From IMG/VR virus record IMGVR_UViG_3300010051_000510: a stretch of 64,000 nt of DNA. One strand, given 5' to 3'. Each line of letters begins with the position of its first letter. Position 1 is the first letter of the stretch. The notes beneath the pieces are model-generated. The model saw nothing but the letters and a program-made list of their open reading frames with translations. It did not search any database and had not been told where the DNA came from. The position numbers and the translations under genes were made by a program. Shown one piece after another: positions 1 through 64,000 of the stretch. Origin of the DNA: an uncultured virus (IMG/VR IMGVR_UViG_3300010051_000510) (Duplodnaviria > Heunggongvirae > Uroviricota > Caudoviricetes).

Positions 1-1218
1 TCAGGTATGCCCGTCGCGAGCAGGGTCGGCGAGCTGGTTCTCGACCATCTCCGCCTGCATCCAGTGCGCTTCGGTGCTCAGCAGCGCGTCGCGGAAGTCG
101 GAGGCGACGTACTTGCCGACGGCGCGGCGGAAGTCGCCGTAGCGGAAGCTGTCGGCGGTCCGGACCACGTAGCCTTCCGCGGGCACATCCGCGAAAGCCG
201 ACGGGAACGGGTACAGGCCGCGGATCTTCTCCTCATCCCAAGGGCCGCGGTAGATCACCGGCACGGTCGGCAGCCCAAGCAGTGCCGACCACTCTTCCAC
301 CTCGCTCCACGCCAGCGCTTCGTTGCGTTCGTCGAAGATGGCGTGCACCAGCACGAACCCGGGCAGGCGGTCGTAGGCGACGTGATGGCGGGCGGTGAGG
401 TTCTCGCAGACCAGCCTCCATCCCTCCGGGATGTCGTAGCGGATCGTCGACCACAGCTGCTTGGCGCGGTTGCGGGACGGATGATGGCCGCTGTCGATGC
501 TGCGCGCGTGCATCATGTCGCGGCTGAACGTAAGCGACTCACCGTCGAGTTTCTCGGACACGACGATCTCCTTGCCCTCGAAGAACGAGATGTCCGTGAG
601 GACTTTGTCGTCGTTGGTGGCGCCGGGGCTCCACGGCAGATGGAAGGTGCGCGCCTGCTTGTAGGATGGCACGTACAGGCCGAGCTGATCGGCGTCGCGC
701 AGCACCTTCTGCACCGGCTCCTCGAAGAACAGCTCGCCGCGATAGCGACGGCCGTCGCGCATGACCTCGTCACCCCACTTGGTCAGCTCGACGTCCTGTT
801 CGAGATGGTCGGGAAGCACCGTGTCGGAGATCCCGGCCGCTTCGCGCAGCTGGGCGGGGGAGATGAGGGTCATCTCCGCCTGCATGTGACAGGACGTGCG
901 ACCGTCGGGATGCGGCTGATCGCACACCGCCGCGCCGTTGGACAGCACGTACCCACCGGGCCGCGGATCCTCCGTCCCGAACAGGCGGCGTTCCATCAGA
1001 TGATGGGCGTCCAGGCCGACCTGGCCGGCGGGCCGCCGGCAGACCACGCAGCGGTAGCCGTCGCGGGCGAAGACGGCTGCGCGGAACTCGTCGCGGCTGA
1101 GAACCAGGTCCCGAGCCGCAGCAGCGTCGCGCAGCGCCAGGCGGGCCCGATCGCTCAGCGGTTCGGGTTGCGGCATCGCGGCAGCGCCAGCGCAGTTGGG
1201 GTCGTCGCCTTTACCCAT
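1..1218 (-). CDS. HNH domain + RNA ligase (nucleotidyltransferase) fusion, with N-terminal MGKGDDPNC peptide
   Basis: N-half VFARDGYRCVVC..DAHHLMER..NGAAVC..CH (HNH). C-half RTFHLPWSPGATNDDK, EKLDGE (motif I Lys), EGYVVR, KYV. Start moved to ATG 1218, 7 nt after TACGAT. Confidence 0.85.
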   Translation of the reverse strand: MGKGDDPNCAGAAAMPQPEPLSDRARLALRDAAAARDLVLSRDEFRAAVFARDGYRCVVCRRPAGQVGLDAHHLMERRLFGTEDPRPGGYVLSNGAAVCDQPHPDGRTSCHMQAEMTLISPAQLREAAGISDTVLPDHLEQDVELTKWGDEVMRDGRRYRGELFFEEPVQKVLRDADQLGLYVPSYKQARTFHLPWSPGATNDDKVLTDISFFEGKEIVVSEKLDGESLTFSRDMMHARSIDSGHHPSRNRAKQLWSTIRYDIPEGWRLVCENLTARHHVAYDRLPGFVLVHAIFDERNEALAWSEVEEWSALLGLPTVPVIYRGPWDEEKIRGLYPFPSAFADVPAEGYVVRTADSFRYGDFRRAVGKYVASDFRDALLSTEAHWMQAEMVENQLADPARDGHT

Positions 1219-1281
1219 CGCCTCCATCGTATCCTCGATCACCCGTGCCGGCGAGCGCGCACATACCGATAAGGTGCATGC

Positions 1282-1565
1282 ATGGCCCGCGGCGTGCGCC
1301 TTGAACGCAGACGGCTGTCCTGGAGTGTTGCCGGAACGCCCTAATCGCTGACGCGCGTCCATGGCCGCTGGACGATCGCAGTGAGCCAGCGGCGCAGCGC
1401 GGACGGTCGCTCGGAGATCCGCGGGCACCGCCGCCCCAGCCGTCCCGGCGTCCGGTGGACGGTCCATGACATGCGCGGCGCCGCTTGTGACAGGCCCCTC
1501 TCAGGATGCAACACCCGGCGCAGGCGCGGCAGGTCATCACCCGCTACGAGAACGACCGCTCCTAA
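1282..1565 (+). pseudogene. Decayed copy of dispersed paralog family A
   Basis: TAAGGT-6nt-ATG 1282. Reads MARGVRLERRRLSWSVAGTP*SLTRVHGRWTIA..SADGR with in-frame TAA at 1342-1344. Resembles the N-terminus and the DGRW block of 2267-3633, but the central part is missing. Confidence 0.5.
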
Positions 1566-1580
1566 GGACAGCTCAGAGGC

Positions 1581-2099
1581 TCAGAACTTGCTGGCGCTGA
1601 AGCGTACGGTGCTGGGATGGCAGCGCGTGACGACATGAGTGCCGTGGTTGTAGCCCCAGGTCGCCCACTTGATCGCCAGCGTGCCGTTGAGCCGGGTCGG
1701 GGAGGTGAACCGGCCGCGGACCTTCCACGCGGCGATGATCCGCAGCTTCGGATCGGGCCACGTGCTCTTACCGGACCCCGAGAAGCTGCCATCTGGGCGG
1801 ATGGTCAGCAGGCGGTCAGGTTCCATCATCCCGGCCATCGTCGCGCCGATCTGCCCCTTGGTGCACTGGCGAGGGCTGGCCCAAAAACTGATTCGCATGT
1901 TCAACGAGCCGTCCGGCTCGATGCTGAACCCGATGGTCTGCGGCTTCTCGAACTGCAACTTGCCGGAGAACATCGTGTACGGGGCGGGGATCGCAGCGGA
2001 AGCGCCGGATGGGTGCGCGGCCATCACACCGACGACGACCAGAGAAGTGACGCAGATCAGAGCCGCCGCAACGAGGCGGTGTGGAAGAGCAGAGCGCAC
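1581..2099 (-). CDS. Secreted hypothetical protein
   Basis: Hydrophobic signal-like N-terminus ending ASA-A. TACGTT-6nt-GTG. Confidence 0.7.
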   Translation of the reverse strand: MRSALPHRLVAAALICVTSLVVVGVMAAHPSGASAAIPAPYTMFSGKLQFEKPQTIGFSIEPDGSLNMRISFWASPRQCTKGQIGATMAGMMEPDRLLTIRPDGSFSGSGKSTWPDPKLRIIAAWKVRGRFTSPTRLNGTLAIKWATWGYNHGTHVVTRCHPSTVRFSASKF

Positions 2100-2266
2100 A
2101 GACTCAACGTATCAGTCCCCCTGACGGCTTTGGGCCGGCGACCCACGTACGGACCAACGTCTGACCAATGCGGCAGACCATGGTTGGTCGTGTCCGGACG
2201 CACCGGGTGAGCCTGACCGCCGTCGTCAAGGTGCTGGCACCTGTCGCGTCACGCGTATGTTCAACG

Positions 2267-2722
2267 ATGCCCGAGCTGCGTCGCGTCACCGGAGGATGGC
2301 AGATCGAAGGGACCCCGCTGATGATGACCAGCAGCTATCACGGCTGGGCGATCTGCTGTCATACGAGCGTCTTCGTCAGCCGACTGGGCGACATTGACAT
2401 GTTCAGCGCATGGTTGGAACGCAACGGCTTCGCGGACGCCCGGTTTCGCATCCGCGATGACGCTGTCCGCGCAGCCCGAGCGGCCATGGCCGTCGACCCG
2501 CTTGCAACTGACGAGCGGAGCATGCTGGTGCGCTGCGGCGCCGGGGAGTACCGCACCGAGGACGGGCGGTGGCGAGTGCGCCGGTCCGCCGCGTTCAACC
2601 GATGGGAGATCCTCACCTCGGATCCCGGTCAGCCGGATGAGAAGGCATCGGTCGCCAGGACGCTGCATGAGGCGACGCTGATCATCCCGGCGCTGCGCCG
2701 GCACCGGGCGTCCGGCTCGTAG
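2267..2722 (+). CDS. Paralog family A protein
   Basis: MPELRRVTGGWQIEGTPL..FRIRDDAVRAARAAMAVDPL..GEYRTEDGRWRVRR..TLHEA. TATGTT-5nt-ATG. Confidence 0.8.
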   Translation: MPELRRVTGGWQIEGTPLMMTSSYHGWAICCHTSVFVSRLGDIDMFSAWLERNGFADARFRIRDDAVRAARAAMAVDPLATDERSMLVRCGAGEYRTEDGRWRVRRSAAFNRWEILTSDPGQPDEKASVARTLHEATLIIPALRRHRASGS

Positions 2723-2731
2723 GTTCACTCT

Positions 2732-3187
2732 GTGGGCCGGATCCGACGTATCACTGGCGGCTGGAAGATCGACGGGTCCCCGCTGGACGTGCATCGCAGC
2801 AACGGCGGCTGGGTGATCGACGTCGACCTCAACGAGGTCTTCTGCGGAGCCGGCGACGAGACACTGACCTGGAACGAACGCAATCAGCTGCAAGGCGTGT
2901 TGTTCGACACTCGCGCGCAGGCGGTGCGCGCCGCCGAGGCCGCATTGGCCGTCGACCCGCTCGCTGGCATGCGAGCCCAGAAGCTGATCCGCATGTCCGC
3001 CGGCCGGCATCGAAGCGAGGATGGCCGCTGGCTGATGCTCCGCGAACGCTCCGGCTGGGCCGTCTACGACACCCACCAGGAACGGTCCGGCGATCGCCGC
3101 CGGGCGGTTGTCGAATCGCTGTATGAGGCGGCGACTCTGATCGCCAGCACGCGGTTCGCTTCCCCGCCGGCCGCCGCCGGATCGTAG
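2732..3187 (+). CDS. Paralog family A protein
   Basis: GGWKIDGSPL..FDTRAQAVRAAEAALAVDPL..GRHRSEDGRW..SLYEA. TAGGTT-6nt-GTG. Confidence 0.8.
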   Translation: MGRIRRITGGWKIDGSPLDVHRSNGGWVIDVDLNEVFCGAGDETLTWNERNQLQGVLFDTRAQAVRAAEAALAVDPLAGMRAQKLIRMSAGRHRSEDGRWLMLRERSGWAVYDTHQERSGDRRRAVVESLYEAATLIASTRFASPPAAAGS

Positions 3188-3195
3188 GTTCAGCG

Positions 3196-3633
3196 GTGGC
3201 GCAGCTGCACAAGACGACCGGCGAATGGAAGATGGACGGGGCGCCCCTGGGCATCTACCGCAACGGCAGAGCGTGGATCCTCGGCGCGGACCTCAGCGAG
3301 GTGATGCGAGATCTCAATCGGATCGACGAGCTGACCGACTGGCTGAAACGCAACGCGCTCTACGCCGTGGAGTTCCGCAGCCGGCGGGAGGCGCTGCGGG
3401 CCGCCCAAGCCGCCCTGTCGGTCGATCCGCTCGCTGCGATCACACCAGCGAGACTGGTCAGAGCCAGAGCCGGGGAGTACCACACCCCCGACGGCTGCTG
3501 GCTGGTGCGGCGACGCGGTAAGTGTTGGGAGATCATCGCGGTCTCCCCGCAGCCGGGGATGAGCGCGCCGTTGTCCGGGGGATACGAGACGTTGCATGAG
3601 GCGGCGTTGATGATCGCCGCCTCCGAAAGCTGA
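3196..3633 (+). CDS. Paralog family A protein
   Basis: GEWKMDGAPL..FRSRREALRAAQAALSVDPL..GEYHTPDGCWLVRR..TLHEA. TAGGTT-5nt-GTG. Confidence 0.8.
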   Translation: MAQLHKTTGEWKMDGAPLGIYRNGRAWILGADLSEVMRDLNRIDELTDWLKRNALYAVEFRSRREALRAAQAALSVDPLAAITPARLVRARAGEYHTPDGCWLVRRRGKCWEIIAVSPQPGMSAPLSGGYETLHEAALMIAASES

Positions 3634-3643
3634 CCGGCGGCGG

Positions 3644-4042
3644 TCAAGCGAGGGTGCGCGGGCGAGCCCAGTCTCGGCGCGCTCGGTCGAACGCGTCCCA
3701 GTCGACGCTGTCCCCGCCGGGGTCATCGGGCGTGGGTGTCGTGCGGTCGATGCCGCCGTCATCGTCATCGTCGGTGGGCCGGCGGGCGATCCACAATGCG
3801 CCGTTGGCGGCGATCGCCGCCGCGAGAACCAGCCAGCGCGCCGCCGGGCTGTGCGCGCACAACCCAACACCGGCGAGCACGGTCAGCGCGCCGAACAACG
3901 CGTACGCCGGCCAGGCGGGCCAGTCGTCGGGCGGAGGAGGAAACCACCAGGCGCAGATCATCGTCACGGTCCAGGCGCCCGCACCCGCGAGGATCGCCGG
4001 CAGCGCGGAAGCTGCGGTCGTCTGCGCCACAACGGCGGTCAT
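3644..4042 (-). CDS. Small membrane protein
   Basis: Three hydrophobic segments and an acidic tail (DDDDDGG..VDWDAFDRAR). TAGGTT-5nt-ATG. Confidence 0.7.
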   Translation of the reverse strand: MTAVVAQTTAASALPAILAGAGAWTVTMICAWWFPPPPDDWPAWPAYALFGALTVLAGVGLCAHSPAARWLVLAAAIAANGALWIARRPTDDDDDGGIDRTTPTPDDPGGDSVDWDAFDRARRDWARPRTLA

Positions 4043-4102
4043 GCTGGAACCTACCGCCGTCCAGCCGCGCCCTTGCGGTGAGACGCAGGTCTTCGTCTGC
4101 GG

Positions 4103-4233
4103 TCAGTCCAGGACGAACACGGGCCCGTGGGTGCGCCACCACAGGTAGGTGCCGGGCGCCATCACGTAGCGTGTTCCCGGGCGGTTTTCAGCTCCTGCTC
4201 GTAGGCGCCGTCGGTGATGATCATCACGGGCGC
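4103..4233. repeat. Imperfect direct repeat (~130 bp) of the VWA gene 3' end (4665-4796)
   Basis: Near-identical to 4665-4796, with 3 substitutions and a 1-nt deletion by eye. Confidence 0.95.
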
Positions 4234-4329
4234 CTCCAGCTGATCCGACAGGCGTCTGCCCAACTGGTGTGCGCTGATCAGCGCGTACGGTCCGCGCAAC
4301 GGCGCACAACGGACGCGCCGGTCTGTCTT

Positions 4330-4650
4330 TCAGGGCAGGTACGCGGCTCGTTTGCGAGCGACGATGTCCGCCCAGACGCCGGTTGCCAGATCATGCTCGG
4401 ACGCGGCGTACCAAGCGGCCAGAAGCTCCTGATGTGAGCATCCCGGTAGCAGACCGGCGAGGATGCGGTCCGCGGTGTGAGCTGGCAGCGGTGCTTCGCG
4501 GGAGCCGGCGACCGCGAGTTGCAGGCGGTCGCCGCCGCTGCTCCACGGACCGCGGACGCTGACGTTGACCAGCTGCAGATCACGCAGACGCCCTTTCAGA
4601 TGCCGCCGCCATTGCGGAGCGGTCTTATCGCCGTAGACCTTGAAGGACAC
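4330..4650 (-). CDS. Hypothetical protein between the repeat copies
   Basis: TACGTT-6nt-GTG at 4650, in frame with ORF 4330-4704. Confidence 0.55.
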   Translation of the reverse strand: MSFKVYGDKTAPQWRRHLKGRLRDLQLVNVSVRGPWSSGGDRLQLAVAGSREAPLPAHTADRILAGLLPGCSHQELLAAWYAASEHDLATGVWADIVARKRAAYLP

Positions 4651-4664
4651 ACCTTCAACGTACG

Positions 4665-6467
4665 TCAGTCCAGGACGAACACGGGCCCGTGGGTGCGCCA
4701 CCACGGGTAGGTGCCGGGCGCCATCACGTAGCAGTGCTCGCGGGCGGTTTTCAGCTCCTGCTCGTAGGCGCCGTCGGTGATGATCATCACGGGCGCGTCG
4801 CGGGGGAGATCGTCGAGGGTGTCCAGCAGGTCCAGACCAGGCTGCAGAGTGGTGCCGCCGCGGCCGTGCACTTCGACGCGGCCTGTGAGGGCTTCGACTT
4901 CCAGGTAGCCGCGGTCGTAGGGGCGGGCGTCGCAGTCGATGAGCCGGACCGCCTGGACGTCATGAGCGACGCCGTAGGAGACAATCGCGCCGATCGCCCG
5001 GGACAGATCGTCGGCGGCCATGCTGGCGCTGGTGTCCAGCAGCACGCTGAACACCCGGCTGGGCTTCTCCCCGGGGTTGTCGCGGCGGCCGGGACGGACG
5101 ATGTCAGGGGTGGAGGATTGGCGTCGGCTGGCCCGCGCGAACGACCGCTGCGGCACCAGCGGCGGGAACATCGCGTCGAACCATTCCGCCAGCTGGGCGT
5201 CCCACGGGACGGGGTCTGCGGCGATCATCTCGATCTCCTCGCGCATCCCGGCTGGCAGATCCCCGCGGCCGCGCTGATGATGCAGCTCCAGGCCGTTGCG
5301 CAGCGCGTGGCGGACCCAGTCCTCCACGGTGGGATCCAGACCGCCGGCGCTGTCGCCCATGTCGAGGATGTCGCCGAGCTTCCCGCGCAGGGTGATCAGC
5401 TTGCGGGCCCGGCGGACGTCGGCGGCCAGGCGCTGGTAGATCTCCTCGGCGGACAGGTCGTTGTACTCGGGCATCAGCACCATCCCGATGTCCGGGGCAT
5501 GCCCGACCCGTATCTCCAACAGCCACTGGTTGATCTTGTGATCGGTGGCGAGGTTCCAGATGAGCGGGTCGCGGCCCTGGCGACGCTGGGCGTGCAGCAT
5601 CGCCACGTGCAGGACCTCGTGGGCGATGACGAACCGCAGCTCCTCCTCGTCCAGGCCGGCGCGCGGGTTGATGTAGATGATCCGCTTTGCCGTGTTGACG
5701 GCGGCGACCGCGATGTCCAATCGCCGGCACTCCTGCTCGCTTTCGATCAGCTTGAACCCGGCGGCGAGACTGGACAGCAGCGGGAAGTTCGCCATGAACC
5801 ACGCCAGCGTCAGCCGCGCCTGGCTCCTGGGGCCCTGATCATGCCAGCCTGCGGCGGAGACCTGATCGATCGCGTCGGCGGCATGCTCGCGCATCCCCTC
5901 GGCCAGCAGCCGCTGCCAGTCAGCCTGGCTCATCTCGCGGGTGCGCAACCCGCCGAGCCGGCGTTTGCCTGTGGCGACGAGATCCCCGCCTCCCATCTCC
6001 TGATAGCGGGCGAGGGCGGGCAGGCCGCTCAGCTGCTTGTGATCGGCCATCAGAAGGCGGCGGGGCGTGTCCTGGGGGAGGTGGTAGCCGGCGGGGATCC
6101 AGCGGCGATCCTGCTCGCCCAGCAGTTGGCGCAGCATCCCTTGGATCTGCACGTCAGCGGCGAGATTCCAGGCCAGCGGGTCCGCGTCGGGCGGGATCAG
6201 ATGATGCCCGTAGCCGACATGCAGCAGGGCATGCGCCAGCACGTAGCGCCAGTCGTCGACGGAGCCGCGGCGTTTGTTGTCCAAGCGGATGTTCCCGTCA
6301 GCGCCGACCTCCGTCCAGCGGCCCGTCTGCAGCACGCCGCCGGGGACAGGCCGGACGCGATAGGCGACACGGGCGAGGATCGGGTGCTCGCGCACCTGCT
6401 CCCAGGCGATCCGCCATGGCGGAGGCGGTGGCGGCTGCGTCTTCTTGCGGGAGGCGCTCTTAGCCAA
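4665..6467 (-). CDS. VWA-like domain / putative metallopeptidase (DUF2201-like), partner of MoxR ATPase
   Basis: HEVLH (HExxH) plus a degenerate N-terminal copy HALLH. C-terminal LDTSASM MIDAS, GRGGT, ITDG. Confidence 0.85.
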   Translation of the reverse strand: MAKSASRKKTQPPPPPPWRIAWEQVREHPILARVAYRVRPVPGGVLQTGRWTEVGADGNIRLDNKRRGSVDDWRYVLAHALLHVGYGHHLIPPDADPLAWNLAADVQIQGMLRQLLGEQDRRWIPAGYHLPQDTPRRLLMADHKQLSGLPALARYQEMGGGDLVATGKRRLGGLRTREMSQADWQRLLAEGMREHAADAIDQVSAAGWHDQGPRSQARLTLAWFMANFPLLSSLAAGFKLIESEQECRRLDIAVAAVNTAKRIIYINPRAGLDEEELRFVIAHEVLHVAMLHAQRRQGRDPLIWNLATDHKINQWLLEIRVGHAPDIGMVLMPEYNDLSAEEIYQRLAADVRRARKLITLRGKLGDILDMGDSAGGLDPTVEDWVRHALRNGLELHHQRGRGDLPAGMREEIEMIAADPVPWDAQLAEWFDAMFPPLVPQRSFARASRRQSSTPDIVRPGRRDNPGEKPSRVFSVLLDTSASMAADDLSRAIGAIVSYGVAHDVQAVRLIDCDARPYDRGYLEVEALTGRVEVHGRGGTTLQPGLDLLDTLDDLPRDAPVMIITDGAYEQELKTAREHCYVMAPGTYPWWRTHGPVFVLD

Positions 6468-6482
6468 CGATCCCCGAGCGTG

Positions 6483-6923
6483 CTAGGCCGCCGCGGCGAG
6501 CGGGTCGGGGACGCCCAGCTCCGCGTACAGCTCCTGGCGGCACTCATCCATGAGCTGATGATCCTCGACGGGGATCAGCTTCATCTCGGCGAGGTACAGA
6601 TCGCGGATCCTGTCAGCCTGCTCATGCTTGCCCTGGCCGGCCAGGAACCCTTCCAGATCCATCAGGCTGCCGGCGATCTCCACGCGCTTGTTGCGAGCCG
6701 CGAACCCTTCCGGCTGGTAGCCGGCCAGCTCGCGCAGACGCGTGAGATGCGCGTAGGCGTCGATCGTGTTCTGGACGGTGTCGTTGAGCTTGATGCGATC
6801 CGCAGCCAGCAGACGCTGGGCGGTTCTGCCGGGCAGGAACCGGGCGGTCTCCACGACGGCGCTCTCGGCGGCGGGAACAGCGAAGCGCAGCGCGGCGAGG
6901 TCCTGATCGGTCAGCGAGGCCAT
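6483..6923 (-). CDS. Helical hypothetical protein, tandem paralog (family B)
   Basis: Clearly similar to 6944-7384 (LRFAVPA..RVEIAGSL..LEGFL..RQELYAELGVPDPLA). TAGGTT-6nt-ATG. Confidence 0.8.
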   Translation of the reverse strand: MASLTDQDLAALRFAVPAAESAVVETARFLPGRTAQRLLAADRIKLNDTVQNTIDAYAHLTRLRELAGYQPEGFAARNKRVEIAGSLMDLEGFLAGQGKHEQADRIRDLYLAEMKLIPVEDHQLMDECRQELYAELGVPDPLAAAA

Positions 6924-6943
6924 GACGTGAACCTATCCTGGGC

Positions 6944-7384
6944 CTAGGCGGCGGCGCCGGCCAGCGGGTCGGGGATGTTCAACTCCGCGTACAGCTCCTG
7001 GCGCGCCTCGACGAGGTAGTGGCGGCTGTCCTCGGGAACGAAGGTCAGCTCACGCTGGTAGAGGCGGCGGACCTCGCCGGCGCGGTCGGTCTCGCCGCGG
7101 GCGATGAGGAACCCTTCCAGCTCGATGAGGTTCCCGGCGATCTCGATGCGCTTGAAGTTGAACCCGTCGCTGGGGACGGGCGCGGCCAGCTCCCGCAGCG
7201 CGGTGAGGTGAGCGTATGCGTCGAGGACCTCCTGGACGACTTCGGCGGCCTGCAGCAGCTCCTGAGCGAGGAGACGCTTCCCGCGGTTCGACGGCAGGAA
7301 CTTCGTGGTCTCGGCGACGCGCTGTTCGACGGCGGGCACGGCGTAGCGCAGCGCTTCGAGCTGCATCTCGGTCAGGGATGGCAT
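6944..7384 (-). CDS. Helical hypothetical protein, tandem paralog (family B)
   Basis: LRYAVPA..RIEIAGNL..LEGFL..RQELYAELNIPDPLA. TAAGTT-6nt-ATG. Confidence 0.8.
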   Translation of the reverse strand: MPSLTEMQLEALRYAVPAVEQRVAETTKFLPSNRGKRLLAQELLQAAEVVQEVLDAYAHLTALRELAAPVPSDGFNFKRIEIAGNLIELEGFLIARGETDRAGEVRRLYQRELTFVPEDSRHYLVEARQELYAELNIPDPLAGAAA

Positions 7385-7651
7385 GACAGCAACTTATCAG
7401 CGGCGTCGCAACCAGCGGCGGCGACCGGCGCCTGGATCGGCTGGTTGAGGAGGTCGGCGGTCAGCGCGTGAAGGTCCATGGCGTAGGCGGCCTCGATCGC
7501 ACGCTCGATTCGGGCGGGGGCTCGTCCTCGGGGAGGTATTCGCGCTGGCAGGCGTCGATCAGCCGCTACCGGACGAAACTGGAGCTGTTGCGCCTCGCTG
7601 GATGCAGCGCCCGTAGCGCGGGAACCGCCGCTTCCTGGGTCTGTCCAGCGC

Positions 7652-8098
7652 TCATGCCGGACGGGAACCTGTCAGCTGGCAACGACGGGACGGGACCCGA
7701 AGCGCTGCTCGTAGAGGTTCAGCGCCTGGTTGAGCGAGCGCTGATGGCTCTCCCGTGGCGTAGTCGTGGTCTGACGGGCTGGTGATCGCGTCGACCTCGG
7801 TCGTGTGCAGCGCGAAGCAGCGAACGGTCTGATCGAGATCGCCGGCGGTCAGAAACGCGCAACCCAGACCGCTGAACTCGTCAGCGAGCTGCAGGTGCGC
7901 CCAGTACAGGTTGCGTTTCGCGCGCGGCGCCGCCTGCGCGAACTCGGCCTGCAACGTCTCGTAGTCCAGGAGCGCTTGCTCGAACCGTTCCAGGCGGCGG
8001 GCGGCGGTCGTGGCGTAGCGAGCGTCAGCCAACTGATCCAGCAGGCGCTGCTGGCGATCATGCAGATCGTCGTAGTCGATCTTCGGCTGCTTGGCCAT
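7652..8098 (-). CDS. Hypothetical protein, possible distant family B member (3' end possibly frameshifted)
   Basis: TACGTT-6nt-ATG. Helical and of similar length. An alternative frame near 7750 reads ESHQRSLNQALNLYEQRFG. Confidence 0.55.
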   Translation of the reverse strand: MAKQPKIDYDDLHDRQQRLLDQLADARYATTAARRLERFEQALLDYETLQAEFAQAAPRAKRNLYWAHLQLADEFSGLGCAFLTAGDLDQTVRCFALHTTEVDAITSPSDHDYATGEPSALAQPGAEPLRAALRVPSRRCQLTGSRPA

Positions 8099-8393
8099 GA
8101 CAGCAACGTATCAGCAATCGAGGGCCGGCTTCGCAGCAGCGGAGAACGCTTATCGCCCGCGGCTGAACAGCATGATGAAGACAGCCACGAGCACGACAAG
8201 CGCCCAATCAGCGCTCATGACCTGCTCCGGTCGGTTGCGCTGTCGGGGCGAGTGAGGACGTCCTCGACCCACTCGGGCGTCTCGCCCACCATCTCTGCGA
8301 GCGTCTCGACGCTGAGGTTCGGGCACTTCCCATGCCAGGCGCGGACAAAGCCCTCGGGGCCGCCTCGCACCGCGATCATCGTGGCTGAGGCCC

Positions 8394-8723
8394 TCACCGT
8401 CGCGGCTCCCGGTTGATGAGAGCATCCACGCCAGGCCACTCGACGCCATAACGCTCAGCGCGACGAACGCATTCCGCGCACCGGATCCGCAGATCGGACT
8501 CGTGCTCGACCGGCCGCTCATACCAGCCGATGCGCTTGCACAGCGCGCCGCCTGAGCCGACCTGCAGCGTGCCGCCGCGACCTTGCTTGGCGGTCAGTGT
8601 CACCGTCTCGGGCGCATGCAGGTGGATGGCTCCTGTCTGCCGGCCGCGCGAGCCTCCCCAGACCTGCGAGCGCGGAACGTGGTAACGCACCTGCCACTCG
8701 CCTGCGGAACGATCGGCGCTCAC
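8394..8723 (-). CDS. Hypothetical protein with Cys motifs
   Basis: GTG overlaps the upstream stop (GTGA). Contains ALCKR..RCAECVRR. Confidence 0.55.
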   Translation of the reverse strand: MSADRSAGEWQVRYHVPRSQVWGGSRGRQTGAIHLHAPETVTLTAKQGRGGTLQVGSGGALCKRIGWYERPVEHESDLRIRCAECVRRAERYGVEWPGVDALINREPRR

Positions 8724-8887
8724 CAGAGGACCGCCGCCAAGACGAACGCGGCGCAGACGAGAACCCCTGCGGCGAACGTTGCGACGATCAAGAACAGCCC
8801 GATGGCCAGGTGCAGCCACACCGGGTCGGAGTCGATCGACTCATAGGACTGCGAGCCAGACTGTCCGGTCCCCGCGATCGCGCTCAT
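8720..8887 (-). CDS. Small membrane protein (55 aa, not in ORF track)
   Basis: GCTGA-TAGGTT-6nt-ATG. MSAIAGTGQSGSQSYESIDSDPVWLHLAIGLFLIVATFAAGVLVCAAFVLAAVLW. Confidence 0.6.
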   Translation of the reverse strand: MSAIAGTGQSGSQSYESIDSDPVWLHLAIGLFLIVATFAAGVLVCAAFVLAAVLW

Positions 8888-8946
8888 GGCAGCAACCTAT
8901 CAGCGCGACCCGGGACGGTTCGCCATAACGGCGCAGGCGCGGGAGA

Positions 8947-9174
8947 TCACGTTCCGTCTCCATGCTGGGGGCTGAGCGCGGAGAGGACGCTTCGCGCCCA
9001 GCCGGTGTCCCCGCCAAGCCAGCCGGCCGCGCGCTCGACCATCTCTTCAGTGATCGTGACCGTACCCGTGGTCAGAGCATCGCACGAATGGCACTCGACC
9101 TCGGCGACGATGTTCATGGTGTCGTTGGCCACAGGGCGGGAGCCGGCCTGGCCCTTCTCGGTGATAGCTGGCAT
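8947..9174 (-). CDS. Small hypothetical protein
   Basis: GCTGA-TACCGT-6nt-ATG. CxxC. Confidence 0.5.
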   Translation of the reverse strand: MPAITEKGQAGSRPVANDTMNIVAEVECHSCDALTTGTVTITEEMVERAAGWLGGDTGWARSVLSALSPQHGDGT

Positions 9175-9965
9175 GACAGCACGGTATCAGCGGCAGATGG
9201 CCGGATGCTGAACTGTGACAGCTGCGGCTGCTTAGCCGGGCTGTTGGACGTCCGGGCGCTGGTCGCCGGTCTTTGCGCGCAGGACGGCGCGAGCAAGAGC
9301 GCGGTCCCGAGCGGTCGGTGAAGGCGGATGCCAGCCGGCGGGCGGAGCTTTCGCCTCTATGCGCTGCGAGAAGCTCTCCGCTGCCTTGATGATGTAAGCC
9401 CCGCGCAGGCGGATCTTCACGGAGCGCCCTTTCGGCTCATGACGCGCTCGCTGCGGCATCCCGTCACGCAGAGACGCCCCGGGGGGCAGCCCCTGTCCTC
9501 TTCGGCGATCGCGTTCATGGCAGAACGTTATCAGCAACGTTGCCGCTGATGCGTCGAAAACCTTCGGGCGCGAGGACCCGCGCGGCGGTCTGACGGATGC
9601 GGCGTTGGAGATCCTCGCGGGCCTCGTAACGTGCGGTCATCGTCGCGCACTCTCCGGCAGCACGCAGCGCCGCTTCGCGGGTGGTGTGACGGGACGCCTG
9701 GCCGCCGGCGGCGCGCGTCCATGCTGCGCCGAGCAGGCACGGTCGCCGATCCGCGCAAGGATCAGCCGGCGTGGCCGGCGTGGTGAGAAGCGTCCGGTGA
9801 TCCTCCAGTGCGGCCTGGTAGGCCAGATCGCGGTCAAGGATGCCTCGGGTGGTTTCGGCGGCGCTCAGCGTCGCGAGCATCCGGTCGAGCTGGTCGGCCC
9901 GGATGCGCTGCCGGCGAGTCAGCGAGGGGCGAGTTCGGTGAGCAGCGTCGTGTGGTGTCGGCGGT

Positions 9966-11051
9966 TCAAGCGCGGATCTGCGGCTTGTGGCGGGCGACGA
10001 TGTTGGGCAGCTCGTCGCCGATGGCGATCAGGAACCAGTCGGGGATGCTGTCACCGTTCTCGTTGGCGACGATCACCATCTGCGCGAGGTCCGGGGCGAT
10101 GTCCGCCAGGGAGCGCATCAGCTCCAGCGCGCGCGCCTGGAACTTCTTGGTGTTCGCGCTCAGCTTCTCCGGGCTGGCCGGCAACTCCTTGATGATCTGA
10201 TCGCGGAAGGCGAGCGTCAGATAGTGCAGCAGCTCCCGTTCGGAAGGATCCTGCGGCCAGGTCGCGGTGCCCTTCATGATGTGATTCAGCATGAACAGCC
10301 GGTCACTGTTGCGAAACCACACCTCGAACTGCTGAGCGTCGGAAGGGGACAGCACCGACCGGGCGAGCAGGCCGACACGCTGCGCGTTCAGATGATCGTC
10401 GCCCCAAGTCAGCAGCATCCGCGACAGCAGATCCCAGGCGCGCGGGGTGCTGAACGTGCGCTCCTCCTTCGGCGGCTTGCGCCACAGCTGCGCGGGATGC
10501 TGGCGAACGTACTCGTGGACGGCCGGATGAACGCCCGCCTGCACCGCCCATTCCAGCCAGGCCCCTACGCTGACCTTCAACGTCACGTGCACCATCCGGT
10601 TGATCAGCGCGCTGCTCATCTGCCGGACGATCGCGTTGTCGGAGGCGCGGTTGCCAGCGGCGACGACGATCGAATCCTTCGGCAGGCGGTACTCGCCCAG
10701 GCGCCGCTCATGGATCAGCGAGTAGAAGGCCTTCTGGACGTCCGGGGATGAGGCGTTCAGCTCGTCGAGGAACAGCACGTACGGCTCGTCGCGAGCGATG
10801 TTGCGCGGCGGGCAGAACACGGACACATGCCCTTCGATGCGCGGCACCCCGATGATGTCCTCCGGCGCCAGCTGGCTTCCGAGCAGGCTCACGCAATCCA
10901 TGCCCAGCGACTCAGCGAACTGCTCGACGATCGCCGTCTTGCCGATGCCGGGCGCGCCATGCAACATCACCGGTGCGACAACGGCGGTGTTCAGCAGGAA
11001 CTCGTGCAGTTCCCCTGTGGTGATCTCCGGAGCGCTCTCCATCTCTTCCAT
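9966..11051 (-). CDS. MoxR-like AAA+ ATPase
   Basis: Walker A GAPGIGKT, Walker B LFLDELN, AAGN sensor, ALINR arginine finger, TPRAW. Confidence 0.9.
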   Translation of the reverse strand: MEEMESAPEITTGELHEFLLNTAVVAPVMLHGAPGIGKTAIVEQFAESLGMDCVSLLGSQLAPEDIIGVPRIEGHVSVFCPPRNIARDEPYVLFLDELNASSPDVQKAFYSLIHERRLGEYRLPKDSIVVAAGNRASDNAIVRQMSSALINRMVHVTLKVSVGAWLEWAVQAGVHPAVHEYVRQHPAQLWRKPPKEERTFSTPRAWDLLSRMLLTWGDDHLNAQRVGLLARSVLSPSDAQQFEVWFRNSDRLFMLNHIMKGTATWPQDPSERELLHYLTLAFRDQIIKELPASPEKLSANTKKFQARALELMRSLADIAPDLAQMVIVANENGDSIPDWFLIAIGDELPNIVARHKPQIRA

Positions 11052-11137
11052 GCAACCTATCAGCAGCGGCGCGTTCCGCCTCCACGCAAACCGGCGAGAA
11101 CCGTTGAACCGATCAGGCTTGCAGGTAGGTTCACGCT

Positions 11138-11671
11138 ATGGCGCAACAGCGGACACGCGGCGGCGCAGCCGCTCAGGTTCCCGCGGTGCAGTTCCGCACC
11201 CGCGAGCATGTCCCGATGACCAGCTACCTGGTGTTCGGGGCGGCGTCCGCGCCTGCGATGCCGATCTTCGGCCGCCCGCACATCCCCGAAGGCGCCGACG
11301 ACATCCGCGATCCGATGCTGATGTTCGCCGTCGCGCCAGCGGGTATGCAAGCGGCCGCGCAATGGCTGTCGGCGCTGCCGGCGGACCGGTGGGTGTTCCT
11401 GGTCGCGCAGACCCAGCAGGAAGCGCAGCAGCTGGCCCAGTACTCCCGCGCGCGCGTCATGTACGCCGCGTCGCTAGAAGCGGCGACCGCGCCCGGACCG
11501 GCGATGAACACCGAGTACGGGCTGATGATCGGCCCCACCGACCTGGAGCGGGCGTTCGACGCCGCCTGCGACGAATGGGAGGTTCGCGCGAAGGAGATCG
11601 CCGACCGCATCGCCGAGCAGAACGCCCGCGACCTCGAACGCGTCCAGGCCGGCAACCCGTTCGCCAGCTGA
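11138..11671 (+). CDS. Hypothetical protein
   Basis: TAGGTT-6nt-ATG. High-GC3 codon usage. Confidence 0.7.
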   Translation: MAQQRTRGGAAAQVPAVQFRTREHVPMTSYLVFGAASAPAMPIFGRPHIPEGADDIRDPMLMFAVAPAGMQAAAQWLSALPADRWVFLVAQTQQEAQQLAQYSRARVMYAASLEAATAPGPAMNTEYGLMIGPTDLERAFDAACDEWEVRAKEIADRIAEQNARDLERVQAGNPFAS

Positions 11672-11852
11672 CCCGGATTCGAGCAGACGCGACGAATCCG
11701 GCGACCCGTGACGATCGCCTGCTCAAACGCGGACGACCGAACGCAAGCTCCCTGAAACCGGACATCAACCCCAGCAGCGGGTCTGCGTCCTGGCCGACGC
11801 CGAGCAGTCCCTGATCGATCCGCCCAGCCCGATAGGTAGAGTCCCGTCGCGC

Positions 11853-12263
11853 ATGCCCTTCCGGTTGCTCTCTGACCCTGACAGTCCGTTCGTCATCTGC
11901 TGGCATGTCGTCTGCGAGGACGAGATCGTCGGGACCGTCTACTACGACGACGGCGACACCTCGCAGGGAGGGCCGCCGCGGCCGTCAGGCTGGGCGGTCT
12001 TCGCCAACGCAAGCAGCGAGCACATGGGACTGCCGGTCGCCGATCACCTCGACGTCGCCGACGCCGCCGTCACCCAGGCGCTCCGCTACCTGCGTCACAA
12101 GGACGCGATGCGCGCGACGGGCAGGACGCTTGCTGACTCCCTGCGCGCGCTGCCGTGGAAAGCGCCCGAGGCCGCCGAAGCGCGACGTCTGACCGGGGAA
12201 CGCCTCCAACCGCTGGACATGGACCTGGTGCAGGGCTGGCTTGAGGAACCTCTTGGCGACTAG
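11853..12263 (+). CDS. Hypothetical protein
   Basis: Coding-like ORF upstream of the nuclease. Confidence 0.6.
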   Translation: MPFRLLSDPDSPFVICWHVVCEDEIVGTVYYDDGDTSQGGPPRPSGWAVFANASSEHMGLPVADHLDVADAAVTQALRYLRHKDAMRATGRTLADSLRALPWKAPEAAEARRLTGERLQPLDMDLVQGWLEEPLGD

Positions 12264-13230
12264 GAGGCCGTTGTGGCATTTCGCCAGCTACGGCACGTCG
12301 ATCGAGTTGGTCGCCGCTTTGCGCGCTCCCGCCGTGTTCGCCTGGACCGCCCCCGCCGGCGCGCAGCCGCTTGATCTTGCGGTGCTGTACGCGGGCAAGC
12401 CGCGCTCGGAATGGATGGCGGTCGGCAGGGTGTGCAGCGAGCCGGTCAGCAACCGCGACGGGCAGCGGCTGGCGTGGGTGCAATGGCTGCCCTCCCGCAC
12501 GCCCGTCGGTCTGGATCTGATGCGCGCGCGTCACAGCGACAGCTGGCCGAAGCTGCGCAACATGGCCGGCCAGCACGCGCGTGTTCCCGACACGACAGCC
12601 AGAGCGCTGCGCCGCGGCCTGCTGCGCGATCCGCGCGCCGCCGCGCAATGGCAGAAGTGGGCGGGACCGCGCACCCGTCTTCCTCATCACCTGGACCCGG
12701 GCGAGCTGGCCGCCTCCGCCTACGAGCCCGACCCGGCCCCTCAGCTGGCTGACGACCACGAACGCCATCTCCAAGCGGAGATCGCACGCCGGCTGATCGC
12801 GCTGCGGCGCGGCTTGGACGCTGACCGACGCCCCGATCTGCTCCGGGTGGCGGCGCCCGAGCTGGAACTGCGCAGGATCGCCGGCACCCTCTACAACGAG
12901 GACGGGTTGCGCCGCGAATGGGACATCCTCCTCGTCGATCCCTCAGCGGACCGCAGGCTGCTGCTGATCGAGGTGAAGAAGATCGCCAGGGCCACGTTGC
13001 AGGATGCGGGTGTCGCCCAGGTGCTGGACTACGCCCGGCTGCTGGAGCCGCTGGTTGGGGGCTGGAGAATCCGCCCGGTCGTCTGCGCGCCCAGGGTCCG
13101 CGACACGATCGTCCGCGACGCCCGGCATAACCGGGTGGAGGTGTGGCGCTACAACGCCGGCAAGACCCGCAACCAGTTCGTCAGTCTGACCGCCCCGCCG
13201 AAGCTGCGCGGCGTCTGGCCGAACCGCTGA
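12241..13230 (+). CDS. EVE/PUA-like domain + PD-(D/E)XK endonuclease
   Basis: N-terminal WTAPAGAQPLDLAVLYAG..WMAVGRV. C-terminal E..WDILLVD..LIEVK..QVLDY (NucS/Mrr-like). Start uncertain. Confidence 0.65.
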   Translation: MRNLLATRRPLWHFASYGTSIELVAALRAPAVFAWTAPAGAQPLDLAVLYAGKPRSEWMAVGRVCSEPVSNRDGQRLAWVQWLPSRTPVGLDLMRARHSDSWPKLRNMAGQHARVPDTTARALRRGLLRDPRAAAQWQKWAGPRTRLPHHLDPGELAASAYEPDPAPQLADDHERHLQAEIARRLIALRRGLDADRRPDLLRVAAPELELRRIAGTLYNEDGLRREWDILLVDPSADRRLLLIEVKKIARATLQDAGVAQVLDYARLLEPLVGGWRIRPVVCAPRVRDTIVRDARHNRVEVWRYNAGKTRNQFVSLTAPPKLRGVWPNR

Positions 13231-13303
13231 GAGCGGCAGTGATGAGAGGTTGGGCGGGAGACCGGATGGCCTGCCCGCCCAACCGTCAAAGCGACGGAGT
13301 GTG

Positions 13304-13762
13304 CTACGCCGCTGCGAGCTGAACGCTGTTGGCGTTCTCCCAGATCGTGTGCGCGATCGCGCCGTAGAACTGGTCGAGGGTCAGGTTCGAGAGGTTCTCC
13401 TTGCCGGGGAACTCCAGATCCGCGAGAGCGTCGCGCATCTCATGAGCGGTAAGACCCATGATCGTCATCTCGAACAGCTTGAACAGATCATCAGCCTGCT
13501 CCTTGCTGACGTCCGCGTAGCGGATGTCCAGCTTCTCGAAGTTCGATCGATCCCATCGAGCCAGCCGGTAGCTGGCCGTCTTTCGATCGAACATCTCCGC
13601 GTGAAGCGTGAAGCTGACGTCGTTCAGAACTCCGACCGTTTCGACGAAATGGCCGTTCTCCTTCATCCACTTGTCCAGGCCCGTCTTGCGTGCAAACAAC
13701 ACTGCCGTGCTCCTCATGTAACGCGCGCCCGTTCCGATAGGGCGCGCTGTCCTTTCAACCAT
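13304..13762 (-). CDS. Hypothetical protein
   Basis: Protein-like composition. Start could be the internal ATG near 13717. Confidence 0.6.
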   Translation of the reverse strand: MVERTARPIGTGARYMRSTAVLFARKTGLDKWMKENGHFVETVGVLNDVSFTLHAEMFDRKTASYRLARWDRSNFEKLDIRYADVSKEQADDLFKLFEMTIMGLTAHEMRDALADLEFPGKENLSNLTLDQFYGAIAHTIWENANSVQLAAA

Positions 13763-14021
13763 GCCTGCTGGCCGGGAGGATGTGTCAGCTCGACGCGAGT
13801 TCTGCGTGGAAACCAGAGTGGCAACTCAGAACGGGATGTCCTCCGCCTCGCCCAGCGGCTCTGGAGGCGACGCCCGTCGCACAAGCCATTCGCGCGCCTG
13901 TTCGCGCGTGAGGGGCGCCATTGGCCAGGGTGAGCGCCTTTCCCGAGACGCAATCCCGCCCCGAGCCTTGCTCAGCCGAGCGCGTTCGGCCAGCCAGCTC
14001 GGACGGGACCGGGCCTGGAGA

Positions 14022-14027
14022 TAACGT
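14022..14027 (+). promoter_or_regulatory. -10 box (TAACGT) of a putative leaderless promoter
   Basis: 6 nt before ATG 14034, no SD. Representative of about 45 sites. Confidence 0.7.
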
Positions 14028-14033
14028 GCTGCC

Positions 14034-15140
14034 ATGCTTCCTTCGTTCCTGCCGATGCAGTGCTCGCCGGTCGATGTGGTCCCTGAGATCGACGATTTCG
14101 TCGCGGAGATCAAGTTCGACGGCTGGCGCACGCTCGCCATCGTGCAGGACGGCGCCGTGGAGCTTCGCACTCGCGGCGACAACGAGATCACCGCCGTCCC
14201 CTACATCAACGAGGCGCTGGGGTTCCTGCCCGACGGCACCGTGCTGGACGGCGAGATGATCGACCCGACCCGCATCAAGGGCGCCTGGAACCGCGTCCAG
14301 TCGATCTGCTCGACCGCCGCCGAGCACGAGCCGGCCGACGACAACCCCGAGCTTCGCCTCGTCATCTTCGACGTCCTGTTCCTCGGCGGAACCGACGTGC
14401 GCTCCAAGCCCTGGTCGCAGCGCCGTCAGATCCTGGAAACGCTCCTGCGCGACGACGCCCGTCCCGAGCAGCTGCTGCTCGCCGATACGTTCCAACCGAC
14501 CAACCAGCTGCTGCTGGACCTCATCGAGCAGGGTCACGAGGGCCTCGTCGTCAAGCGCCGCAACAGCCCCTACACCGCAGGCAAGACCGGCGCCTGGGCG
14601 AAGATCAAGCCGCCGGCCGATCAGAGCGCCGAGGCGGAGATCACCGGCTTCACCGACGGCAAGGGCAAGTACGCCGGCAAGATCGGCGCGATCAAGTTCA
14701 AGCTGCCCAACGGCCGCACCGCCCACTGCTCCGGATTCGACGACAAGCTGCGCGACATGATGTCCGCCGACCCCGGCGCGTTCATCGGCTCCGTCGTCGA
14801 AGTCGCCCACTGGGGCGAAACCGTCACCGGCAGCCTGCGCAGCCCAATCTTCGCTCGTCTGCGCCCCGACCGCAGCGCCGCGGACCTCGCCGCCGGAGGC
14901 GCCGTCCCCATCGCCACCAAGCCCGCCGCCAAGAAACCGCGGACCGCGAAGGTAAAGACCTCCAAGCCCCGCACGCGCAACTACAAGTCGATGCGCGACC
15001 CGAAGCTTCTCGCTTGCCTGGAGTCGCTGCGCTCCAAGAGCGGCGACGCCTACGACCGTTGCATCAACGGCGGCTCCGGCGACCCGGACGCCGACCTGAC
15101 CGTTTGCGAGCAGCTGGCCGCCGAACGCAGCCTCATCTAG
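14034..15140 (+). CDS. ATP-dependent DNA ligase
   Basis: EIKFDGWR (motif I), LDGEM, IFDVL, EGLVVKR, WAKIK, OB domain ending SLRSPIF, basic C-terminal extension. Confidence 0.92.
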   Translation: MLPSFLPMQCSPVDVVPEIDDFVAEIKFDGWRTLAIVQDGAVELRTRGDNEITAVPYINEALGFLPDGTVLDGEMIDPTRIKGAWNRVQSICSTAAEHEPADDNPELRLVIFDVLFLGGTDVRSKPWSQRRQILETLLRDDARPEQLLLADTFQPTNQLLLDLIEQGHEGLVVKRRNSPYTAGKTGAWAKIKPPADQSAEAEITGFTDGKGKYAGKIGAIKFKLPNGRTAHCSGFDDKLRDMMSADPGAFIGSVVEVAHWGETVTGSLRSPIFARLRPDRSAADLAAGGAVPIATKPAAKKPRTAKVKTSKPRTRNYKSMRDPKLLACLESLRSKSGDAYDRCINGGSGDPDADLTVCEQLAAERSLI

Positions 15141-15340
15141 CCGTCCGACGCGGGCGCTTGGTCTGCGTACGCGGTCATCGGGATTGATCAGGCCGTGCAG
15201 CGTGCAGGCGAGAACACTGGACGCCTGATAAGGGTGCCCATACACGCTGAGCCGAAGATGGGTCGTCTACGCGATGCCATTGATGCTGGCATGTGCAGCC
15301 AGATGGTAGAACGACAGATCAGGTTTCATCGCGCCGTGCG

Positions 15341-15700
15341 TCAGTTACTCGGATAGAACTTCTCGACGGTGTAGGAGCGGTCGTCCGGATTGACGGTTAG
15401 GTAGAGCGAAAGCATTTCGTCGTTGCCCTTGAAGTCGCTAACGCTCGTGCCAACCGGCACCTTGCAGTAGTAGCGGTCGTCACCTTTGCCCTCGCAGTCA
15501 ATGCTTTTCAGGTGAGCGACGTAGCCGAGTGTCAGGCTTGAGTTCGGGAACTCCTGTAGCGCGGTGATTGCGTCTCCGTGCTTGTTCACGTAGTCGAATG
15601 CATGGCGTTTGGCAGACTCGGATAGGTCGTCGCCTCCACCACATCCAACGATGGCAATGCTAATCGTGATAGCGGCCGCGAGAGCAATTGAACGTTTCAT
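15341..15700 (-). CDS. Lipoprotein, lower GC than the surroundings
   Basis: MKRSIALAAAITISIAIVGC lipobox. More A/T-ending codons. TATAGT-7nt-ATG. Confidence 0.75.
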   Translation of the reverse strand: MKRSIALAAAITISIAIVGCGGGDDLSESAKRHAFDYVNKHGDAITALQEFPNSSLTLGYVAHLKSIDCEGKGDDRYYCKVPVGTSVSDFKGNDEMLSLYLTVNPDDRSYTVEKFYPSN

Positions 15701-15812
15701 GGCCGCGACTATACATTTGCTGACTGGTCTGGCCTAGGCAAGCGCCTACCCATTTGGAGCGTCGGGGATACCCGCTGAGCGCACAGCCCGCCTATCAGTC
15801 ATACGGTCAGGG

Positions 15813-16727
15813 GTGCCCGCCGCACCCTTGACAGCAACCAGTCTGCCTGCCCGACATCGGACGGCGGGCTGGCTTGCGTTCCTTTCGGTCGTCGCGCTGG
15901 CCGTCGTCGTTGTCCTGTGCATGGCCGGTGTCGCGCAAGCGAGCAAGACCACGCTGCAGTTCGACGAGACCTTCGACACGCCCGCCAGGCTCGGCAGCTT
16001 CGCGGACGTCTACGGCGACCGGTTCGACACCTACGACGGGTGGCATGACACCAGCGGCCATGGCAGCTACGACACCGCGCGAACCCTGAGCGTGCATGAC
16101 GGGGTCCTGGACATCTGGCTGCACTCCACCCGCCACGGGCGCCGGTGGAAGCATTGGGTGGCGGCGATCCTGCCGAAATGGGAGTGCCCGGACGGGTCCC
16201 CGAACAGCTGGACGGGCGATGACGGCCGACGCACCTGCCATGACTTCCGCTACGGCCGCGTGCAGATCACCTTCGCGGTCGACCGTCGCTACACCCCCAC
16301 CGGCTATAAGACCGCCTGGCTTCTGTGGCCGGCCAGCAACCGCTGGTCCGACGGGGAGATCGACTACCCGGAGTCCTGCCGAGACCTGACAGGCCCGTTC
16401 TGCCATGCGGTCCACTCGACCGGCAACCCGCGCATCCAGGACTTCAACACGGTCGCCGCCGACCTGACCGGGCCCCGACACCGTCATGGCCGCGCCGTGG
16501 TGATGCACACCGCGGCGATGACCTGGCGGCGCGATCGCGTCACCTTCACCTTGGACGGCCGCCGCGTAGGGGAGACCCGCCGCTCACACAGCCTGGCGAT
16601 CCCGCGCGATCCGATGCACTACGTGATGCAGACCGAGACGCAGACCGGCGGGCAGCCGGCGCCTCCCAGCCGCGCTGAAGGACGCATCCTCGTCGACCGG
16701 CTACGGGTCTGGGCCAGCCCGGCCTGA
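15813..16727 (+). CDS. Secreted glycoside hydrolase family 16-like protein
   Basis: Signal/TM segment, RYGRV, AWLLWP, GEIDYPE catalytic motif, W..DRVTFTLDG. Confidence 0.8.
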   Translation: MPAAPLTATSLPARHRTAGWLAFLSVVALAVVVVLCMAGVAQASKTTLQFDETFDTPARLGSFADVYGDRFDTYDGWHDTSGHGSYDTARTLSVHDGVLDIWLHSTRHGRRWKHWVAAILPKWECPDGSPNSWTGDDGRRTCHDFRYGRVQITFAVDRRYTPTGYKTAWLLWPASNRWSDGEIDYPESCRDLTGPFCHAVHSTGNPRIQDFNTVAADLTGPRHRHGRAVVMHTAAMTWRRDRVTFTLDGRRVGETRRSHSLAIPRDPMHYVMQTETQTGGQPAPPSRAEGRILVDRLRVWASPA

Positions 16728-16745
16728 AGCAGATATGTTGCGGGT

Positions 16746-17333
16746 ATGACCAGCGCAGCCGACTCTCCCCTTCACAATTTCGCGCGGCGCACCCGCGACG
16801 ACCTGCTGGAGTTCGTCGAGCCGCTCGCCGGCTCCCAGCCCAACCGCACCCCGGTGCTCGCGCTGCTGCGACTGGCGACCGACCAGGCGCGCGCGGCGAT
16901 GCTCGCCGACGCTTTGCATGAGCAGAACTTCCTCGACAGCCGCGATCCCGAGCCGGAGGACCGCTACGCCTGGGATTGCGTGCTGCACGCCGTCGAGTTC
17001 TGGGCCGTCCTCGCTCAGCAGCCCAAGCAGACTGAGGGACGCGCCGAGCATCTGATCTGCTGCGGCCTGAACCACGAGATCCTCTACTGGATCGCCCGCG
17101 CCCAGGACGCGCTCAACGGCGTCGACGTCGACCAGGTCGGCGACCGGCTCGCCAACGCGCAGACGACGATCACGCAGGCGCGGGCCATTCTGGACACCTT
17201 CGACACCACGGAAGAGTCCATCCTCATCCAGGACGTCCGCGCCATCATCGACCGCATCGACAACGCGGTCGCGGGCCGCGACCAGGATGACACCCCCTGG
17301 CCGGTGTCGGAGCCGACCCCGGCCGGAGCCTGA
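16746..17333 (+). CDS. Hypothetical helical protein
   Basis: GCAGA-TATGTT-6nt-ATG. Confidence 0.7.
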   Translation: MTSAADSPLHNFARRTRDDLLEFVEPLAGSQPNRTPVLALLRLATDQARAAMLADALHEQNFLDSRDPEPEDRYAWDCVLHAVEFWAVLAQQPKQTEGRAEHLICCGLNHEILYWIARAQDALNGVDVDQVGDRLANAQTTITQARAILDTFDTTEESILIQDVRAIIDRIDNAVAGRDQDDTPWPVSEPTPAGA

Positions 17334-17420
17334 AAGCTCTCCCGGCTCGCCACGCACCGTCGGCCCCGTCAAAGCAGCCGCGCCCGAGCAGCCGCGCGCG
17401 ACCATGACGTAGAGTCGTAC

Positions 17421-18446
17421 ATGCGAAACGCTCTCGGCCTGCTGGCCGCTTTCCTTCTTCTTGCGTTCGCCGTCCCCGCGACGGGCATGGCGGCGTCAGG
17501 CATCATCATCGGTCCCAACGACATCTCCGCGGCGACCGCCTCACCGACGAACCTCGCGTTCCCCGCGACGATCGCGCAGCTCGGCTCCGGGTACGCGGCG
17601 GCCCAGCCGGGCACGATCACCAAGTGGCGGCTGAACAGCCCCAGCGGCGGCGGCCACGCCAAGCTCGTGGTGTTGCACCGGGCCGGCTGCGACTACCAGG
17701 TGGTCGGCGAGTCCGCGCCAGTGACACTCACCGCCGGCATCAACGATGTCAGCACCAGCGTGCACATCAACGCCGGCGACTACATCGGCGTGATCCTCGA
17801 CACGCTCACCCCGATCTACTACGACACGTCCACGTCGGGCAGCTACTACGCGGCGGACGTCCCGGCAGTCGGCGAGTCGGCGACGTTCGCGCCGGCGGGA
17901 GCGCTGTACCTGTTCAACGCCCTGATGACCCCTGACGGGTCGGCCCCTGACCCCGAACCGAACGCGACGCCCCAGCCGGCCGATCAGCCGGTGGTCATGA
18001 ACGCCCAGGTGACCACCACCGACGGCGAGCGGACGGCCAGCCCGGCGGCCGGCCCGCTGAGCGCCGGCGCCGCGTTCGGCCTGACCGGAGCGAACATGAA
18101 CCTCGCCGAGTCGGTCTATTTCAACAACGTCCCCGCCCGCACCTGGTGGATCGACGGGTTTGAGAAGCTGACGGTGGTCGTGCCCGCCGGGCTGCCTGAA
18201 GGGCCCGTGCAGGTCCGCGTCGGCGGCGTCGCCGGCGTGACCGAGGACACCCCCTCCACGACGGTCTTCATCACCCGCGACCGGCAGATCGCGCCGGTCG
18301 TGCAGGCCAGCCAGGCGCCGGTCGGGCGCAACGCCGGCACGTCCAAGCAGGCTCGCAAGGCCAAGACGGCCAAGCGGAACGCCAAGACCAAGCAGAACCG
18401 CACGGTCGCCCGTCTCGCCGACGGCGGCGTGCACGGCGCCTGCTGA
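17421..18446 (+). CDS. Secreted protein with IPT/TIG-like domain and basic tail
   Basis: Signal peptide. LTGANM..VYFNNVPA..LTVVVPA..GPVQV. K/R-rich C-terminus. Confidence 0.7.
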   Translation: MRNALGLLAAFLLLAFAVPATGMAASGIIIGPNDISAATASPTNLAFPATIAQLGSGYAAAQPGTITKWRLNSPSGGGHAKLVVLHRAGCDYQVVGESAPVTLTAGINDVSTSVHINAGDYIGVILDTLTPIYYDTSTSGSYYAADVPAVGESATFAPAGALYLFNALMTPDGSAPDPEPNATPQPADQPVVMNAQVTTTDGERTASPAAGPLSAGAAFGLTGANMNLAESVYFNNVPARTWWIDGFEKLTVVVPAGLPEGPVQVRVGGVAGVTEDTPSTTVFITRDRQIAPVVQASQAPVGRNAGTSKQARKAKTAKRNAKTKQNRTVARLADGGVHGAC

Positions 18447-18469
18447 CCTGCCGACGTCGATCATCACCC

Positions 18470-18500
18470 GAAGCCCGGCCGTCTCATCGCGCCGGGCTTC
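18470..18500 (+). terminator. Hairpin, putative terminator
   Basis: GAAGCCCGGC / GCCGGGCTTC inverted repeat just after the stop at 18446. Confidence 0.6.
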
Positions 18501-18553
18501 GCCGCTTCAGCGTGTCTGCGAGGGCCGCCGATGCGAGCGAGGTACGTTCAGTG

Positions 18554-19357
18554 ATGAGCGTGGATCCTTTCGGCCGCTTCGTGCGCACCCCCGCTGTCCG
18601 CCGCCGCTACGAGCAGACCATCGACGGGCTCGTACAGCTGCTCGCCGACTCCGAGGCGGTCACCGTCCTGTCCGGCGCGGGGATCAGCACCGCCTCCGGC
18701 TTGCAGGACTTCCGCAGCAAAGGCGGCCTGTGGGAGAACACCGACCCGATGCAGGAATGCTCGCTGTCGGCGTTCCGTCGCGACCCCGCCCGCTTCTGGG
18801 CCTTCTACACCGCCCGTCTCACCCTGCACGAGGACATCAAGCCCAACCCTGCGCATGAGGCGATCGTGCAGCTGGAACGCATGGGCAAGGTCAAATGGGT
18901 GCTGACGCAGAACATCGACGGGCTGCACCAGCAGGCGGGCAGCACCAGGGTCGTGGAGCTGCACGGCAGCCCCGCCACCGTCTCCTGCCCAGCCTGCGGC
19001 CAGAAGGTGACCTGGGATGAGGCGATGAGCATGCGCGACGACGCCGGAGTGGTGCGCTGCGAGCACGGGCATCCGATGAAACCTGACATCGTCCTGTTCG
19101 AGGAGCGCCTGCCCGACCAGCCGTTCCAGCGCGCGCATCTGGCGTTGGCGTCCAGCGATCTGCTGCTGTGCGTCGGAAGCAGCCTGGTCGTTCATCCGGT
19201 CGCCGGCCTGCCCGCGCTACTGATCGCCGGCGGCGGGGACGTCGCGATCCTCACCGGGTCAAGCACCCCGCAGGACCAGCTCGCCCAGGTCAAACTGACC
19301 GACCCGCCGTTGCAGGAGCTGCTGCCCGAAGCGGTCCGGCGACTCAACCTGCTCTGA
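18554..19357 (+). CDS. cobB: Sir2 family NAD-dependent deacylase
   Basis: GAGISTASGLQDFR, TQNIDGLH, ELHG, CxxC, KPDIVLFEE, GSSL. Start set by TACGTT-5nt-ATG. Confidence 0.93.
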   Translation: MSVDPFGRFVRTPAVRRRYEQTIDGLVQLLADSEAVTVLSGAGISTASGLQDFRSKGGLWENTDPMQECSLSAFRRDPARFWAFYTARLTLHEDIKPNPAHEAIVQLERMGKVKWVLTQNIDGLHQQAGSTRVVELHGSPATVSCPACGQKVTWDEAMSMRDDAGVVRCEHGHPMKPDIVLFEERLPDQPFQRAHLALASSDLLLCVGSSLVVHPVAGLPALLIAGGGDVAILTGSSTPQDQLAQVKLTDPPLQELLPEAVRRLNLL

Positions 19358-19378
19358 CATCGACGCTGATAGGTTGAG

Positions 19379-19720
19379 GTGGTCAGCGACATCGTTGCCA
19401 GCCTGCCCGCATCGCTGATCTCGGCGATCGAGACGTTCCGTCCGAACGCGCCGGCGGCGACGGTCGAAGCGACCGCCGGCCGGTGCGTCCAGATCAACGC
19501 CGCGTTCGCGGACCTGTGCTTCTCGCTGGGGCTGGACGCGTTCCTTTCCGAGCCGTTTGACCCCGACCAGTTCTTCGACTACGGCGACCGGCCGATCCGC
19601 GGAGTTCCCACCCACTCGGTCACCATCGTCGACACCGCCGACGGCGTCTTCTACGTCGACTGGGCCGCAGCCCAGTACGGCTACACGCATACGCCGAAGA
19701 TCAGCGTCGCCGTCAGCTGA
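19379..19720 (+). CDS. Hypothetical protein, possibly transglutaminase/papain-like (C..H..D)
   Basis: GRCVQINAAF..THSVTI..YVDWAAAQY. Confidence 0.5.
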   Translation: MVSDIVASLPASLISAIETFRPNAPAATVEATAGRCVQINAAFADLCFSLGLDAFLSEPFDPDQFFDYGDRPIRGVPTHSVTIVDTADGVFYVDWAAAQYGYTHTPKISVAVS

Positions 19721-19795
19721 GGACCGATCCGCCGAGACAAAGCGGATCTGACATCAGCCGCCTCGGCCCCGGATCAACGCTGATACGTTGACCGC

Positions 19796-20236
19796 ATGAC
19801 CTTCGACCGCCCGAACCGCTTCGAGTTCACCCTCGGCAACCAGCATGCTTTCGAGCCTCGGACGGTGCTGACCGCCGACTTCCTGCAGGGCCAGGCCGGC
19901 GTGGGCGGCTACGTCGTCTTCGGCGCCGAGGAGCGCCGCACAATCGTGGATCCGGCCCTGCCGTCCGACCTGCAAGGTCAGACGGTCATCAAGCGCCTCG
20001 CTCCGCGCAGCGTCCTCTACGCCAATCAGCTGACCATGGACTCAGAGCATTCCGCGCTGGGGCTGGCGATCGCCGGGATCACCAACGAGGAGATCACCGG
20101 GGCGACCGCCCGCAACCTCGTCTGGTCGATGTTCTGGAAGCTGATCCTCAGCGACCCCGACAGCGACTGGGCTGACACGCTCGACGACGAGTGGCTGGCC
20201 GCCACCCGCGACGAAGCGCTCGCAGCCAAGGTCTGA
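19796..20236 (+). CDS. Hypothetical protein
   Basis: GCTGA-TACGTT-6nt-ATG. Confidence 0.7.
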   Translation: MTFDRPNRFEFTLGNQHAFEPRTVLTADFLQGQAGVGGYVVFGAEERRTIVDPALPSDLQGQTVIKRLAPRSVLYANQLTMDSEHSALGLAIAGITNEEITGATARNLVWSMFWKLILSDPDSDWADTLDDEWLAATRDEALAAKV

Positions 20237-20307
20237 CCGGCTCGGATAACCCGCATGCAGCGGCAATCGCCGCTGTCGCGCCGCGCCCCCAAGGCCGTAT
20301 GTTCACC

Positions 20308-20583
20308 ATGATGGCGAACTTCGACGTGCAGCGAGTGCAACGGCACCCCAAGGGGTTCTACGTGGCGGAGGTGCTGGTCGGCGACGAGATCGTCCGCATC
20401 GACAACGCCACCGGATCCTGGACATTCCCGGCCAACCCGGCGGAGGACCCCTCCGCACTGAACGTCGCACGCCGCGAAGTCATCGGCGCAGTCAAGGACA
20501 AAGCGCAGGCGATGGTCCGCCAGATGCAGGACGGCGCCGACGGCGAGCAGGCTCCCAGGCAGCCCCGCCGGCGCTTCAACTAG
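20308..20583 (+). CDS. Hypothetical protein
   Basis: TATGTT upstream of tandem ATGs, in frame with ORF 20191-20583. Confidence 0.6.
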   Translation: MMANFDVQRVQRHPKGFYVAEVLVGDEIVRIDNATGSWTFPANPAEDPSALNVARREVIGAVKDKAQAMVRQMQDGADGEQAPRQPRRRFN

Positions 20584-20619
20584 CGGGCCCGCAGCCGCCT
20601 CCGCGGATAACGTGCTGAC

Positions 20620-20955
20620 ATGAGCACGGACCACAGCGGCCTGGATGTCGCCGGGCTGATCAACGAAAGCCACGACGGCGGGCCCGGGGAGGAGCCGCGA
20701 CTGCAGGAGTTCGTCCGCACCCGCGAATGCTCTCCCGAAGCCGGGTACAAGCAGGCGTTCATGGTGCTGCTGCCCGGCCAGGCGATCGGCACCGTTGGCG
20801 TCGCGTCCGACACCAACGTCGCCTACGCGATCCTGCCCAGCGGCGAGATCCTCGCCGGGTACCGCACCGTCAAGCAGGCCGCCGAGGCGCTCGCCGGCAA
20901 CCTGGACGAGGCGCGCCGCCGTCCCCTCCGCCCGTCGCAGCCGGTGGCCGCATGA
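20620..20955 (+). CDS. Hypothetical protein
   Basis: GCGGA-TAACGT-6nt-ATG. Confidence 0.7.
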   Translation: MSTDHSGLDVAGLINESHDGGPGEEPRLQEFVRTRECSPEAGYKQAFMVLLPGQAIGTVGVASDTNVAYAILPSGEILAGYRTVKQAAEALAGNLDEARRRPLRPSQPVAA

Positions 20956-21527
20956 AGATCCCCTTCCGCAACCGCCCCCAGGGATATGACGCGTGGCGCG
21001 GCCCTCTGCGCCTGGTCGCCGTCCAGCCCGAGTTCGACGGGCAGCAGCCGCCCAACGGGACCAGCTGGGCGTGCCTGCACCCCGACTGCATCCACCGATG
21101 GGGCCAGCACGGCCTGTGGGGGACCGCCGAGGGGATGAGCAAGCACCTCGCCGCGCACCCCGGCCAGCAGCAGCTCGCGCTGATCTACCACCCCGACAAC
21201 TACGTCGGAGACAGCCCGGACGCCTGGCAGCTCGTCCAGACGCTCGTGGATGCGCGCGACACCGGCGAGCCGATCATGATCGACCTGCGCGCCACCAACA
21301 GGGCAGCCGACGCGACCGAGCCGCTGCTCGACGGCTACCGGGGCGTCGCCTACGTCACCGCGGCCGACGACTACGGCCGCGCGGTCATCGTCGCCGCCGA
21401 CGGGCAGACGATCACGCTCGGTGCCGCCCCGGTACGGTCGATCCGCCCGCTGCTTCCCGGCGAAGCCGACGCGCTCAGGCTGAACGGCGCAGCCTCACAG
21501 GGATCGTCAGGGCGCACTTGCAAATGA
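20952..21527 (+). CDS. Hypothetical protein (possible C2H2-like zinc site)
   Basis: ATGA overlap with the upstream gene. CLHPDC..HLAAH. Confidence 0.6.
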   Translation: MKIPFRNRPQGYDAWRGPLRLVAVQPEFDGQQPPNGTSWACLHPDCIHRWGQHGLWGTAEGMSKHLAAHPGQQQLALIYHPDNYVGDSPDAWQLVQTLVDARDTGEPIMIDLRATNRAADATEPLLDGYRGVAYVTAADDYGRAVIVAADGQTITLGAAPVRSIRPLLPGEADALRLNGAASQGSSGRTCK

Positions 21528-21601
21528 GCGCCCTGCTGGACCAGTTGCAAGCCGAGCAGCCTGACCGTCTCTGACCACCGAGTCGCTGATAAGTTGATGT
21601 C

Positions 21602-21895
21602 ATGCCCGTCGTCCTAGACCCCGTGAAGATCGAGAAGCCGAACACCGCAGACAGCGGGCCCGGCAACTCGTTCATGGCCGAGATCCACTGCTTCAACCAG
21701 GACGACGTGTCGATGGACGCGGTCGTCATCATCTTCTGCCAGGTGCTGCCCGGCATGACCGTCGAGAAGGCCGTCCAGAAGATGCTCGACGTACACAACA
21801 ACGGCGTCGGCACGATCTTCCACGGCGCCCGCGAGGTCTGCGAGCTGTACAGCGAGCAGATGAACGGCATGGGCCTGGACACCAAGGTCGTCTGA
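21602..21895 (+). CDS. clpS: ClpS-like Clp protease adaptor
   Basis: CFNQDDVSMDAVV..MTVEKAVQKMLDVHNNGVG..VCELYSEQM..GL. GCTGA-TAAGTT-6nt-ATG. Confidence 0.8.
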   Translation: MPVVLDPVKIEKPNTADSGPGNSFMAEIHCFNQDDVSMDAVVIIFCQVLPGMTVEKAVQKMLDVHNNGVGTIFHGAREVCELYSEQMNGMGLDTKVV

Positions 21896-22117
21896 CCCGA
21901 CCACGCCGCCCAGAGCACGCACCGCCTGCGAGCCTGAAACTGCGCGGTCTGCCCCACGGCGGCGACGGCACGCGAATCGCGAGGTGTCCAGAAGTTCGCG
22001 AGCGCTGCCGCGCTGACCGCCCATAAGGCGGCCGTCGAGGGATCAACAGGTCGCTGCCGTCCGCCGTAAGCGGCGGTAGGCTGCCGTCGTGTCCCGTACC
22101 CCGCCGGAGAGAGGACG

Positions 22118-22852
22118 ATGAGCGAGTTCCTCGACCAGAAACGCCGTGAGATCGACGACCGGCTGCGTGAGCTACGCCCGCTCGTCGACGAATACGAACG
22201 GCTCTCCGCCGCCAGCGAAGCGCTGGAACGCGCCGTTCCCAGCGCGCCCGCCCCGACACGACGGCCAGCAGCGCGGCGCGCCCCGGCTCGCACGAGCGCC
22301 GCCTCGACCGCCAACGCCCGCCGGGGCCGGCCCCGGGGCAGCGGCCAGCGCGCCAAGCAGGCTCGGAGCATCATCGCGCGCCACCCCGGCATCACCCTGC
22401 CTGACTTGGCCGCCAGGATGGGCATCAAGCCCAACTACCTGTACCGGGTCCTCCCAGTCCTCGAACAGGAGGGCAGCATCCGCCGCGACGGAGACGGATG
22501 GACCGCCGTTAACACCGCTGACGCGCAGACCGCGCCCGAGGCGTCGCCGGCGGCAGCACATGAGCCTGCTGTCGAAGAGGCGCCGGTTGCCGCCCAGGAC
22601 GACCCGTCCGCGGACGGCCCGCCAGAAGCCGCCGAGACGACCGCACAGCCTGACGAGGACGGGTCCGCGGAGGAAGCCGACGCCTCGCAAGCCGAAGTCG
22701 AGGGCGCCCCGGCGGATGCGGCCGAGCCGACCGCGGACGCCGCCGCGCCCGAACCGGCGCCGGATGACACGCCCGAACCGGCCGCCGAGCCGGCGGCGAA
22801 ACCGAAGCGGGCACGCAACCGCGCCAGTAAGCCCGCGGACGCGAAGACCTGA
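22118..22852 (+). CDS. Coiled-coil + AT-hook-like + winged-helix DNA-binding protein
   Basis: N-terminal coiled coil, RRGRPRG, PGITLPDLAARMGIKPNYLYRVL. Acidic disordered tail. SD GGAGAGG. Confidence 0.8.
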   Translation: MSEFLDQKRREIDDRLRELRPLVDEYERLSAASEALERAVPSAPAPTRRPAARRAPARTSAASTANARRGRPRGSGQRAKQARSIIARHPGITLPDLAARMGIKPNYLYRVLPVLEQEGSIRRDGDGWTAVNTADAQTAPEASPAAAHEPAVEEAPVAAQDDPSADGPPEAAETTAQPDEDGSAEEADASQAEVEGAPADAAEPTADAAAPEPAPDDTPEPAAEPAAKPKRARNRASKPADAKT

Positions 22853-22935
22853 CATCAGCCTGATAACCCCCCGGTCGGGGAGGATGCGACAACCATCCGC
22901 TCCGACCGGCCTATGGCTGATAGCGTGGGAGTATC

Positions 22936-23205
22936 ATGTCTATGACGATCGCGCGCGACATGGCCGCTTCCTCGCAGGCCTACTTCGCCTTCAAGGGTCT
23001 TCTCGACCGCCTCGGCCCCGCCAAGCTGCAGACCAAGGAGCGCGAGCAGCTCATGGACGCCGCCGACGCCATCCTCTTCGACGAGGATGACGCCCAGGCC
23101 AAGCAGCAGGCGGCGCACGACCTTCTCGACCATCTCGTCGCCGGCGACCGCTGGATCGAGGAGACCGGCCAGGACGCCAAGGACCACCTGGACGCGATCC
23201 GCTAA
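22936..23205 (+). CDS. Hypothetical protein
   Basis: LGPAKL..ERE..AADAILF..LVAGDRW. Recalled as resembling a small Solirubrobacterales family. Confidence 0.65.
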   Translation: MSMTIARDMAASSQAYFAFKGLLDRLGPAKLQTKEREQLMDAADAILFDEDDAQAKQQAAHDLLDHLVAGDRWIEETGQDAKDHLDAIR

Positions 23206-23219
23206 GGGCGACGGTCAGC

Positions 23220-23696
23220 ATGCTCGCATCCCTCCGCCAGTTCATGCAGGACCGCAGCGACCGCAAGCTGCTGGAAGTCCGCGATCGGATGATCCGCCGT
23301 GTGGCGGAGATCGAGTACCTGGCCGCCCAGGCCTACTACGTAAACGGCTGCAAGCCCATCGAAGCCGGGCCGGTCCGCGCGGCCGGAACCCGCCGCTTCG
23401 ACCAGGGAGTGAGCGACCATCCGACCGAGCTGGTCGTCGCCGGGCACACCCTCCCAACCCCGGGTCCCATGACCACCCAGCAGATCGGGCTGTGCATCCG
23501 CTACCGGCGGGAGCTGGAAGCGTTCGCTGCCGAGGCTCAACGGCAGATCGATCAGCATCACAAGGAGTACAAGCGGATGAAGGACGAGCGCTGGGACCAT
23601 GAGCAGCAGCTGCTGCGCCAGCGCGCGGACGATCGCCGCCGCCGCGAGGTTGTCGAACTGCGCGAGGTCATCGACGGCGGTAAGGTCAAGGCATGA
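23220..23696 (+). CDS. Hypothetical coiled-coil protein
   Basis: Coding-like. ATGA overlap with the next gene. Confidence 0.65.
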   Translation: MLASLRQFMQDRSDRKLLEVRDRMIRRVAEIEYLAAQAYYVNGCKPIEAGPVRAAGTRRFDQGVSDHPTELVVAGHTLPTPGPMTTQQIGLCIRYRRELEAFAAEAQRQIDQHHKEYKRMKDERWDHEQQLLRQRADDRRRREVVELREVIDGGKVKA

Positions 23697-24253
23697 GCGA
23701 GCGGTTCGCGCAGATCCCCAAGCCGTTGCAGGAGCTGCTTTACGCGCGCGGGCAGCTGCCGCCGCCGGTGATCGCATACACCTACGGCGGTGAGGACATC
23801 AAGTCCGTGCGCTCCCAGGCGACCGCGGAAGGCTGGAAGGGCGGCTACGACAGCGCTGTTCGCGACCTGATCGCGCTCGGCGTCATCGACCCCAGCCTCC
23901 TTGATCTGCCCGCCGCCCCCGACGGTCGCGCCCATAAGGAGGAGGGCGCCGACGAGCATGAGCGCGCCCGCCGGCTCACCGCCTGGTCACAAGCGGTCCA
24001 CGCTCCGCAGACGCAGGTGGCGGTGATGATGACCCGCCAGGAGATCACCGCGCTGCGCGAGAACGTCGACCGGGATGCGGCCGCGTTGCGCGCCCGCATC
24101 GAGCAGGACCGCCCGCGGTTGCGCGGGGAGGACCTCGCCGAGCTGGAAGCGAAGCTGGCCCGGCTGGAAGCGCGCTCGCGCGAACTGACCGACACCTACT
24201 TCGCGGAGGTCAGCCGCATCTACTTCGACACGCTGGACCGCGCCGCCGCCTGA
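23693..24253 (+). CDS. Hypothetical coiled-coil protein
   Basis: Overlapping stop/start with 23220-23696. Confidence 0.65.
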   Translation: MSERFAQIPKPLQELLYARGQLPPPVIAYTYGGEDIKSVRSQATAEGWKGGYDSAVRDLIALGVIDPSLLDLPAAPDGRAHKEEGADEHERARRLTAWSQAVHAPQTQVAVMMTRQEITALRENVDRDAAALRARIEQDRPRLRGEDLAELEAKLARLEARSRELTDTYFAEVSRIYFDTLDRAAA

Positions 24254-24734
24254 GCCCCGGGCGACCCGGCAGTCGCCGCCGAGACGACCGCACAGCCAGT
24301 TCAACTCACCTGCTTGCCCGGCCTGCGACGCCGGCTACCTCAACTACGACGACGAGGACGGCTTGGAGGCGGACCTCGACAAGCTCGCCGGCGCCGCCTA
24401 CCGCTGGGCCGATCTGATCACCGACGGCGCCGCGGACCAGCACCCCGCGCTGCTGGAACTCCCCCAGCTGCCGCGGCAGGAGATCACCGGCTTGTGGACC
24501 CGCTGCATGCTCGGTGTCCGCGAAGCCGAACGCGACCGCCGACGGCAGTCCAAGCGCAACCGGTAGCCGGCTCCGGCGCGCTTCATGCGCGCTGATAACG
24601 TGCCTGTATGGTCCGGCATGAGGCGGAAAGCGCGATCCAGAACGCCGGTCGCCGCGCGGAGCGTTCCGATCATCCTGGCTGCACCGACAACGGAAGGGCA
24701 GCGCTGGTCCGGCGCGTCCGCGTAGGTTTCAGTC

Positions 24735-25706
24735 GTGGCTGATGACGCTCTTCTGACCGGCGACCAGCTCGTCGACGATCTCTGGATGCGCCGCGCCGCG
24801 GTGGAGAACTGGGCGCGCCTGAACGACATCAACGGGCTGTCGCTCGTCGAAGTTCGCATGCGGCTGCTGGACGAGCTGCGCGCCAACGGCCGCCTCGGCC
24901 TGACCCCTCCCGCGTGGATGACCAGCGCCAAACCCGGAGTCGACGCTTGGATCGAAGTGCCCGGCGGGGTGCTCGCCGTCCAGGCCGTCGACCCCGCCGA
25001 CAACAACGGCCGCCGCTGGCTGGCCGCCAACTGCCTGGCTTCGCGCCGGCGACCCGGCCGCCGTGACCAGACCGCCCCGGCGCGCATGACCAACAGCAAA
25101 CTGTCCGCCGATCAGGTCAGCCAGCTCGCCGCGATGAACCCGGTGCAGCTACGCGAGGTGATCTGGCTCAGCGAGCACAGCCTCACCCGCCTGCACGAAC
25201 GCGCGCTGCGCGTCCCCTGGCCCGCCGACCGGCCCCTCGGCGAGACGCTCGACCGGGCATGGGCGCTCATCGTCGTCGGAGGCGGGCGCGTGCAAGCGCA
25301 GGCGCCCGACTGGGCGGACGCCGCCGGCACCGGAGGCCCGTCGCTGATCTTCGATCTCGGGGCGGATGTCGTCGCGATGCCGCTACAGCCTGACATCGTC
25401 CGCGAGGGGATGATCGCCGCCGCGGCAACCGCGCTCAGCCGCAGATGGGTGCGCGACGACCTGCTGGACCTGACCGGGGACGCGCTCGCCGGCCGCGTGC
25501 AGATCTCCGCCAATGCCTCGTCGGCCGCGCATCCGGACCTGCCCGCCCAGGAGGGCGCTGACGCGCTCACGCAGACGATCGCCGCGCACGGCCAGGTGCG
25601 CCTCACCGATCGGCAGGTGCGGATCCTGCTGCCCGGCGGGCAGCTGGTCCTGCGCCCCGCCAACGGCCGCTGGGCGGCGATGGCCTGGCTGCCCGACCGC
25701 CACTGA
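24735..25706 (+). CDS. Protein with three degenerate internal repeats
   Basis: TAGGTT-6nt-GTG. Units begin LTGDQL / MNPVQL / LTGDAL. Confidence 0.65.
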   Translation: MADDALLTGDQLVDDLWMRRAAVENWARLNDINGLSLVEVRMRLLDELRANGRLGLTPPAWMTSAKPGVDAWIEVPGGVLAVQAVDPADNNGRRWLAANCLASRRRPGRRDQTAPARMTNSKLSADQVSQLAAMNPVQLREVIWLSEHSLTRLHERALRVPWPADRPLGETLDRAWALIVVGGGRVQAQAPDWADAAGTGGPSLIFDLGADVVAMPLQPDIVREGMIAAAATALSRRWVRDDLLDLTGDALAGRVQISANASSAAHPDLPAQEGADALTQTIAAHGQVRLTDRQVRILLPGGQLVLRPANGRWAAMAWLPDRH

Positions 25707-25723
25707 ACGGATAACGTGATCGC

Positions 25724-26182
25724 ATGAGGCACGATCCGACGTCCAGCAGCGGCTGGGTGAAATTCCCCGTCGGCGACCCCGGCTACCGAGACACCGGCGA
25801 GGGAGGCCTCACCGTCCACGCGCTGTTCTTCACCGCGGACGGGCCCAACGCCGACGACCCGTTCGTCCACAATGCCGAGACCGCCCTCACCGTCTGGCTG
25901 GACGGCGGCCCGACCCGCTGCGCGGACCCTCACGCCGACGCTGTCGCCGGCATGTTCGACCCCAGCGGCCTGCTCACCCACCACGACGGCCCCGACTCGG
26001 CCGGCATCTACAACCTGCTGGCGTCCGTGTGCCTGGGCAGCACCGGCGGCGCGTTCTGCGACAGCACCGGCTACTTCACCTGCACGCGAGACGACCTCAC
26101 CGCGGACGGGCTCGCGCTCGTCCAGCAGCTGGAACGCCTCTACGACCGCCCGGCGGTGCTGATCACCAACCTGGACACCTGA
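25724..26182 (+). CDS. Hypothetical protein
   Basis: CGGA-TAACGT-6nt-ATG. Confidence 0.7.
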   Translation: MRHDPTSSSGWVKFPVGDPGYRDTGEGGLTVHALFFTADGPNADDPFVHNAETALTVWLDGGPTRCADPHADAVAGMFDPSGLLTHHDGPDSAGIYNLLASVCLGSTGGAFCDSTGYFTCTRDDLTADGLALVQQLERLYDRPAVLITNLDT

Positions 26183-26739
26183 TGGGGCTGCACCGCGACC
26201 CCGACATTCACCACGCCGGCAGCAGCGACAGCTGGCTGGTTGACGACCTGCCCTTCGCCATCACCCGAGTGCAGTCCTGGTTTCCCGGTGAGCGGACCTA
26301 CTGGCGGGTGCAGACCGACGGGGAGTTCCTGCGCCATCGCGCGTTCCTGCACGAGACCGGCCTGAGCCGGCAGCGGTTCCCCACCCGCAAAGCCGCGCGC
26401 GCCACCCTCGAACTGCTGCTGGACCAGCGCGCCAAGCCGCTGCCGCCGCTGACCCTGCCCCGACTGCGGCGAGTCAGCGCCGGTCTGCATCACGACCCGA
26501 CCGGCGATTTCGCGGTCGTCCGCGAGGCGTTTACCTTCCCGGCGCGTACCGTCTCCTGCTCCACGGTCACCGTCACCGGCTGGCAGATCAAGCCGCGCAG
26601 CACCGAGGCCAAGACGCTGCTGGGCACCGGCTTCGCCGGCGACAAGGTGCTGACGCTGCACGGCGCAGCGCGGGCGTTGGCCACCCGCGGCTACACCGCG
26701 CTGCGCTGGGCGCGCGAAGACGCGGCCGAAGTGGCCTAA
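26182..26739 (+). CDS. Paralog family A protein (divergent)
   Basis: WLVDDLPFAITR..GLSRQRFPTRKAARATL..LRRVSAGLHHDPTG..TLHGAA. TGATG overlap with the upstream gene. Confidence 0.7.
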   Translation: MGLHRDPDIHHAGSSDSWLVDDLPFAITRVQSWFPGERTYWRVQTDGEFLRHRAFLHETGLSRQRFPTRKAARATLELLLDQRAKPLPPLTLPRLRRVSAGLHHDPTGDFAVVREAFTFPARTVSCSTVTVTGWQIKPRSTEAKTLLGTGFAGDKVLTLHGAARALATRGYTALRWAREDAAEVA

Positions 26740-27338
26740 GCCCCGGTCAGCGCCGGCTCCCGCGCCTCGGCCGGCTGCTCCTCCGCGGCGGACCCGTTGG
26801 ACGACGGCTGCGTCTTGTTCGGCTCAGAACGTGACCGTCGCGCCCGGCTCTTCTTGGCGGGCGTCGCCGCCCCCTCACCGTCGGCGATGGCATACAACTC
26901 ACGGTTTCGGTCACGCATCAGCTGGTTGCTGTCGATCAGCTTGCGCACATGGAACTGCGCGTTGGCGACCGTCAAACCCAGCTGCTGGGCCAGCTGCATC
27001 GTCGTCAGCCCCGGATGCTCGCGGACATACTCCAACAGCTGCTCGGCCCGCTCGCCCTTACGAGCGATCGACCCGCCGCGATCGCGCGTCGGACGGCGAC
27101 GGCGCGGGGCGGCTGAACCGCGAGGCGTAGGCGCCGGCGTTCGTGTCCCGCCAGCTGTCAGGGTGCCCTGTTCGTCGAACCCGGCCTGACGCAACGCCTC
27201 GGCGGCCGCGCTGACCTCCGCGTACTCGGCAGCCAGCGGCGCGAGCGCTTTCTCTCTGGCGAAGATCGCCGCGACACCATCGTGCAGCCTATCGATTGTC
27301 TGGTCCTGCGCGCGCGGAGATTGACGCCTGGTCGGCAT
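26736..27338 (-). CDS. Coiled-coil + winged-helix DNA-binding protein, paralog of 22118-22852
   Basis: LAPLAAEYAEVSAAAEAL..RAEQLLEYVREHPGLTTMQLAQQLGL. SD GGAGGGG before ATG 27338. Confidence 0.75.
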   Translation of the reverse strand: MPTRRQSPRAQDQTIDRLHDGVAAIFAREKALAPLAAEYAEVSAAAEALRQAGFDEQGTLTAGGTRTPAPTPRGSAAPRRRRPTRDRGGSIARKGERAEQLLEYVREHPGLTTMQLAQQLGLTVANAQFHVRKLIDSNQLMRDRNRELYAIADGEGAATPAKKSRARRSRSEPNKTQPSSNGSAAEEQPAEAREPALTGA

Positions 27339-27426
27339 GTACGGATCCCCTCCCGGTTCGATCAACGTTCCGCGAGTATAAGCGCAGCCGCGTGCGTTCG
27401 TCGCCCGGCACGCGTAACGTCGGAAG

Positions 27427-27933
27427 GTGAGCGGGATGTTGAAGCTGATCGGGCTGATCGGCGTGCTCGTTCTCCTCAGCGGGTTCGCGTCGCGTATGGG
27501 AGCTGACGCCGGGAAGCTCGTGGAGTTCGCTTCGGTCCACGGCGGCATGTGGTCGCCGGAACCGCCAACCAAAAGCGAACCGTGCCGAACGGCCGCGCGC
27601 GGCGCGCGGCCCGACCGCGGCTGCACGCCCGGCGCGATCATCGACAACCCCGCCAAAGACCGCCTGTGCCGACGCAATGCAAGTTTCAAGGTGCCCGGCT
27701 GGCTGCAACGCAGAGTCCGGGCCGCCTACCGCGCCGACGGGCCGGCGATCCTGCTGATCCCCCGGTCACTGGGCGGCAAGATCGTCGCCGCCAACGCCTG
27801 GGCGCCCCGCCCCGAGGTCCGCCGCCGACTGCAACGCCGCCAGAACGCGGTGCGCCGGAGCGTCTGCACCGGCGATATCACCCTCAACAAGGCGCAGTAC
27901 CAGCTCGCGCAGGACTGGCGCAAAGCCGGCTGA
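27427..27933 (+). CDS. Secreted or anchored protein, degenerate HNH-like
   Basis: TM segment, CTPGAII..LC, LIPRSLGG..NAW, VCTGDITL..AQ. The expected catalytic His is not visible. Confidence 0.5.
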   Translation: MSGMLKLIGLIGVLVLLSGFASRMGADAGKLVEFASVHGGMWSPEPPTKSEPCRTAARGARPDRGCTPGAIIDNPAKDRLCRRNASFKVPGWLQRRVRAAYRADGPAILLIPRSLGGKIVAANAWAPRPEVRRRLQRRQNAVRRSVCTGDITLNKAQYQLAQDWRKAG

Positions 27934-27966
27934 CGCCCAACCAGGTCCCGCGGATAACGTAAGTGC

Positions 27967-28410
27967 ATGAGCGTCATCGTGACCGACGATCCGCAGCTGC
28001 TCGCGGCGCTGGACGCGCTGCCTCCGCGATCTGCGTTCTCCAACCCGCAGCTGCGGCTGCATACCCTGCTGGCCAGCAGCGCCCGGATGATCAACAACCA
28101 GTCGGCGACCGGCAAGGTCTACCGCGGCCACATCACCTTCGGGCCCGCGAACCCCGAGCGGCCTGAGGTCCGCTCGTTCGTGGCCGTCGCCACCTACGGC
28201 CGCGGCGGATCCGGAGCCGGGGACGGCAGTCAGTTCACCATCGTCGGCTCCTCTCGCTGCCTCGCCCATGTCGCCCAGATGATCAACGACAAGCTGTACG
28301 CCAAACACCGCCGCGGCTACGAGCAGGAGGGCGCCCCGTGGGACCTGCCGCACATTGCTGACGCCGACGCCCGCCGCAACGCGATCAAACTGCTGGAGCG
28401 CTCCTCGTGA
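27967..28410 (+). CDS. Hypothetical protein, WGR-like
   Basis: GKVYRG..ATYGRGG..KLYAKHRRGY. GCGGA-TAACGT-6nt-ATG. Confidence 0.55.
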   Translation: MSVIVTDDPQLLAALDALPPRSAFSNPQLRLHTLLASSARMINNQSATGKVYRGHITFGPANPERPEVRSFVAVATYGRGGSGAGDGSQFTIVGSSRCLAHVAQMINDKLYAKHRRGYEQEGAPWDLPHIADADARRNAIKLLERSS

Positions 28411-28796
28411 GCGCCGCCGAGCCGTTGCGGGTCGGCGGCGCCTACCTGGTCAAGCCCGCCGGGAAGAAGGGCACGTTGATTCATGACCCGTCCCCCGGCG
28501 GGCCGTCGGACCGCAAGGTCCGCTTGCGCGGCCATCGCGGCGATGAATGGGAGACACGCGCGTACAACCTCACCGGCACCTGGGATGAGCATCGTCAGCG
28601 CAACTCCAAGCGGGGCGGCATCAAGGACAAGGCCAAAGCGTTGGAGCAGCTCCTGGCCGCCACCTACGGATTGCGGTCCTGGAACATCGAGCACACCGTC
28701 AAGGACGCGGAGAAGGTCGTCGTGAAGGTCACGCTCGATGAGACGCAGCTGGATCAGCTGCTGATGGATCTCATCGTCGGCGCCGACAGCCGCTGA
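28407..28796 (+). CDS. Hypothetical protein
   Basis: GTGA overlap with the upstream gene. Confidence 0.6.
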   Translation: MSAAEPLRVGGAYLVKPAGKKGTLIHDPSPGGPSDRKVRLRGHRGDEWETRAYNLTGTWDEHRQRNSKRGGIKDKAKALEQLLAATYGLRSWNIEHTVKDAEKVVVKVTLDETQLDQLLMDLIVGADSR

Positions 28797-28802
28797 GAGC
28801 GC

Positions 28803-29168
28803 TCACAGAACCGGCTGGACGTCCAGCACGGTCAGATCGTCGGGGTTCAGCAGGGCGATGCGGGTGATGTTGCGAGGCGCCAACGTCGACCCCAACGCGT
28901 GGAAGACCTGGCCGGCGGCGAGCAGATCCTGGCTGCTGAACGACGCCAGCACCTCCGGCACGAGCGTCTGCGCGATCGCCGGGCCCGGCGCGTACACCGC
29001 GACCGGCAACGTCAACGTCACCAGCATCTGCCGGCGGCGGGAGGCGCCTGCGGACCCGAACCCGACCGGCGCGGTTTCATAGGTGGCGATCGCTTCCAGT
29101 GAGGCGACGACCCGCCAGAGCGCGTGATCGTCGATGCTGATGTCCTGCGTGGCGGCCATGAGGTCCAT
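28803..29168 (-). CDS. Hypothetical protein
   Basis: Coding-like ORF. Confidence 0.55.
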   Translation of the reverse strand: MDLMAATQDISIDDHALWRVVASLEAIATYETAPVGFGSAGASRRRQMLVTLTLPVAVYAPGPAIAQTLVPEVLASFSSQDLLAAGQVFHALGSTLAPRNITRIALLNPDDLTVLDVQPVL

Positions 29169-29260
29169 AGATCAGCTTGCCAGCGGCCAGCTGACTCTTG
29201 CGAGCGTCACCGCGCTTTTCAGGTTGAACGGTGGCGCGAAGACGCTCGCAGAGCTGCGGG

Positions 29261-29566
29261 TCAGGCTGCGGCGACCTCACGGCCGGCGAGAACGTCACGG
29301 TAGGTGACGACACCCTCGGCCTCCTGGGCGGCGACATGCTCGTCGACGGAGATGACCGCCCAGACCGGCTGGTCCTCATGGGCGCGCAACGACAGCTGCT
29401 GGGCCAGCTCCAGCGTGAAACCTTCCAGCCGCCCGGAGCGGTGGTACTTGGTCTTGGTGACGTCGACCGCCTGCACGACGACGTAACGGGTGTCCTTGTC
29501 GCCTGCGACGCCGGTGGTGTTCTTGCTGCGACCGGCGATCTTCGCCGGCTTCTTGCCCTTGGCCAT
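29261..29566 (-). CDS. Hypothetical protein with basic N-terminus
   Basis: MAKGKKPAKIAGR. SD GGAGAAG upstream. Confidence 0.6.
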   Translation of the reverse strand: MAKGKKPAKIAGRSKNTTGVAGDKDTRYVVVQAVDVTKTKYHRSGRLEGFTLELAQQLSLRAHEDQPVWAVISVDEHVAAQEAEGVVTYRDVLAGREVAAA

Positions 29567-29679
29567 GTCTTTGCTTCTCCGGTGGTGTGATGTGAGATTC
29601 GTGGACGTCCGCGCGTGCGGCGCCGCTTCCAGCAACCTACGCCACACACCACCACTTGACGCGCGGATAACATGCAAAC

Positions 29680-30114
29680 ATGAGAGTCGAGGACCTGGTG
29701 ATCGGACGGCTGTACGAGCACAGCTTCGACGGCCGTGTCAAGCTCATCTCCATAGAATCCGAGCAGTACGTCACGGTACGCAAGGGCAGCAAGACGTCGA
29801 GGACCGGTCCCGTCCATCTGATCCGCACCTGGGCCGAACGCGAACGCCGTCGCAAGGACTTCGACGAGCGCCGCAACGATCTGAACAAGATCATCGGCGA
29901 GCTGAGCGACGTCCTCAGCGGCTGCGACATCGACGCTGCGGTTGGCGGCGCGAGCGTCGGAAGGCCGGGCACCGTCCACGGACGCATGGCCGAGCAGCAC
30001 ACCGTCACCGTCGAGCTGGACCACGGCGCCGCCGCGCTGCTGGTCGAGATCCTGCGCTCTGCCAGCACCGGCCGATCAGACGCGCTCATCGGCGCGCTCG
30101 GCCTGGACGCTTGA
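29680..30114 (+). CDS. Hypothetical protein
   Basis: GCGGA-TAACAT-6nt-ATG. Confidence 0.7.
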   Translation: MRVEDLVIGRLYEHSFDGRVKLISIESEQYVTVRKGSKTSRTGPVHLIRTWAERERRRKDFDERRNDLNKIIGELSDVLSGCDIDAAVGGASVGRPGTVHGRMAEQHTVTVELDHGAAALLVEILRSASTGRSDALIGALGLDA

Positions 30115-30287
30115 CCGGGCCCGCTGACCCCGCCATGGGAGGCGGTACGTTCAGGCATGGCGCTACCCGGAGAGCAACGCCCCGCCCGGTTTGAGCCGGC
30201 GCAATGGCCGCCGCCATCGGTGAAGCCCGCCGAGCCCGACCCGGTCACGCAGCCTGCGCCGCCGCAGCAGGAGTCGGTTCCGGCGCG

Positions 30288-30800
30288 ATGACCGCTGTGT
30301 TCCCCAACGCGGCGCTCGGCTACCGGGCCTGGCGGGTCACCCCGCAGGGGATGCTGGCCAGCACCGGACGCGGCGCGACCATCTGGCAGCCCGGCGACAA
30401 CCGCGGCTACTGCGCCGCACGCGGAGATCATCAGGTCCCCGACGCCGGGTGCGAATGCGGCCTGTACCTGTACAGCAGCTTCGACCGCGCGCACGCCCTG
30501 GCTCGCGGCATCTACGGGATGACCATGATCGGGGCGGTCGCCGCGCGCGGCGCCGCGCATGTCGCCGAAGCGGGCCTGCGCGTCGAGCAGGCCCGCGTGA
30601 TCGCGCTCGCCCTCCCCAAAGGCAAACAGCATGACCCGGAGGACCGCAGCAGAGCCCAACAGGTCGCCGCCCGCTACCAGGTGGTCCTGATGGGCTGGGA
30701 TGAGCTGCAGCCGTCAGCGGAACGCGCGCTTGGCGCGCCGCCGCGCATGACGGACATCCCCGCTTTGCGGACAATGGCAGAACGCCCGGTCAGCAGCTAG
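30288..30800 (+). CDS. Hypothetical protein (GYRAW..CxCGLY family)
   Basis: GYRAWRV..C..H..CECGLY..IGAVAARG..GLRVEQARV. Preceded by a 44-aa Pro-rich ORF (30157-30291) with its own TACGTT box. Confidence 0.7.
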   Translation: MTAVFPNAALGYRAWRVTPQGMLASTGRGATIWQPGDNRGYCAARGDHQVPDAGCECGLYLYSSFDRAHALARGIYGMTMIGAVAARGAAHVAEAGLRVEQARVIALALPKGKQHDPEDRSRAQQVAARYQVVLMGWDELQPSAERALGAPPRMTDIPALRTMAERPVSS

Positions 30801-30809
30801 GTTCAGAGC

Positions 30810-31058
30810 ATGAGCTTGTGGCGTGTGACGTTGATCATGGAAGGGCCGGCGCGACCGTGGACGCCGGAGGAGATCGACGCGGTCGTCGATCTCGGCCTGA
30901 TCGACGCGCAGTTCGACACCTTCGAGGGCGACGCGTTCGTCATCGGCTCACGTGAAGCCGACACGTTCGGCAAGGCGGTCGGCGAAGCGATCGATCTGGT
31001 GCAGGCCGCCAGCGGCCGCAAGGTCCGCGGCGTGCAACGCGAACCTGACCCTTCCTGA
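30810..31058 (+). CDS. Small hypothetical protein
   Basis: TAGGTT-6nt-ATG. Confidence 0.65.
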   Translation: MSLWRVTLIMEGPARPWTPEEIDAVVDLGLIDAQFDTFEGDAFVIGSREADTFGKAVGEAIDLVQAASGRKVRGVQREPDPS

Positions 31059-31084
31059 CCCGGCCTTGAACGGTAGGTTCAACG

Positions 31085-31672
31085 GTGAGCGGCGGCCTGT
31101 TCTACCTGCCTGACTGGGATGTCCCCGACGTCCTGATGTTCTACAGCCGCGGCCGCGGCGAACCGGCCTACCGCGACCTGTCGAACTTCGGAGCCGCCCG
31201 CGTCACCCTGCCGCTGCGTTTTGACCCGTCGGTCCTGTTCATCTACGAGGAGACCGAGACGCCCTTCCAGGACGGGAAGTCCTCGGATCTGGCCACCCAC
31301 GAGTTCATCTGCCAGCTGGATCTGCACCCCGGCCAGCGGACCGCTGCGGAGGCCAAACGCCGCGGCGCCAACCGCGTGAAGGTCAAACCGCCCGCGGACT
31401 GGGATCGGATCAGCCCGCTGTGGATGCTGTATCTGCAACGCGCGAAGTATCAGCTTCCCCGCTACCGGCAGCTGCTGCTGTCGACCGGCGATCGGGTGCT
31501 GGTGGAGAACAGCCCCTCAGATGCGCGCTGGGGCGGCTGGGACCGCCGCCGCGGCCGCTACTGCGGGCAGAACCTGCTCGGCCGAGCACTGATGCGAGTC
31601 CGAGCGGAGATCCGCGGCGACCTGCACCCGGTGCAGTTGCCGTTCGGGCCGTTGCCCGCCCAGGACGCCTAG
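31085..31672 (+). CDS. NADAR (YbiA/DUF1768) family protein
   Basis: FY..LSNF, EAKRRG, DWDRI, AKY, LLSTGDRVLVENSPSDARWG, GQNLLGRALMRVR. Confidence 0.9.
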   Translation: MSGGLFYLPDWDVPDVLMFYSRGRGEPAYRDLSNFGAARVTLPLRFDPSVLFIYEETETPFQDGKSSDLATHEFICQLDLHPGQRTAAEAKRRGANRVKVKPPADWDRISPLWMLYLQRAKYQLPRYRQLLLSTGDRVLVENSPSDARWGGWDRRRGRYCGQNLLGRALMRVRAEIRGDLHPVQLPFGPLPAQDA

Positions 31673-32064
31673 GAGCGCAGGCCGGCTTCGGCGAGGCGGC
31701 GGGTGATCAGATCCGCTTCGCATCGGCTTTCCTGCAGCGCGCTGACGGCGATCACCCGGCGGCCGTCCTCGCTGAGGTCCGCCAGCGGGAAGACGATCTT
31801 GCCGCCGGCGCTGACCAGGTAGCGCTCCCGCGCGGACCCGTTGACCCACACAGGCTTGCCCTCGAACCCGGTGATCCACGACCGGCGGACATAGTCGCGG
31901 GCGCTGTCGAGCACGACCTTCTCGGACGCTCTGCCGTCGAAGGTGTGGTTGAGCAGCTGCGTGAGGCAGTGATCGGAGAACATCACGTCCATGCCGCGAT
32001 GGCGGACCGTGCGATCCCGTGTCGGAACGTCCCAACGACGTTCAACTGTGCCCTGCGCCTTCAT
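31669..32064 (-). CDS. Hypothetical protein, similar to one repeat unit of 24735-25706
   Basis: VMFSDHCL..KPVWV..YLV..IVFPL..VIAVSAL. GCGGA-TAGGTT-6nt-ATG. Confidence 0.6.
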   Translation of the reverse strand: MKAQGTVERRWDVPTRDRTVRHRGMDVMFSDHCLTQLLNHTFDGRASEKVVLDSARDYVRRSWITGFEGKPVWVNGSARERYLVSAGGKIVFPLADLSEDGRRVIAVSALQESRCEADLITRRLAEAGLRS

Positions 32065-32116
32065 GACAGCAACCTATCCGCTAAGAGCACCGCTGGCAGG
32101 CGAGCTGCCCTGCGCG

Positions 32117-32800
32117 TCAGCGGGTGCGGCCTGCGCGTCTGACGACGCGCGCCTTCACGCGTTTGATGCAGGCGCGATGCTCCCGCTGGCTGTGGTTGAA
32201 GTAGCGGCAGCTGTAGCTGGCGGAGCGCTTGGCGGGGACGTTGCGCTTCACCGGCGCGACAGCCGCGGGCGGTTGCTGGACGACCGGCGGCTCAGGCGCG
32301 GCGACCGGCGGCTCAGCCATCAGCGTCGAAGGGGCGGGGGTGTCGCATTCGGCGGCCGGCGCCCGGTAGAACGGGGACATCACATCCGGCCCGTCAGCGC
32401 CATGCGGCTGGCCGGACAGATGCCCGTACTCGTGGATGAACACGGTGCAGAACTTCGGCCAGTCCCAGCGCTGCGCGGGGTTGAACACCACCGAGCAGGA
32501 GAAGTTCTGGGCGGGCGCGCCGTAGGGGTCGGTCGGATTAGCCCAGGAGGAACGAGCGTTGATGTTCGCCTCCTGCTCAGCCCAGCTGATCTCCACCTGC
32601 CCTGAGCATGGAGCGCCGCCCCAATGCGCCGCAGCCAGCTGCGCAGCGACGTTGAACTCCGGGGTGCCGGGCGCCCATCTGACCGCCGGGTCAGGCTCAA
32701 CCGCGGCCGCAGCGACAGCGGGCGTCGCCGCGGCGCAGATCAGGATGATCGCCAGCAGAGCAGGCAGCAGGGCGCGCAGGGATACGGGCAGCGAGAACAC
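32117..32800 (-). CDS. Secreted metzincin (matrixin-like) metallopeptidase
   Basis: Signal peptide. HEYGHLSGQPH (HExxHxxGxxH) and Met-turn VMSP. Confidence 0.85.
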   Translation of the reverse strand: MFSLPVSLRALLPALLAIILICAAATPAVAAAAVEPDPAVRWAPGTPEFNVAAQLAAAHWGGAPCSGQVEISWAEQEANINARSSWANPTDPYGAPAQNFSCSVVFNPAQRWDWPKFCTVFIHEYGHLSGQPHGADGPDVMSPFYRAPAAECDTPAPSTLMAEPPVAAPEPPVVQQPPAAVAPVKRNVPAKRSASYSCRYFNHSQREHRACIKRVKARVVRRAGRTR

Positions 32801-32912
32801 GGGCTGCTTTCAACATCACGCGTTCTCGCCGCCTGAAGCACGAACCTTCAGCACAAACTCCGGAAAGCTGCCCGACCGACGGTCCGGCTGCGCGCCGGGT
32901 TATGTTGTACGC

Positions 32913-33356
32913 ATGCCCCTGGAGATCCTGGACGACGGTGACCTGTTCGCGTTGGGCGCGCAGACGATCGTCAATCCGGTCAACTGTCAGGGCGTGATGG
33001 GCAAAGGCCTCGCGAAAGCGTTCTCCGACCGGTTCCCCGCGCATCTGGCCTGGTATCGTCAGCAGTGCGATCGCGGGCTGATCGTCCCCGGCCGTCCGCA
33101 GCTGGACCGCGGCCAGGACCCGTGGATCCTCGCGTTCCCCACCAAGGCAGCGTGGCGGCATCCCAGCCGGATCCAGGACATCGAAGCCGGGCTGCTGTCG
33201 GTGACACGCCGCATCCCCGGATCCGGGGTCACGTCGATCGCGTTCCCGGCGCTGGGCTGCGGACTGGGCGGGCTGCCGTGGCCGCAGGTGCGCGAGCTGA
33301 TGACCCGCTATCTCAGCCGGCTGGACCTGCCGGTGTGGGTGATCGCGCCGCGCTAG
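32913..33356 (+). CDS. Macro domain protein (DarG/Poa1p-like ADP-ribose hydrolase)
   Basis: GDLF..IVNPVNCQGVMGKGLA..FPTK..WR.PS..SIAFPALGCGLGGLPW. TATGTT-6nt-ATG. Confidence 0.9.
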   Translation: MPLEILDDGDLFALGAQTIVNPVNCQGVMGKGLAKAFSDRFPAHLAWYRQQCDRGLIVPGRPQLDRGQDPWILAFPTKAAWRHPSRIQDIEAGLLSVTRRIPGSGVTSIAFPALGCGLGGLPWPQVRELMTRYLSRLDLPVWVIAPR

Positions 33357-33524
33357 AACGCGGCGGCTCAACCAGCCAGGCCTCAGGCCGCGAGGCGGCG
33401 ATCGTCAGCGTGTTCCAGCCACTGCTGGGCGGTCATCGGATCCCCGCGCACCGCCGGACTGAACGCGCAGGAGCGCTCCGTCCGCGCGCTCGTCCGAGCA
33501 AGGCCGGCGGCGGTACGTTCAACG

Positions 33525-34085
33525 GTGACCGACCTCTCCCGCCGCGAGCTGACCGACTTGCTGACCGTGCACGGCTGCCCGCTGAGCCGATGGGGGCGGG
33601 GGCCGGCGAAGACGCTGGAGCATCTGCTGCGTGAGCTGGCCGACGGCGAATGCCGCCTGACGGTGCAGGACGGCACGCTTTACCGGGACGTGCTCGGCGC
33701 GATGCTGCGGGTCCGTCACCGCGACCTGACGTTGATCGAGGATCATCAGCGGTTCAGCGATGGGCGGCCAGACCCGGTCCGCCGGCGCGATCTGCAAGCG
33801 TCCGTGGGGGAGAAGCTGCAACGCGGCGAGGAGCCCGACGCGGGAGCGCGCCGCGCGCTCGCTGAGGAGCTGGGCGTCACCGAGCCGGTCGAGCTGCACG
33901 GCAAGCATCTGACCCGGAAGTTCGCCGAGTCCGAGAGCTACCCGGGGCTGATGACCCGCTTTGAGACATGGACCTATGAGGTGGAGCTGCCCGACAGCTG
34001 CTTTGACCCTGACGGCTACCGGGAAGTGCAGGCGGACAAGAGGACCGTGTGGGTGTGGGCGCCGACCGCCAGGGCGCCGTTCTAG
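33525..34085 (+). CDS. NUDIX-like protein
   Basis: VGEKLQRGEEPDAGARRALAEELGV, a variant Nudix box. TACGTT-5nt-GTG. Confidence 0.65.
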   Translation: MTDLSRRELTDLLTVHGCPLSRWGRGPAKTLEHLLRELADGECRLTVQDGTLYRDVLGAMLRVRHRDLTLIEDHQRFSDGRPDPVRRRDLQASVGEKLQRGEEPDAGARRALAEELGVTEPVELHGKHLTRKFAESESYPGLMTRFETWTYEVELPDSCFDPDGYREVQADKRTVWVWAPTARAPF

Positions 34086-34477
34086 GCGGCCGTTCCCGCG
34101 TGGGGTCCGGCGCCGCGGGATCCCACCCATTGGAACTCGACGTCGGGCAGGTCGATGTGCGCGGGAAGCTTCGTCAGGTCGCTCAGATCCTGCGTGTACA
34201 GCCACGCGAGCGTCGGCGCGAACATCGGACAGGTCCAGATCTGATGCTTGTCCAGGTCGGCGCTGGCCAGGCCGCCGGGCATGAAAATCGCGCCTTCCCC
34301 GGTCTGCAGGTCCAGCATCCAGAAATGCTGGGGTGACCAGCCGCGGCCGCGGATGAGCGGGAGGCCGTCCTCGGGCAGCGCGGACCGGTACGCCCATTCG
34401 CGCTCGTCGAAGCGGGCGATCATGAACTTCCCCCAGTTCCGGGGCCCGTTAGTGGCTTCGAGGAAGTGGGTGATCAT
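34082..34477 (-). CDS. Hypothetical protein
   Basis: NWGKF..LDLQTGEGAIF..CPMF. Coding-like. Confidence 0.7.
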   Translation of the reverse strand: MITHFLEATNGPRNWGKFMIARFDEREWAYRSALPEDGLPLIRGRGWSPQHFWMLDLQTGEGAIFMPGGLASADLDKHQIWTCPMFAPTLAWLYTQDLSDLTKLPAHIDLPDVEFQWVGSRGAGPHAGTAA

Positions 34478-34532
34478 CAGTCGGTCAGTCTCGCACGTTC
34501 CGCGGTCGTCGTCCTAGCCACCGCCGGGCGGG

Positions 34533-35012
34533 TCAGGCGAAGCTCTGTTCGATCAGCGAGCACATGTCGGTGATCGCGGCGAGCGTCGCGCCGCGCAGCG
34601 GCCCGGCGAAGTTGCGGTCCTTCCAGCGGTGCGCCTGCGCGGTCAGCGGCTGCGCCTCCCACGGCATCGACGATCCGGTCGCGGAGATCGGCCGGCGGCC
34701 TTTGATGACGGGAAGGCGGATGATCTCGAAATGCTCGCCGGGGCTGAGGTAGCGCCCGGAGATCTCGCTCTTGTGGGCCGTCACCGGCTCGGTCGCGGGC
34801 AATGGCCGAAGTGCGACTGCCGCGGCGATCGCCTTACGCGCGTCGCGCAGCGTGGGGAAGCTGGCGCCGGTCAGGCCGCTGTCGGCCAGCCAGGCGATCT
34901 CAGGCGGCTCCCAGGCGTCCAGCACCCAGCCTCGCGCCTTGCTGCGGGTCAGGCGCATCTCGGTGCGGTCGACCTTGTAGGCGTCGTAGCTCCGATGCAG
35001 CTGCACGCTCAT
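34533..35012 (-). CDS. Paralog family A protein (divergent)
   Basis: GWVLD..WLADSGLTGASFPTLRDARKAIAAAVALRPL..GRYLSP. TAACGT-6nt-ATG. Confidence 0.7.
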   Translation of the reverse strand: MSVQLHRSYDAYKVDRTEMRLTRSKARGWVLDAWEPPEIAWLADSGLTGASFPTLRDARKAIAAAVALRPLPATEPVTAHKSEISGRYLSPGEHFEIIRLPVIKGRRPISATGSSMPWEAQPLTAQAHRWKDRNFAGPLRGATLAAITDMCSLIEQSFA

Positions 35013-35038
35013 GCTCTCACGTTATCCGGCAACGAGGG

Positions 35039-35800
35039 CTATTCGCCGGCGGGGGCCGCAGCGGCGGCCGGTGAGGGCTCCGGCGTCGGGGCGGGCGCGA
35101 CGGGAGTGGTCGAGGTGGGAGCGGGCGTCGCCTGCGGCAGGGTTTGCGGGACGGTGGCCTGCGGAGCCGGCTCAGGCTGGCTGTCTCGCGGCGTCTGAAC
35201 GTCGGTTTCCTGCGGGTCGGCGGCCGGCTCGCCCTTCTTGGCGGTGTCGGACTGAGTGGACGGCTTGGCGTCGCTCTTGGGTGCGGGGACGGTGGTGGCG
35301 GCCGGCACGGGGACGGGGACGGTGCGGGTGGTGGTGATCTGCACCGGGACGCGCTTGACGACGGTCTCTCGGCGGACTTCGATGGGCTGACGGACGACCT
35401 TGGTGACCTCCTCGGTGACGTGCACGTTGCGGACCGCCGGTTTGGGCGGATGGACGCGCCCGGCGCCGGTGACGACCAGACCAACCGGGATCGACAGGGC
35501 CAGCAGCGCGGTCAGGCCGAGCGCGGCTTTGCGGCGGCGTTCCCAAGCGGCGCGGGGGCGGGCGGTCAGCCCGTTGATCCGCTCCCGCGGACCGGCGAGC
35601 CGCGGATGGGCGATCAGCGCCTGCTCGACCGGCATCAGGATCAGCAGCAGGATCTCCGTCATCAACGTCCACGTCAGACCGCGCAGCACCCAGCTGGTGG
35701 CGCTGTCTGACTCAAACAGTGTCGGCCACCAGATCAGGATCACGCCCGCCGACAATCCGCCGGCGGCGAGTTTGGACAGCAACCCGCTCATACCCGTCAA
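35039..35800 (-). CDS. Membrane protein with Pro/Thr-rich tail
   Basis: Three hydrophobic segments and a low-complexity C-terminus. Confidence 0.7.
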   Translation of the reverse strand: MTGMSGLLSKLAAGGLSAGVILIWWPTLFESDSATSWVLRGLTWTLMTEILLLILMPVEQALIAHPRLAGPRERINGLTARPRAAWERRRKAALGLTALLALSIPVGLVVTGAGRVHPPKPAVRNVHVTEEVTKVVRQPIEVRRETVVKRVPVQITTTRTVPVPVPAATTVPAPKSDAKPSTQSDTAKKGEPAADPQETDVQTPRDSQPEPAPQATVPQTLPQATPAPTSTTPVAPAPTPEPSPAAAAAPAGE

Positions 35801-35922
35801 CTTACGGGCGTTCCCAAGCTTGCATCAGGCTACGCGGCCGCCCTCAACCGTGATCTTCAGCACACCCGAACGCTGCAGAACCGCAGTGTCCGGCGCCGCG
35901 TCACGGCGGATAACGTGTGTTC

Positions 35923-36483
35923 ATGCGTCGCGACCCGGGTGTCAGCAATTTCGATTTCTTCACCAACGAGCTGAACGATGACCGCCACACGCTGCTGGAC
36001 GCCGCCGCGCCGAACCCGGCGCTGGTGTTCTTCGCGGTGCGCACACCCAGAGGTGTTGAGTGCTGGATGGCGCGATGCCGGTGGGATCGCTGGGGCGGCT
36101 ACCACTACTGGCTGACCAAGGAGTCCGAGAGCATCCACGAGATCAAGTGCCCCAAGCGGATCCTCGACCGGCTGGACCCGGTGGAGGATCTCTACGACGA
36201 CGGCACCCGCGCCGTCGCTCGGACGTTCCGGGAGCGCTGCACCAAGCGTCTGGCCGATCTCGCCGCCCAGCCGACGGTCAAACGCGGCGACCTCGTCCAT
36301 TTCAACCCGGCGATCAAGTTCCGCGGGGCGGGCGGTGTACGCGACGTGATGGAGTTCGTCCGCGGCGGCGAGTTCCGCGCCGGAGGCTGGCGGTTCTGGC
36401 TGCGCGGCGACTGGAAGCTGAACTACACCTGGTCGGTGATGGAGGACGTCAGCGACGAAGAGCGCAAGCTGCTGCTGTCATGA
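35923..36483 (+). CDS. Hypothetical protein (DUF6927-like)
   Basis: FFAVR..ESI..CPKRILDRLDP..ARTFRERC. GCGGA-TAACGT-6nt-ATG. Confidence 0.6.
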   Translation: MRRDPGVSNFDFFTNELNDDRHTLLDAAAPNPALVFFAVRTPRGVECWMARCRWDRWGGYHYWLTKESESIHEIKCPKRILDRLDPVEDLYDDGTRAVARTFRERCTKRLADLAAQPTVKRGDLVHFNPAIKFRGAGGVRDVMEFVRGGEFRAGGWRFWLRGDWKLNYTWSVMEDVSDEERKLLLS

Positions 36484-37865
36484 CCGACGTCGCCGCGCTG
36501 CTGGCCGCCGATCATGCCAGCCCTCCCGCTGACCCGCTGAGCGCGCATCGTGAGCTGTGGCCGCTGAACAGCCAGCTGGCCGAGACGTTCGACGACCCGC
36601 GCAGCGACCGGGTGCGCCTGCGCCGGGTCGTGAAGGCCGTCCGCGCCCACGGCATCAGCATCGGCGGCGTGGAGCCGTCCAACGCGGTCTCCGACCCCGT
36701 CGTGCAGATGCAGGGGCAGCTGGGCCGCTCAGGTGACTTGTGGAGCGGCAGCCTGACCGTGTCCGTCAGCCGCTGCGAAGGCGCCGAACTCGACCGTGTG
36801 CTGGCGGCCGTTCAGACCGCGTTGCAAGCGCACGGCTATCCCGCCTGCGTGACGATGAACCATCGGCTGGTCATCGCCGAGAGCGGCGGCCTGCCGGAAG
36901 CGGAGATCCGCTGGCTGGAAACCGGGTTCCTGCCCAGCACGGCGCCCATCGTGAAGCTCACGGCTGAGGAGGCCGCACAGTGGCGGATCGCCGGCGGAGA
37001 CGGGATGAGCGATCTGAAGCTGATCCATTACCTGCGCGGCGGGTTCACCGTGGAGCAAGCGACGCCGTGGCTGGAGGCCGGGTTCGCTGGTGACGTCGCC
37101 GAAGGCTGGCGGAACGCCGGGGTCACGATCGAGGAGGCCCTCGCATGGGTCAACGTTGAGATCCTGACCGCGGAGAAGGCCGCTGACCTGACCGCCGAAG
37201 GGATCACCATCGCCGATCTCGCGCCCTGGCGAACGTCCGGGAAGGATCGTTGGAGCGTGGTGCTTGACGCGCGGGTGCCGCAGCGATGGAAGGCCGCCGG
37301 GCTGACCGCCCGGGACGCTGCGGCGGCGATGACCGCCAACGAGCAGCGGGCGCTGGCCGCCGTGCAATGCTGCGGGCTGGTCGAGGACGGCAGCATGCGC
37401 CCAGAGGAGCTGAGCGACTGGCTGACGACGGGGCTGGAGCTGTCGGCGATCGTCGCCTGGCGGCGTTCAGGCGCGACCGCGCAGGAGGCCGCCGCCTGGC
37501 AGCAGCTGCCCAACAGCGGCATGCTCGCCAACCCTGACCGGGCCCGCCGGCTCACAGACAGCGGCCTGACCGTGCAGGAGATCGGCCGGTGGCTGGCGTT
37601 GGACCGGCGGTTCGCGCGCGTCGAGCTGATCGAAAGCTGGACGCGGCGGGGGATGGGTCCCCAGGACGCCGAAGGGTGGGTGCGAGCGCATCATGACCTG
37701 AACCTGCTCTCCCATCAGCATTCGCTGCTGGACGGCGACAACGTTCAGGCGTGGATGGACGCCCACCCCGCCTGCAAGAACCCCGAGGTGGTGCGGGAGC
37801 TGGCCAAGCTGCGGCTGACCCCCGAGAACGTCCCGCTGGTCGCAGACCTGCTGAACGTCCGCTGA
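36480..37865 (+). CDS. Helical repeat protein (A-x-x-W-x-x-x-G repeats)
   Basis: ATGA overlap with the upstream gene. Repeats such as QATPWLEAGF, AEGWRNAGV, QRWKAAGL, VAWRRSGA, ESWTRRGM. Confidence 0.75.
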   Translation: MTDVAALLAADHASPPADPLSAHRELWPLNSQLAETFDDPRSDRVRLRRVVKAVRAHGISIGGVEPSNAVSDPVVQMQGQLGRSGDLWSGSLTVSVSRCEGAELDRVLAAVQTALQAHGYPACVTMNHRLVIAESGGLPEAEIRWLETGFLPSTAPIVKLTAEEAAQWRIAGGDGMSDLKLIHYLRGGFTVEQATPWLEAGFAGDVAEGWRNAGVTIEEALAWVNVEILTAEKAADLTAEGITIADLAPWRTSGKDRWSVVLDARVPQRWKAAGLTARDAAAAMTANEQRALAAVQCCGLVEDGSMRPEELSDWLTTGLELSAIVAWRRSGATAQEAAAWQQLPNSGMLANPDRARRLTDSGLTVQEIGRWLALDRRFARVELIESWTRRGMGPQDAEGWVRAHHDLNLLSHQHSLLDGDNVQAWMDAHPACKNPEVVRELAKLRLTPENVPLVADLLNVR

Positions 37866-37977
37866 CCCGCCGCGGGCATTCTCGGGGGAGGCGACAGGTT
37901 TGCGCGACGTTGATTTGGTTGGTCGTGCGCTGCCGAACCCACCGCTGGCCGTGGCGCGCCTAACGTAGCGTTAGCGG

Positions 37978-39144
37978 GTGAGAGGCGCCCGTTGTCTGCT
38001 CGTGTCTGCTGTCTGCTGCGTCCTGCTCTGCTGCCTGGCCGCATCCGCACCAGCCGATGCTGCGTTCTCGGTTCCTCCGCAGGGAGCGTATGACCAGTGC
38101 CCGCCGACCCCGGATCTGGCGCGCTGCGCGGAGAACCTGAACAGGATCTCTCAGGCCGGCATGACCGTCATGCTGAACTACACCAGTTGGTATGCGACCC
38201 CGCAGGACCTGCTGGCGTACGCTGACGCCGCCCAGGCCGCCGGGGTGAAGCTGATCTGGCCGCTGAACGACAAGCCGTGGCGGGGGGAAGGCAGCCTGCT
38301 GGCCCGCTATCCGAAGCTCGCGCGCGTCTGCGGATGCGCGGACCTGCTCGCCTACGTCATCTCCCTGCTGAAGGACCATCCGGCCACCTACGGCTGGTAT
38401 GTCGGCGATGAGCAACCCGGCGACTACGCGCCGGCGATCGGGCATCTCGCCGCCGCCGTCAAGCAGTTGGACGCCACGCACCCGACGATCTTCGTGCAGC
38501 TGGGGTTGCGTGACCGGCCGGGCGGGAACCTCACCCCGTTCGCGTCGCTGGTCGACCTTCCCGGCGTGGACATCTACCCGGTCGGCACGAACTGGCCAGT
38601 CGGGCAGCTGGTCGGCGACGTCATGCGCGACGCGGCGGCGCAGACCCAAGCGGCCGGCAAACCGCTGCTGGCGGTGCTGCAATCGTTCAGCTGGCAGGCC
38701 TACCCCGACGAGGTCAGCGGTGTCCCTGACCCGCGCTTTCCGACCCGGCAGGAGATGATCGACATGCGCGACGCGGCGATCACCGTCGCGCAGCCGTCGC
38801 TGATCCTCTGGTACTCGCTGAACGATCTCGACGAGCTGGACCCCGACGGCAGCCACTTCGCCGATCTCGCCGCCGCCGTCGCTGCCCCATCGCCGGCCTT
38901 TCCGTCCCCGCCGCCCGCCGCGCAGCCGCCGACGCATGCCGCGCCCGTCAAGAAGCACCAGCGCTCTACGCGAGCCCGTTGCGCGCGCCTTCATCAGCCC
39001 AAACGGCGCCGCGCCTGCCGAGCGAAAGCTCGTCATGACCGCAGGCCGTCGCGGCGCGCAGCAGCCAAGCCCCGCCAGAGACTGGCCGGGCGGCCGCCGG
39101 CGATGATAGGTTCAGGTCACTATGGCTACCAAGGTCACGACTGA
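37978..39144 (+). CDS. Secreted glycoside hydrolase-like (TIM barrel) protein
   Basis: Signal peptide, HPATYGWYVGDEQP, GVDIYPV, LQSFSW. Basic Cys-containing tail. TAGCGT-6nt-GTG. Confidence 0.65.
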   Translation: MRGARCLLVSAVCCVLLCCLAASAPADAAFSVPPQGAYDQCPPTPDLARCAENLNRISQAGMTVMLNYTSWYATPQDLLAYADAAQAAGVKLIWPLNDKPWRGEGSLLARYPKLARVCGCADLLAYVISLLKDHPATYGWYVGDEQPGDYAPAIGHLAAAVKQLDATHPTIFVQLGLRDRPGGNLTPFASLVDLPGVDIYPVGTNWPVGQLVGDVMRDAAAQTQAAGKPLLAVLQSFSWQAYPDEVSGVPDPRFPTRQEMIDMRDAAITVAQPSLILWYSLNDLDELDPDGSHFADLAAAVAAPSPAFPSPPPAAQPPTHAAPVKKHQRSTRARCARLHQPKRRRACRAKARHDRRPSRRAAAKPRQRLAGRPPAMIGSGHYGYQGHD

Positions 39145-40082
39145 TGCCCGCGTCACCAACCGCGCTTTGACAGGACGTCTTTAGCGCCGTAGCCGCCTGC
39201 CCCGGCACGCCGGGGCTGCTGTCCGAAGCCGAGGAGTTGTGCGAACTTCGCCTGCTCGCTTCGGACGACCCGCAACTCCTCATCGAGCTGGACCAGGCCG
39301 AACGTGACCTGCTGACCCGCTGGGAGCAGAACTTGCTGAGCGGCGACCCCGCGTGGGAGGGAGACGCGATGTTGTGCGTGCGCGCCGGCGCCGGGGGCAC
39401 CGACGCTGAGGACTTCGCGCTCACCCTCATCTCCATGTACGAAAGCTACGCCCGCCGGCGACGGTGGAAGTTGGAAGAGCTGGAGCTGACCGCCGGCCGC
39501 GACAGCGGGGTGCGGTCCTGGACGGTCCGGGTGCGCGGGTACGGCGCCTACGGGCTGCTGGCGGGCGAGCACGGCTCCCATCGGGTCGCCCATCACTCCC
39601 GGTTCGGGGCTCGTGGGAAACGGCAGACCAGTCACGCCAGCGTCGAAGTGCTGCCCTGGCGCGATGAGCAGGCCGGTGTGATCGACGACACGGACGTGCG
39701 ACTGGACACCTACGCCGGCTCCTCCAAGGGCGGCCAGCACGCCAACAAGTCCCACACCAACGTGCGAGCGGTGCATGTGCCGTCGGGGATCAGCGCGGTC
39801 AGTCAAGGCCGGTCGTTGGAGCAGAATCGCCGCAACGCGCTCGCCGTCCTCCAGGCGCGGGTGATGGCGGCCGGCAAGGCGAAGGTGGCGGCGGGCCGCA
39901 GCGAGCAGACTGTCAGTGCCGGATTCGGCGGGCGGGTGCGCTCCTACGTGTTCACCCCGTATCAGATCGTCAGCGACGAGCGGGCGGGCGTGAAGACCCG
40001 CAAGCTGGCCAGCATCCTGGACGGGGATCTCGATCAGCTGACCAGGCCGCTGCTGGCCTGGCGGGCCAGGCAGGCCGCGTAA
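39122..40082 (+). CDS. prfB: Class I peptide chain release factor, RF2-like, expressed via a predicted +1 frameshift at CTT-TAG (about 319 aa)
   Basis: RAGAGGTDAEDF, GEHGSHR..SRF..RQTS, GGQHANK, RSYVFTPYQ.V.D.R, LDGDLD. ORF0 39122-39184 (20 aa, TAG) joins the +1 frame 39183-40082. Confidence 0.85.
39172..39185 (+). promoter_or_regulatory. prfB-type programmed +1 frameshift cassette with amber stop
   Basis: AGGA (SD-like) - CGT - CTT - TAG - C. Same geometry as canonical SD-NNN-CTT-TGA-C. Confidence 0.75.
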
Positions 40083-40147
40083 GCCGGTGCGGGAAGGGGA
40101 GGGCCGTCATCCGGGTGGCGGCCCTCCCGGGTGTCGGCGCCGCGCTG

Positions 40148-40831
40148 TCAGTTGATGGGGACGGTGCCTTGGACGCGGCGGGCGATCAGCTTCAGCTCGT
40201 TGTTCCATTGCCGCGCCCATTTCGCCTGACGTTTGCGCCGGCCCGTTTCGAGCTTCTGCAGTTGCTGGCCGACCAGGGCGATCTGCGGCTGGCGGCCTTC
40301 GCTGATCAGCTTCTCCACCCAGTCAGGCGGGGACATGTTCCCGCGGCGGCTGTTGCAGGCGCGGCAGGCGGCCAGCAGGTTGTCGGGATGATCGCCGCCG
40401 CCGCGGGAGCGGGGGACCAGATGCTCGAAGCTGGTCTCCGCGTGCTTGAGCCCAAGCTCGCGGCGGCACCAGACGCAACGGCCGTGGCTGCGTTCCAGCA
40501 ACGGCGCGAGCTTGGCCATGCGGAACATGGTCGGGTCGTTGAAGCGGATCGCCTCCTGCACGTTGTACAGCTCGCTCTTGGCGCGCGGCAGATCCAACGC
40601 GACCATCTGCTCCAGCCGGCTGACGATCAGTTCCTTGTCAGGGGTGCGCTCCGGGCGGTGCAGGCAGTCAGCCAGCCACGGGCCCGCGTGACTGGCGCCA
40701 CGCAACCCGCGGCAGGCCAGGCAGCATGCGATGACGTTCAGCGGATGGTCCAGCACTTTCTCCCCGGGCTTCGGGTAGATCAGCCAGCCGCTGACGACGC
40801 CGAGCGTATCTGAGCACCACACGCACTTCAC
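40148..40831 (-). CDS. Tandem HNH endonuclease (first copy degenerate)
   Basis: CVWC..NVIACCLAC, then CVWC..EHLVPRSRGG..NLLAACRACNSRRG. CAAGGT-6nt-GTG. Confidence 0.8.
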   Translation of the reverse strand: MKCVWCSDTLGVVSGWLIYPKPGEKVLDHPLNVIACCLACRGLRGASHAGPWLADCLHRPERTPDKELIVSRLEQMVALDLPRAKSELYNVQEAIRFNDPTMFRMAKLAPLLERSHGRCVWCRRELGLKHAETSFEHLVPRSRGGGDHPDNLLAACRACNSRRGNMSPPDWVEKLISEGRQPQIALVGQQLQKLETGRRKRQAKWARQWNNELKLIARRVQGTVPIN

Positions 40832-40921
40832 GGTGCAACCTTGCCGCAGCGCAGCCCGCTTGGACGGCGGTTGCGGCGATCCCGGCGCCGGAAACCTGCA
40901 GGTGAAGGGTAGGTTGACCGC

Positions 40922-41263
40922 GTGAGCTTGGAGTCTGACGCCGACAAGATGGAACGGACCGCTGACGAGCTGTTGCTGCTGGACCGCTGCCTGGACGCGA
41001 TGCGCGCCCTCGCCGACAACCCCAGTGAGGACAACGACTGGGAGTGCGTGCGCGCGTCGGATCTCAACGCGCTGCGTGACATCCTCGACGCGCACGACGG
41101 CGAGCAGCAGCCGGTGACCGTCGGTCAGCGCAACGGGTCGCTTCTGGACGCCCGGGAGATGATGGCCGCCGCCGACACAGCCATCGTCAGCGAACGCTAC
41201 GGCGACGCGGCCGCGCAGCTGCGCCGGGCAGCCCGGGCGTTGGATCGCGCCGCCCGCGCCTGA
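40922..41263 (+). CDS. Hypothetical protein
   Basis: TAGGTT-6nt-GTG. Confidence 0.65.
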   Translation: MSLESDADKMERTADELLLLDRCLDAMRALADNPSEDNDWECVRASDLNALRDILDAHDGEQQPVTVGQRNGSLLDAREMMAAADTAIVSERYGDAAAQLRRAARALDRAARA

Positions 41264-41303
41264 CCGCCACCCCCGCCGGCCGGGTTGCGGATACGTTGAC
41301 GGT

Positions 41304-41708
41304 ATGAGCACCAAGGGCCTGGCCACCGATCTGCGCAGCGACACCGGCGGGATCGTCTGGGGGCTGCGCGCGTTCGACGGCCCGAACATCATCGCCGCCA
41401 GCAGCAACGGGCGGCGGCTGTTCAGCCGCGACCACTGGGCTGCGCTTACGCCCGTCCCCGCCGGAGAGCATCACCTGTTCCCATACGCCACCGGCGCTGA
41501 GACGTCCAGCGCCGACCCGTCGCACCGGCGGACGAAGGATCTGCGCGTCGAGGTGCGCGAGCACACCAACCCGACGCTGCCGTCGGTCTGGCAGGTGCTT
41601 GTCGAGCATCCCGACCGCTGGCAGGACGCCGGTATGTTCGACAACGAGGACGACGCCGTCCAGGTCGCTGACCGGCTGCGCGCCGAACGCGCAGAAGGCG
41701 TCCTCTAA
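41304..41708 (+). CDS. Hypothetical protein
   Basis: GCGGA-TACGTT-6nt-ATG. Confidence 0.7.
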   Translation: MSTKGLATDLRSDTGGIVWGLRAFDGPNIIAASSNGRRLFSRDHWAALTPVPAGEHHLFPYATGAETSSADPSHRRTKDLRVEVREHTNPTLPSVWQVLVEHPDRWQDAGMFDNEDDAVQVADRLRAERAEGVL

Positions 41709-41728
41709 GAGCCCGCGACGCCCGGCGA

Positions 41729-42685
41729 ATGTTCGACCGAGCACGAAGCCCGCTCACCCGCCGAGACGACCGCGCCGATACCCGACGCATCAACCGCCGC
41801 GCCCGGACATCCCAACCGACGCGTCGCTGGCGCCGGCTCGCGCTCGTGCTCGGGGTGGCGTCTGTCGCCGCGGCCGCGACGCCCGGCCCCGCGCTCGCTG
41901 ACGACCCGCAGCTGGACCGTCAGGAACGCTGGGTGCTGGGAGCGATCAACGAGTACCGCGCCCAGGCGGGCGCCCCACCAGTGCAGTCATCCTCAACGCT
42001 CAGTCAGGTCGCCTCGCAGTACGCGCAGCTGATCGCTGACATGAACGTGCCGATCGGCCATGATCTCGACGGCACATCCACGACCCGCGCAGCCCGCGCC
42101 GACTGGGTGGGCCCGGCGGCGGAGATCATCGCTGATGCGCCCGCAAGCCGCGCCGCTCGTACCTGGTATCTCAGTGATCCCCATCGCGCGGCTATGCTCG
42201 GATCATGGCCGACAGTCGTGGGGCTGGGAAGCGACCGCGACCATCGATACTGGGTCGCGATGTTCAGCGACTGCACGCGGGTCAGCGCCGAGATCTGTGC
42301 CGCCACTGGCGACATCGGAGACGCCACCGGCGACATCCTCCGCTGGCAGGCAGAGGAAGCGATGCGCGACCTCCCGTCCGGCCCGCCTCCCGACCCCGCC
42401 GTCAAGACACCGCGCATGTCGATGCGGGCGCGTCTGCACGGCCGGACGATCACCGTGTCGGTCACCACCCCAGGAGCCGCCCAGGGAACCGTGAGGGCCG
42501 GCGTGACGACTGCGACCGCGAAGCGGCCGGCGCGCCGCGTGAAGACCAGTCGGCGCGGCGGGCAGGTCATCAGCACCTACCGGGTCCGCGCGCGCCTGCC
42601 GGGGCAGTACATGGTCTGGGCGTCCTTCACCGGGCGGGGCGGCTGGGGTGACCGGCAGCTGCAACGCTGGTACGACATCCGCTGA
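41729..42685 (+). CDS. Secreted CAP (SCP/PR-1) domain protein
   Basis: INEYRAQAG..L..VA..GHD..AEII..WYLSDPHRAAML..VGLG..YWV. Confidence 0.8.
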   Translation: MFDRARSPLTRRDDRADTRRINRRARTSQPTRRWRRLALVLGVASVAAAATPGPALADDPQLDRQERWVLGAINEYRAQAGAPPVQSSSTLSQVASQYAQLIADMNVPIGHDLDGTSTTRAARADWVGPAAEIIADAPASRAARTWYLSDPHRAAMLGSWPTVVGLGSDRDHRYWVAMFSDCTRVSAEICAATGDIGDATGDILRWQAEEAMRDLPSGPPPDPAVKTPRMSMRARLHGRTITVSVTTPGAAQGTVRAGVTTATAKRPARRVKTSRRGGQVISTYRVRARLPGQYMVWASFTGRGGWGDRQLQRWYDIR

Positions 42686-42704
42686 AGACCCCATGGGAAA
42701 CACG

Positions 42705-42728
42705 AAGCCCCGCGTTGCTGCGGGGCTT
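42705..42728. terminator. Hairpin between convergent genes
   Basis: AAGCCCCGC / GCGGGGCTT inverted repeat. Confidence 0.65.
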
Positions 42729-42760
42729 AGCGCTGTTGGGTTGTGGCTTGTTCTGGCTGG

Positions 42761-42916
42761 CTAGCGGCTCAGGTCCGCCACGTCTTTCTCCGGGGCTGTC
42801 TGCTCCCACTCTGCGGGAGTGCGCCCTTCCGACTGGGTGAGGTCGGGACGGTGGTGCTGTACCCGCCGCTGCCAGGACTCTGGGATGAGACGGGATATCA
42901 GAGGGGCCAGGTGCAT
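42761..42916 (-). CDS. Small protein (51 aa)
   Basis: SD AAGGAG upstream of ATG 42916. Followed by the hairpin. Confidence 0.5.
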   Translation of the reverse strand: MHLAPLISRLIPESWQRRVQHHRPDLTQSEGRTPAEWEQTAPEKDVADLSR

Positions 42917-43151
42917 GGTTTGAGATCTCTCCTTGACCTCGTGATGCCAGCCGCCCGCAACTTCCAAACCACAACTTCGGCTGCGGCTCGCGCTGCGAGT
43001 TCCCTGTACGCTCGCAAGCTGAGCAGGGCGTGGGCAGAATCAGGGTATGAGCGTCATCCATGAGCCTTGGGTGCTGATCTTCGCGCTCGTCGCGGTGATC
43101 GTCATCTACCAGTCGCTGATCAGCGAAAGCTGACACGGATAACGTGCTTGC

Positions 43152-43421
43152 ATGACACGCAAGCATTGGACTCCTGACGAGCAGGGGATGGTTCGGCTCA
43201 GCCGCTGCGGCGAGCCGGTGATGGTGTCGGTGAAGCGTCTGGACGCGATCGCCGCCGGGCACGTGACCCACGACTTCTACATGGAATGGGCGGCGGCGAA
43301 GGACCTGCCGCTAGATCCCAACTACTCCAGCCAGGGCGGCAAGACCGGCCAGGTCCGCACCCCCCGCAGGCGCTCCGCGCCGCCCGAGCCGGTCGCCGAC
43401 GCTCAGCTCGCGCTGATCTAG
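43152..43421 (+). CDS. Hypothetical protein
   Basis: CGGA-TAACGT-6nt-ATG. Confidence 0.65.
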   Translation: MTRKHWTPDEQGMVRLSRCGEPVMVSVKRLDAIAAGHVTHDFYMEWAAAKDLPLDPNYSSQGGKTGQVRTPRRRSAPPEPVADAQLALI

Positions 43422-43927
43422 CCGTCCGGGTCCTCGTCCGGCGACCACAGGCTGGCAGCCGAACGACGCGCCGTGATCAGGTTGCGATAGGGACCCCACG
43501 CACCGCCGGCGATCTCGATCATCCACCCGGCTTTGTCGCGGCGCAGCAGGCCGGGTCCGTCGAACGGCGCGCCGGGACAGTCGAACGCCCATCCGTCCGG
43601 GTGGCGTTCGATCGCGACCGGCTCAGGCAGCCACCCGTCTCCGCCGTCCAGGTCGACCGCGACGTCCAACGCTGCGAGCGCGTGCCGGCGCGACGGGAAC
43701 GCCGCATGAAGCAGACGGTGACGTCCCAACAGCCGCGCCGCCGCAGGGTCGTTGGCGATCAGCGCCCAGCCGTGATCGCCGGCGCCTTCGCTGCTGGCAT
43801 GGCCCCAGCGGCCGAGGTCGATGACGGTGATCTGCAACGGCACGCCGTCCCAGCAGATCGCCCAGCAGCCGGCGGTGGACTCGTCGAAGGTCCGGCGGAC
43901 CGTCAGCTTCCCGCTGATGGAAGGCAC
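43418..43927 (-). CDS. Paralog family A protein (divergent)
   Basis: WAICWDGVPL..GWAL..LLHAAFPSRRHALAALDVAV. TACGTT-5nt-GTG. Confidence 0.65.
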   Translation of the reverse strand: MPSISGKLTVRRTFDESTAGCWAICWDGVPLQITVIDLGRWGHASSEGAGDHGWALIANDPAAARLLGRHRLLHAAFPSRRHALAALDVAVDLDGGDGWLPEPVAIERHPDGWAFDCPGAPFDGPGLLRRDKAGWMIEIAGGAWGPYRNLITARRSAASLWSPDEDPDG

Positions 43928-43960
43928 ACATGAACGTACCCGCCGAGCGGGCGGGCGCGG

Positions 43961-44590
43961 TCAGAGGCGGGTGGCGGCGGCGAAGTCCGCGGCCGCATCC
44001 ACGTGCGTCTGCGGGACGTCATGGCGCTTCTTGAAGCGCTCGGCGATCTCCTTGGCGTCCAGGCCGGTGGCCAGGACCGCGTTCAGGAAGTCCTCGCCGG
44101 CGTCGATCATCCGCTCCAGCGCGTGGGCGGCCTGCTCGATCAGCTCATCCGCCGGGTCAGGCCCGGCCGGCGTCGCCGCGCCTGGGGTGAGCGGGATGGT
44201 GGTACCTCCGATGCTGATCGCTGTGGCGCCGGTTCCGCTGAGCAGGCTGCCGATCGCGCCGGTCAGGGACGCGGTCAGGGCCGATTCCTCAGCGGCGGCC
44301 GCGGCCTTGTCGGCGCGGCGGGCCTTGCGGACGTCAGCCTTGCTGTCGAACAGCTCCAGCGTGTAGCGGCCGTCGTTGCCGTCCAGGCAGAAGGTTCCGT
44401 CGTCCTCCTCTCTGACCTCCCATCGGCTGGCGAACCCGTCGATCCAGATCATGCCCTTGTCCAGGCGCAGGATGGTGGGCCCGTCGAACAGCACGTCGGT
44501 GCCGCCCTTGTAGTCCCAGCGCAGCTCGACGCGGCCGTACACCTTCGCGCCGTCCCCGCGGCGTCGCAGCTCCTTCGGTTGCAGTCTCAC
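43961..44590 (-). CDS. Hypothetical protein
   Basis: GTGA overlap with the upstream gene. Coding-like. Confidence 0.65.
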   Translation of the reverse strand: MRLQPKELRRRGDGAKVYGRVELRWDYKGGTDVLFDGPTILRLDKGMIWIDGFASRWEVREEDDGTFCLDGNDGRYTLELFDSKADVRKARRADKAAAAAEESALTASLTGAIGSLLSGTGATAISIGGTTIPLTPGAATPAGPDPADELIEQAAHALERMIDAGEDFLNAVLATGLDAKEIAERFKKRHDVPQTHVDAAADFAAATRL

Positions 44591-44958
44591 GGCCTCGCCT
44601 CGCAGACGCGGGTGAGGCCGGCAGCGATCTGGCAGGTGATGCGGACCGCCAGCTCGTAGGCGTCCAGCTGATCAGGGGCGACGGCGTTACCGTCGGCCGG
44701 GACGACAGCGCCCAGGCGGTCGGCGTCACGCCAGCGCGTCCATGACAGCCGGCCGACCTCACGGTCGCCGACGCTGACGGTCGCTTCGCCGCCGCCGGCG
44801 TCGTAGGCGACGACGCGGACGCGGACGCCCGCACCGGTGATCACGGTCTCATCGGCGCCGTCCAGCCGGTTGCGGGCGCGGGACATGTCCTTGTAGTTGG
44901 TGCGCTCGCCGAGCACGCCGGTGGCGCAGCGGACCGCGATCTCGCCGGGGCTGATCAT
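44587..44958 (-). CDS. Hypothetical protein
   Basis: Overlapping stop/start with both neighbours. Confidence 0.6.
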   Translation of the reverse strand: MISPGEIAVRCATGVLGERTNYKDMSRARNRLDGADETVITGAGVRVRVVAYDAGGGEATVSVGDREVGRLSWTRWRDADRLGAVVPADGNAVAPDQLDAYELAVRITCQIAAGLTRVCEARP

Positions 44959-45383
44959 CAGCCGCGTCCTTGGGAGTTGCGGATCTCACGCAGCAGCCGG
45001 CGGTTGTCGCCAATCAGCCGGATCGTCTTGACCGCCAGCACGAAGGTCGCGGCTGCGAACAGTCCGATGATCGCCCACACGACGGTCTGGCCGCCCGGCA
45101 CGGTCGGGCGCACCCCGAACGCGCCCAGCAGCACCGGCGCCGCGGTGCCAGCCGCGGTCAGCCCGGCGAACACCCGCGGGTAGGCCGCCGGGCGGCGGCT
45201 GGCGACGCGGAACCCCACCAGGCAAGCTGCGATGTAGGCGGCGATGAGCAGCCAGCAGAGCAGGTTGGCGGTGGAATCAGCGTCCACCTGGCGCGGGTCG
45301 AAGATCCACGTGCAGACCAGCGACGACAGGCCCGGGGCCATCAGCAGCAGCGGCGCCAGCGACCGCAGACGATCCTTGGTCAT
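44958..45383 (-). CDS. Membrane protein (about 4 TM)
   Basis: TACGTT-5nt-ATG. Hydrophobic segments. Confidence 0.7.
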   Translation of the reverse strand: MTKDRLRSLAPLLLMAPGLSSLVCTWIFDPRQVDADSTANLLCWLLIAAYIAACLVGFRVASRRPAAYPRVFAGLTAAGTAAPVLLGAFGVRPTVPGGQTVVWAIIGLFAAATFVLAVKTIRLIGDNRRLLREIRNSQGRG

Positions 45384-45403
45384 GGTCGAACGTACCTTCC
45401 AGG

Positions 45404-45781
45404 TCAGCGGCCGGCCTGGCCGCTGCCGCCGCGGGATGGGACGAAGAAGTATGCGGCGAAGATCAAGAAGATCGCCAGCGGCAGCAGCAGGATCGTCAGG
45501 TCTCCGCCGGGGATCTCGACCCGCGGGACACGCAGCGCGTAGATCACCGGGACCGCGACGGTCACCACGGCGGCGAAGCCGTACAGCACCTTGTCGCCGA
45601 AGCGGTACGGCAGGACACCGCAGGCGGTGATGACCAGAGCGATCACTGCCAGCTCGACGATGTTGGTGATCGAGCCGGCGTCGCCGTGGGGGAGAGCCCC
45701 GAAGATCTTGCCGGAGATGACCGCGGCGATCACCGGAATGAAGAACAGCGCGCAGCGCGCCGCCGAAGAGAACGTGGACAT
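45404..45781 (-). CDS. Membrane protein (about 4 TM)
   Basis: GCGGA-TAACGT-6nt-ATG. Confidence 0.75.
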   Translation of the reverse strand: MSTFSSAARCALFFIPVIAAVISGKIFGALPHGDAGSITNIVELAVIALVITACGVLPYRFGDKVLYGFAAVVTVAVPVIYALRVPRVEIPGGDLTILLLPLAIFLIFAAYFFVPSRGGSGQAGR

Positions 45782-45838
45782 GTGAGCACGTTATCCGCTG
45801 CGGTTGAGGTTCGAGCAGGCCGGGTGCATGATCAGAAC

Positions 45839-46771
45839 GTGGGCAAAGGCGACGACCCCAACAGCTGCCCGGGCGGCGCGATCGCGATGATCGCCCCGGA
45901 CGCCCAACCAGCCGCTGCTTCGCCGTGCCGGCGAGCCACCCAACCTCACCCACAACAGCAGCTGCTGGACACCATGCAGCAGCTGGCCGACCATCCGCTG
46001 GCGGAGCGGGAGCCGGCGCCCGACGAGCAGGCGTTCCGCGACGCGCATCTGTTCAGTTTCGGCGGACTCGGCGTGATCCCCGACCCCGAAGAGTTCCCCC
46101 ACGGCCACCAGTTCTACGGGGCGATCGTCGACGAGCGCGGCGACAAGGTCGGCTACACCGAAAGCGTGCTGACCTGGGGGCCCGACAACCGGCTCGTCGC
46201 AGCCGGGGAGCGGCTGCGGATCCGGGAGGAGACCGGCCGTCAAGGAGGCGGGTTCGGCCGCGCCTACCAGCAGCATCTGCGCGAGCGCTACCTGAACATG
46301 GGCATCCACCGCAAGCGGATCTGCGCGATCGAGCATGGCGCCTACGTGTGGGCGACCCCCGACACCATCTTCGACCCGGCCCAGCCGGTCGCACCTCGCC
46401 TGGACGACGACGATCCGCGCGTCAGGGACATCCAGTGGCGAGGGGCCGCCTACGCCAGCCAACTGTGGCACGAGTTCGACTGGCGGCTGGACCGCGCCGA
46501 ACGGGACGGACTCGCGCCCGAAGGCACCTACGCCGCGGTCAAACGCCGTTTTGCCACCCGCAAGGACCTCGAACACCCGACCCGCTGGAAGACGAAAGCG
46601 GCAACGCCGTGGGAGATTCTGCAGATCGGCCGCGACCAGACGTTCCTGGACGGCGACGGCCGCGAAAGCTGGCCGGGCAAGTACTTCCTGGTCGCCGAGA
46701 TGAGCCGCCTCTACGAGGACGGCTGCGCCGGGAGAGGCATGGTCTGGCAGGGCGTGCGGCTGCTCGGGTGA
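45839..46771 (+). CDS. GNAT-like protein with N-terminal MGKGDDPNSC peptide
   Basis: RQGGGFG acetyl-CoA-loop-like motif and GAYVWA. CATGAT-6nt-GTG. Confidence 0.6.
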   Translation: MGKGDDPNSCPGGAIAMIAPDAQPAAASPCRRATQPHPQQQLLDTMQQLADHPLAEREPAPDEQAFRDAHLFSFGGLGVIPDPEEFPHGHQFYGAIVDERGDKVGYTESVLTWGPDNRLVAAGERLRIREETGRQGGGFGRAYQQHLRERYLNMGIHRKRICAIEHGAYVWATPDTIFDPAQPVAPRLDDDDPRVRDIQWRGAAYASQLWHEFDWRLDRAERDGLAPEGTYAAVKRRFATRKDLEHPTRWKTKAATPWEILQIGRDQTFLDGDGRESWPGKYFLVAEMSRLYEDGCAGRGMVWQGVRLLG

Positions 46772-46980
46772 GAACTTCGCTTACCGCGGAGCGCCGGCAG
46801 ACTGGGCTTCGTGCGTATTTGAGTGATGCATCTTGCAGCGCGGACACCAGTGCAACGTGCCGTCGCAGCAGGTCCCGTCACAGCTCCGAGACGGAGTGAA
46901 GCAGACCGGGCAGCGGTCATCCCTCAGTCTCAACACGCGGCAGGCCAGCAAGACACGACAGGCGACCCTGCGGAGCGTCG

Positions 46981-47274
46981 TCACACCAGCCCCGCTTCGA
47001 CCGCGGCGATCGTGCAGATCCCGCAGTGGCGGCTCGTCCGCTTGCGCAGCCGTCTGCGGGTGTCACGGCGCACCGGGGGATCCGACCCGATCAGCGAGCA
47101 GGCCGACAGCACCAGCAGGCTAGGCCCCTGCTTTATCAGCACAAACATGTGCAGCGTCTCCCCGGGCGTGTACTCGCCATCGTCAGCGCACTCGTACGCC
47201 CGCTCCCACAAAGGAAACACGCCCGGCTGATCTGCCATGGCGTCCAACGCGGACTGTGGGAACGTCACCGTCAT
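46981..47274 (-). CDS. Small hypothetical protein
   Basis: CAGA-TAGGTT-6nt-ATG. Confidence 0.6.
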   Translation of the reverse strand: MTVTFPQSALDAMADQPGVFPLWERAYECADDGEYTPGETLHMFVLIKQGPSLLVLSACSLIGSDPPVRRDTRRRLRKRTSRHCGICTIAAVEAGLV

Positions 47275-47280
47275 GATCGC

Positions 47281-47314
47281 AACCTATCTGGCAGGAAGCA
47301 CATGCGGATAGGTT
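47281..47314. promoter_or_regulatory. Back-to-back -10 boxes (TAGGTT on both strands)
   Basis: AACCTA at 47281-47286 and TAGGTT at 47309-47314, each 6 nt from an ATG. Confidence 0.7.
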
Positions 47315-47320
47315 AGGCGT

Positions 47321-48145
47321 ATGAGCTTGATCGGGAGAGCGAAGGCGAACGCCGGATACCTCAAAGACGCCGCTGCGACGACCCGCCGCGCCAGCAAGCA
47401 GCTGGAGCGTGGGGATGTCGGCCAGTGGGATGTGCAGCTGCGCCTGAACATGCCTGACGCGCGAAGCGAGGCGATTCTCTCAAACCTCGAAGCGGCCACG
47501 AAGATCAAGCGGGACCCCAACCCCCGCCACGACGACACGCTGCGCCTCAAAGCCGTGATCGTGCGGACCTCCATGGCAGGCGCGGCGAAGATGGCCGTCG
47601 TCGATTTCACCAACATGCTCCGAGACGCCGGCGTCAGCGACGGTGAGCTGGAAGAGGACATGATCCTCGAAGTCAGCCCCGCCGCCAACCCGATCGACCT
47701 GCCCGCCCCCAAAGGCGCCCGTCAGCGGATCGGCTCCAAGATCCAACAGCTCGGACATGGCGCCAGCGTCGCCCGCGCGGACCTGCTGAACATCGCCGCG
47801 CATCACGCCGTCGGATCCAGGACGTTTGAGGCTGACCTGATCGTCTGCGGCATCCCCGCCGACCGCGAAGACCGCTACCGCCAGCTGGCTGAGGAGATCC
47901 TCGGCGGCGCCCAACCTCTCGGCGATGACCAGTACGGCACTCGCGGCCAGCAGATGCGCATCACCACCGAGAACGTCGCCAACAGCCTCGGAGCGATGCT
48001 GCTGGTGCTCGGGCGCACCGAGCCGCTGCTGCAGCTCGCCGGGCCCACCGGACGGCTCGTGGTCGCCTGCGGCTGGCCGGAAGCCGACGATGACGGCGAC
48101 GAGCCGGTCATCGTTCCCATCCGACGCGGCGTCACCCAACGCTAA
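47321..48145 (+). CDS. Hypothetical protein
   Basis: GCGGA-TAGGTT-6nt-ATG. Confidence 0.75.
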   Translation: MSLIGRAKANAGYLKDAAATTRRASKQLERGDVGQWDVQLRLNMPDARSEAILSNLEAATKIKRDPNPRHDDTLRLKAVIVRTSMAGAAKMAVVDFTNMLRDAGVSDGELEEDMILEVSPAANPIDLPAPKGARQRIGSKIQQLGHGASVARADLLNIAAHHAVGSRTFEADLIVCGIPADREDRYRQLAEEILGGAQPLGDDQYGTRGQQMRITTENVANSLGAMLLVLGRTEPLLQLAGPTGRLVVACGWPEADDDGDEPVIVPIRRGVTQR

Positions 48146-48156
48146 GGTCGCTCGCA

Positions 48157-48843
48157 ATGACCGAGCTGACGCTCACCGAACGTGATCTGGCCGCGCTCAT
48201 CGCGATCGCCGACCACGACGCCGCCGAAGCCCGCCGGGTCGAGGACGCGCGCGAGAAAGGGATCACCTGGGCGAACCCGCGCCCGGCGGCCGCTCAGGAC
48301 GTCGCACGGCAAGCCGGTCTCGTCGGTGCTCGCCGGCTCGGCAACGGAGCGGTGAAAGGATCCTGGTCGGGGCGGATGTCCCCGGCGTTGCGGATCGCGC
48401 CGACGCTGCGCCGCCTCACCAAGGCCGGCCTCGTCGAAACTACCTACGACAGCGCCGATTACCGAAACGTCCACACGCTCACCCCGGCAGGGGTGATCGC
48501 CGCCGACGAGGCTCGCCTGACCCGCGACGCGATGAGCCGGCTCGTCGCCGACTACGTCCGCCAGACCATGCTCTGCTCGACCGCCTCGCACATGCAGAGC
48601 ATGCCCGCGTGGGCGGCGCTGATGGACGCCGGCCAGCAGGCCGTCCCCGCGCTCCTTCACGCGTTGGAGGCGGGGGAGGGCGGCATGGCGGTCATGCATG
48701 CGCTCGCCTCGATCACCGGCATCTGGCCGGACCTCGACGAGGTCAGCGAGCCGGTCGCCGACGGCGCCATGGTCGGCATTGACGTAACCGCAGCCGCCGC
48801 AGCGTGGGTGCGCTGGGGCCGCGAGCATCAGCTGATCCCCTGA
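48157..48843 (+). CDS. Winged-helix-like protein
   Basis: TLRRLTKAGLVET..HTLTPAG. Confidence 0.6.
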   Translation: MTELTLTERDLAALIAIADHDAAEARRVEDAREKGITWANPRPAAAQDVARQAGLVGARRLGNGAVKGSWSGRMSPALRIAPTLRRLTKAGLVETTYDSADYRNVHTLTPAGVIAADEARLTRDAMSRLVADYVRQTMLCSTASHMQSMPAWAALMDAGQQAVPALLHALEAGEGGMAVMHALASITGIWPDLDEVSEPVADGAMVGIDVTAAAAAWVRWGREHQLIP

Positions 48844-49769
48844 CCGGCGCCCTCGGTGGGATCATCCCCGAGGTATGAGGCTCCACGACACCCCCGCGCC
48901 CGCTCCCGCCGTCGCTGCCCACCGCTACGTGTGCGGCATCTGCGGCTGGTCGAAGGTGCTCGACCCCGGTCATAAGGCGGCGGTCGGCCCACTGTTCTGC
49001 CATGGCGCGCACCGCAGCCGGCCCCATCCGCGCGCGTTGATGCGTTACGCCGGCGACGCGCTCTGACTCACGCGCATGACAGCGACGTGTTCCTGCAGAT
49101 AGGTTGATCGCACGATGACCGCTACCACCGCCGATCGCAGCCGTCTTGACCGGCTCGGGCGCCCGCTCAGCTGCCAGGACAACGTTCGCCGCGACCCCGA
49201 CTGGATGCCCGGTCAGGTGACCGGGTTCAGCGCCGGCCGCGTCGAAGTGCTGTTCGCTGACGGCGTCGCCTCCCGCCCCTACGGCCACGAGCTGGTGCGC
49301 TGCGCATGAGCACCAACTTCGACAACGGCCGCGCCGAGAACGCCGGCATGAGCTTGCAGTCGGTGATCGCCCGCGCCGCCGATCAGGCCCGCCTGGAACA
49401 TCTGCATGAGCGCAGCGTCCGCGAAGGCTGGCCGCAGCCGGTGCAGGACACCTACGCCCGCGAGCTGCAATGGCGTCAGCTGACAGGAGCCGTCCATGCC
49501 TGACGAGACCAAGCAGCTGGCGGAGATCCCCTACCCGGCGGTCTTCCGCGACTGGCGTCCAGGCCTCAACGGCCGGGTCTCCACGACCCTCGCCCCGGGC
49601 GGCATCGGCGTGGACACGTTCCTGGGCCGGGGCACCTGGAAGCGGGTGGAGCTGACCGAGGAGGACGCCTGCCTGCTGGCCGCGTCCCTGCTGCAACGCG
49701 CCGGCCGCGACAAGCTCGCCCGTAAGGTGCTGCGCGCCGTCGCCAAGACCCGCGAAGCGAAGGCATCCG

Positions 49770-50180
49770 ATGAGTAACGCTCCGATCACGCCGGAAGGCT
49801 GGGAGCCTGTCTGCGGTCCCGTCCCGTCCGTTCCCACCGTGACGCTGCGCGACGACCGCCGCCGCCTGCTGGAAGGGTGCGTCACCGTCGGCAACCGCGT
49901 CCGCGCCGCCTGGCAGCAGTACAACTACTTCCTGGGGACCGGCACCATCGTCGGCTTCGAGCGGGAGACCGAAACCGGCTGGATCAAAGCGGTCATCGAC
50001 TTCGACTACCCGCGGGATCTCAGCATGAGCGACGACGGGTACTGCCGCTGGGACTGGGACCGGGTCATCCTCTGCACCGGCCACTGGGAAGGCGAGACCC
50101 AGGAGCAGAGCGTCGCCCGCTGGCGCGAAAGCCTCGCCGTCCGCCAGGCGAAGAACAAGACCGCGCTCAGCGGCGGATAA
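49770..50180 (+). CDS. Hypothetical protein, last of a run of overlapping small ORFs (49115-50180)
   Basis: Overlapping starts and stops with 49115, 49306 and 49496. Confidence 0.6.
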   Translation: MSNAPITPEGWEPVCGPVPSVPTVTLRDDRRRLLEGCVTVGNRVRAAWQQYNYFLGTGTIVGFERETETGWIKAVIDFDYPRDLSMSDDGYCRWDWDRVILCTGHWEGETQEQSVARWRESLAVRQAKNKTALSGG

Positions 50181-50189
50181 CATGCGACC

Positions 50190-50585
50190 ATGAGCAACCG
50201 CGATATCTCGTTCGGCCGGCGGGTGCGCCGTTGGTATGTCCGCCATCTCGACTTCGGCGATCCGATGCGCTACGTGCACGGCCTCAACCGCCCCTTCACG
50301 GTCTGCGACCGGGAAGGCTGCTGGTGTGAGCGCAAGCATGAAGCCGACTGCGCGCGCTGGGAAACCGACGACCTGAACTTCATCTGCACTTGCGGGCTGA
50401 CGGAAAGCCCCGCGCTGCCCAACCGCGGCCGCCCCTACAAGTACGCCTACCTCACCGACGAGGACCTCACCCGCGTCTGCCCCACCTGCGAGGCTGGGCC
50501 CGGTCGGCGTTGCGTCGGCTCCCGCGGACGCCGCTACCTGGGCAAGGTGCATATCGCCCGCTCGCCGGAGCCCGCCCATGTCTGA
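50190..50585 (+). CDS. Zinc-finger-like protein
   Basis: CPTCEAGPGRRC..H..R. GCGGA-TAACAT-6nt-ATG. Confidence 0.65.
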   Translation: MSNRDISFGRRVRRWYVRHLDFGDPMRYVHGLNRPFTVCDREGCWCERKHEADCARWETDDLNFICTCGLTESPALPNRGRPYKYAYLTDEDLTRVCPTCEAGPGRRCVGSRGRRYLGKVHIARSPEPAHV

Positions 50586-50892
50586 GAACCAGAAGTTCCG
50601 CTGCCCGGACAAGCTGTGCGGTTGGGAGAGCACGCAAAGGCCGACCACCTGGCCCTGCTGCCCCAACTGCCTGGTCTATGAGGACCGCCGCAAGCGGCTG
50701 ATCGAACCTGACAGCTACCCGTGCGATCACTGCGACGGCAGCGGCCGGGTCGCCGGCGACTGCAAAGTCGGCTACCAGCACGAGTACAACTGCGACTGCC
50801 CCGACGAGCTGTGCCAGAACTGCGAAGGTTCCGGGCGCATCCGCCGCCGCCCCGCCGAGACCAAGCCCAAGCCCGTCAAGGAGAAGCTGTGA
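50578..50892 (+). CDS. Cys-rich protein with DnaJ-type CxxCxGxG motifs
   Basis: CDHCDGSG, CQNCEGSG. Confidence 0.65.
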   Translation: MSENQKFRCPDKLCGWESTQRPTTWPCCPNCLVYEDRRKRLIEPDSYPCDHCDGSGRVAGDCKVGYQHEYNCDCPDELCQNCEGSGRIRRRPAETKPKPVKEKL

Positions 50893-51485
50893 CGACACGC
50901 GAAGCGATCAGCCGGGCGCAGATCGCCCTGCACGAGCAGAACGCCGACGCCAACCAGGACGTGATCGCGTTCTTCGACCAGCTCGCCAACACCCTCGGCT
51001 ACATCGAAGACGCCAAGCGCTACGTCGACCGCGTCCATGATGTCGTGGCGGCAGGAGCGCCCGAGGCGACGTAAGCTCCAGCCATGCGTCTCATCCTGAA
51101 CGTCAAGGAACCGCGGGGGCGCGGAGTCATCCGCAGCGCCAGCGGCCGAGCCGTTCATGTCGCCAAGCCGCTGGGGGAGGCGTACCTCAGCAAGGTCGGC
51201 TGCGGCGGCGTGATCGAACGCGCCTCCGAAGCGCGCCGGCGCGCCCTCAAAGACGGCCAGGCGGAGGGCTGACGTGGCTGAGTGCATCGTCGAGGTGCGC
51301 CGCGAGCAGCTGCGCGTCGCCGAGCAGATCTGGCATGTCGCCCGCCCCGGCGGCGACGATCAATGGCGAGGCATCGCCTGCAGCCCCGACGAGGGGATCG
51401 TCCTTCCTGGTCACGGCGTCGACCGCGACCCCACCTGCCCCGACTGCCTGACGCTGCTGACCGACCAGAACACGGGCCCTGCCGA

Positions 51486-51977
51486 GTGACCTCCAACGGC
51501 GCCGGGCTCGTCGACTTCATCACGGAGTCCAACCGCATCGAGCGGATCCACACGCCGGTCGCCATGGGCGAGCTGACCAGCTACAAGACACTCCTCGCGC
51601 GCGGCCATCTCACCACGGACGCTGTCTGCTCGTTCGTCGTTGCCGTCGCCGGCGGCCGGCTGCGCGACCAGCCGGGAATGGACGTCCGCATCGGCGATGA
51701 CCGCCCACCCGCCGGCGGGCCCGGGATCCGCCGGCAACTCGGCGTGCTGCTGGACGCGATGAACGAACAGGCGATCAGCCCCTGGGACGCCCACCTGGCC
51801 TACGTGCGGCTGCACCCGTTCACCGACGGCAACGGCCGCTCCGGCCGCGCCTTGTGGGCGTGGATGACCGTCCGCCGGGACGAGAACCCGTTCGAGCTGT
51901 CGTTTCTGCAGCGCTTCTACTACGACACCATCCACCACGCCCGCCCCGATGACGTTCGCCGACCCCGAGAAGGTTGA
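51486..51977 (+). CDS. Fic/Doc family protein
   Basis: ESNRIE and the intact motif HPFTDGNGRSGR. GTGA overlap start. Confidence 0.88.
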   Translation: MTSNGAGLVDFITESNRIERIHTPVAMGELTSYKTLLARGHLTTDAVCSFVVAVAGGRLRDQPGMDVRIGDDRPPAGGPGIRRQLGVLLDAMNEQAISPWDAHLAYVRLHPFTDGNGRSGRALWAWMTVRRDENPFELSFLQRFYYDTIHHARPDDVRRPREG

Positions 51978-52446
51978 CTTGACCCGCCACGCAGCGAAGA
52001 TCGCCGATCAGGTCAGCGCCGGCTGGCTGGCTTGGGAAGGCCGCTTCCACCTGCAAGGCATCCGAGGACGATGGATGATCAGCCCGTACGGGGACGGCCC
52101 CGACTGGCTGCAAGCCGCCGGCCTGTTCCACCAGTTCTTCGCGACCCGCCGCGAAGCGCTTCGGGCGTTGCGGGCGGCCGCTGCGGTCATCGCGCTGCCC
52201 GAACCGTCCGTCGCCGGCGCCCAAAGCCGCGCTGGCTGGGTCAGCGCGGACGGCCGCTGGAGGGTGCGCCGCCAAGCCCGGCGGTCTTGGCGCATCGAGC
52301 CAGCCGCACCCGACAACGCCTGGCTGGATTCCTGCGCCGCCGTCGGTCACATCCTCTATCCGACGCCCCAGCGGGCGATCAGCAGCCTCGCGCGAGTGAT
52401 CGAGGCGCACGACCCGGCCAGCGAGCCGACCCTGATCGCGGCCTGA
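51949..52446 (+). CDS. Paralog family A protein
   Basis: GRWMI..WLQAAGLFHQFFATRREALRAL..VSADGRWRVRR. Confidence 0.7.
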   Translation: MTFADPEKVDLTRHAAKIADQVSAGWLAWEGRFHLQGIRGRWMISPYGDGPDWLQAAGLFHQFFATRREALRALRAAAAVIALPEPSVAGAQSRAGWVSADGRWRVRRQARRSWRIEPAAPDNAWLDSCAAVGHILYPTPQRAISSLARVIEAHDPASEPTLIAA

Positions 52447-52638
52447 TCTCGCCCTTGCGGGCTAGCGCGAACGGGACGGGAACGCGGCGAACGGGATCAG
52501 CAGCAGCGCGTAGAGCAGCATCACACCCAGCATGCCAGCGGCTTATCCGCACTTCGGTGGCTGGCCGCGGCGAGGGTTCCAGGCGAGAGCGGCCCGAAAG
52601 GTTCCCGGATCGGGGCGGCTGATGCTTAGGGTTGGGTG

Positions 52639-53076
52639 ATGCGCAAGCAGCTGCTGGCAACGTTCGCGAAGCTGACCGAAAGCGATCAGCTGAGGGTGCT
52701 GATGCTGGCCATGGACGACTGGGCCGCCGAAGCCGACGAATCCACGCTGCGCCACCGGCTGCTGAACATGATCGAGGAGCTGGACCCGGAGGAGGTCGCC
52801 ACCGTCGCGCGCCGCCCGGACGCCTACACCCCCAAGGAGATCCGCCAGGCCGTCGAAGGGCTCGTCATCCTCGCCGACGAGGAGAAGGTCCGCCGGCTCG
52901 CCGCTCCGCTGGTCGCGTTGTGGGCCCGCCACGCGCACGCGGCCGGCACCAGCCGCCGCACCCTCGCCAGTGTGATGGACAGCCTCAGCACCGGCAGCGT
53001 GATGACTCTGCACCGGCTCACCGAGCATCTGTCTCAACCGGTGCAGATCCGCGGCCGCCGCGGGCAGCGGACCTGA
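52639..53076 (+). CDS. Hypothetical helical protein
   Basis: TAGGGT-6nt-ATG. Confidence 0.65.
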   Translation: MRKQLLATFAKLTESDQLRVLMLAMDDWAAEADESTLRHRLLNMIEELDPEEVATVARRPDAYTPKEIRQAVEGLVILADEEKVRRLAAPLVALWARHAHAAGTSRRTLASVMDSLSTGSVMTLHRLTEHLSQPVQIRGRRGQRT

Positions 53077-53080
53077 CAGG

Positions 53081-53623
53081 TCAGTCGAAGCTGGCGGCGA
53101 CGATCGCCGCCAAGGGCTTGTCGGCGATCATCAGCCGCGGCGGGTTGTCGCCCATGAACCCGGCCTGCTCGCCGGCGCGGAGCATCCCGATCAGCGGATC
53201 CCAGTAGCCGGCGACGTTGACCAGCACCACCGGCTTGGCTTGCAACCCCAGCTTGTTCCAGGTCAGGAACTCCAGCAGCTCGCTCATCGTCCCCAGCCCG
53301 CCGGGCAGCGCGAGGAACGCGTCCGCCATGTGAGCCATCCGCTGCTTGCGCTGCGCCAGATCGGCGGTCAGGTGAAGTTCGGTCAGCTGGGGATGCTCGC
53401 GGCCGTGGAAGGCGGGCATGTCGGGCATGACCCCGATCACCCGGCCGCCGGCGCGTAGGCAGGCGTCCGCTGCGGATCCCATCATGCCTTCCTGGGTGGC
53501 GCCGGTGATCATCGCGATGCGACGGGCGGCCAACGCCCGTCCGATCTCCCCGGCGCAAGCGGTCATCGCCGGGTCGCTGGCCGGCTCATGCCCAGCCAGC
53601 ACACATACATTCTTCAGTTTCAT
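53081..53623 (-). CDS. LOG family phosphoribohydrolase (TIGR00730-like)
   Basis: GMMG..GGRVIGVMP..RKQRM..ALPGGLGTMSEL..KPVVLVN..GYWDPL. Confidence 0.9.
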   Translation of the reverse strand: MKLKNVCVLAGHEPASDPAMTACAGEIGRALAARRIAMITGATQEGMMGSAADACLRAGGRVIGVMPDMPAFHGREHPQLTELHLTADLAQRKQRMAHMADAFLALPGGLGTMSELLEFLTWNKLGLQAKPVVLVNVAGYWDPLIGMLRAGEQAGFMGDNPPRLMIADKPLAAIVAASFD

Positions 53624-53684
53624 TTCATCGTGAACCTATGCTCGCGCCAGCCAGAAGCAGCAGACGCGAGCCGCAACCGCGGGT

Positions 53685-54680
53685 TCAGGCGCCGTGGCCG
53701 TGGAAGACGCTGGGGCTGGATGACAGCACCGGAAGCTGCGCCAGACCCTGCGGTTTCTTGGTGTTGCGCCCGACGACGAACATGCCGCAGGACGCTTTGA
53801 CGTCATGGCCGACACGCCCGACGATCTGCACCCGCACGCCCGGTAGGGCGCCGGCGAGCTGGCGGGCGCAGGCGCCCATCACCTGGTCGCTTGACGGCAC
53901 GCCCTGGCGTTCGCTGAACGGGTTGTAGCGGACCAGGTTGATGTCGCAGCGCAGGCCGTGCTGTGCGATCGCGTCGATCAGCGCTTGCATGTGGTCGGGC
54001 TGGTCGTTCTCGCCGGCGATCAACGCGAAATGGATGACCGGGATCTTCCGGGTCACCTTCGCGTACTGGGCGAGCATCCTCAGGCCTTGCTGGGCTGGCA
54101 GCGCTTTGGGCATCCAGCGTCGCCGCCAGCGCTCATCGAGGCTGTACAGCGAGTAGTAGATGTCCGGTGCGTGGCGAGGGAACAGCCAGGCGAGGTCCAG
54201 GCCGTCCAGTTCCCGGGGCATGATCGTCGACAGCTTGAACCGCGGCAGCAGCTTGCGCTGCTGCGCTTCACGGCCGAGCTGGTCGAGGAGGTCGCCGGAT
54301 TCGGTGAGGACGGTCTGGTTGGCGAACACTTCGCCTCGGGCCATGAAGTTGAAGTTCGCGGTGTGGGCGGCGGGCCCGCCGTCGCGGACGGTCGCGTCGT
54401 AATGGCGCAGCACCGTCTTGGCCTGGGTCAGGTACTCCTGGACGGTGACGTCGCGCCCGTCGGTCTGCCCGGACTGGGTCAGATGACAGAACCGGCACGC
54501 TTTCGCGCATCCGGTCTGCGAGGACAGATACACGATCACCTCATCGTCGTCGCGGCGCACGTAGCGCGCTTCGATCGCTCCCGGGTACTCGCCTCGGGTG
54601 ACGAAGTTGACGGAGTCGTCCATCTCTGATCGCAGAACGCCGGCTTCGGTGAGACGCGCCGGCAGATCGCCTTCTCGCAT
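53685..54680 (-). CDS. RlmN/Cfr-like radical SAM enzyme
   Basis: SSQTGCAKACRFC, FMARGE (vs MGMGE), GEND, NLVRYNP, ASCGM. Start is ATG 54680 after a purine-rich SD, or upstream at 54866/54869. Confidence 0.85.
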   Translation of the reverse strand: MREGDLPARLTEAGVLRSEMDDSVNFVTRGEYPGAIEARYVRRDDDEVIVYLSSQTGCAKACRFCHLTQSGQTDGRDVTVQEYLTQAKTVLRHYDATVRDGGPAAHTANFNFMARGEVFANQTVLTESGDLLDQLGREAQQRKLLPRFKLSTIMPRELDGLDLAWLFPRHAPDIYYSLYSLDERWRRRWMPKALPAQQGLRMLAQYAKVTRKIPVIHFALIAGENDQPDHMQALIDAIAQHGLRCDINLVRYNPFSERQGVPSSDQVMGACARQLAGALPGVRVQIVGRVGHDVKASCGMFVVGRNTKKPQGLAQLPVLSSSPSVFHGHGA

Positions 54681-54934
54681 GTGTGTTGCTCTCTTTCTGC
54701 AGCCCCTTTGGGACTGGTCGGTTGTTGGTAGCCCAGCTTGTCCTCTGGGGGCGGATGTGGGATCCATCGGACAACACCCCTCGGGTGCTGCGCTGGCGGG
54801 GATCCGGTCGCCGAGCGGTTGTCTTTTAGCGAGGCTGTCCTCCTCGGCCGGCGTGCCAGCCGGCATCACAAACGTACGCCGCGGCGGCCGTCACGACCAG
54901 GGGTTTCGCGGGGGACCGCTGATAGGATGCGCGC

Positions 54935-55393
54935 GTGGACGACGATTGCGATCAGCCGACGATCAGTCCGGTGACGTTGTCGCGTATCAGCGCCGGCAGC
55001 TATGCGATCAACGGCAGCTATTTCGAGATCACGCAGGACTCTGACGGGGACTGGTGGATCGGCGGGGGCAGCCCGGCCGAGTTCGACTGGGCCCAACGCG
55101 CCGGGATCACCAAGCAGAGCTTCCGCCGGCGTCGCGATGCCGTACGGGCGTTCGAGGCCAGCTGCGCGCTGGAGGCGCCACCGGTCATCCGCCGGCCGTC
55201 CCCGGCGAAGCTGATCCGCGACCAGCAGGGATATCGCACCCCAGAAGGCGACTGCGTGCTTCGCCGTCACGTAGAAGGCGGCTGGGAGTTGCGCTATGAC
55301 AGCCGGGCCACCCGCGGCTGGGCCCGCACCCTTCGCCAAGCAGCCAGGGCGATCACGACCAACCGCCGCCGCGCGCGAACCAGCGGGCTCTGA
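54935..55393 (+). CDS. Paralog family A protein
   Basis: WAQRAGITKQSFRRRRDAVRAFEA..GYRTPEG..TLRQAA. GCTGA-TAGGAT-6nt-GTG. Confidence 0.75.
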   Translation: MDDDCDQPTISPVTLSRISAGSYAINGSYFEITQDSDGDWWIGGGSPAEFDWAQRAGITKQSFRRRRDAVRAFEASCALEAPPVIRRPSPAKLIRDQQGYRTPEGDCVLRRHVEGGWELRYDSRATRGWARTLRQAARAITTNRRRARTSGL

Positions 55394-55645
55394 ACGACGA
55401 ACGCTCCGGTCAAGGCGTTCTCGCAAGCAGCCGCGAGGTTCATCCTGGTCGCCGGCCGCGGCGATGACCTGCTTCGTGCAAAGGCCCGGGCGCGCTCGAC
55501 GGCCGACAACGGCGACGCTCGAAGGGTGGCAAGCTGCGTTTCGACCCGGAGCGGCGTCGGCCGGGTCCTGACACAGGCTGTCGGTGACACGCAGAACCAA
55601 GCGGGCCGTTTGACCGGGCCGCCTGGCGTTCCTAGGATCCCGATC

Positions 55646-56026
55646 ATGCGCTTGCTCCGCTTGGTCGCCGTTCCGTGCGTCGTCGCGGGCCTCCTGCTCG
55701 CAGCCGCGAGTGCGTCAGCTCAGGAAGGTGCGGTGTTCGCCACCCCCGGCCAGGCGGCCTACTGCAACGACTACTCCGGCCAGCTGATCTGCTGGACGCC
55801 CAATGACGGTTTCACCGTGCACATGACCCCGCGCGGGCGGCCGGTGAAGTCCTACCGTGCCGGTCATCGCGGGTACATCGACCGCTACGCGAAAGTGCTG
55901 GGTTTCGGGCGGGCGGTGAAGCTCGGCCCGTACGTCTGCAACAGCACCCGTGACGGGCTGACCTGCACCAACAGCGCCGGACACGGCTGGTGGCTGGGCC
56001 GCTACGTCGGCTACCGCCTCTTCTGA
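55646..56026 (+). CDS. Secreted protein (DUF6636-like)
   Basis: Signal peptide. FATP..C..VLGFG..YVC..GLTCTN..GHG. TAGGAT-7nt-ATG. Confidence 0.7.
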   Translation: MRLLRLVAVPCVVAGLLLAAASASAQEGAVFATPGQAAYCNDYSGQLICWTPNDGFTVHMTPRGRPVKSYRAGHRGYIDRYAKVLGFGRAVKLGPYVCNSTRDGLTCTNSAGHGWWLGRYVGYRLF

Positions 56027-56067
56027 CGACCCATCGCCGCGCGCCGGTTCGCGGATACGTTGACCGT

Positions 56068-56424
56068 ATGGAACTGGACGTCTTCACGCCCGACCACTAC
56101 CGGCAGATCCTGCAGTCGCGCGCCGCGATGCCTCGCGCCGCCCGGAAGTTCGGCCTGACCGCCGAACAGGTCAAGACCATCCAGAACACCGCGCCGGGCT
56201 TCCGGGCGGTGTGGGACATCATCTACGAAGGCCGCACGCTCCAGGTCCGTCTCAACGAGATGATGGACGGTGAGGACAAGCACAGCCCGCAGGCGGGGGA
56301 GACCGGCCCGTTGCGGTCCGTCGCCTCCTGGGGTGAGAAGGTGCAGCTGTCCGTCGCGTGGCCGGGCGGCAGCCACCTGCAGGCGCTGTATCCCAGCGAC
56401 GACATCACGCTGCTGGCCGCCTGA
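56068..56424 (+). CDS. Hypothetical protein (HTH-like N-terminus)
   Basis: GCGGA-TACGTT-6nt-ATG. AARKFGLTAEQVKTI. Confidence 0.65.
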   Translation: MELDVFTPDHYRQILQSRAAMPRAARKFGLTAEQVKTIQNTAPGFRAVWDIIYEGRTLQVRLNEMMDGEDKHSPQAGETGPLRSVASWGEKVQLSVAWPGGSHLQALYPSDDITLLAA

Positions 56425-56425
56425 G

Positions 56426-56695
56426 CTACTCCTCGCTGACCCCGGCCGCCTCGCACTGATCGCACAGGACGTCCGCGGCCGGCGGCACATCCTGATCGTC
56501 GAGATAGGCGCCGCATCCGGGGTTGGTGCAATGCACCATCCACTCGCCGCTGCCCGGGGCGTCCGACAGGTAGCGGTACGGGTGAATCAGCGCGCCGGCG
56601 ACCGACGGGATCGACAGGCCGGCCACTGACGCCTCGGCGATCGCCTCCTCCGGCAACGCGTCGTAGGTCTCGGCGAGGTTGTACTGGTCGCTCAT
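56426..56695 (-). CDS. Small zinc-ribbon protein
   Basis: CTNPGC..CDQC. CATGAT-6nt-ATG. Confidence 0.6.
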   Translation of the reverse strand: MSDQYNLAETYDALPEEAIAEASVAGLSIPSVAGALIHPYRYLSDAPGSGEWMVHCTNPGCGAYLDDQDVPPAADVLCDQCEAAGVSEE

Positions 56696-56786
56696 GCGTC
56701 GATCATGCGCGACCCGCGGCACGCGCGCAACCCCCCGGCGCCGTTGCCCGCCGTCAGATCTTCGAGCCCGGGGATAGGTTGCTGTC

Positions 56787-57452
56787 ATGATGCTCTCGCC
56801 GACGCGTCCTCATCATCCGATGGTGACGACCAGGCACACGCAACGCTGGGTGACGACACCGGACGGCGTGCGCGTGGAGGTGGACGAGGGGATCGCCGAT
56901 CTGCTCATACAGCTGTGGCGTTGGGGGATTGCCACGAACTACTCATGCCAGAACGGAACCGACTGCGGCGACGCGTACATCCAGTTCGCCGGCGCGCCCA
57001 GTGCCCGCCGGTTCGTCCATCTCGCGCTCGCATGCTCCGTCGACGGCGTACGCGATGTGTCCTGCTACTTCAGCCCTCGTCTGCGGTCTCTCGGCCCGCC
57101 CAAACAGGTGGGCGACCTCGGGATCTGGCATGCCTGCGCGACCTGCCTGCCGTTCGCTGAGACCTACGAGGACCTGTCCCAGGACCGGGTATCGATCGAT
57201 TTCCCAGCCGGCGTGATCGAATCGCTCGCCCGGACGCTTGCGACAATGCCGGCCCCAGCACTCCCGAAACTGACCGCCCACGACCGAGCCCTCCTGGACG
57301 GCTTGGAGGCGGACTGGAACCAGCATCTCGCCGCCGACCGCGAAGCCCTCGCCGCTCAGCATCAGACGCGAGGTCTGCCGTCGTGGGATGAGATGTTCGC
57401 GGACTTCACCGTCCGGGTCGCCGCCGCGCGACGCAGCAGTGTCTCAGCCTGA
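56787..57452 (+). CDS. Hypothetical protein
   Basis: VDEGIADL..LWRWGIATNYSCQ..AYIQF. TAGGTT-6nt-ATG. Confidence 0.7.
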   Translation: MMLSPTRPHHPMVTTRHTQRWVTTPDGVRVEVDEGIADLLIQLWRWGIATNYSCQNGTDCGDAYIQFAGAPSARRFVHLALACSVDGVRDVSCYFSPRLRSLGPPKQVGDLGIWHACATCLPFAETYEDLSQDRVSIDFPAGVIESLARTLATMPAPALPKLTAHDRALLDGLEADWNQHLAADREALAAQHQTRGLPSWDEMFADFTVRVAAARRSSVSA

Positions 57453-57750
57453 CCTCCACCGGTTTCTTGCAGATGCACGGGACGGGGCGCGATACTGGCC
57501 GCATGGCATCTCTCACGCTCAGCGAGAATCAGCGTTGCGCGATCGGCGCGGCGGTCGTCGCGTTCGGCCACGGCCTGGATGAGCTACGCAACGCCGGCAT
57601 TCACGGTGACCTGGTCGAGGAGATGGAGATGCTCGTCGAGCGGCTCGTCCGCGTCGAAGCGTCCGCTGAAGACCGAGAAGCCGACCCGGCTTGACCGCCA
57701 GCACCACCCCCGCCGAGCCCGGTCGGGTCGGTAACGGATAACTTGGGGGT

Positions 57751-58344
57751 ATGGCCGCAGACCCGGACTTCGTGCGCGCGCGGATCCGCGACAGCGGCCG
57801 CTTCCTGTTTCATCTCTGCCGAGATGAGCACGCACGGCGGGAGATCCTGCGCGACGGGCTGATCCCCGCCGACGAGCGCGGCGCCGGCCGCTACGACGGC
57901 TGCCTGACCCCCAGACCCGGGCACGTGTATCTCTGCGCCCCGCAGGCGATGGAGGCGATCTGGTGTCAGGCCGACTGCGCCGGCACCGGCCTCCTGGACG
58001 CCCCGTGGGTCGCCGTCGATCTCACCCAGCTGAACCCGGCGCGGATCAACCCCGACGAGGACTGCTTCTTTGACTCGTTCATCGCCGACGACCCAGTGAT
58101 TGCTGACGCCCTCGAAGATCCCTTGGAGACAGTCCGCGACGACATCAGCATCCGCGACACGCACACCCGGGAGTTCCACGCCCGCCCATACGGTTCCTAC
58201 GGCGAATGGGCCCAAGCACAGAACCTCGGCAGCATCCCAGCCCACACCCACGCCGCGTGGCTGCAAGTCGGATCGCTGGCCCATCACGGCCGGATCGGCC
58301 CCGAAGCGCTGGGCGTCTGGACCCCGCAGGCGATCGCCGCGTAA
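57751..58344 (+). CDS. Possible ADP-ribosyltransferase-fold protein (Tpt1/KptA-like)
   Basis: LFH..EILRDGLIP..HVYLC..VAVD..IGPEAL. CGGA-TAACTT-6nt-ATG. Confidence 0.5.
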   Translation: MAADPDFVRARIRDSGRFLFHLCRDEHARREILRDGLIPADERGAGRYDGCLTPRPGHVYLCAPQAMEAIWCQADCAGTGLLDAPWVAVDLTQLNPARINPDEDCFFDSFIADDPVIADALEDPLETVRDDISIRDTHTREFHARPYGSYGEWAQAQNLGSIPAHTHAAWLQVGSLAHHGRIGPEALGVWTPQAIAA

Positions 58345-58517
58345 GCTCACCGCAGCCCGTTGATGCGCGCCACCGTCATCTCACCGACCGGATGCCCTCA
58401 CTGCCCTTCGGGGCGGCTGCGCCCGGTACATGTCACCGAGCATGCCGCCTGGGCGCGCTGCCGCTCCTGCCGGCGTGATGTCGTCACACGGCCCAACGTG
58501 ACGGATAAGGTGCGTGC

Positions 58518-58811
58518 ATGATGACCAACATGACGGTCGACGTGTTCGAGCACATCGTCGGGTCCAGTTCGGATCCGTGGTACATCGCCGAGCGTTACGG
58601 CATCAGCAAGCGCGCAGTCGACATGATCCAGATGGGCCGCATCGACGTCGCCGACGCCGCCGGCTGCAACGCCCAGCAGATCGACGATCTCGCCCTGCGC
58701 GCGCTGGAGAAGCTGAACATGGAACGGATGCGCCAGCGCAGCCGCGCCCGCCAGACGCTGACCGCTCCGGCGCCCCGCAAGGGCCTGCTCGCTCGCCTCC
58801 TCGGCCGCTGA
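58518..58811 (+). CDS. HTH-like protein
   Basis: IAERYGISKRAVDMI. CGGA-TAAGGT-6nt-ATG. Confidence 0.65.
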   Translation: MMTNMTVDVFEHIVGSSSDPWYIAERYGISKRAVDMIQMGRIDVADAAGCNAQQIDDLALRALEKLNMERMRQRSRARQTLTAPAPRKGLLARLLGR

Positions 58812-58815
58812 CGCC

Positions 58816-59124
58816 ATGCCCGCCCTGCGGATGCATCGCCTGAACAAGGAGATGAGCACGATGGGCTGCTGGAGAGCGACCACCGGCGATCTGACGTTCT
58901 GGCTGTACAACATGTTCTCGATGGAAGCGCGGGTGCTCAACCGGGGAATCCGCAGCGGCTTTCGCCCGAGGCGGCAGATCACCGACGCCTGGAGAATCCG
59001 CGGCGAGAACACCGTCAGCCGGCAGGTGATCGGCGACAGCGATCTGCCCGACATGCGCTTCGCCACCCGCCGCGACGCGTTCCGGGCCCTGGAAGCGCAG
59101 CTGGCCGTCGAAGGCCGGCTCTGA
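58816..59124 (+). CDS. Paralog family A protein (N-terminal domain only)
   Basis: AWRI..SDLPDMRFATRRDAFRALEAQLAV. Confidence 0.65.
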   Translation: MPALRMHRLNKEMSTMGCWRATTGDLTFWLYNMFSMEARVLNRGIRSGFRPRRQITDAWRIRGENTVSRQVIGDSDLPDMRFATRRDAFRALEAQLAVEGRL

Positions 59125-59146
59125 CCGTCGCCCCTTCTGGCGCTGC

Positions 59147-59506
59147 TCAGCTGGCAGGTGGGGCGGCGAGCGCCCGCAGCTGAGCGACCACCGACTCGTC
59201 CAGGTACGTGGGGGTCAGCATCGTCATCACCGCGAGCGCCTCAGCGACGTTCTCCGCGGAGGTGACCCGGTTCTCCGTCAGCCAGCGGAACACCAGCACC
59301 GCATCCAGCACTCGCGCCGCCAAGCTCACGCTGCCCTCCAGCGGGCCGCGGGCCAGCAGCGAACGCGGGTTGCGGGCGTGCACGCCGGCGGCCGCGAGCG
59401 CAAGCAGATCCGCCTCATCGTCGCTGACGTCCATGAGGTCGGCCAGCATCCGGCCGATCACACCGGCCGCCGGATCCACATCCCGACTCAGACGTACCTC
59501 TTCCAC
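59147..59506 (-). CDS. Hypothetical protein
   Basis: TAGGTT-5nt-GTG, in frame with ORF 59147-59614. Confidence 0.55.
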   Translation of the reverse strand: MEEVRLSRDVDPAAGVIGRMLADLMDVSDDEADLLALAAAGVHARNPRSLLARGPLEGSVSLAARVLDAVLVFRWLTENRVTSAENVAEALAVMTMLTPTYLDESVVAQLRALAAPPAS

Positions 59507-59591
59507 GCATGAACCTACGCCCGCGCGCGGCTCCTCTGATCCGCGCGAAGGCGTCAGCGACATCCGGCAGCGGGGCGGATAACGTGCAGTC

Positions 59592-60116
59592 ATGAACGAC
59601 AACACGGCGAACATGAGCGGCCGTCGCGTTCATCTGATGGAACGAGACGGCGGGCGGTGCGTCTGGTGCTCGTGCAAGATCACCGACCGCAACTACTCCG
59701 CAGATCACATCATCACCCAGTTCGAGGGTGGCAGCTGGGCTCAGGAGAACCTCGTGCTGGCCTGCAAGCACTGCAATCAACGGCGCGGGCACACCGACCC
59801 GCTCGTGTGGGCTCGCGAGTGCGCCGACGCCGGCCAGAAGGTCCGGCTGAAAGTGCTGGCCCAGGCGATCAGCCGCAGCGCCCTGCCGATCTGCACCAAG
59901 GAAGGCGCTCAGCGCTACAACGCCGAATGCGCGCGCCTTGCCGGCCTGCGGCATGTGGACCGGCTGCTGAACACGATCATCGCCGACTTCCAAGCTGAGC
60001 AGCGACGCGCCGCGGGGGTGCTGCCCGCCAAGGAACGCCGGCGCATCGTGACCCGGTTTCACCGCGAGCTGCGTAAGCTGCCGACCGCGCCCGAGCCGGT
60101 CATCAAATGGCCGTGA
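59592..60116 (+). CDS. HNH endonuclease
   Basis: RDGGRCVWC..DHII..GG..NLVLACKHCNQRRG. Resembles 40148-40831. GCGGA-TAACGT-6nt-ATG. Confidence 0.85.
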   Translation: MNDNTANMSGRRVHLMERDGGRCVWCSCKITDRNYSADHIITQFEGGSWAQENLVLACKHCNQRRGHTDPLVWARECADAGQKVRLKVLAQAISRSALPICTKEGAQRYNAECARLAGLRHVDRLLNTIIADFQAEQRRAAGVLPAKERRRIVTRFHRELRKLPTAPEPVIKWP

Positions 60117-60334
60117 GCGAGCTGCGGCTGGTCCGCACCGGCTGCTGGCAGACCAGCGACTGTCATTTCCTGATCGCCCGCCGAAACGACGCGTGGCGGA
60201 TCGTCGCTCGCACCTAGCAGGCTTCCCGCGCGCTGCGCGACGCGGACCTGGCCGGCAAGCCGTTTCAGACCCGCCGTCAAGCGCACGCGACCGCTGACGC
60301 GATCACCCCCCGCGACGTAGGTTCACGACCATGA
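60113..60334 (+). pseudogene. Family A copy with a single in-frame TAG
   Basis: VSELRLVRTGCWQTSDCHFLIARRNDAWRIVART*QASRALRDADLAGKPFQTRRQA, with TAG at 60215-60217. Confidence 0.65.
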
Positions 60335-60981
60335 ACGAGGAGATCTTCGACGAGCTGACCGAGCAGGAGCTGCTGCTCGGGGTGATCGCCGCCGCCCGGC
60401 GCCTGCGCAACCCCAAGACCCGCTGGGTCAAAGGCGTGACCCGCCAGGAACGCTCCACCATCACGAAAGCCGCCGGCGCCGCGATCGCGAAGGCCGGCGC
60501 GCTGATCGCCCGAGACGCCGACGGCGAGGACATCTCCGATCAGGCGCTCACGCTCGCCCGCAGCGTCCTGGCGCTCACCACCGCCATGCACGCCCATGAG
60601 CAGGTCGCCGTTGAGGATCTGGCGAGACGGGTATGCGAGACCATCGACCGGGCCTCCGCGAAACCGACGGACCCGACGTCCGACACCGCCGTCCCGATGA
60701 TCCCCGTGACCCCGTCGATCCCCAAGGTCCCAACCATGCCGCTGCGTCCCTCGGTGGCGCCGCTGGCTCCCAGCGCACCGCCGAAGACGACGGGTGTCGG
60801 CGGCCCGTGGATCGGCGGGNNGACGCCGCGCTGGCCGCGGCCCAGCGGGCCGATCTGGCGCGATCACGGCACGATCTTCTCCTCGGCCGCCGCGCGCACC
60901 GGAACCGCCTACAACGCCTCCGGGGCAGCTTCGCTGGCCATGGTGTGCGCGCAGGAGCTGCTGGCGACATCCGCTCGGTAG
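60331..60981 (+). CDS. Hypothetical protein (contains NN at 60820-60821)
   Basis: TAGGTT-7nt-ATG. The frame past the ambiguous bases is uncertain. Confidence 0.6.
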   Translation: MNEEIFDELTEQELLLGVIAAARRLRNPKTRWVKGVTRQERSTITKAAGAAIAKAGALIARDADGEDISDQALTLARSVLALTTAMHAHEQVAVEDLARRVCETIDRASAKPTDPTSDTAVPMIPVTPSIPKVPTMPLRPSVAPLAPSAPPKTTGVGGPWIGGXTPRWPRPSGPIWRDHGTIFSSAAARTGTAYNASGAASLAMVCAQELLATSAR

Positions 60982-61053
60982 AGCCGATCGCGCCGGCTGC
61001 CCAGGCCACCGCATAAGTGGCAGTCAGCACAACCCCGGGTTGATACTTGGCCC

Positions 61054-61461
61054 ATGATGAGAGTGGCCGCCATCCACACCGTCGCCGCCATGGCGATCAT
61101 GAGCCTGCTGGCGGGCTGCGGCGGCGATGATCTCGGCATCGGCCGGGCCATGCACGACGCCAAGGAGAGCACGGCGAACGTGATGATCAGCGCGCACGGC
61201 AAACGCCGCCATCTCGTCTGCTCTGCCGACGTGCGCGCCGGGCGCACCGCCGCCGCGTGCGACGACCTGCTGCGTATCGCCGCGCTGCCCGAAGGCCGGC
61301 TGGACCGCCAGAACGCCGCCTGCTCCAAAGCGCCCGCCGCAAAGCGGATGACGGTCTCCGGCAACGTTCAAGGACACCATCGGGAGATCACGCTGGCCGC
61401 GGGCTGCGCGTTGGGACGGTCGGCCACGCAGCTTCTCGCGTATATCGGCGCCGGCCGCTAG
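61054..61461 (+). CDS. Lipoprotein, subtilisin-inhibitor (SSI)-like
   Basis: LAGC lipobox. LVC..AAAC..L..C..VSG..GC. Confidence 0.6.
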   Translation: MMRVAAIHTVAAMAIMSLLAGCGGDDLGIGRAMHDAKESTANVMISAHGKRRHLVCSADVRAGRTAAACDDLLRIAALPEGRLDRQNAACSKAPAAKRMTVSGNVQGHHREITLAAGCALGRSATQLLAYIGAGR

Positions 61462-61493
61462 ATCATTCGCGATTGCGCCCTTACGGTCAACGT

Positions 61494-62186
61494 ATGGGCA
61501 AGGGCAACGATCCGAACTGTCAGGCATCCGGATCCGCTGCGGCGATCGGATCGCCGACCGCGGACCTTCCGTCGATGCGCGAGGCGGAGATCGACGAGCT
61601 GTGGGCGGCGACCGCCGCACCTCTGAACAAGGCGATCAACGCGCTCATCGAGACGCGCAAGCAGCTGCGCAAGTACCGCCGAGCCGGCGCGGGAGCCGGG
61701 TTCCTGGAACGTCGCGAGACGGAGCTGGAAGCCAAGATCGAGGAGCTGAAGCCGGCCATGGAACCGTTCGAGGCCGAATGGGAACGCCGAGGCGGCTGGA
61801 CGCGCGCGTACCTGGTCATGAACGACGACGGGCACATTCACCGCGCCACCCACTGCTCCACGCTCCGCCCGACGACGATCGTCAGCTGGCTGCCTGAGCT
61901 GTCAGGCAAGTCGGAGGATGAGATCATCGACCACGCCGGCCACATGGCCTGCACGGTCTGCTACCCGGACGCGCCGACCCGCCCCTCCTTCCAGGCCAGC
62001 CTCAAGAAGGCCGAGGAGGAGAAGGCCAAGAAGAACGCCGGGCGCTGCCCCGGCTCCGGCATGCAAGGCGAAGGTGTCGACTGGACCAGGTACCGCCCCT
62101 ACGGCCGCTGCCCGCAATGCGGCGGCGCCTACGGCGTCTCCAGGAACGGGAAGCTGCGCCCGCACAAACCCGACAACGGCAAGTAG
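61494..62186 (+). CDS. Coiled-coil / zinc-binding protein with N-terminal MGKGNDPNC peptide
   Basis: TACGGT-6nt-ATG. GHIH..CSTL..CTVCYP, CPGSG..CPQC..H. Confidence 0.75.
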   Translation: MGKGNDPNCQASGSAAAIGSPTADLPSMREAEIDELWAATAAPLNKAINALIETRKQLRKYRRAGAGAGFLERRETELEAKIEELKPAMEPFEAEWERRGGWTRAYLVMNDDGHIHRATHCSTLRPTTIVSWLPELSGKSEDEIIDHAGHMACTVCYPDAPTRPSFQASLKKAEEEKAKKNAGRCPGSGMQGEGVDWTRYRPYGRCPQCGGAYGVSRNGKLRPHKPDNGK

Positions 62187-62968
62187 CTCAGCGTCGCCGG
62201 CGCGCGCCACTGCGCGTCTGCCGCGACAGCGCGGTCATCCTCGCCATCCGCTGCTCGGTCTGGGAGCGCTCACGCGCGGATGAGACACGAAGATCGCGAT
62301 GGAAGTCGAGGATCGCCTGCGAGATCGCGGCGTCCCCGGCGCGGCGGGTACGACTGACAGAAGACATCCTCACGGTGCTACCAGACCGCCAGAGCCCGTA
62401 AACCAAGCCCGGCCGCGTCTCAGCGGCCGGGTCCCACAATCAGAACGTACAGCCACCGTATCCGCCGCGCACAAGTTCTCATCTACTGCATGCCAGGCGC
62501 GGTAAGTCCTAGCAGGATGTCAGCGCGACTTTACGTGATGATGGGAGCCGCGGCGGTGCTGCTGGTGCTCGCGCTGCCGTTGAAGATGTGGGTGTCCGGC
62601 AAAGCCGACCACGCCCGCCGCGCCCTGGACAATACCCAGCACGCCCAGCAGGCTGCGATCGCCCAGACCGGACGTCCACAGCCTCAGCTGCTGAACTTGC
62701 AGCTGTACGACCCCCAATGGGACCCGCACCTGGCCCGGACCGCCGGCGTGCGAGTGAAGCTGTTCGACAGCGGCCGCTGCTACGAGCTGACGGTCGGCGA
62801 CGGCCGCGACGCGCTGAGACGCACCGGCTGCGCACCGGAACGCAACCCCGCCGGTCGCTGAACCCGCCAAGTTCTCCCGCGGTGAGCTGCGCGTACGCGC
62901 GCGGGCGAGGAACGCGGATAGCGTGCAGGGCAGAGACGGCATCTGACACGTCTCGAAGGACCAACCCA

Positions 62969-63310
62969 ATGAAGACTCACTCATCCACCCGCCGCTTGCG
63001 GGTCCTCAAGGGCGGCTGGCTGCCCAAACTTCAACCGATCCCGATCGACGGGAGCACCGCGGGCCGCTGGGCCCTGGACGGCTACGCCGACCTGTTCCTG
63101 TTCCGCCGCGACGACGACCGCCGCTGGGTGATCTGGTCGCCCGCCGGCAGCAGCGCCGAACGGATCCTCACCGAGCACGGCCTCGCCGACCGCACCTTCC
63201 AGACCCGCAAAGCCGCTTTGCAGGCGGCCGCTCCGATCATCCACCTCACCCAGGACGACCAGCCCGCTGAGTCCGAAGACAGCCTCACCGCGCTCTTCGC
63301 CGCCGCGTGA
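62969..63310 (+). CDS. Paralog family A protein (N-terminal domain only)
   Basis: RWALDG..RWVI..LTEHGLADRTFQTRKAALQA. SD GAAGGA. Confidence 0.65.
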   Translation: MKTHSSTRRLRVLKGGWLPKLQPIPIDGSTAGRWALDGYADLFLFRRDDDRRWVIWSPAGSSAERILTEHGLADRTFQTRKAALQAAAPIIHLTQDDQPAESEDSLTALFAAA

Positions 63311-63382
63311 CCTCCCGCGTATGATGACCGACCATCCTCACGCGCAGCTGCCGGCCGGGCCCGCAACGGGTAGGTTCGCAGC

Positions 63383-64000
63383 ATGAGCATCCTGATCGCC
63401 GGCGCGGGCTCCGGCCTTCCCTCCCGTGGCCACAGGATCCCCGCGGGCGCGCCCGGGCTCAGCATGCTCCCTGGCGCCGCGGACATCCCCGACCCTGAAG
63501 CGGTGCTGGCCCACCAGGTTCTGACCACCGTGCTGTGGATGTCGCGGCGCACCGCCAGGATCGCCGAAGGCCCCTACGACACCTCCGTCGACGCGGCTGG
63601 ACGCAAAGCGCTGCAGGCGGCCGCCGCCAAGCTCGCCAAGCATCCCGAGAAGCTGCTGGAGAAGGTCAACGCCGGCGGCCTGACCCAGCAGGACTTCGAC
63701 GTCAAAGCGCGGGTTCTGGCTCGTGCGATCTGGCGTATGGAAGGGGCCCTGGCGATCGACGATCCGCTCAGCGCCGTCGACGTCGAAACCGAGGCCGGCT
63801 CCCCGCCCGCCGGTGACCCGCTCACGAACGACGATGCGATGAACGACCTGCTCGCCCAGATCTACCAGCACCTCGCCGGCCAGACGATCCCGGTGGCGGT
63901 CACCCGCGACCGCAAGATGTACGTCGTCCGCGCCGGCAACGCGGAGATGGGCAGCGTCGCGCTGGCCCGCCGAACGAGGCTGAGCGACGCGCGCGGCATC
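63383..64000 (+). CDS. Hypothetical protein, truncated by the window end
   Basis: TAGGTT-6nt-ATG. Open to 64000. Confidence 0.65.
   Translation, partial: MSILIAGAGSGLPSRGHRIPAGAPGLSMLPGAADIPDPEAVLAHQVLTTVLWMSRRTARIAEGPYDTSVDAAGRKALQAAAAKLAKHPEKLLEKVNAGGLTQQDFDVKARVLARAIWRMEGALAIDDPLSAVDVETEAGSPPAGDPLTNDDAMNDLLAQIYQHLAGQTIPVAVTRDRKMYVVRAGNAEMGSVALARRTRLSDARGI

What the first reader, a model, noticed from the sequence alone, without database searches (positions are those of the whole stretch)
1..62186. Shared N-terminal peptide MGKG[DN]DPN(S)C on three unrelated proteins
Seen: the HNH-RNA ligase (start 1218, -) begins MGKGDDPNCAGAAAM, the GNAT-like protein (45839, +) begins MGKGDDPNSCPGGAIAM, and the zinc-binding protein (61494, +) begins MGKGNDPNCQASGSAAAI. 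In each the motif starts at the codon 6-7 nt after a -10-like box and is followed by an Ala/Pro-rich linker. The DNA differs at synonymous positions (GGT AAA / GGC AAA / GGC AAG; CCC/CCG; TGC/TGT), which points to selection on the peptide. Inference: a portable addressing tag (packaging into a particle, transfer into a recipient, or a processing/modification site) marking cargo of this element. I do not recognise it as a known signal.
Basis: partly seen in the sequence, partly recalled or inferred. Interest (0 to 1): 0.82.

Follow-up and report, generated by a model that had tools for sequence, protein, structure and literature searches.

The report
Shared N-terminal tag on cargo enzymes
Dozens of unrelated enzymes on a giant, undescribed mobile element of soil-type Actinobacteria all begin with the same eight-residue peptide, which most likely works as an address label that loads them for delivery into the next host cell.

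Summary
Confirmed and much larger than reported. The three window proteins start with MGKG[DN]DPN (one from a GTG codon) 6-7 nt after -10 boxes. A metagenome scan gave 38 more carriers in two related assemblies; the 32 in one fall into 26 protein families. Selection acts on the peptide: orthologs 48-53% identical keep it exactly; distant homologs lack it. It was not found at an N-terminus in 185,579 species genomes, IMG/VR or 401 genomes of the likely host order. Carriers are soluble RNA-repair, protein-modifying, anti-restriction and nuclease-like enzymes. The window's GNAT belongs to a family that sits in phage head modules in 6 of 7 contexts found, three times behind another short repeated peptide. 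Best reading: a loading tag like the T4 capsid-targeting sequence (0.42). However, no capsid gene was seen, and the element carries flagellar, chemotaxis, pilin and ParB genes like a megaplasmid, so cell-to-cell transfer, a cleavable leader or a degron remain open. This scan had not noted it before; no paper holds the string.

The parts
1192..1218 (-). Tag 1, codons for MGKGDDPNC
   Evidence: ortholog L051 has the same peptide with 2 silent changes in codons 2-8
1..1218 (-). Tagged Rnl2-type RNA ligase with an N-terminal HNH-like domain (405 aa, P0001); second Met at residue 15
   Evidence: matches to jumbo-phage homologs begin at residue 44-45
1226..1231 (-). -10-like box TACGAT, 7 nt before the start
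   Evidence: a leaderless transcript is inferred
45839..45868 (+). Tag 2, GTG start, codons for (M)GKGDDPNSC
   Evidence: ortholog L014
45839..46771 (+). Tagged GNAT-like protein (310 aa, P0002) of a family found in phage head modules; second Met at residue 17
45827..45832 (+). -10-like box CATGAT, 6 nt before the start
61494..61520 (+). Tag 3, codons for MGKGNDPNC
   Evidence: kept exactly in orthologs down to 48% identity
61494..62186 (+). Tagged Cys/His-rich protein (230 aa, P0003, phrog_2433), with untagged homologs on actinobacterial plasmids and phages
61482..61487 (+). -10-like box TACGGT, 6 nt before the start

Best explanation
The peptide is a loading tag. Each carrier is made from its own, mostly leaderless, transcript. 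After probable removal of Met1 (inferred), it exposes G-K-G-[DN]-D-P-N-(C) on a short Ala/Gly spacer. One element-encoded partner binds this near-invariant end and loads the protein into a particle, most likely a capsid-type head as with the T4 capsid-targeting sequence. The first-wave enzymes (RNA repair, acetylation, phosphorylation and their reversal, anti-restriction, nucleases, a sigma-like factor) then enter a new Solirubrobacterales host with the DNA. The tag may be cut off near the conserved Met at residues 11-22. Shown: the tag, its selection as a peptide, its N-terminal position, its restriction to this element family, the cargo types and the head-module context of one cargo family.
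For: 38 carriers in two related assemblies; 32 of them form 26 families. All four Gly codons and both codons for Lys, Asp and Asn are used. In 304 kb, all 38 stretches within 4 mismatches of the majority DNA keep the peptide. Of 19 P0003 homologs found by whole-protein search, 4 keep the tag exactly, 1 has a degenerate form, 1 is a fragment and 13 lack it; the four untagged ones aligned start near the Met that follows the tag. 0 of 38 carriers have a membrane- or signal-like hydrophobic stretch, against 34 of 202 untagged proteins (Fisher p 0.004). All 3 element paralogs of one GNAT-like family are tagged, and a profile built only from phage-side domains finds them at E 3e-12 to 1e-8 (next hit 0.023). 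Elsewhere this family sits in head modules in 6 of 7 contexts: fused behind minor-capsid domains (PF06152, PF25310), between MuF and the major capsid gene, or behind a different repeated peptide, KHxxGxHDQxxHG. Cargo types match the domains described as delivered with invading DNA (PMC5512222 passages) and the RNA-repair set of jumbo phages (PMC7824862 passages). T4 packs diverse internal proteins that share only a capsid-targeting sequence (PMC3012670 passages).
Against: No capsid, portal, terminase, tail or scaffold gene was found among 96 window proteins or the 150 largest of 202 untagged proteins of the relatives (Pfam; 47 of them also against PHROGs). No piece of the element was found in IMG/VR. 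Tagged contigs carry flagellar, chemotaxis, pilin, PBP and ParB genes, as the megaplasmid pS16 does. The head-module evidence concerns one cargo family, came from phage and plasmid collections only (cell genomes were not searched for it), two of the six contexts are near copies, and the seventh is a stand-alone plasmid gene. Two other carriers had no phage match. P0003 homologs are on 28 plasmid records. No carrier is recognisably structural.
Confidence: 0.42

Rival explanations
1. Transfer signal of a giant plasmid. The tag is read by a coupling protein or chaperone, and the enzymes are passed to a recipient cell through a conjugation or secretion channel, possibly one derived from the element's pilus or flagellar export genes.
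For: Plasmid-like gene content on tagged contigs: ParB, a type IV pilin array, CHAP, SLT and Rpf-like wall hydrolases, flagellar genes. One carrier is ArdC-like (phrog_7245); ArdC is described as transferred in conjugation. Conjugation systems move many proteins (PMC8406263 and PMC11288057, abstract starts only). The element was not found in IMG/VR.
Against: No VirB4, coupling protein or relaxase hit among the proteins scanned. Known transfer signals are not short invariant N-terminal peptides (recalled). The flagella- and pilin-bearing megaplasmid pS16 shows no comparable shared N-terminus.
Confidence: 0.22
2. Removable or modifiable leader that controls activity inside the producing cell. 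An element enzyme cuts near the second Met, or modifies Gly2, Lys3 or Cys9, and so switches potentially harmful enzymes on or off without any delivery.
For: Met at residues 11-22 in 28 of 38 carriers, against 35 of 202 untagged proteins; Ala precedes it in 15 of 28; no Shine-Dalgarno before it in 27 of 28. Orthologs keep Met or Ile at this column. Cys at residue 9-13 in 33 of 38. Several carriers are nuclease-like or modifying enzymes.
Against: A nine-residue disordered leader is unlikely to block 26 different folds. Untagged homologs of 5 tagged cargoes sit in pS16. The Met is equally explained as the old start codon. Cleavage is also compatible with the best explanation.
Confidence: 0.16
3. 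Private degradation signal. The tag makes early enzymes short-lived through the element's own ClpS-like adaptor and Clp ATPase.
For: The element encodes a ClpS-like protein (window 21602-21895, PF02617) and a Clp ATPase with Clp_N domains (L034).
Against: Gly is not a canonical ClpS N-degron and degrons are seldom this invariant (both recalled). It does not explain the link to head-module cargo.
Confidence: 0.12
4. Translation-start or DNA cassette. The sequence spread with a strong leaderless promoter, and the peptide is a by-product.
For: Tight link to -10 boxes.
Against: Mismatches to the majority DNA fall 99 at codon position 3, 18 at position 1 (GTG start, D/N) and 0 at position 2 (partly circular because anchors were chosen by peptide). 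Orthologs found without the pattern keep the peptide. About 40 untagged starts follow another -10 class without any tag (counted by eye).
Confidence: 0.04

Closest known systems
Phage T4 capsid-targeting sequence (CTS) of internal proteins IPI-IPIII
   Same: A short conserved N-terminal peptide shared by otherwise diverse counter-defence proteins (PMC3012670 passages).
   Different: T4 uses it on a few small proteins of a known virion; here it is on at least 26 families with a median length of 311 aa, and no capsid has been seen. The T4 sequence was not fetched or compared; I recall it as unrelated.
Phage P1 DarB N-terminal packaging signal
   Same: The N-terminal 30 residues suffice to package a reporter into a phage that also lives as a plasmid (PMC9024508 abstract and passages).
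   Different: The paper found no consensus among Dar N-termini, and 9 residues were not enough. Here seven positions are invariant.
MuF / minor-capsid effector fusions and polyvalent proteins
   Same: The same cargo classes (GNAT, zincin peptidase, kinase, nucleotidyltransferase, ArdC), delivered with DNA (PMC5512222 passages); the same GNAT-like family.
   Different: Those join effectors to a folded carrier domain or into one polypeptide. Here each enzyme is a separate, scattered gene with a nine-residue leader, and no MuF-type hit was found in any carrier.
KHxxGxHDQxxHG repeat before effector modules in phage head clusters (seen in L227, L229, L230)
   Same: A short repeated peptide ahead of unrelated effector domains, including the same GNAT-like family.
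   Different: Different sequence; internal and repeated in polyproteins; inside head operons. Its function is untested, and I did not search the literature for it.
Curtobacterium megaplasmids pS16 / pCPAA3 (for the element)
   Same: Dense small unknown genes, flagellar genes, ribonucleotide reductase, RtcB, CCA enzyme and P0003 homologs.
   Different: Only 18 of 326 element proteins match, there is no shared N-terminal tag, and the flagellar genes form one cluster instead of being scattered.

Membership tests
T4-type capsid-targeting sequence | Short conserved N-terminal peptide on unrelated soluble proteins | tested here: met
T4-type capsid-targeting sequence | The element encodes a head (capsid, scaffold, portal, prohead protease) | tested here: inconclusive
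   None among 96 window and 150 related proteins; under half of a probably 700 kb or larger element was seen
T4-type capsid-targeting sequence | The peptide is sufficient to package a foreign protein | not testable with these tools
   Needs particles and fusions
T4-type capsid-targeting sequence | Removed by the prohead protease (recalled) | not testable with these tools
   Only a suggestive x-x-A|M pattern, 15 of 28
T4-type capsid-targeting sequence | Sequence likeness to the T4 peptide | not tested
   T4 sequence not fetched; the tag profile found no real match among solved structures (best E 1.7)
MuF / minor-capsid effector fusions | A MuF, PF06152 or PF25310 carrier domain fused to the effector | tested here: not met
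   No such hit in the 38 carriers or the 3 window proteins
MuF / minor-capsid effector fusions | Effector domain of a head-associated family | tested here: met
   For the GNAT-like family only
Conjugative (type IV) protein co-transfer | The element encodes VirB4, a coupling protein and a relaxase | tested here: inconclusive
   None among the proteins scanned; element incomplete
Sec/Tat/lipoprotein signal peptide | Hydrophobic core before the cleavage site or lipobox Cys | tested here: not met
   0 of 38 carriers have a hydrophobic stretch
Split-intein C-terminal fragment | Asn followed by Cys, Ser or Thr in all members (recalled) | tested here: not met
   Residue 9 is Cys 28, Ser 3, Thr 1 and Ala, Gly, Leu, Met or Trp in 6 of 38; no intein hit on any carrier

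The most novel reading that the evidence does not exclude
The element is a giant (about 700 kb or more) Solirubrobacterales replicon with no capsid, carrying scattered flagellar, chemotaxis and pilin genes. It uses a private, invariant eight-residue label to ship a toolkit of more than 26 enzyme families into other cells through its own transfer or secretion machine. That would be a short linear address code for protein co-transfer of a kind not found in my searches.
Probability: 0.27. Interest if true: 0.92.

Novelty: new variant of a known kind. Interest (0 to 1): 0.8.

Why it matters
The tag lists which proteins a giant uncultured element treats as one set, so it marks a dozen or more proteins of unknown function as probable first-wave counter-defence or takeover factors. 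If it loads a particle, the element would be among the largest phage-like replicons and an odd one, with flagellar and chemotaxis genes. If it drives cell-to-cell transfer, it is a new kind of transfer signal. Either way, a nine-residue portable tag that accepts 90-820 aa cargo would be directly testable and useful for protein delivery. It also points to an undescribed class of giant elements in Solirubrobacterales that was not found in the GTDB or IMG/VR collections searched.

Tried and rejected
No whole genome is held for the window, and the metagenome loci could not be extended. Tag pattern in IMG/VR: 0. In 185,579 genomes: 2, both inside long unrelated frames; this pattern needed a Cys codon, which 31 of 38 carriers have at residue 9 or 10. 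Of 65 distinct metagenome matches, 27 were set aside: they lie in other organisms (GC 0.29-0.64), mostly inside long frames such as integrases or in short non-genic frames; two are followed by Cys but are internal. Tag profile against 1.84 billion representatives: 11 hits, 10 tagged proteins and 1 repeat artefact. Word-indexed tag search was crowded: 15 hits among 7,999 candidates. Searches for relatives of the element in genome and viral collections gave nothing or only distant untagged homologs. Promoter-motif scan of IMG/VR: 26 chance hits. Tag profile on 401 genomes of the likely host order: only weak hits up to 20 bits, none covering residues 1-3. Longer fused forms of the GNAT family: none among 8,000 candidates, weak evidence. 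ClpS-like protein plus tag in the complex predictor: no answer, not evidence either way. Single-sequence fold of P0002 was unusable (pLDDT 38). PADLOC: no meaningful hit in 16 carriers. No RNA holder listed. A -35 motif is only weakly enriched (18 of 38 against 26%). Split-intein, lipoprotein and DNA-cassette readings were rejected as above. Literature: MGKGDDPN in 0 papers (the N variant was not searched); one search gave 0; two searches listed nothing on such an element. Supplements were not read; those of PMC5512222 and PMC7824862 could mention the head-module GNAT family or its motif.
Full report
Observation. The three N-termini are in the window as described, each 6-7 nt after a -10-like box; the one at 45839 starts from GTG. 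Nothing else in the window resembles them, and chance expectation is about 3e-7 (post hoc pattern). Contigs of two public runs agree with the window at the second tag, and one of them at the third.

More carriers. The back-translated 8-codon pattern gave 70 rows in the metagenome collection, 65 distinct matches after removing duplicates. Thirty-eight lie in two assemblies: 32 on 23 contigs of one (Ga0180223 contigs, about 220 kb seen) and 6 on short contigs of another. The other 27 are in unrelated organisms, inside long frames or in short non-genic frames, and were set aside. Three contigs of the first assembly are 80-89% identical to the window and hold orthologs of all three window carriers. 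That the other contigs belong to the same replicon is inferred from shared tag, GC content and promoter motif. The 32 carriers form 26 families by BLAST at E 1e-4. Protein searches place tagged proteins on contigs of 191,110, 194,974 and 314,944 bp; P0003 and a tagged DHH protein share the first length. The window's contig probably has a fourth carrier, and the element is probably 700 kb or more (inferred).

Selection on the peptide. M-G-K-G-[DN]-D-P-N is invariant apart from D/N, while all four Gly codons and both Lys, Asp and Asn codons occur. This count is partly circular, so two other tests matter. First, in 304 kb all 38 stretches within 4 mismatches of the majority DNA keep the peptide and follow an ATG or GTG; non-peptide look-alikes appear only at 5-6 mismatches and are unrelated. 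Second, of 19 P0003 homologs found by whole-protein search, four keep MGKGNDPNC exactly at 94, 72, 53 and 48% identity while the spacer diverges, one (49%) reads MGKLTGQDC, one is a fragment and 13 lack it. The four untagged homologs aligned begin near the Met that follows the tag. RNA-ligase matches in jumbo phages begin at residue 44-45. The tag is therefore an add-on.

Anatomy. A -10-like box lies 5-7 nt before 24 of 38 starts, against 4.4% of 14,834 ATG/GTG codons and 48 of 194 roughly called untagged starts; a Shine-Dalgarno precedes 4 of 38. Leaderless translation is inferred. Cys stands at residue 9 in 28, at 10-13 in 5 and is missing in 5. An Ala/Gly-rich spacer follows, then a Met at residues 11-22 in 28 of 38 (35 of 202 untagged), preceded by Ala in 15 and by a Shine-Dalgarno in 1. 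This Met may be the old start or part of a cut site.

Range. No N-terminal match was found in IMG/VR or 185,579 species genomes with the Cys-requiring pattern, nor in 0 of 401 genomes of the order around the best host-like match with a looser pattern. A tag profile run over 1.84 billion representatives found 10 tagged proteins and one artefact at E 0.001.

Cargo. Family hits: Rnl2 ligase, RtcB, RlaP, CCA/poly(A) polymerase, two RecJ-like DHH proteins, a PolI-type exonuclease, two HAD hydrolases, a PP2C, a GNAT, an ArdC-like protein with a peptidase domain, a sigma-like factor and a Mrr_N protein. By eye only: three HExxH peptidases, two restriction-nuclease-like paralogs, a kinase-like and an ADP-ribosyltransferase-like protein. 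None of 38 has a hydrophobic stretch, against 34 of 202 untagged proteins. Replication, metabolism and motility proteins are untagged, as are second copies of RtcB and RNA ligase.

Link to phage heads. P0002 and two tagged paralogs form one family. Its only first viral match aligns along the domain (probability 95%, E 3e-8) and lies beside an XkdF-type head protease, behind the peptide KHxxGxHDQxxHG, which recurs before other effector modules there. Further members lie in polyproteins with that peptide downstream of portal and MuF genes (L229, and its near copy L230), behind a PF25310 domain between portal and capsid (L231, L232), behind PF06152 in Microbacterium phage Jera gp5, and between MuF and capsid genes in a Micromonospora replicon; one is a stand-alone plasmid gene annotated as GNAT. 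That is 6 of 7 contexts, from phage and plasmid collections only. A profile made from the six head-module domains recovers all three element paralogs. In this family the tag stands where a carrier domain or another short peptide stands elsewhere, which is the best evidence for a loading role.

The element. Tagged contigs also encode ribonucleotide reductase, helicases, three more sigma factors, a class II tRNA synthetase, a Clp ATPase, ParB, a penicillin-binding protein, wall hydrolases, pilins, FliM, FlgE/F/G, FlgK, FlgN and Che proteins. No tRNA was found in the window or 24 loci, and no ribosomal, capsid, terminase or VirB4 hit among the proteins scanned; 52 of 202 untagged proteins under about 125 aa were not scanned. 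It resembles the Curtobacterium megaplasmid pS16 in style, but shares only 18 of 326 proteins, and pS16 has no shared N-terminal tag. A related plasmid is reported to encode a distant terminase homolog (PMC8929003 passages). Phage, plasmid or hybrid is unresolved, and this is the main weakness of the best explanation.

Literature seen. Passages of PMC3012670 (T4 internal proteins share only a capsid-targeting sequence), PMC9024508 (P1 DarB signal, no consensus), PMC5512222, PMC7824862 and PMC8929003; listings or abstract starts only for PMC5576092, PMC8406263 and PMC11288057. No paper holds MGKGDDPN, and searches showed no description of such a tag or element.

Verdict. The tag is real, selected as a peptide, private to an undescribed giant element and placed on a coherent set of soluble conflict and repair enzymes. 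Interest 0.8.

Noticed in passing
window 20604, 25708, 27951, 29664, 35907, 43136, 50174, 57735, 58502, 59576, 1266 (+); 45797, 35028, 52549 (-); many related loci: A second, element-wide promoter-like class, CGGATAAnGTG followed about 6 nt later by a start codon: about 40 of 52 sites listed (counted by eye). It precedes untagged genes and only 1 of 38 tagged ones; it may serve one of the element's four sigma factors.
   Followed up: partly
L010, L013, L028, L062: Flagellar and chemotaxis genes (FliM, FlgE/F/G, FlgK, FlgN, CheA, CheW, CheR, MCP) scattered singly or in small groups among unknown genes, not in one cluster as in pS16.
   Followed up: partly
L062:3066-7275: Tandem array of at least five near-identical type IV pilin genes.
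   Followed up: no
L227, L229, L230: A repeated peptide KHxxGxHDQxxHG precedes unrelated effector modules in phage head clusters; it looks like a tag system of its own.
   Followed up: partly
window 21602-21895 (+): Divergent ClpS-like adaptor (PF02617, E 4e-9); the related assembly also has a Clp ATPase (L034).
   Followed up: partly
window 2267-3633 (+): Three tandem paralogs of about 150 aa with no family hit, conserved in L051.
   Followed up: no
window 4665-11051 (-): A DUF2201 peptidase/vWA-like gene and a MoxR-like AAA ATPase with two paralogous 146-aa genes between them.
   Followed up: no
window 18551-19357, 31085-31672, 32913-34085, 39237-40082: Untagged NAD- and translation-related genes: Sir2, NADAR, Macro, NUDIX and a peptide release factor.
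   Followed up: no
L020:10001-11209 and L066:4540-5868: Two tagged paralogs (28% identical) with a restriction-nuclease-like motif by eye; no family hit in Pfam, PHROG, NCBIfam or PADLOC.
   Followed up: partly
P0007 (44.6-kb contig): Variant leader MGKLTGQDC on a 49%-identical ortholog, hinting at a sister element with a different tag; its genome was not found.
   Followed up: partly
L041:9603-12884: Ribonucleotide reductase large subunit with a LAGLIDADG intein.
   Followed up: no
window 60820-60821: Two N bases; contigs of both runs show a 6-base insertion here.
   Followed up: no

Follow-up and report, generated by a model that had tools for sequence, protein, structure and literature searches.

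The closest described system is the programmed +1 frameshift of bacterial prfB, the gene for RF2, in which a short leader ORF (25 codons in E. coli) ends in the arrangement SD-N3-CUU-UGA-C and the main ORF lies startless in the +1 frame. A survey of 8,164 prfB motifs gives TGA in 98.6% and TAA in 1.4% of cases, and never TAG (PMC12421855). CUU adjoining UAG has been used experimentally in E. coli as an efficient +1 site (PMC5009743). Among viruses, the class-I termination factor of Mimivirus and Megavirus has internal stops that are recoded, in which its authors saw autoregulation of the bacterial type (Jeudy et al. 2012, PMC3521657). The rescue factor PrfH (RFH) is an accessory paralog of the RF2/RF1 kind whose reading head is altered and which has spread horizontally (PMC6514570). 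In the laboratory, RF2 variants carrying E167K, E170K, E172K, K177R or R213I gain UAG reading, with E172K and K177R raising UAG release 30-40 fold, and Arg213 is named as the discriminator against a third-position G (PMC7530605).

We describe here a locus in a 64,000-nucleotide stretch of DNA from an uncultured virus (Caudoviricetes; IMG/VR IMGVR_UViG_3300010051_000510), hereafter the window, which resembles prfB in its layout but has UAG as the gate stop and forms part of an extra, element-borne gene. As with the Mimivirus and Megavirus gene, a termination factor is here encoded by a virus in a gene that itself has to be recoded; the Mimivirus and Megavirus factor, however, is of eRF1 type, belongs to eukaryotic viruses and combines frameshift with read-through (PMC3521657), whereas the factor in the window is a bacterial RF2 derivative. 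The features of the locus are as follows:

39114..39117, plus strand: weak SD-like AGGT, 4 bases 5' of the leader ATG
39122..39184, plus strand: leader ORF, with ATG at 39122-39124, 20 sense codons (MATKVTTDARVTNRALTGRL), then TAG
39144..39171, plus strand: second short ORF, in the release-factor frame, with ATG, 8 codons and CTT TGA C; identical in the closest relative (L001)
39172..39175, plus strand: internal SD-like AGGA, with a 3-base CGT spacer 5' of CTT
39179..39185, plus strand: shift site CTT TAG C, comprising slippery CUU_U, amber stop and C
39183..40082, plus strand: RF2-derived release factor body in the +1 frame, 299 aa plus TAA (Pfam, NCBIfam, AF2 model)
39597..39605, plus strand: SRF codons TCC CGG TTC inside the HRVAHHSRFG reading loop
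39729..39737, plus strand: GGQ catalytic motif in an unusual SSKGGQHAN context, invariant in 14/14 family members

With the E. coli prfB reference read in the same way, the prfB anatomy was matched element by element: a leader ORF with its own start (20 codons in the window), an SD-like element 3 bases 5' of CUU, the slippery CUU_U, a stop followed by C, and a startless +1 body. The codons that close the leader are ACA GGA CGT CTT, with CTT at 39179-81, TAG at 39182-84 and C at 39185. From 39171 the release-factor frame runs without a stop as far as TAA at 40080-82. Upstream it is closed by TGA at 39168-70, and its earliest ATG, GTG or TTG is TTG 39237, with none in 39171-39236; the gene thus needs recoding. 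The initial annotation had placed the leader, the AGGA, the shift site, the closing TGA, the end of the open frame and the TTG at these same positions, and each agreed with our re-reading. CTTTAGC occurs once in the window on both strands (0.95 copies expected), precisely at the frame junction, and the rare codons CTT, GGA and TTT are used despite a genome of ~88% GC3, which is consistent with a nucleotide signal. No RNA structure signal was found around the shift site (z-score -0.20), and a promoter and terminator scan of 38700-40300 returned one minus-strand promoter-like match and no terminator-like match. The other seven CTTTGAC heptamers were considered as shift sites and rejected, none connecting two coding-type frames.

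On the prfB model, ribosomes would initiate at ATG 39122, translate 20 codons and stall once CUU occupies the P site and UAG the A site. Fast recognition of UAG would release a 20-residue peptide, while slow recognition would let the peptidyl-tRNA(Leu) re-pair from CUU to UUU, aided by AGGA three bases upstream, leaving the ribosome in the +1 frame to make a 319-aa factor. Because the slip would happen only on slow UAG recognition, output would vary inversely with the cell's UAG termination capacity, to which host RF1 contributes and, should it read UAG, the factor as well. We infer both the slip and its dependence on UAG termination from the prfB precedent, and consider it likely that a programmed +1 frameshift couples synthesis of the factor inversely to UAG termination. 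Two features are counterpoints to such a shift: the SD-like element, whether AGGA or GGA, is a weak one, and in the window ATG 39144 followed by CTT TGA C offers a second possible route.

The cassette recurs in relatives of the gene. CTT-TAG-C stands at the homologous place in four of the five SRF-type loci for which DNA is available, namely the window, L001 (91% identity), L003 (50%) and L075 (41%). The last is a gene on a megaplasmid of Miltoncostaea oceani, an actinomycete in culture, and is known from a finished plasmid of a pure culture. GGA and the 3-base spacer are kept as AGGA-CGT-CTT in L001 and GGA-CGC-CTT in L003, and the AGGT 5' of the leader ATG is lost in L001. The L003 contig starts inside the leader and its release-factor frame is open to the contig edge, so that the need for a shift there is not proven. 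In M. oceani, an ATG and 24 codons close with GGG CGC TGC CTT TAG C, the GGG lying 6 bases, not 3, from CTT, and CAGGTG, similar to the AGGT of the window, lies 5' of the leader ATG. Annotators failed to find a normal start for this gene: RefSeq has it begin with CTG, and elsewhere its product is recorded as 290 and 223 aa long. The proposed co-occurrence of CTT-TAG-C with SRF therefore holds in four of five loci and fails in L002 (54% identity), which lacks the cassette and instead has a 7-codon ORF from ATG with an in-frame TGA C in the release-factor frame. A +1 site at CCG TGA G in that locus (2997-3003), leading into the release-factor frame, was rejected as non-slippery. The initial annotation had named homologs with TGA as a possible refutation; although we count L002 as a miss, we read its in-frame TGA as an alternative gate rather than a refutation. 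Taken together, these comparisons support a real, conserved prfB-type +1 site with UAG.

The joined product of leader and body, 319 aa, carries both class-I release factor domains above their Pfam cut-offs (PF03462, PCRF, 105.3 bits, 4.7e-30, cut-off 24; PF00472, RF-1, 71.1 bits, 9.8e-20, cut-off 35). The best NCBIfam model is prfB (TIGR00020), which scores 229.8 bits where its cut-off is 370; the prfA models reach 179.3 and 174.7 bits (cut-offs 400 and 423), and prfH 72.1 bits (cut-off 166.65). An AF2 model (pLDDT 84.4) has RF2 structures 1gqe and 2ihr as its top fold matches. The N-domain is short, with two helices in the model and about 66 residues from the shift site to the GxGG motif, compared with about 105 in full-length RF2 domain 1, making it about 40 aa shorter than in RF2. 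A phylogeny against RF1 and RF2, proposed in the initial annotation, placed the SRF family on the RF2 side of the RF1/RF2 split (support 99*), as one clade (SH-aLRT 94, quick search) within a variant-tripeptide RF2-like group. The earlier description of an RF2-type factor of 319 aa with intact GGQ, SRF for SPF and a short N-terminal domain is thereby borne out by Pfam, NCBIfam, alignment, residue count and model. All 13 products that gene callers predicted for the core family either lack their N-terminus or begin within the N-domain; P0013 (300 aa), whose initial Met is a mere 6 residues or so ahead of the first conserved helix, may be an ungated member.

In the reading head, the loop is HRVAHHSRFG in place of HRLVRxSPF. 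The SRF of the window product aligns to the SPF of solved RF2 chains and stands where RF1 has PxT; the Pro206 position is Arg, giving SRF, in all 14 family members, as against Pro and SPF in 223/223 comparison RF2. Val202 is replaced by Ala in 13/14 members and Gln in one, Arg203 by His in 14/14, Glu172 by Arg in 12/14 and Lys177 by Arg in 14/14. Ser205 and Phe207 are kept, Arg213 is kept in 14/14, and position 167 remains Glu or Asp. Near the catalytic motif, the Gly248 position is Ser in 14/14 members and Gly in 223/223 SPF-type RF2. The family thus resembles the laboratory UAG-reading variants in having Arg at 172 and 177, but differs from them in keeping Glu/Asp167 and Arg213, and the loop itself is changed only in the natural family. 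PrfH is a further point of comparison as an accessory paralog; it pairs with RtcB, whereas a scan of the 91 window ORFs turned up no RtcB, and the factor in the window scores far below the prfH cut-off and keeps a helical N-domain. To our knowledge, no recoding gate exists in prfH. Rather than the RF2 of the cell, the product of the gene in the window is probably an accessory class-I release factor derived from RF2.

As to the stop codon that this factor reads, one possibility, which we rate a little short of even, is that it has been re-specified or broadened to UAG, and that the UAG cassette keeps true autoregulation and provides self-limited extra UAG termination; such re-specification would refine the frameshift explanation rather than exclude it. 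Consistent with UAG reading, TAG is the one stop never seen in the prfB survey cited above, and the TAG gates of our sample are confined to RF2-derived genes whose head is not SPF: it is SRF at the four loci named above, and SPY with Gln202 in L032. The two phage genes of SPF type, L030 and L044, have CTT TGA C. The third-base side of the loop is remodelled at 202, 203 and 206 across the 14 members, and Arg172 and Arg177 coincide with the positions of the lab-evolved E172K and K177R. Retention of Ser205, Phe207 and the discriminator Arg213 speaks against it, as does the TGA gate of L002, and the sample is small, with the window and L001 not independent. A further argument against it comes from short RF1-type (PPT) factors of huge phages (IMG/VR L047-L060), which like the window gene have an N-terminal stop gate. 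These differ in a QRVPPTE loop, the lack of domain 1 (223-246 aa) and mid-GC contigs, and their identity to the alignment of RF2 variants used as the query is no more than 28-34%. Their gates are interchangeable among TGA, TAG and TAA (CTT TGA in 5 loci, CTT TAG in 3, CTT TAA in 1), with CTT TAG C in L053, L056 and L058, and hence the gate codon need not be cognate to the head. Our literature search found no paper on short RF1-type phage factors with CTT-stop cassettes. A fuller form of the UAG-reading view, which we offer tentatively, is that a natural RF2 lineage was switched or broadened to UAG while its autoregulatory stop co-evolved from UGA to UAG, which would give self-limiting amber termination for the TAG-ending genes of jumbo phages and megaplasmids in high-GC, TGA-rich hosts.

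Rather unlikely, in our judgement, is that the factor has RF2-type (UGA/UAA) or codon-independent activity and that its amber gate only reports host RF1, the factor being made when RF1 is scarce or disabled, or else is simply adjusted to a stop that a TGA-rich host reads weakly. The retained Ser205, Phe207 and Arg213 and the non-cognate gates of the short RF1-type phage family fit such cross-sensing, and the prfB survey describes Actinomycetota as heavy users of RF2-specific stops (PMC12421855). The window also carries RNA-repair and NAD/ADP-ribose genes (RNA ligase, Sir2, Macro, NADAR, NUDIX), and phage functions of this type have been discussed as ribosome rescue and RNA repair (PMC9503650). 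Against it, neither RtcB nor a repair gene adjoins the locus, the RNA ligase being 38 kb away, the prfH score is low, and loop remodelling in every member is left unexplained.

It is improbable that no frameshift takes place at all and that CTT-TAG-C is a relic, the factor being made by initiation at CTG or at TTG 39237, or by UGA read-through after ATG 39144. The RefSeq CTG start in M. oceani, the presence in L002 of an in-frame TGA arrangement only, and the short ORF from ATG 39144 in both the window and L001 all lean this way, and that mini-ORF may be a read-through route or a relic. However, the ATG 39144 route is without an SD-like element 5' of its CTT, and a +1 shift there dead-ends at TAG 39190 after 7 codons. 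TTG 39237 is CTG in L001, the closest relative, and the stretch upstream of it evolves as coding sequence in the release-factor frame: over 39183-39368, the differences between the window and L001 comprise 10 synonymous and 7 non-synonymous changes in that frame, compared with 5:12 and 2:16 in the other two, and third codon positions hold 10/19 of them. A start at TTG 39237, which the initial annotation had named as a possible refutation, is for both reasons unlikely. Nor would a relic be expected to keep 12/13 bases (GGACGYCTTTAGC) between the window and L003 at 50% protein identity, or to turn up again in M. oceani behind an entire leader of 24 codons.

The two frames are separated by a single extra base, as a broken gene or sequencing artefact would have them, but we dismiss this explanation because the break recurs in contigs of three studies, in L001, L003 and the finished M. 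oceani plasmid, both flanks of the site are under purifying selection, and the catalytic motifs are all intact. Contigs from run X1 (39093-39717), which may be the source sample of the window, and run X2 (39169-39493) match the window unchanged; a contig from run X3 (38977-39569), about 88% alike, has 73 substitutions and 4 indels, all of the indels upstream of 39083, and no contig has an indel at the site. Across the leader and cassette (39122-39185), the window and L001 differ at 2/64 bases, against 29/82 just upstream. The doubt about a 1-nt error, raised earlier, is thus settled by three studies and independent loci.

The gene looks to be carried by large mobile elements of high-GC bacteria, a jumbo-phage-like contig here and an actinomycete megaplasmid elsewhere, in agreement with the proposal of an element-borne factor. 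Positions 36001-44000 had no DNA match in the phage collection, and a protein search of the phage and plasmid collections returned, the M. oceani plasmid excepted, nothing but release factors that were canonical or unrelated, all with identities under 42%. No SRF-family member was found in IMG/VR with the alignment and a degenerate HHSRFG...GKRQT pattern, nor in 185,579 species genomes, where only Hyphomicrobiales RF1 and other non-family matches appeared; the family looks element-borne. Closed window ORFs with coding-type GC3 (n=90) end in TAG in 26 cases, TGA in 57 and TAA in 7, a crude count, as 91 ORFs are listed, one runs past the window end, and some overlap and may be spurious; the earlier figure was about 20 TAG-ending genes. 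Reassignment of a stop codon found no support in the window, which is without late and structural genes: ORFs with domain matches are intact, and TAG is not the only stop past which the same frame continues, since TGA and TAA show this too. A tRNA scan of the window found no genes, suppressor tRNAs included. Our literature search found no paper describing a UAG cassette or a phage release-factor frameshift.

What is new here is a UAG version of the RF2 switch, in a conserved RF2-derived family with a changed reading head. The family also shows that hosts whose own prfB is switchless (Actinomycetota) receive regulated termination factors from large phages and plasmids. Either outcome would be new, a natural re-aimed release factor or the first RF2-lineage gene wired to sense RF1, and the former, if true, would help both to understand how stop codons are recognised and to engineer codes. 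As one member resides in the cultured Miltoncostaea oceani SCSIO 61214, the question is open to bench test.

The window gene had been described in the initial annotation as encoding an RF2-like release factor in which SRF replaces SPF, and its product contains PCRF and RF-1 domains (Pfam) and scores nearest to prfB among the NCBIfam models (229.8 bits, followed by prfA at 179 and prfH at 72, each under its curated cut-off). The best sequence matches are solved RF2 chains, to whose SPF the SRF aligns. An AlphaFold model, computed from 14 family sequences (mean pLDDT 84.4), features a release-factor core and just two helices in the N-domain, in keeping with the short N-terminal domain reported initially, and its closest fold matches are the free RF2 structures 1gqe and 2ihr. 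Database searches returned a small family of relatives (P0003-P0015, 46-92% identity), all of which carry HHSRFG..GKRQTS-like loops and SSKGGQHAN. In an 86-row tree from a quick maximum-likelihood run, with SPF proteins represented by 40 of 223 (a random draw among those of at least 300 aa), RF1 is split from the rest (99*) and the family forms one clade among RF2-like proteins (SH-aLRT 94, not starred), nested in a looser group with the odd tripeptides SRF, SDF, STF, SPY and SPR.

Residue changes in 14 family members compared with 223 SPF-type RF2 proteins (E. coli prfB numbering)
Glu172 to Arg: 12/14
Lys177 to Arg: 14/14
Val202 to Ala: 13/14
Arg203 to His: 14/14
Pro206 to Arg: 14/14
Position 208 to Gly: 14/14
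Gly248 to Ser: 14/14
Val254 to Ala: 14/14

Ser205, Phe207, Arg213 and Thr215 are retained in the family, and Gln at 214 is frequent in ordinary RF2 too (158/223). Base recognition involves Val202/203 and the tripeptide's Ser and Phe.

Inspection of the 5' region of the gene confirmed the leader, internal stop, AGGA and CTT exactly as first described, together with the upstream closure of the release-factor frame and its late first start.

Features of the window gene
39122, + strand: ATG of the leader ORF, 20 sense codons ending ACA GGA CGT CTT, then TAG
39172-75, + strand: SD-like AGGA, 3 bases 5' of CTT
39182-84, + strand: internal stop TAG, followed by C at 39185
39171 to 40080-82, + strand: open +1 frame ending in TAA, shut upstream by TGA 39168-70
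39144-39171, + strand: second short ORF in the release-factor frame, ATG 39144, 8 codons, then CTT TGA C (39165-71)

A single +1 step would yield a product of 319 aa, and the first ATG, GTG or TTG of the +1 frame is TTG 39237. Counting both strands, the 64-kb window contains a single CTTTAGC (0.95 expected by chance), at the exact frame junction. A small hairpin (CCCCGG-CACG-CCGGGG, 39200-39215) lies 15 bases 3' of the shift site, with its stem kept and two loop bases changed in the syntenic relative L001; taken as a whole, 39100-39260 folds no better than shuffled sequence (z -0.20).

A 1-nt sequencing error at the junction is contradicted by contigs from three runs, two of which match the window exactly (X1, possibly the source sample, 39093-39717; X2, 39169-39493) while the third (X3, about 88% alike over 38977-39569) differs by 73 substitutions and 4 indels, every indel upstream of 39083, and by L001 (87-90% DNA identity), which has the same cassette. 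Between the window and L001 only 2 of 64 bases differ in the leader and cassette, against 29 of 82 immediately upstream. A start at TTG 39237 fares no better, as this codon is CTG in L001 and the substitutions between 39183 and the earliest ATG in the release-factor frame are of coding type (synonymous:non-synonymous 10:7 in that frame, 5:12 and 2:16 in the others), from which we infer that translation enters the frame at or near 39183.

The proposed co-occurrence of CTT-TAG-C with SRF held in 4 of the 5 SRF-type loci with DNA, representing three independent lineages (the window and L001 being close kin), and failed in L002.

SRF-type loci and their identity to the window protein
L001: 91%; leader and cassette identical
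L002: 54%; no cassette, in-frame TGA C
L003: 50%; contig starts ...TCC GGA CGC CTT TAG C, release factor in +1
L075 (Miltoncostaea oceani plasmid): 41%; ATG, 24 codons ending GGG CGC TGC CTT TAG C, body in +1

The L003 contig begins within the leader and its release-factor frame is open to the edge, so that the shift is not strictly required by the visible sequence. The decisive extra case is the M. oceani gene, a 'PCRF domain-containing protein' (loop HRVSHLSRFGQQGKRQTS) found in a plasmid collection on the 816-kb plasmid carried by M. oceani SCSIO 61214, an actinomycete in culture, where it is the sole RF-domain gene. Its RefSeq start is a CTG right after a TGA in that frame (L075 3827, NZ_CP064357.1), its records give 334, 290 and 223 aa, and the annotation misses the ATG leader and predicted +1 site. 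The gene adjoins parB, near parA of the megaplasmid.

In L002 (2926-3003) the release-factor frame features an ATG and 7 codons (a short ORF of 7-10 codons overall) closed by TGA C. The conserved N-terminal helix region comes directly after this stop, and no standard start separates the two; L002 is possibly gated by read-through instead, or is a copy in decay. The arrangement is similar to that of the second short ORF of the window, identical in L001, whose CTT TGA C is the exact prfB heptamer, 14 bases 5' of CTT TAG C. A +1 shift there leads to a dead end after 7 codons, while read-through of its TGA would yield the release factor; the ORF may be a route for read-through, a remnant or a chance occurrence. 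CTTTGAC is present in 8 copies in the window (3.2 expected), and none of the remaining 7 joins coding frames. Release-factor genes with an in-frame stop are described as unknown in bacteria in PMC5009743.

Other viral release factors carry comparable gates. Release-factor relatives were retrieved at 47 IMG/VR loci, and 31 were inspected, including L004 and L005 from a separate search; most other viral RF2 genes inspected have a normal start.

Gates of other viral release-factor genes
SPF-type RF2 (L030, L044): CTT TGA C
SPY-type with Gln at 202 (L032): 19-codon leader ending CTT TAG A
Short RF1-type (L047, L048, L049, L052, L060): CTT TGA
Short RF1-type (L053, 2970-3017; L056; L058, 2943-2967): CTT TAG C
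Short RF1-type (L055, 2985-2999): CTT TAA C

The RF2-like phage gene of L032 (854-913; 86-kb contig, 29% GC), with SPY for SPF and Gln in place of Val202, is a second, unrelated RF2 variant with a predicted amber gate. The short RF1-type family of huge phages (L047-L060; 223-246 aa, loops QRVPPTE, prfB-type leaders) shows no link between gate codon and head among its 9 gated loci.

The window itself (69% GC; two N bases at 60820-60821) lacks tRNA genes and structural genes.

Window genes with matches
4-1500: RNA ligase
18200-19354: Sir2
31070-31669: NADAR
32526-33353: Macro
33357-34082: NUDIX

This set resembles the NAD/ADP-ribose and RNA-repair genes of large phages described in PMC9503650. 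Also present are an ATP-dependent DNA ligase, ClpS, Fic, a LOG-like gene, a MoxR ATPase with a DUF2201 protein, two genes with HNH endonuclease domains and many ORFs without a match. Between the release-factor stop and a convergent HNH endonuclease gene lies a 9-bp GC-rich inverted repeat (GGGAGGGCC ... GGCCCTCCC, 40097-40128), probably a two-way terminator without a T-run; this region is variable, L001 (2966-4052) holding about 1.1 kb of extra DNA relative to the window (40058-40135). For two window proteins the best relatives come from jumbo phages of 300-485 kb (40-49% identity), and the family was absent from 185,579 species (one genome each) and from IMG/VR. The window probably belongs to a jumbo phage or to some other large mobile element.

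Supplements aside, we found no paper that reports an RF2-lineage gene with a UAG cassette, or phages whose bacterial-type release factors are gated by a frameshift. The factor itself may read the UAG of its own gate: among the RF2-derived genes inspected, TAG gates occur solely with changed heads (5/5 non-SPF; TGA gates with SPF, 2/2), the prfB survey of Prince, Lin and Feaga counts 98.6% TGA, 1.4% TAA and no TAG among 8,164 motifs, with no motif at all in Actinomycetota (PMC12421855), and positions 172 and 177 are also altered in laboratory variants that acquired UAG release (PMC7530605). However, Ser205, Phe207 and Arg213 are retained, UGA gates are frequent in RF1-type phage factors, and the gate of L002 is TGA. 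Whatever reads the stop, there is good comparative support for a programmed +1 frameshift at UAG. The gene has the anatomy of prfB, and CUU_UAG functions as a +1 site in E. coli (PMC5009743). Slippage would compete with termination at the UAG, so that output of the factor would be expected to fall as UAG termination capacity rises.
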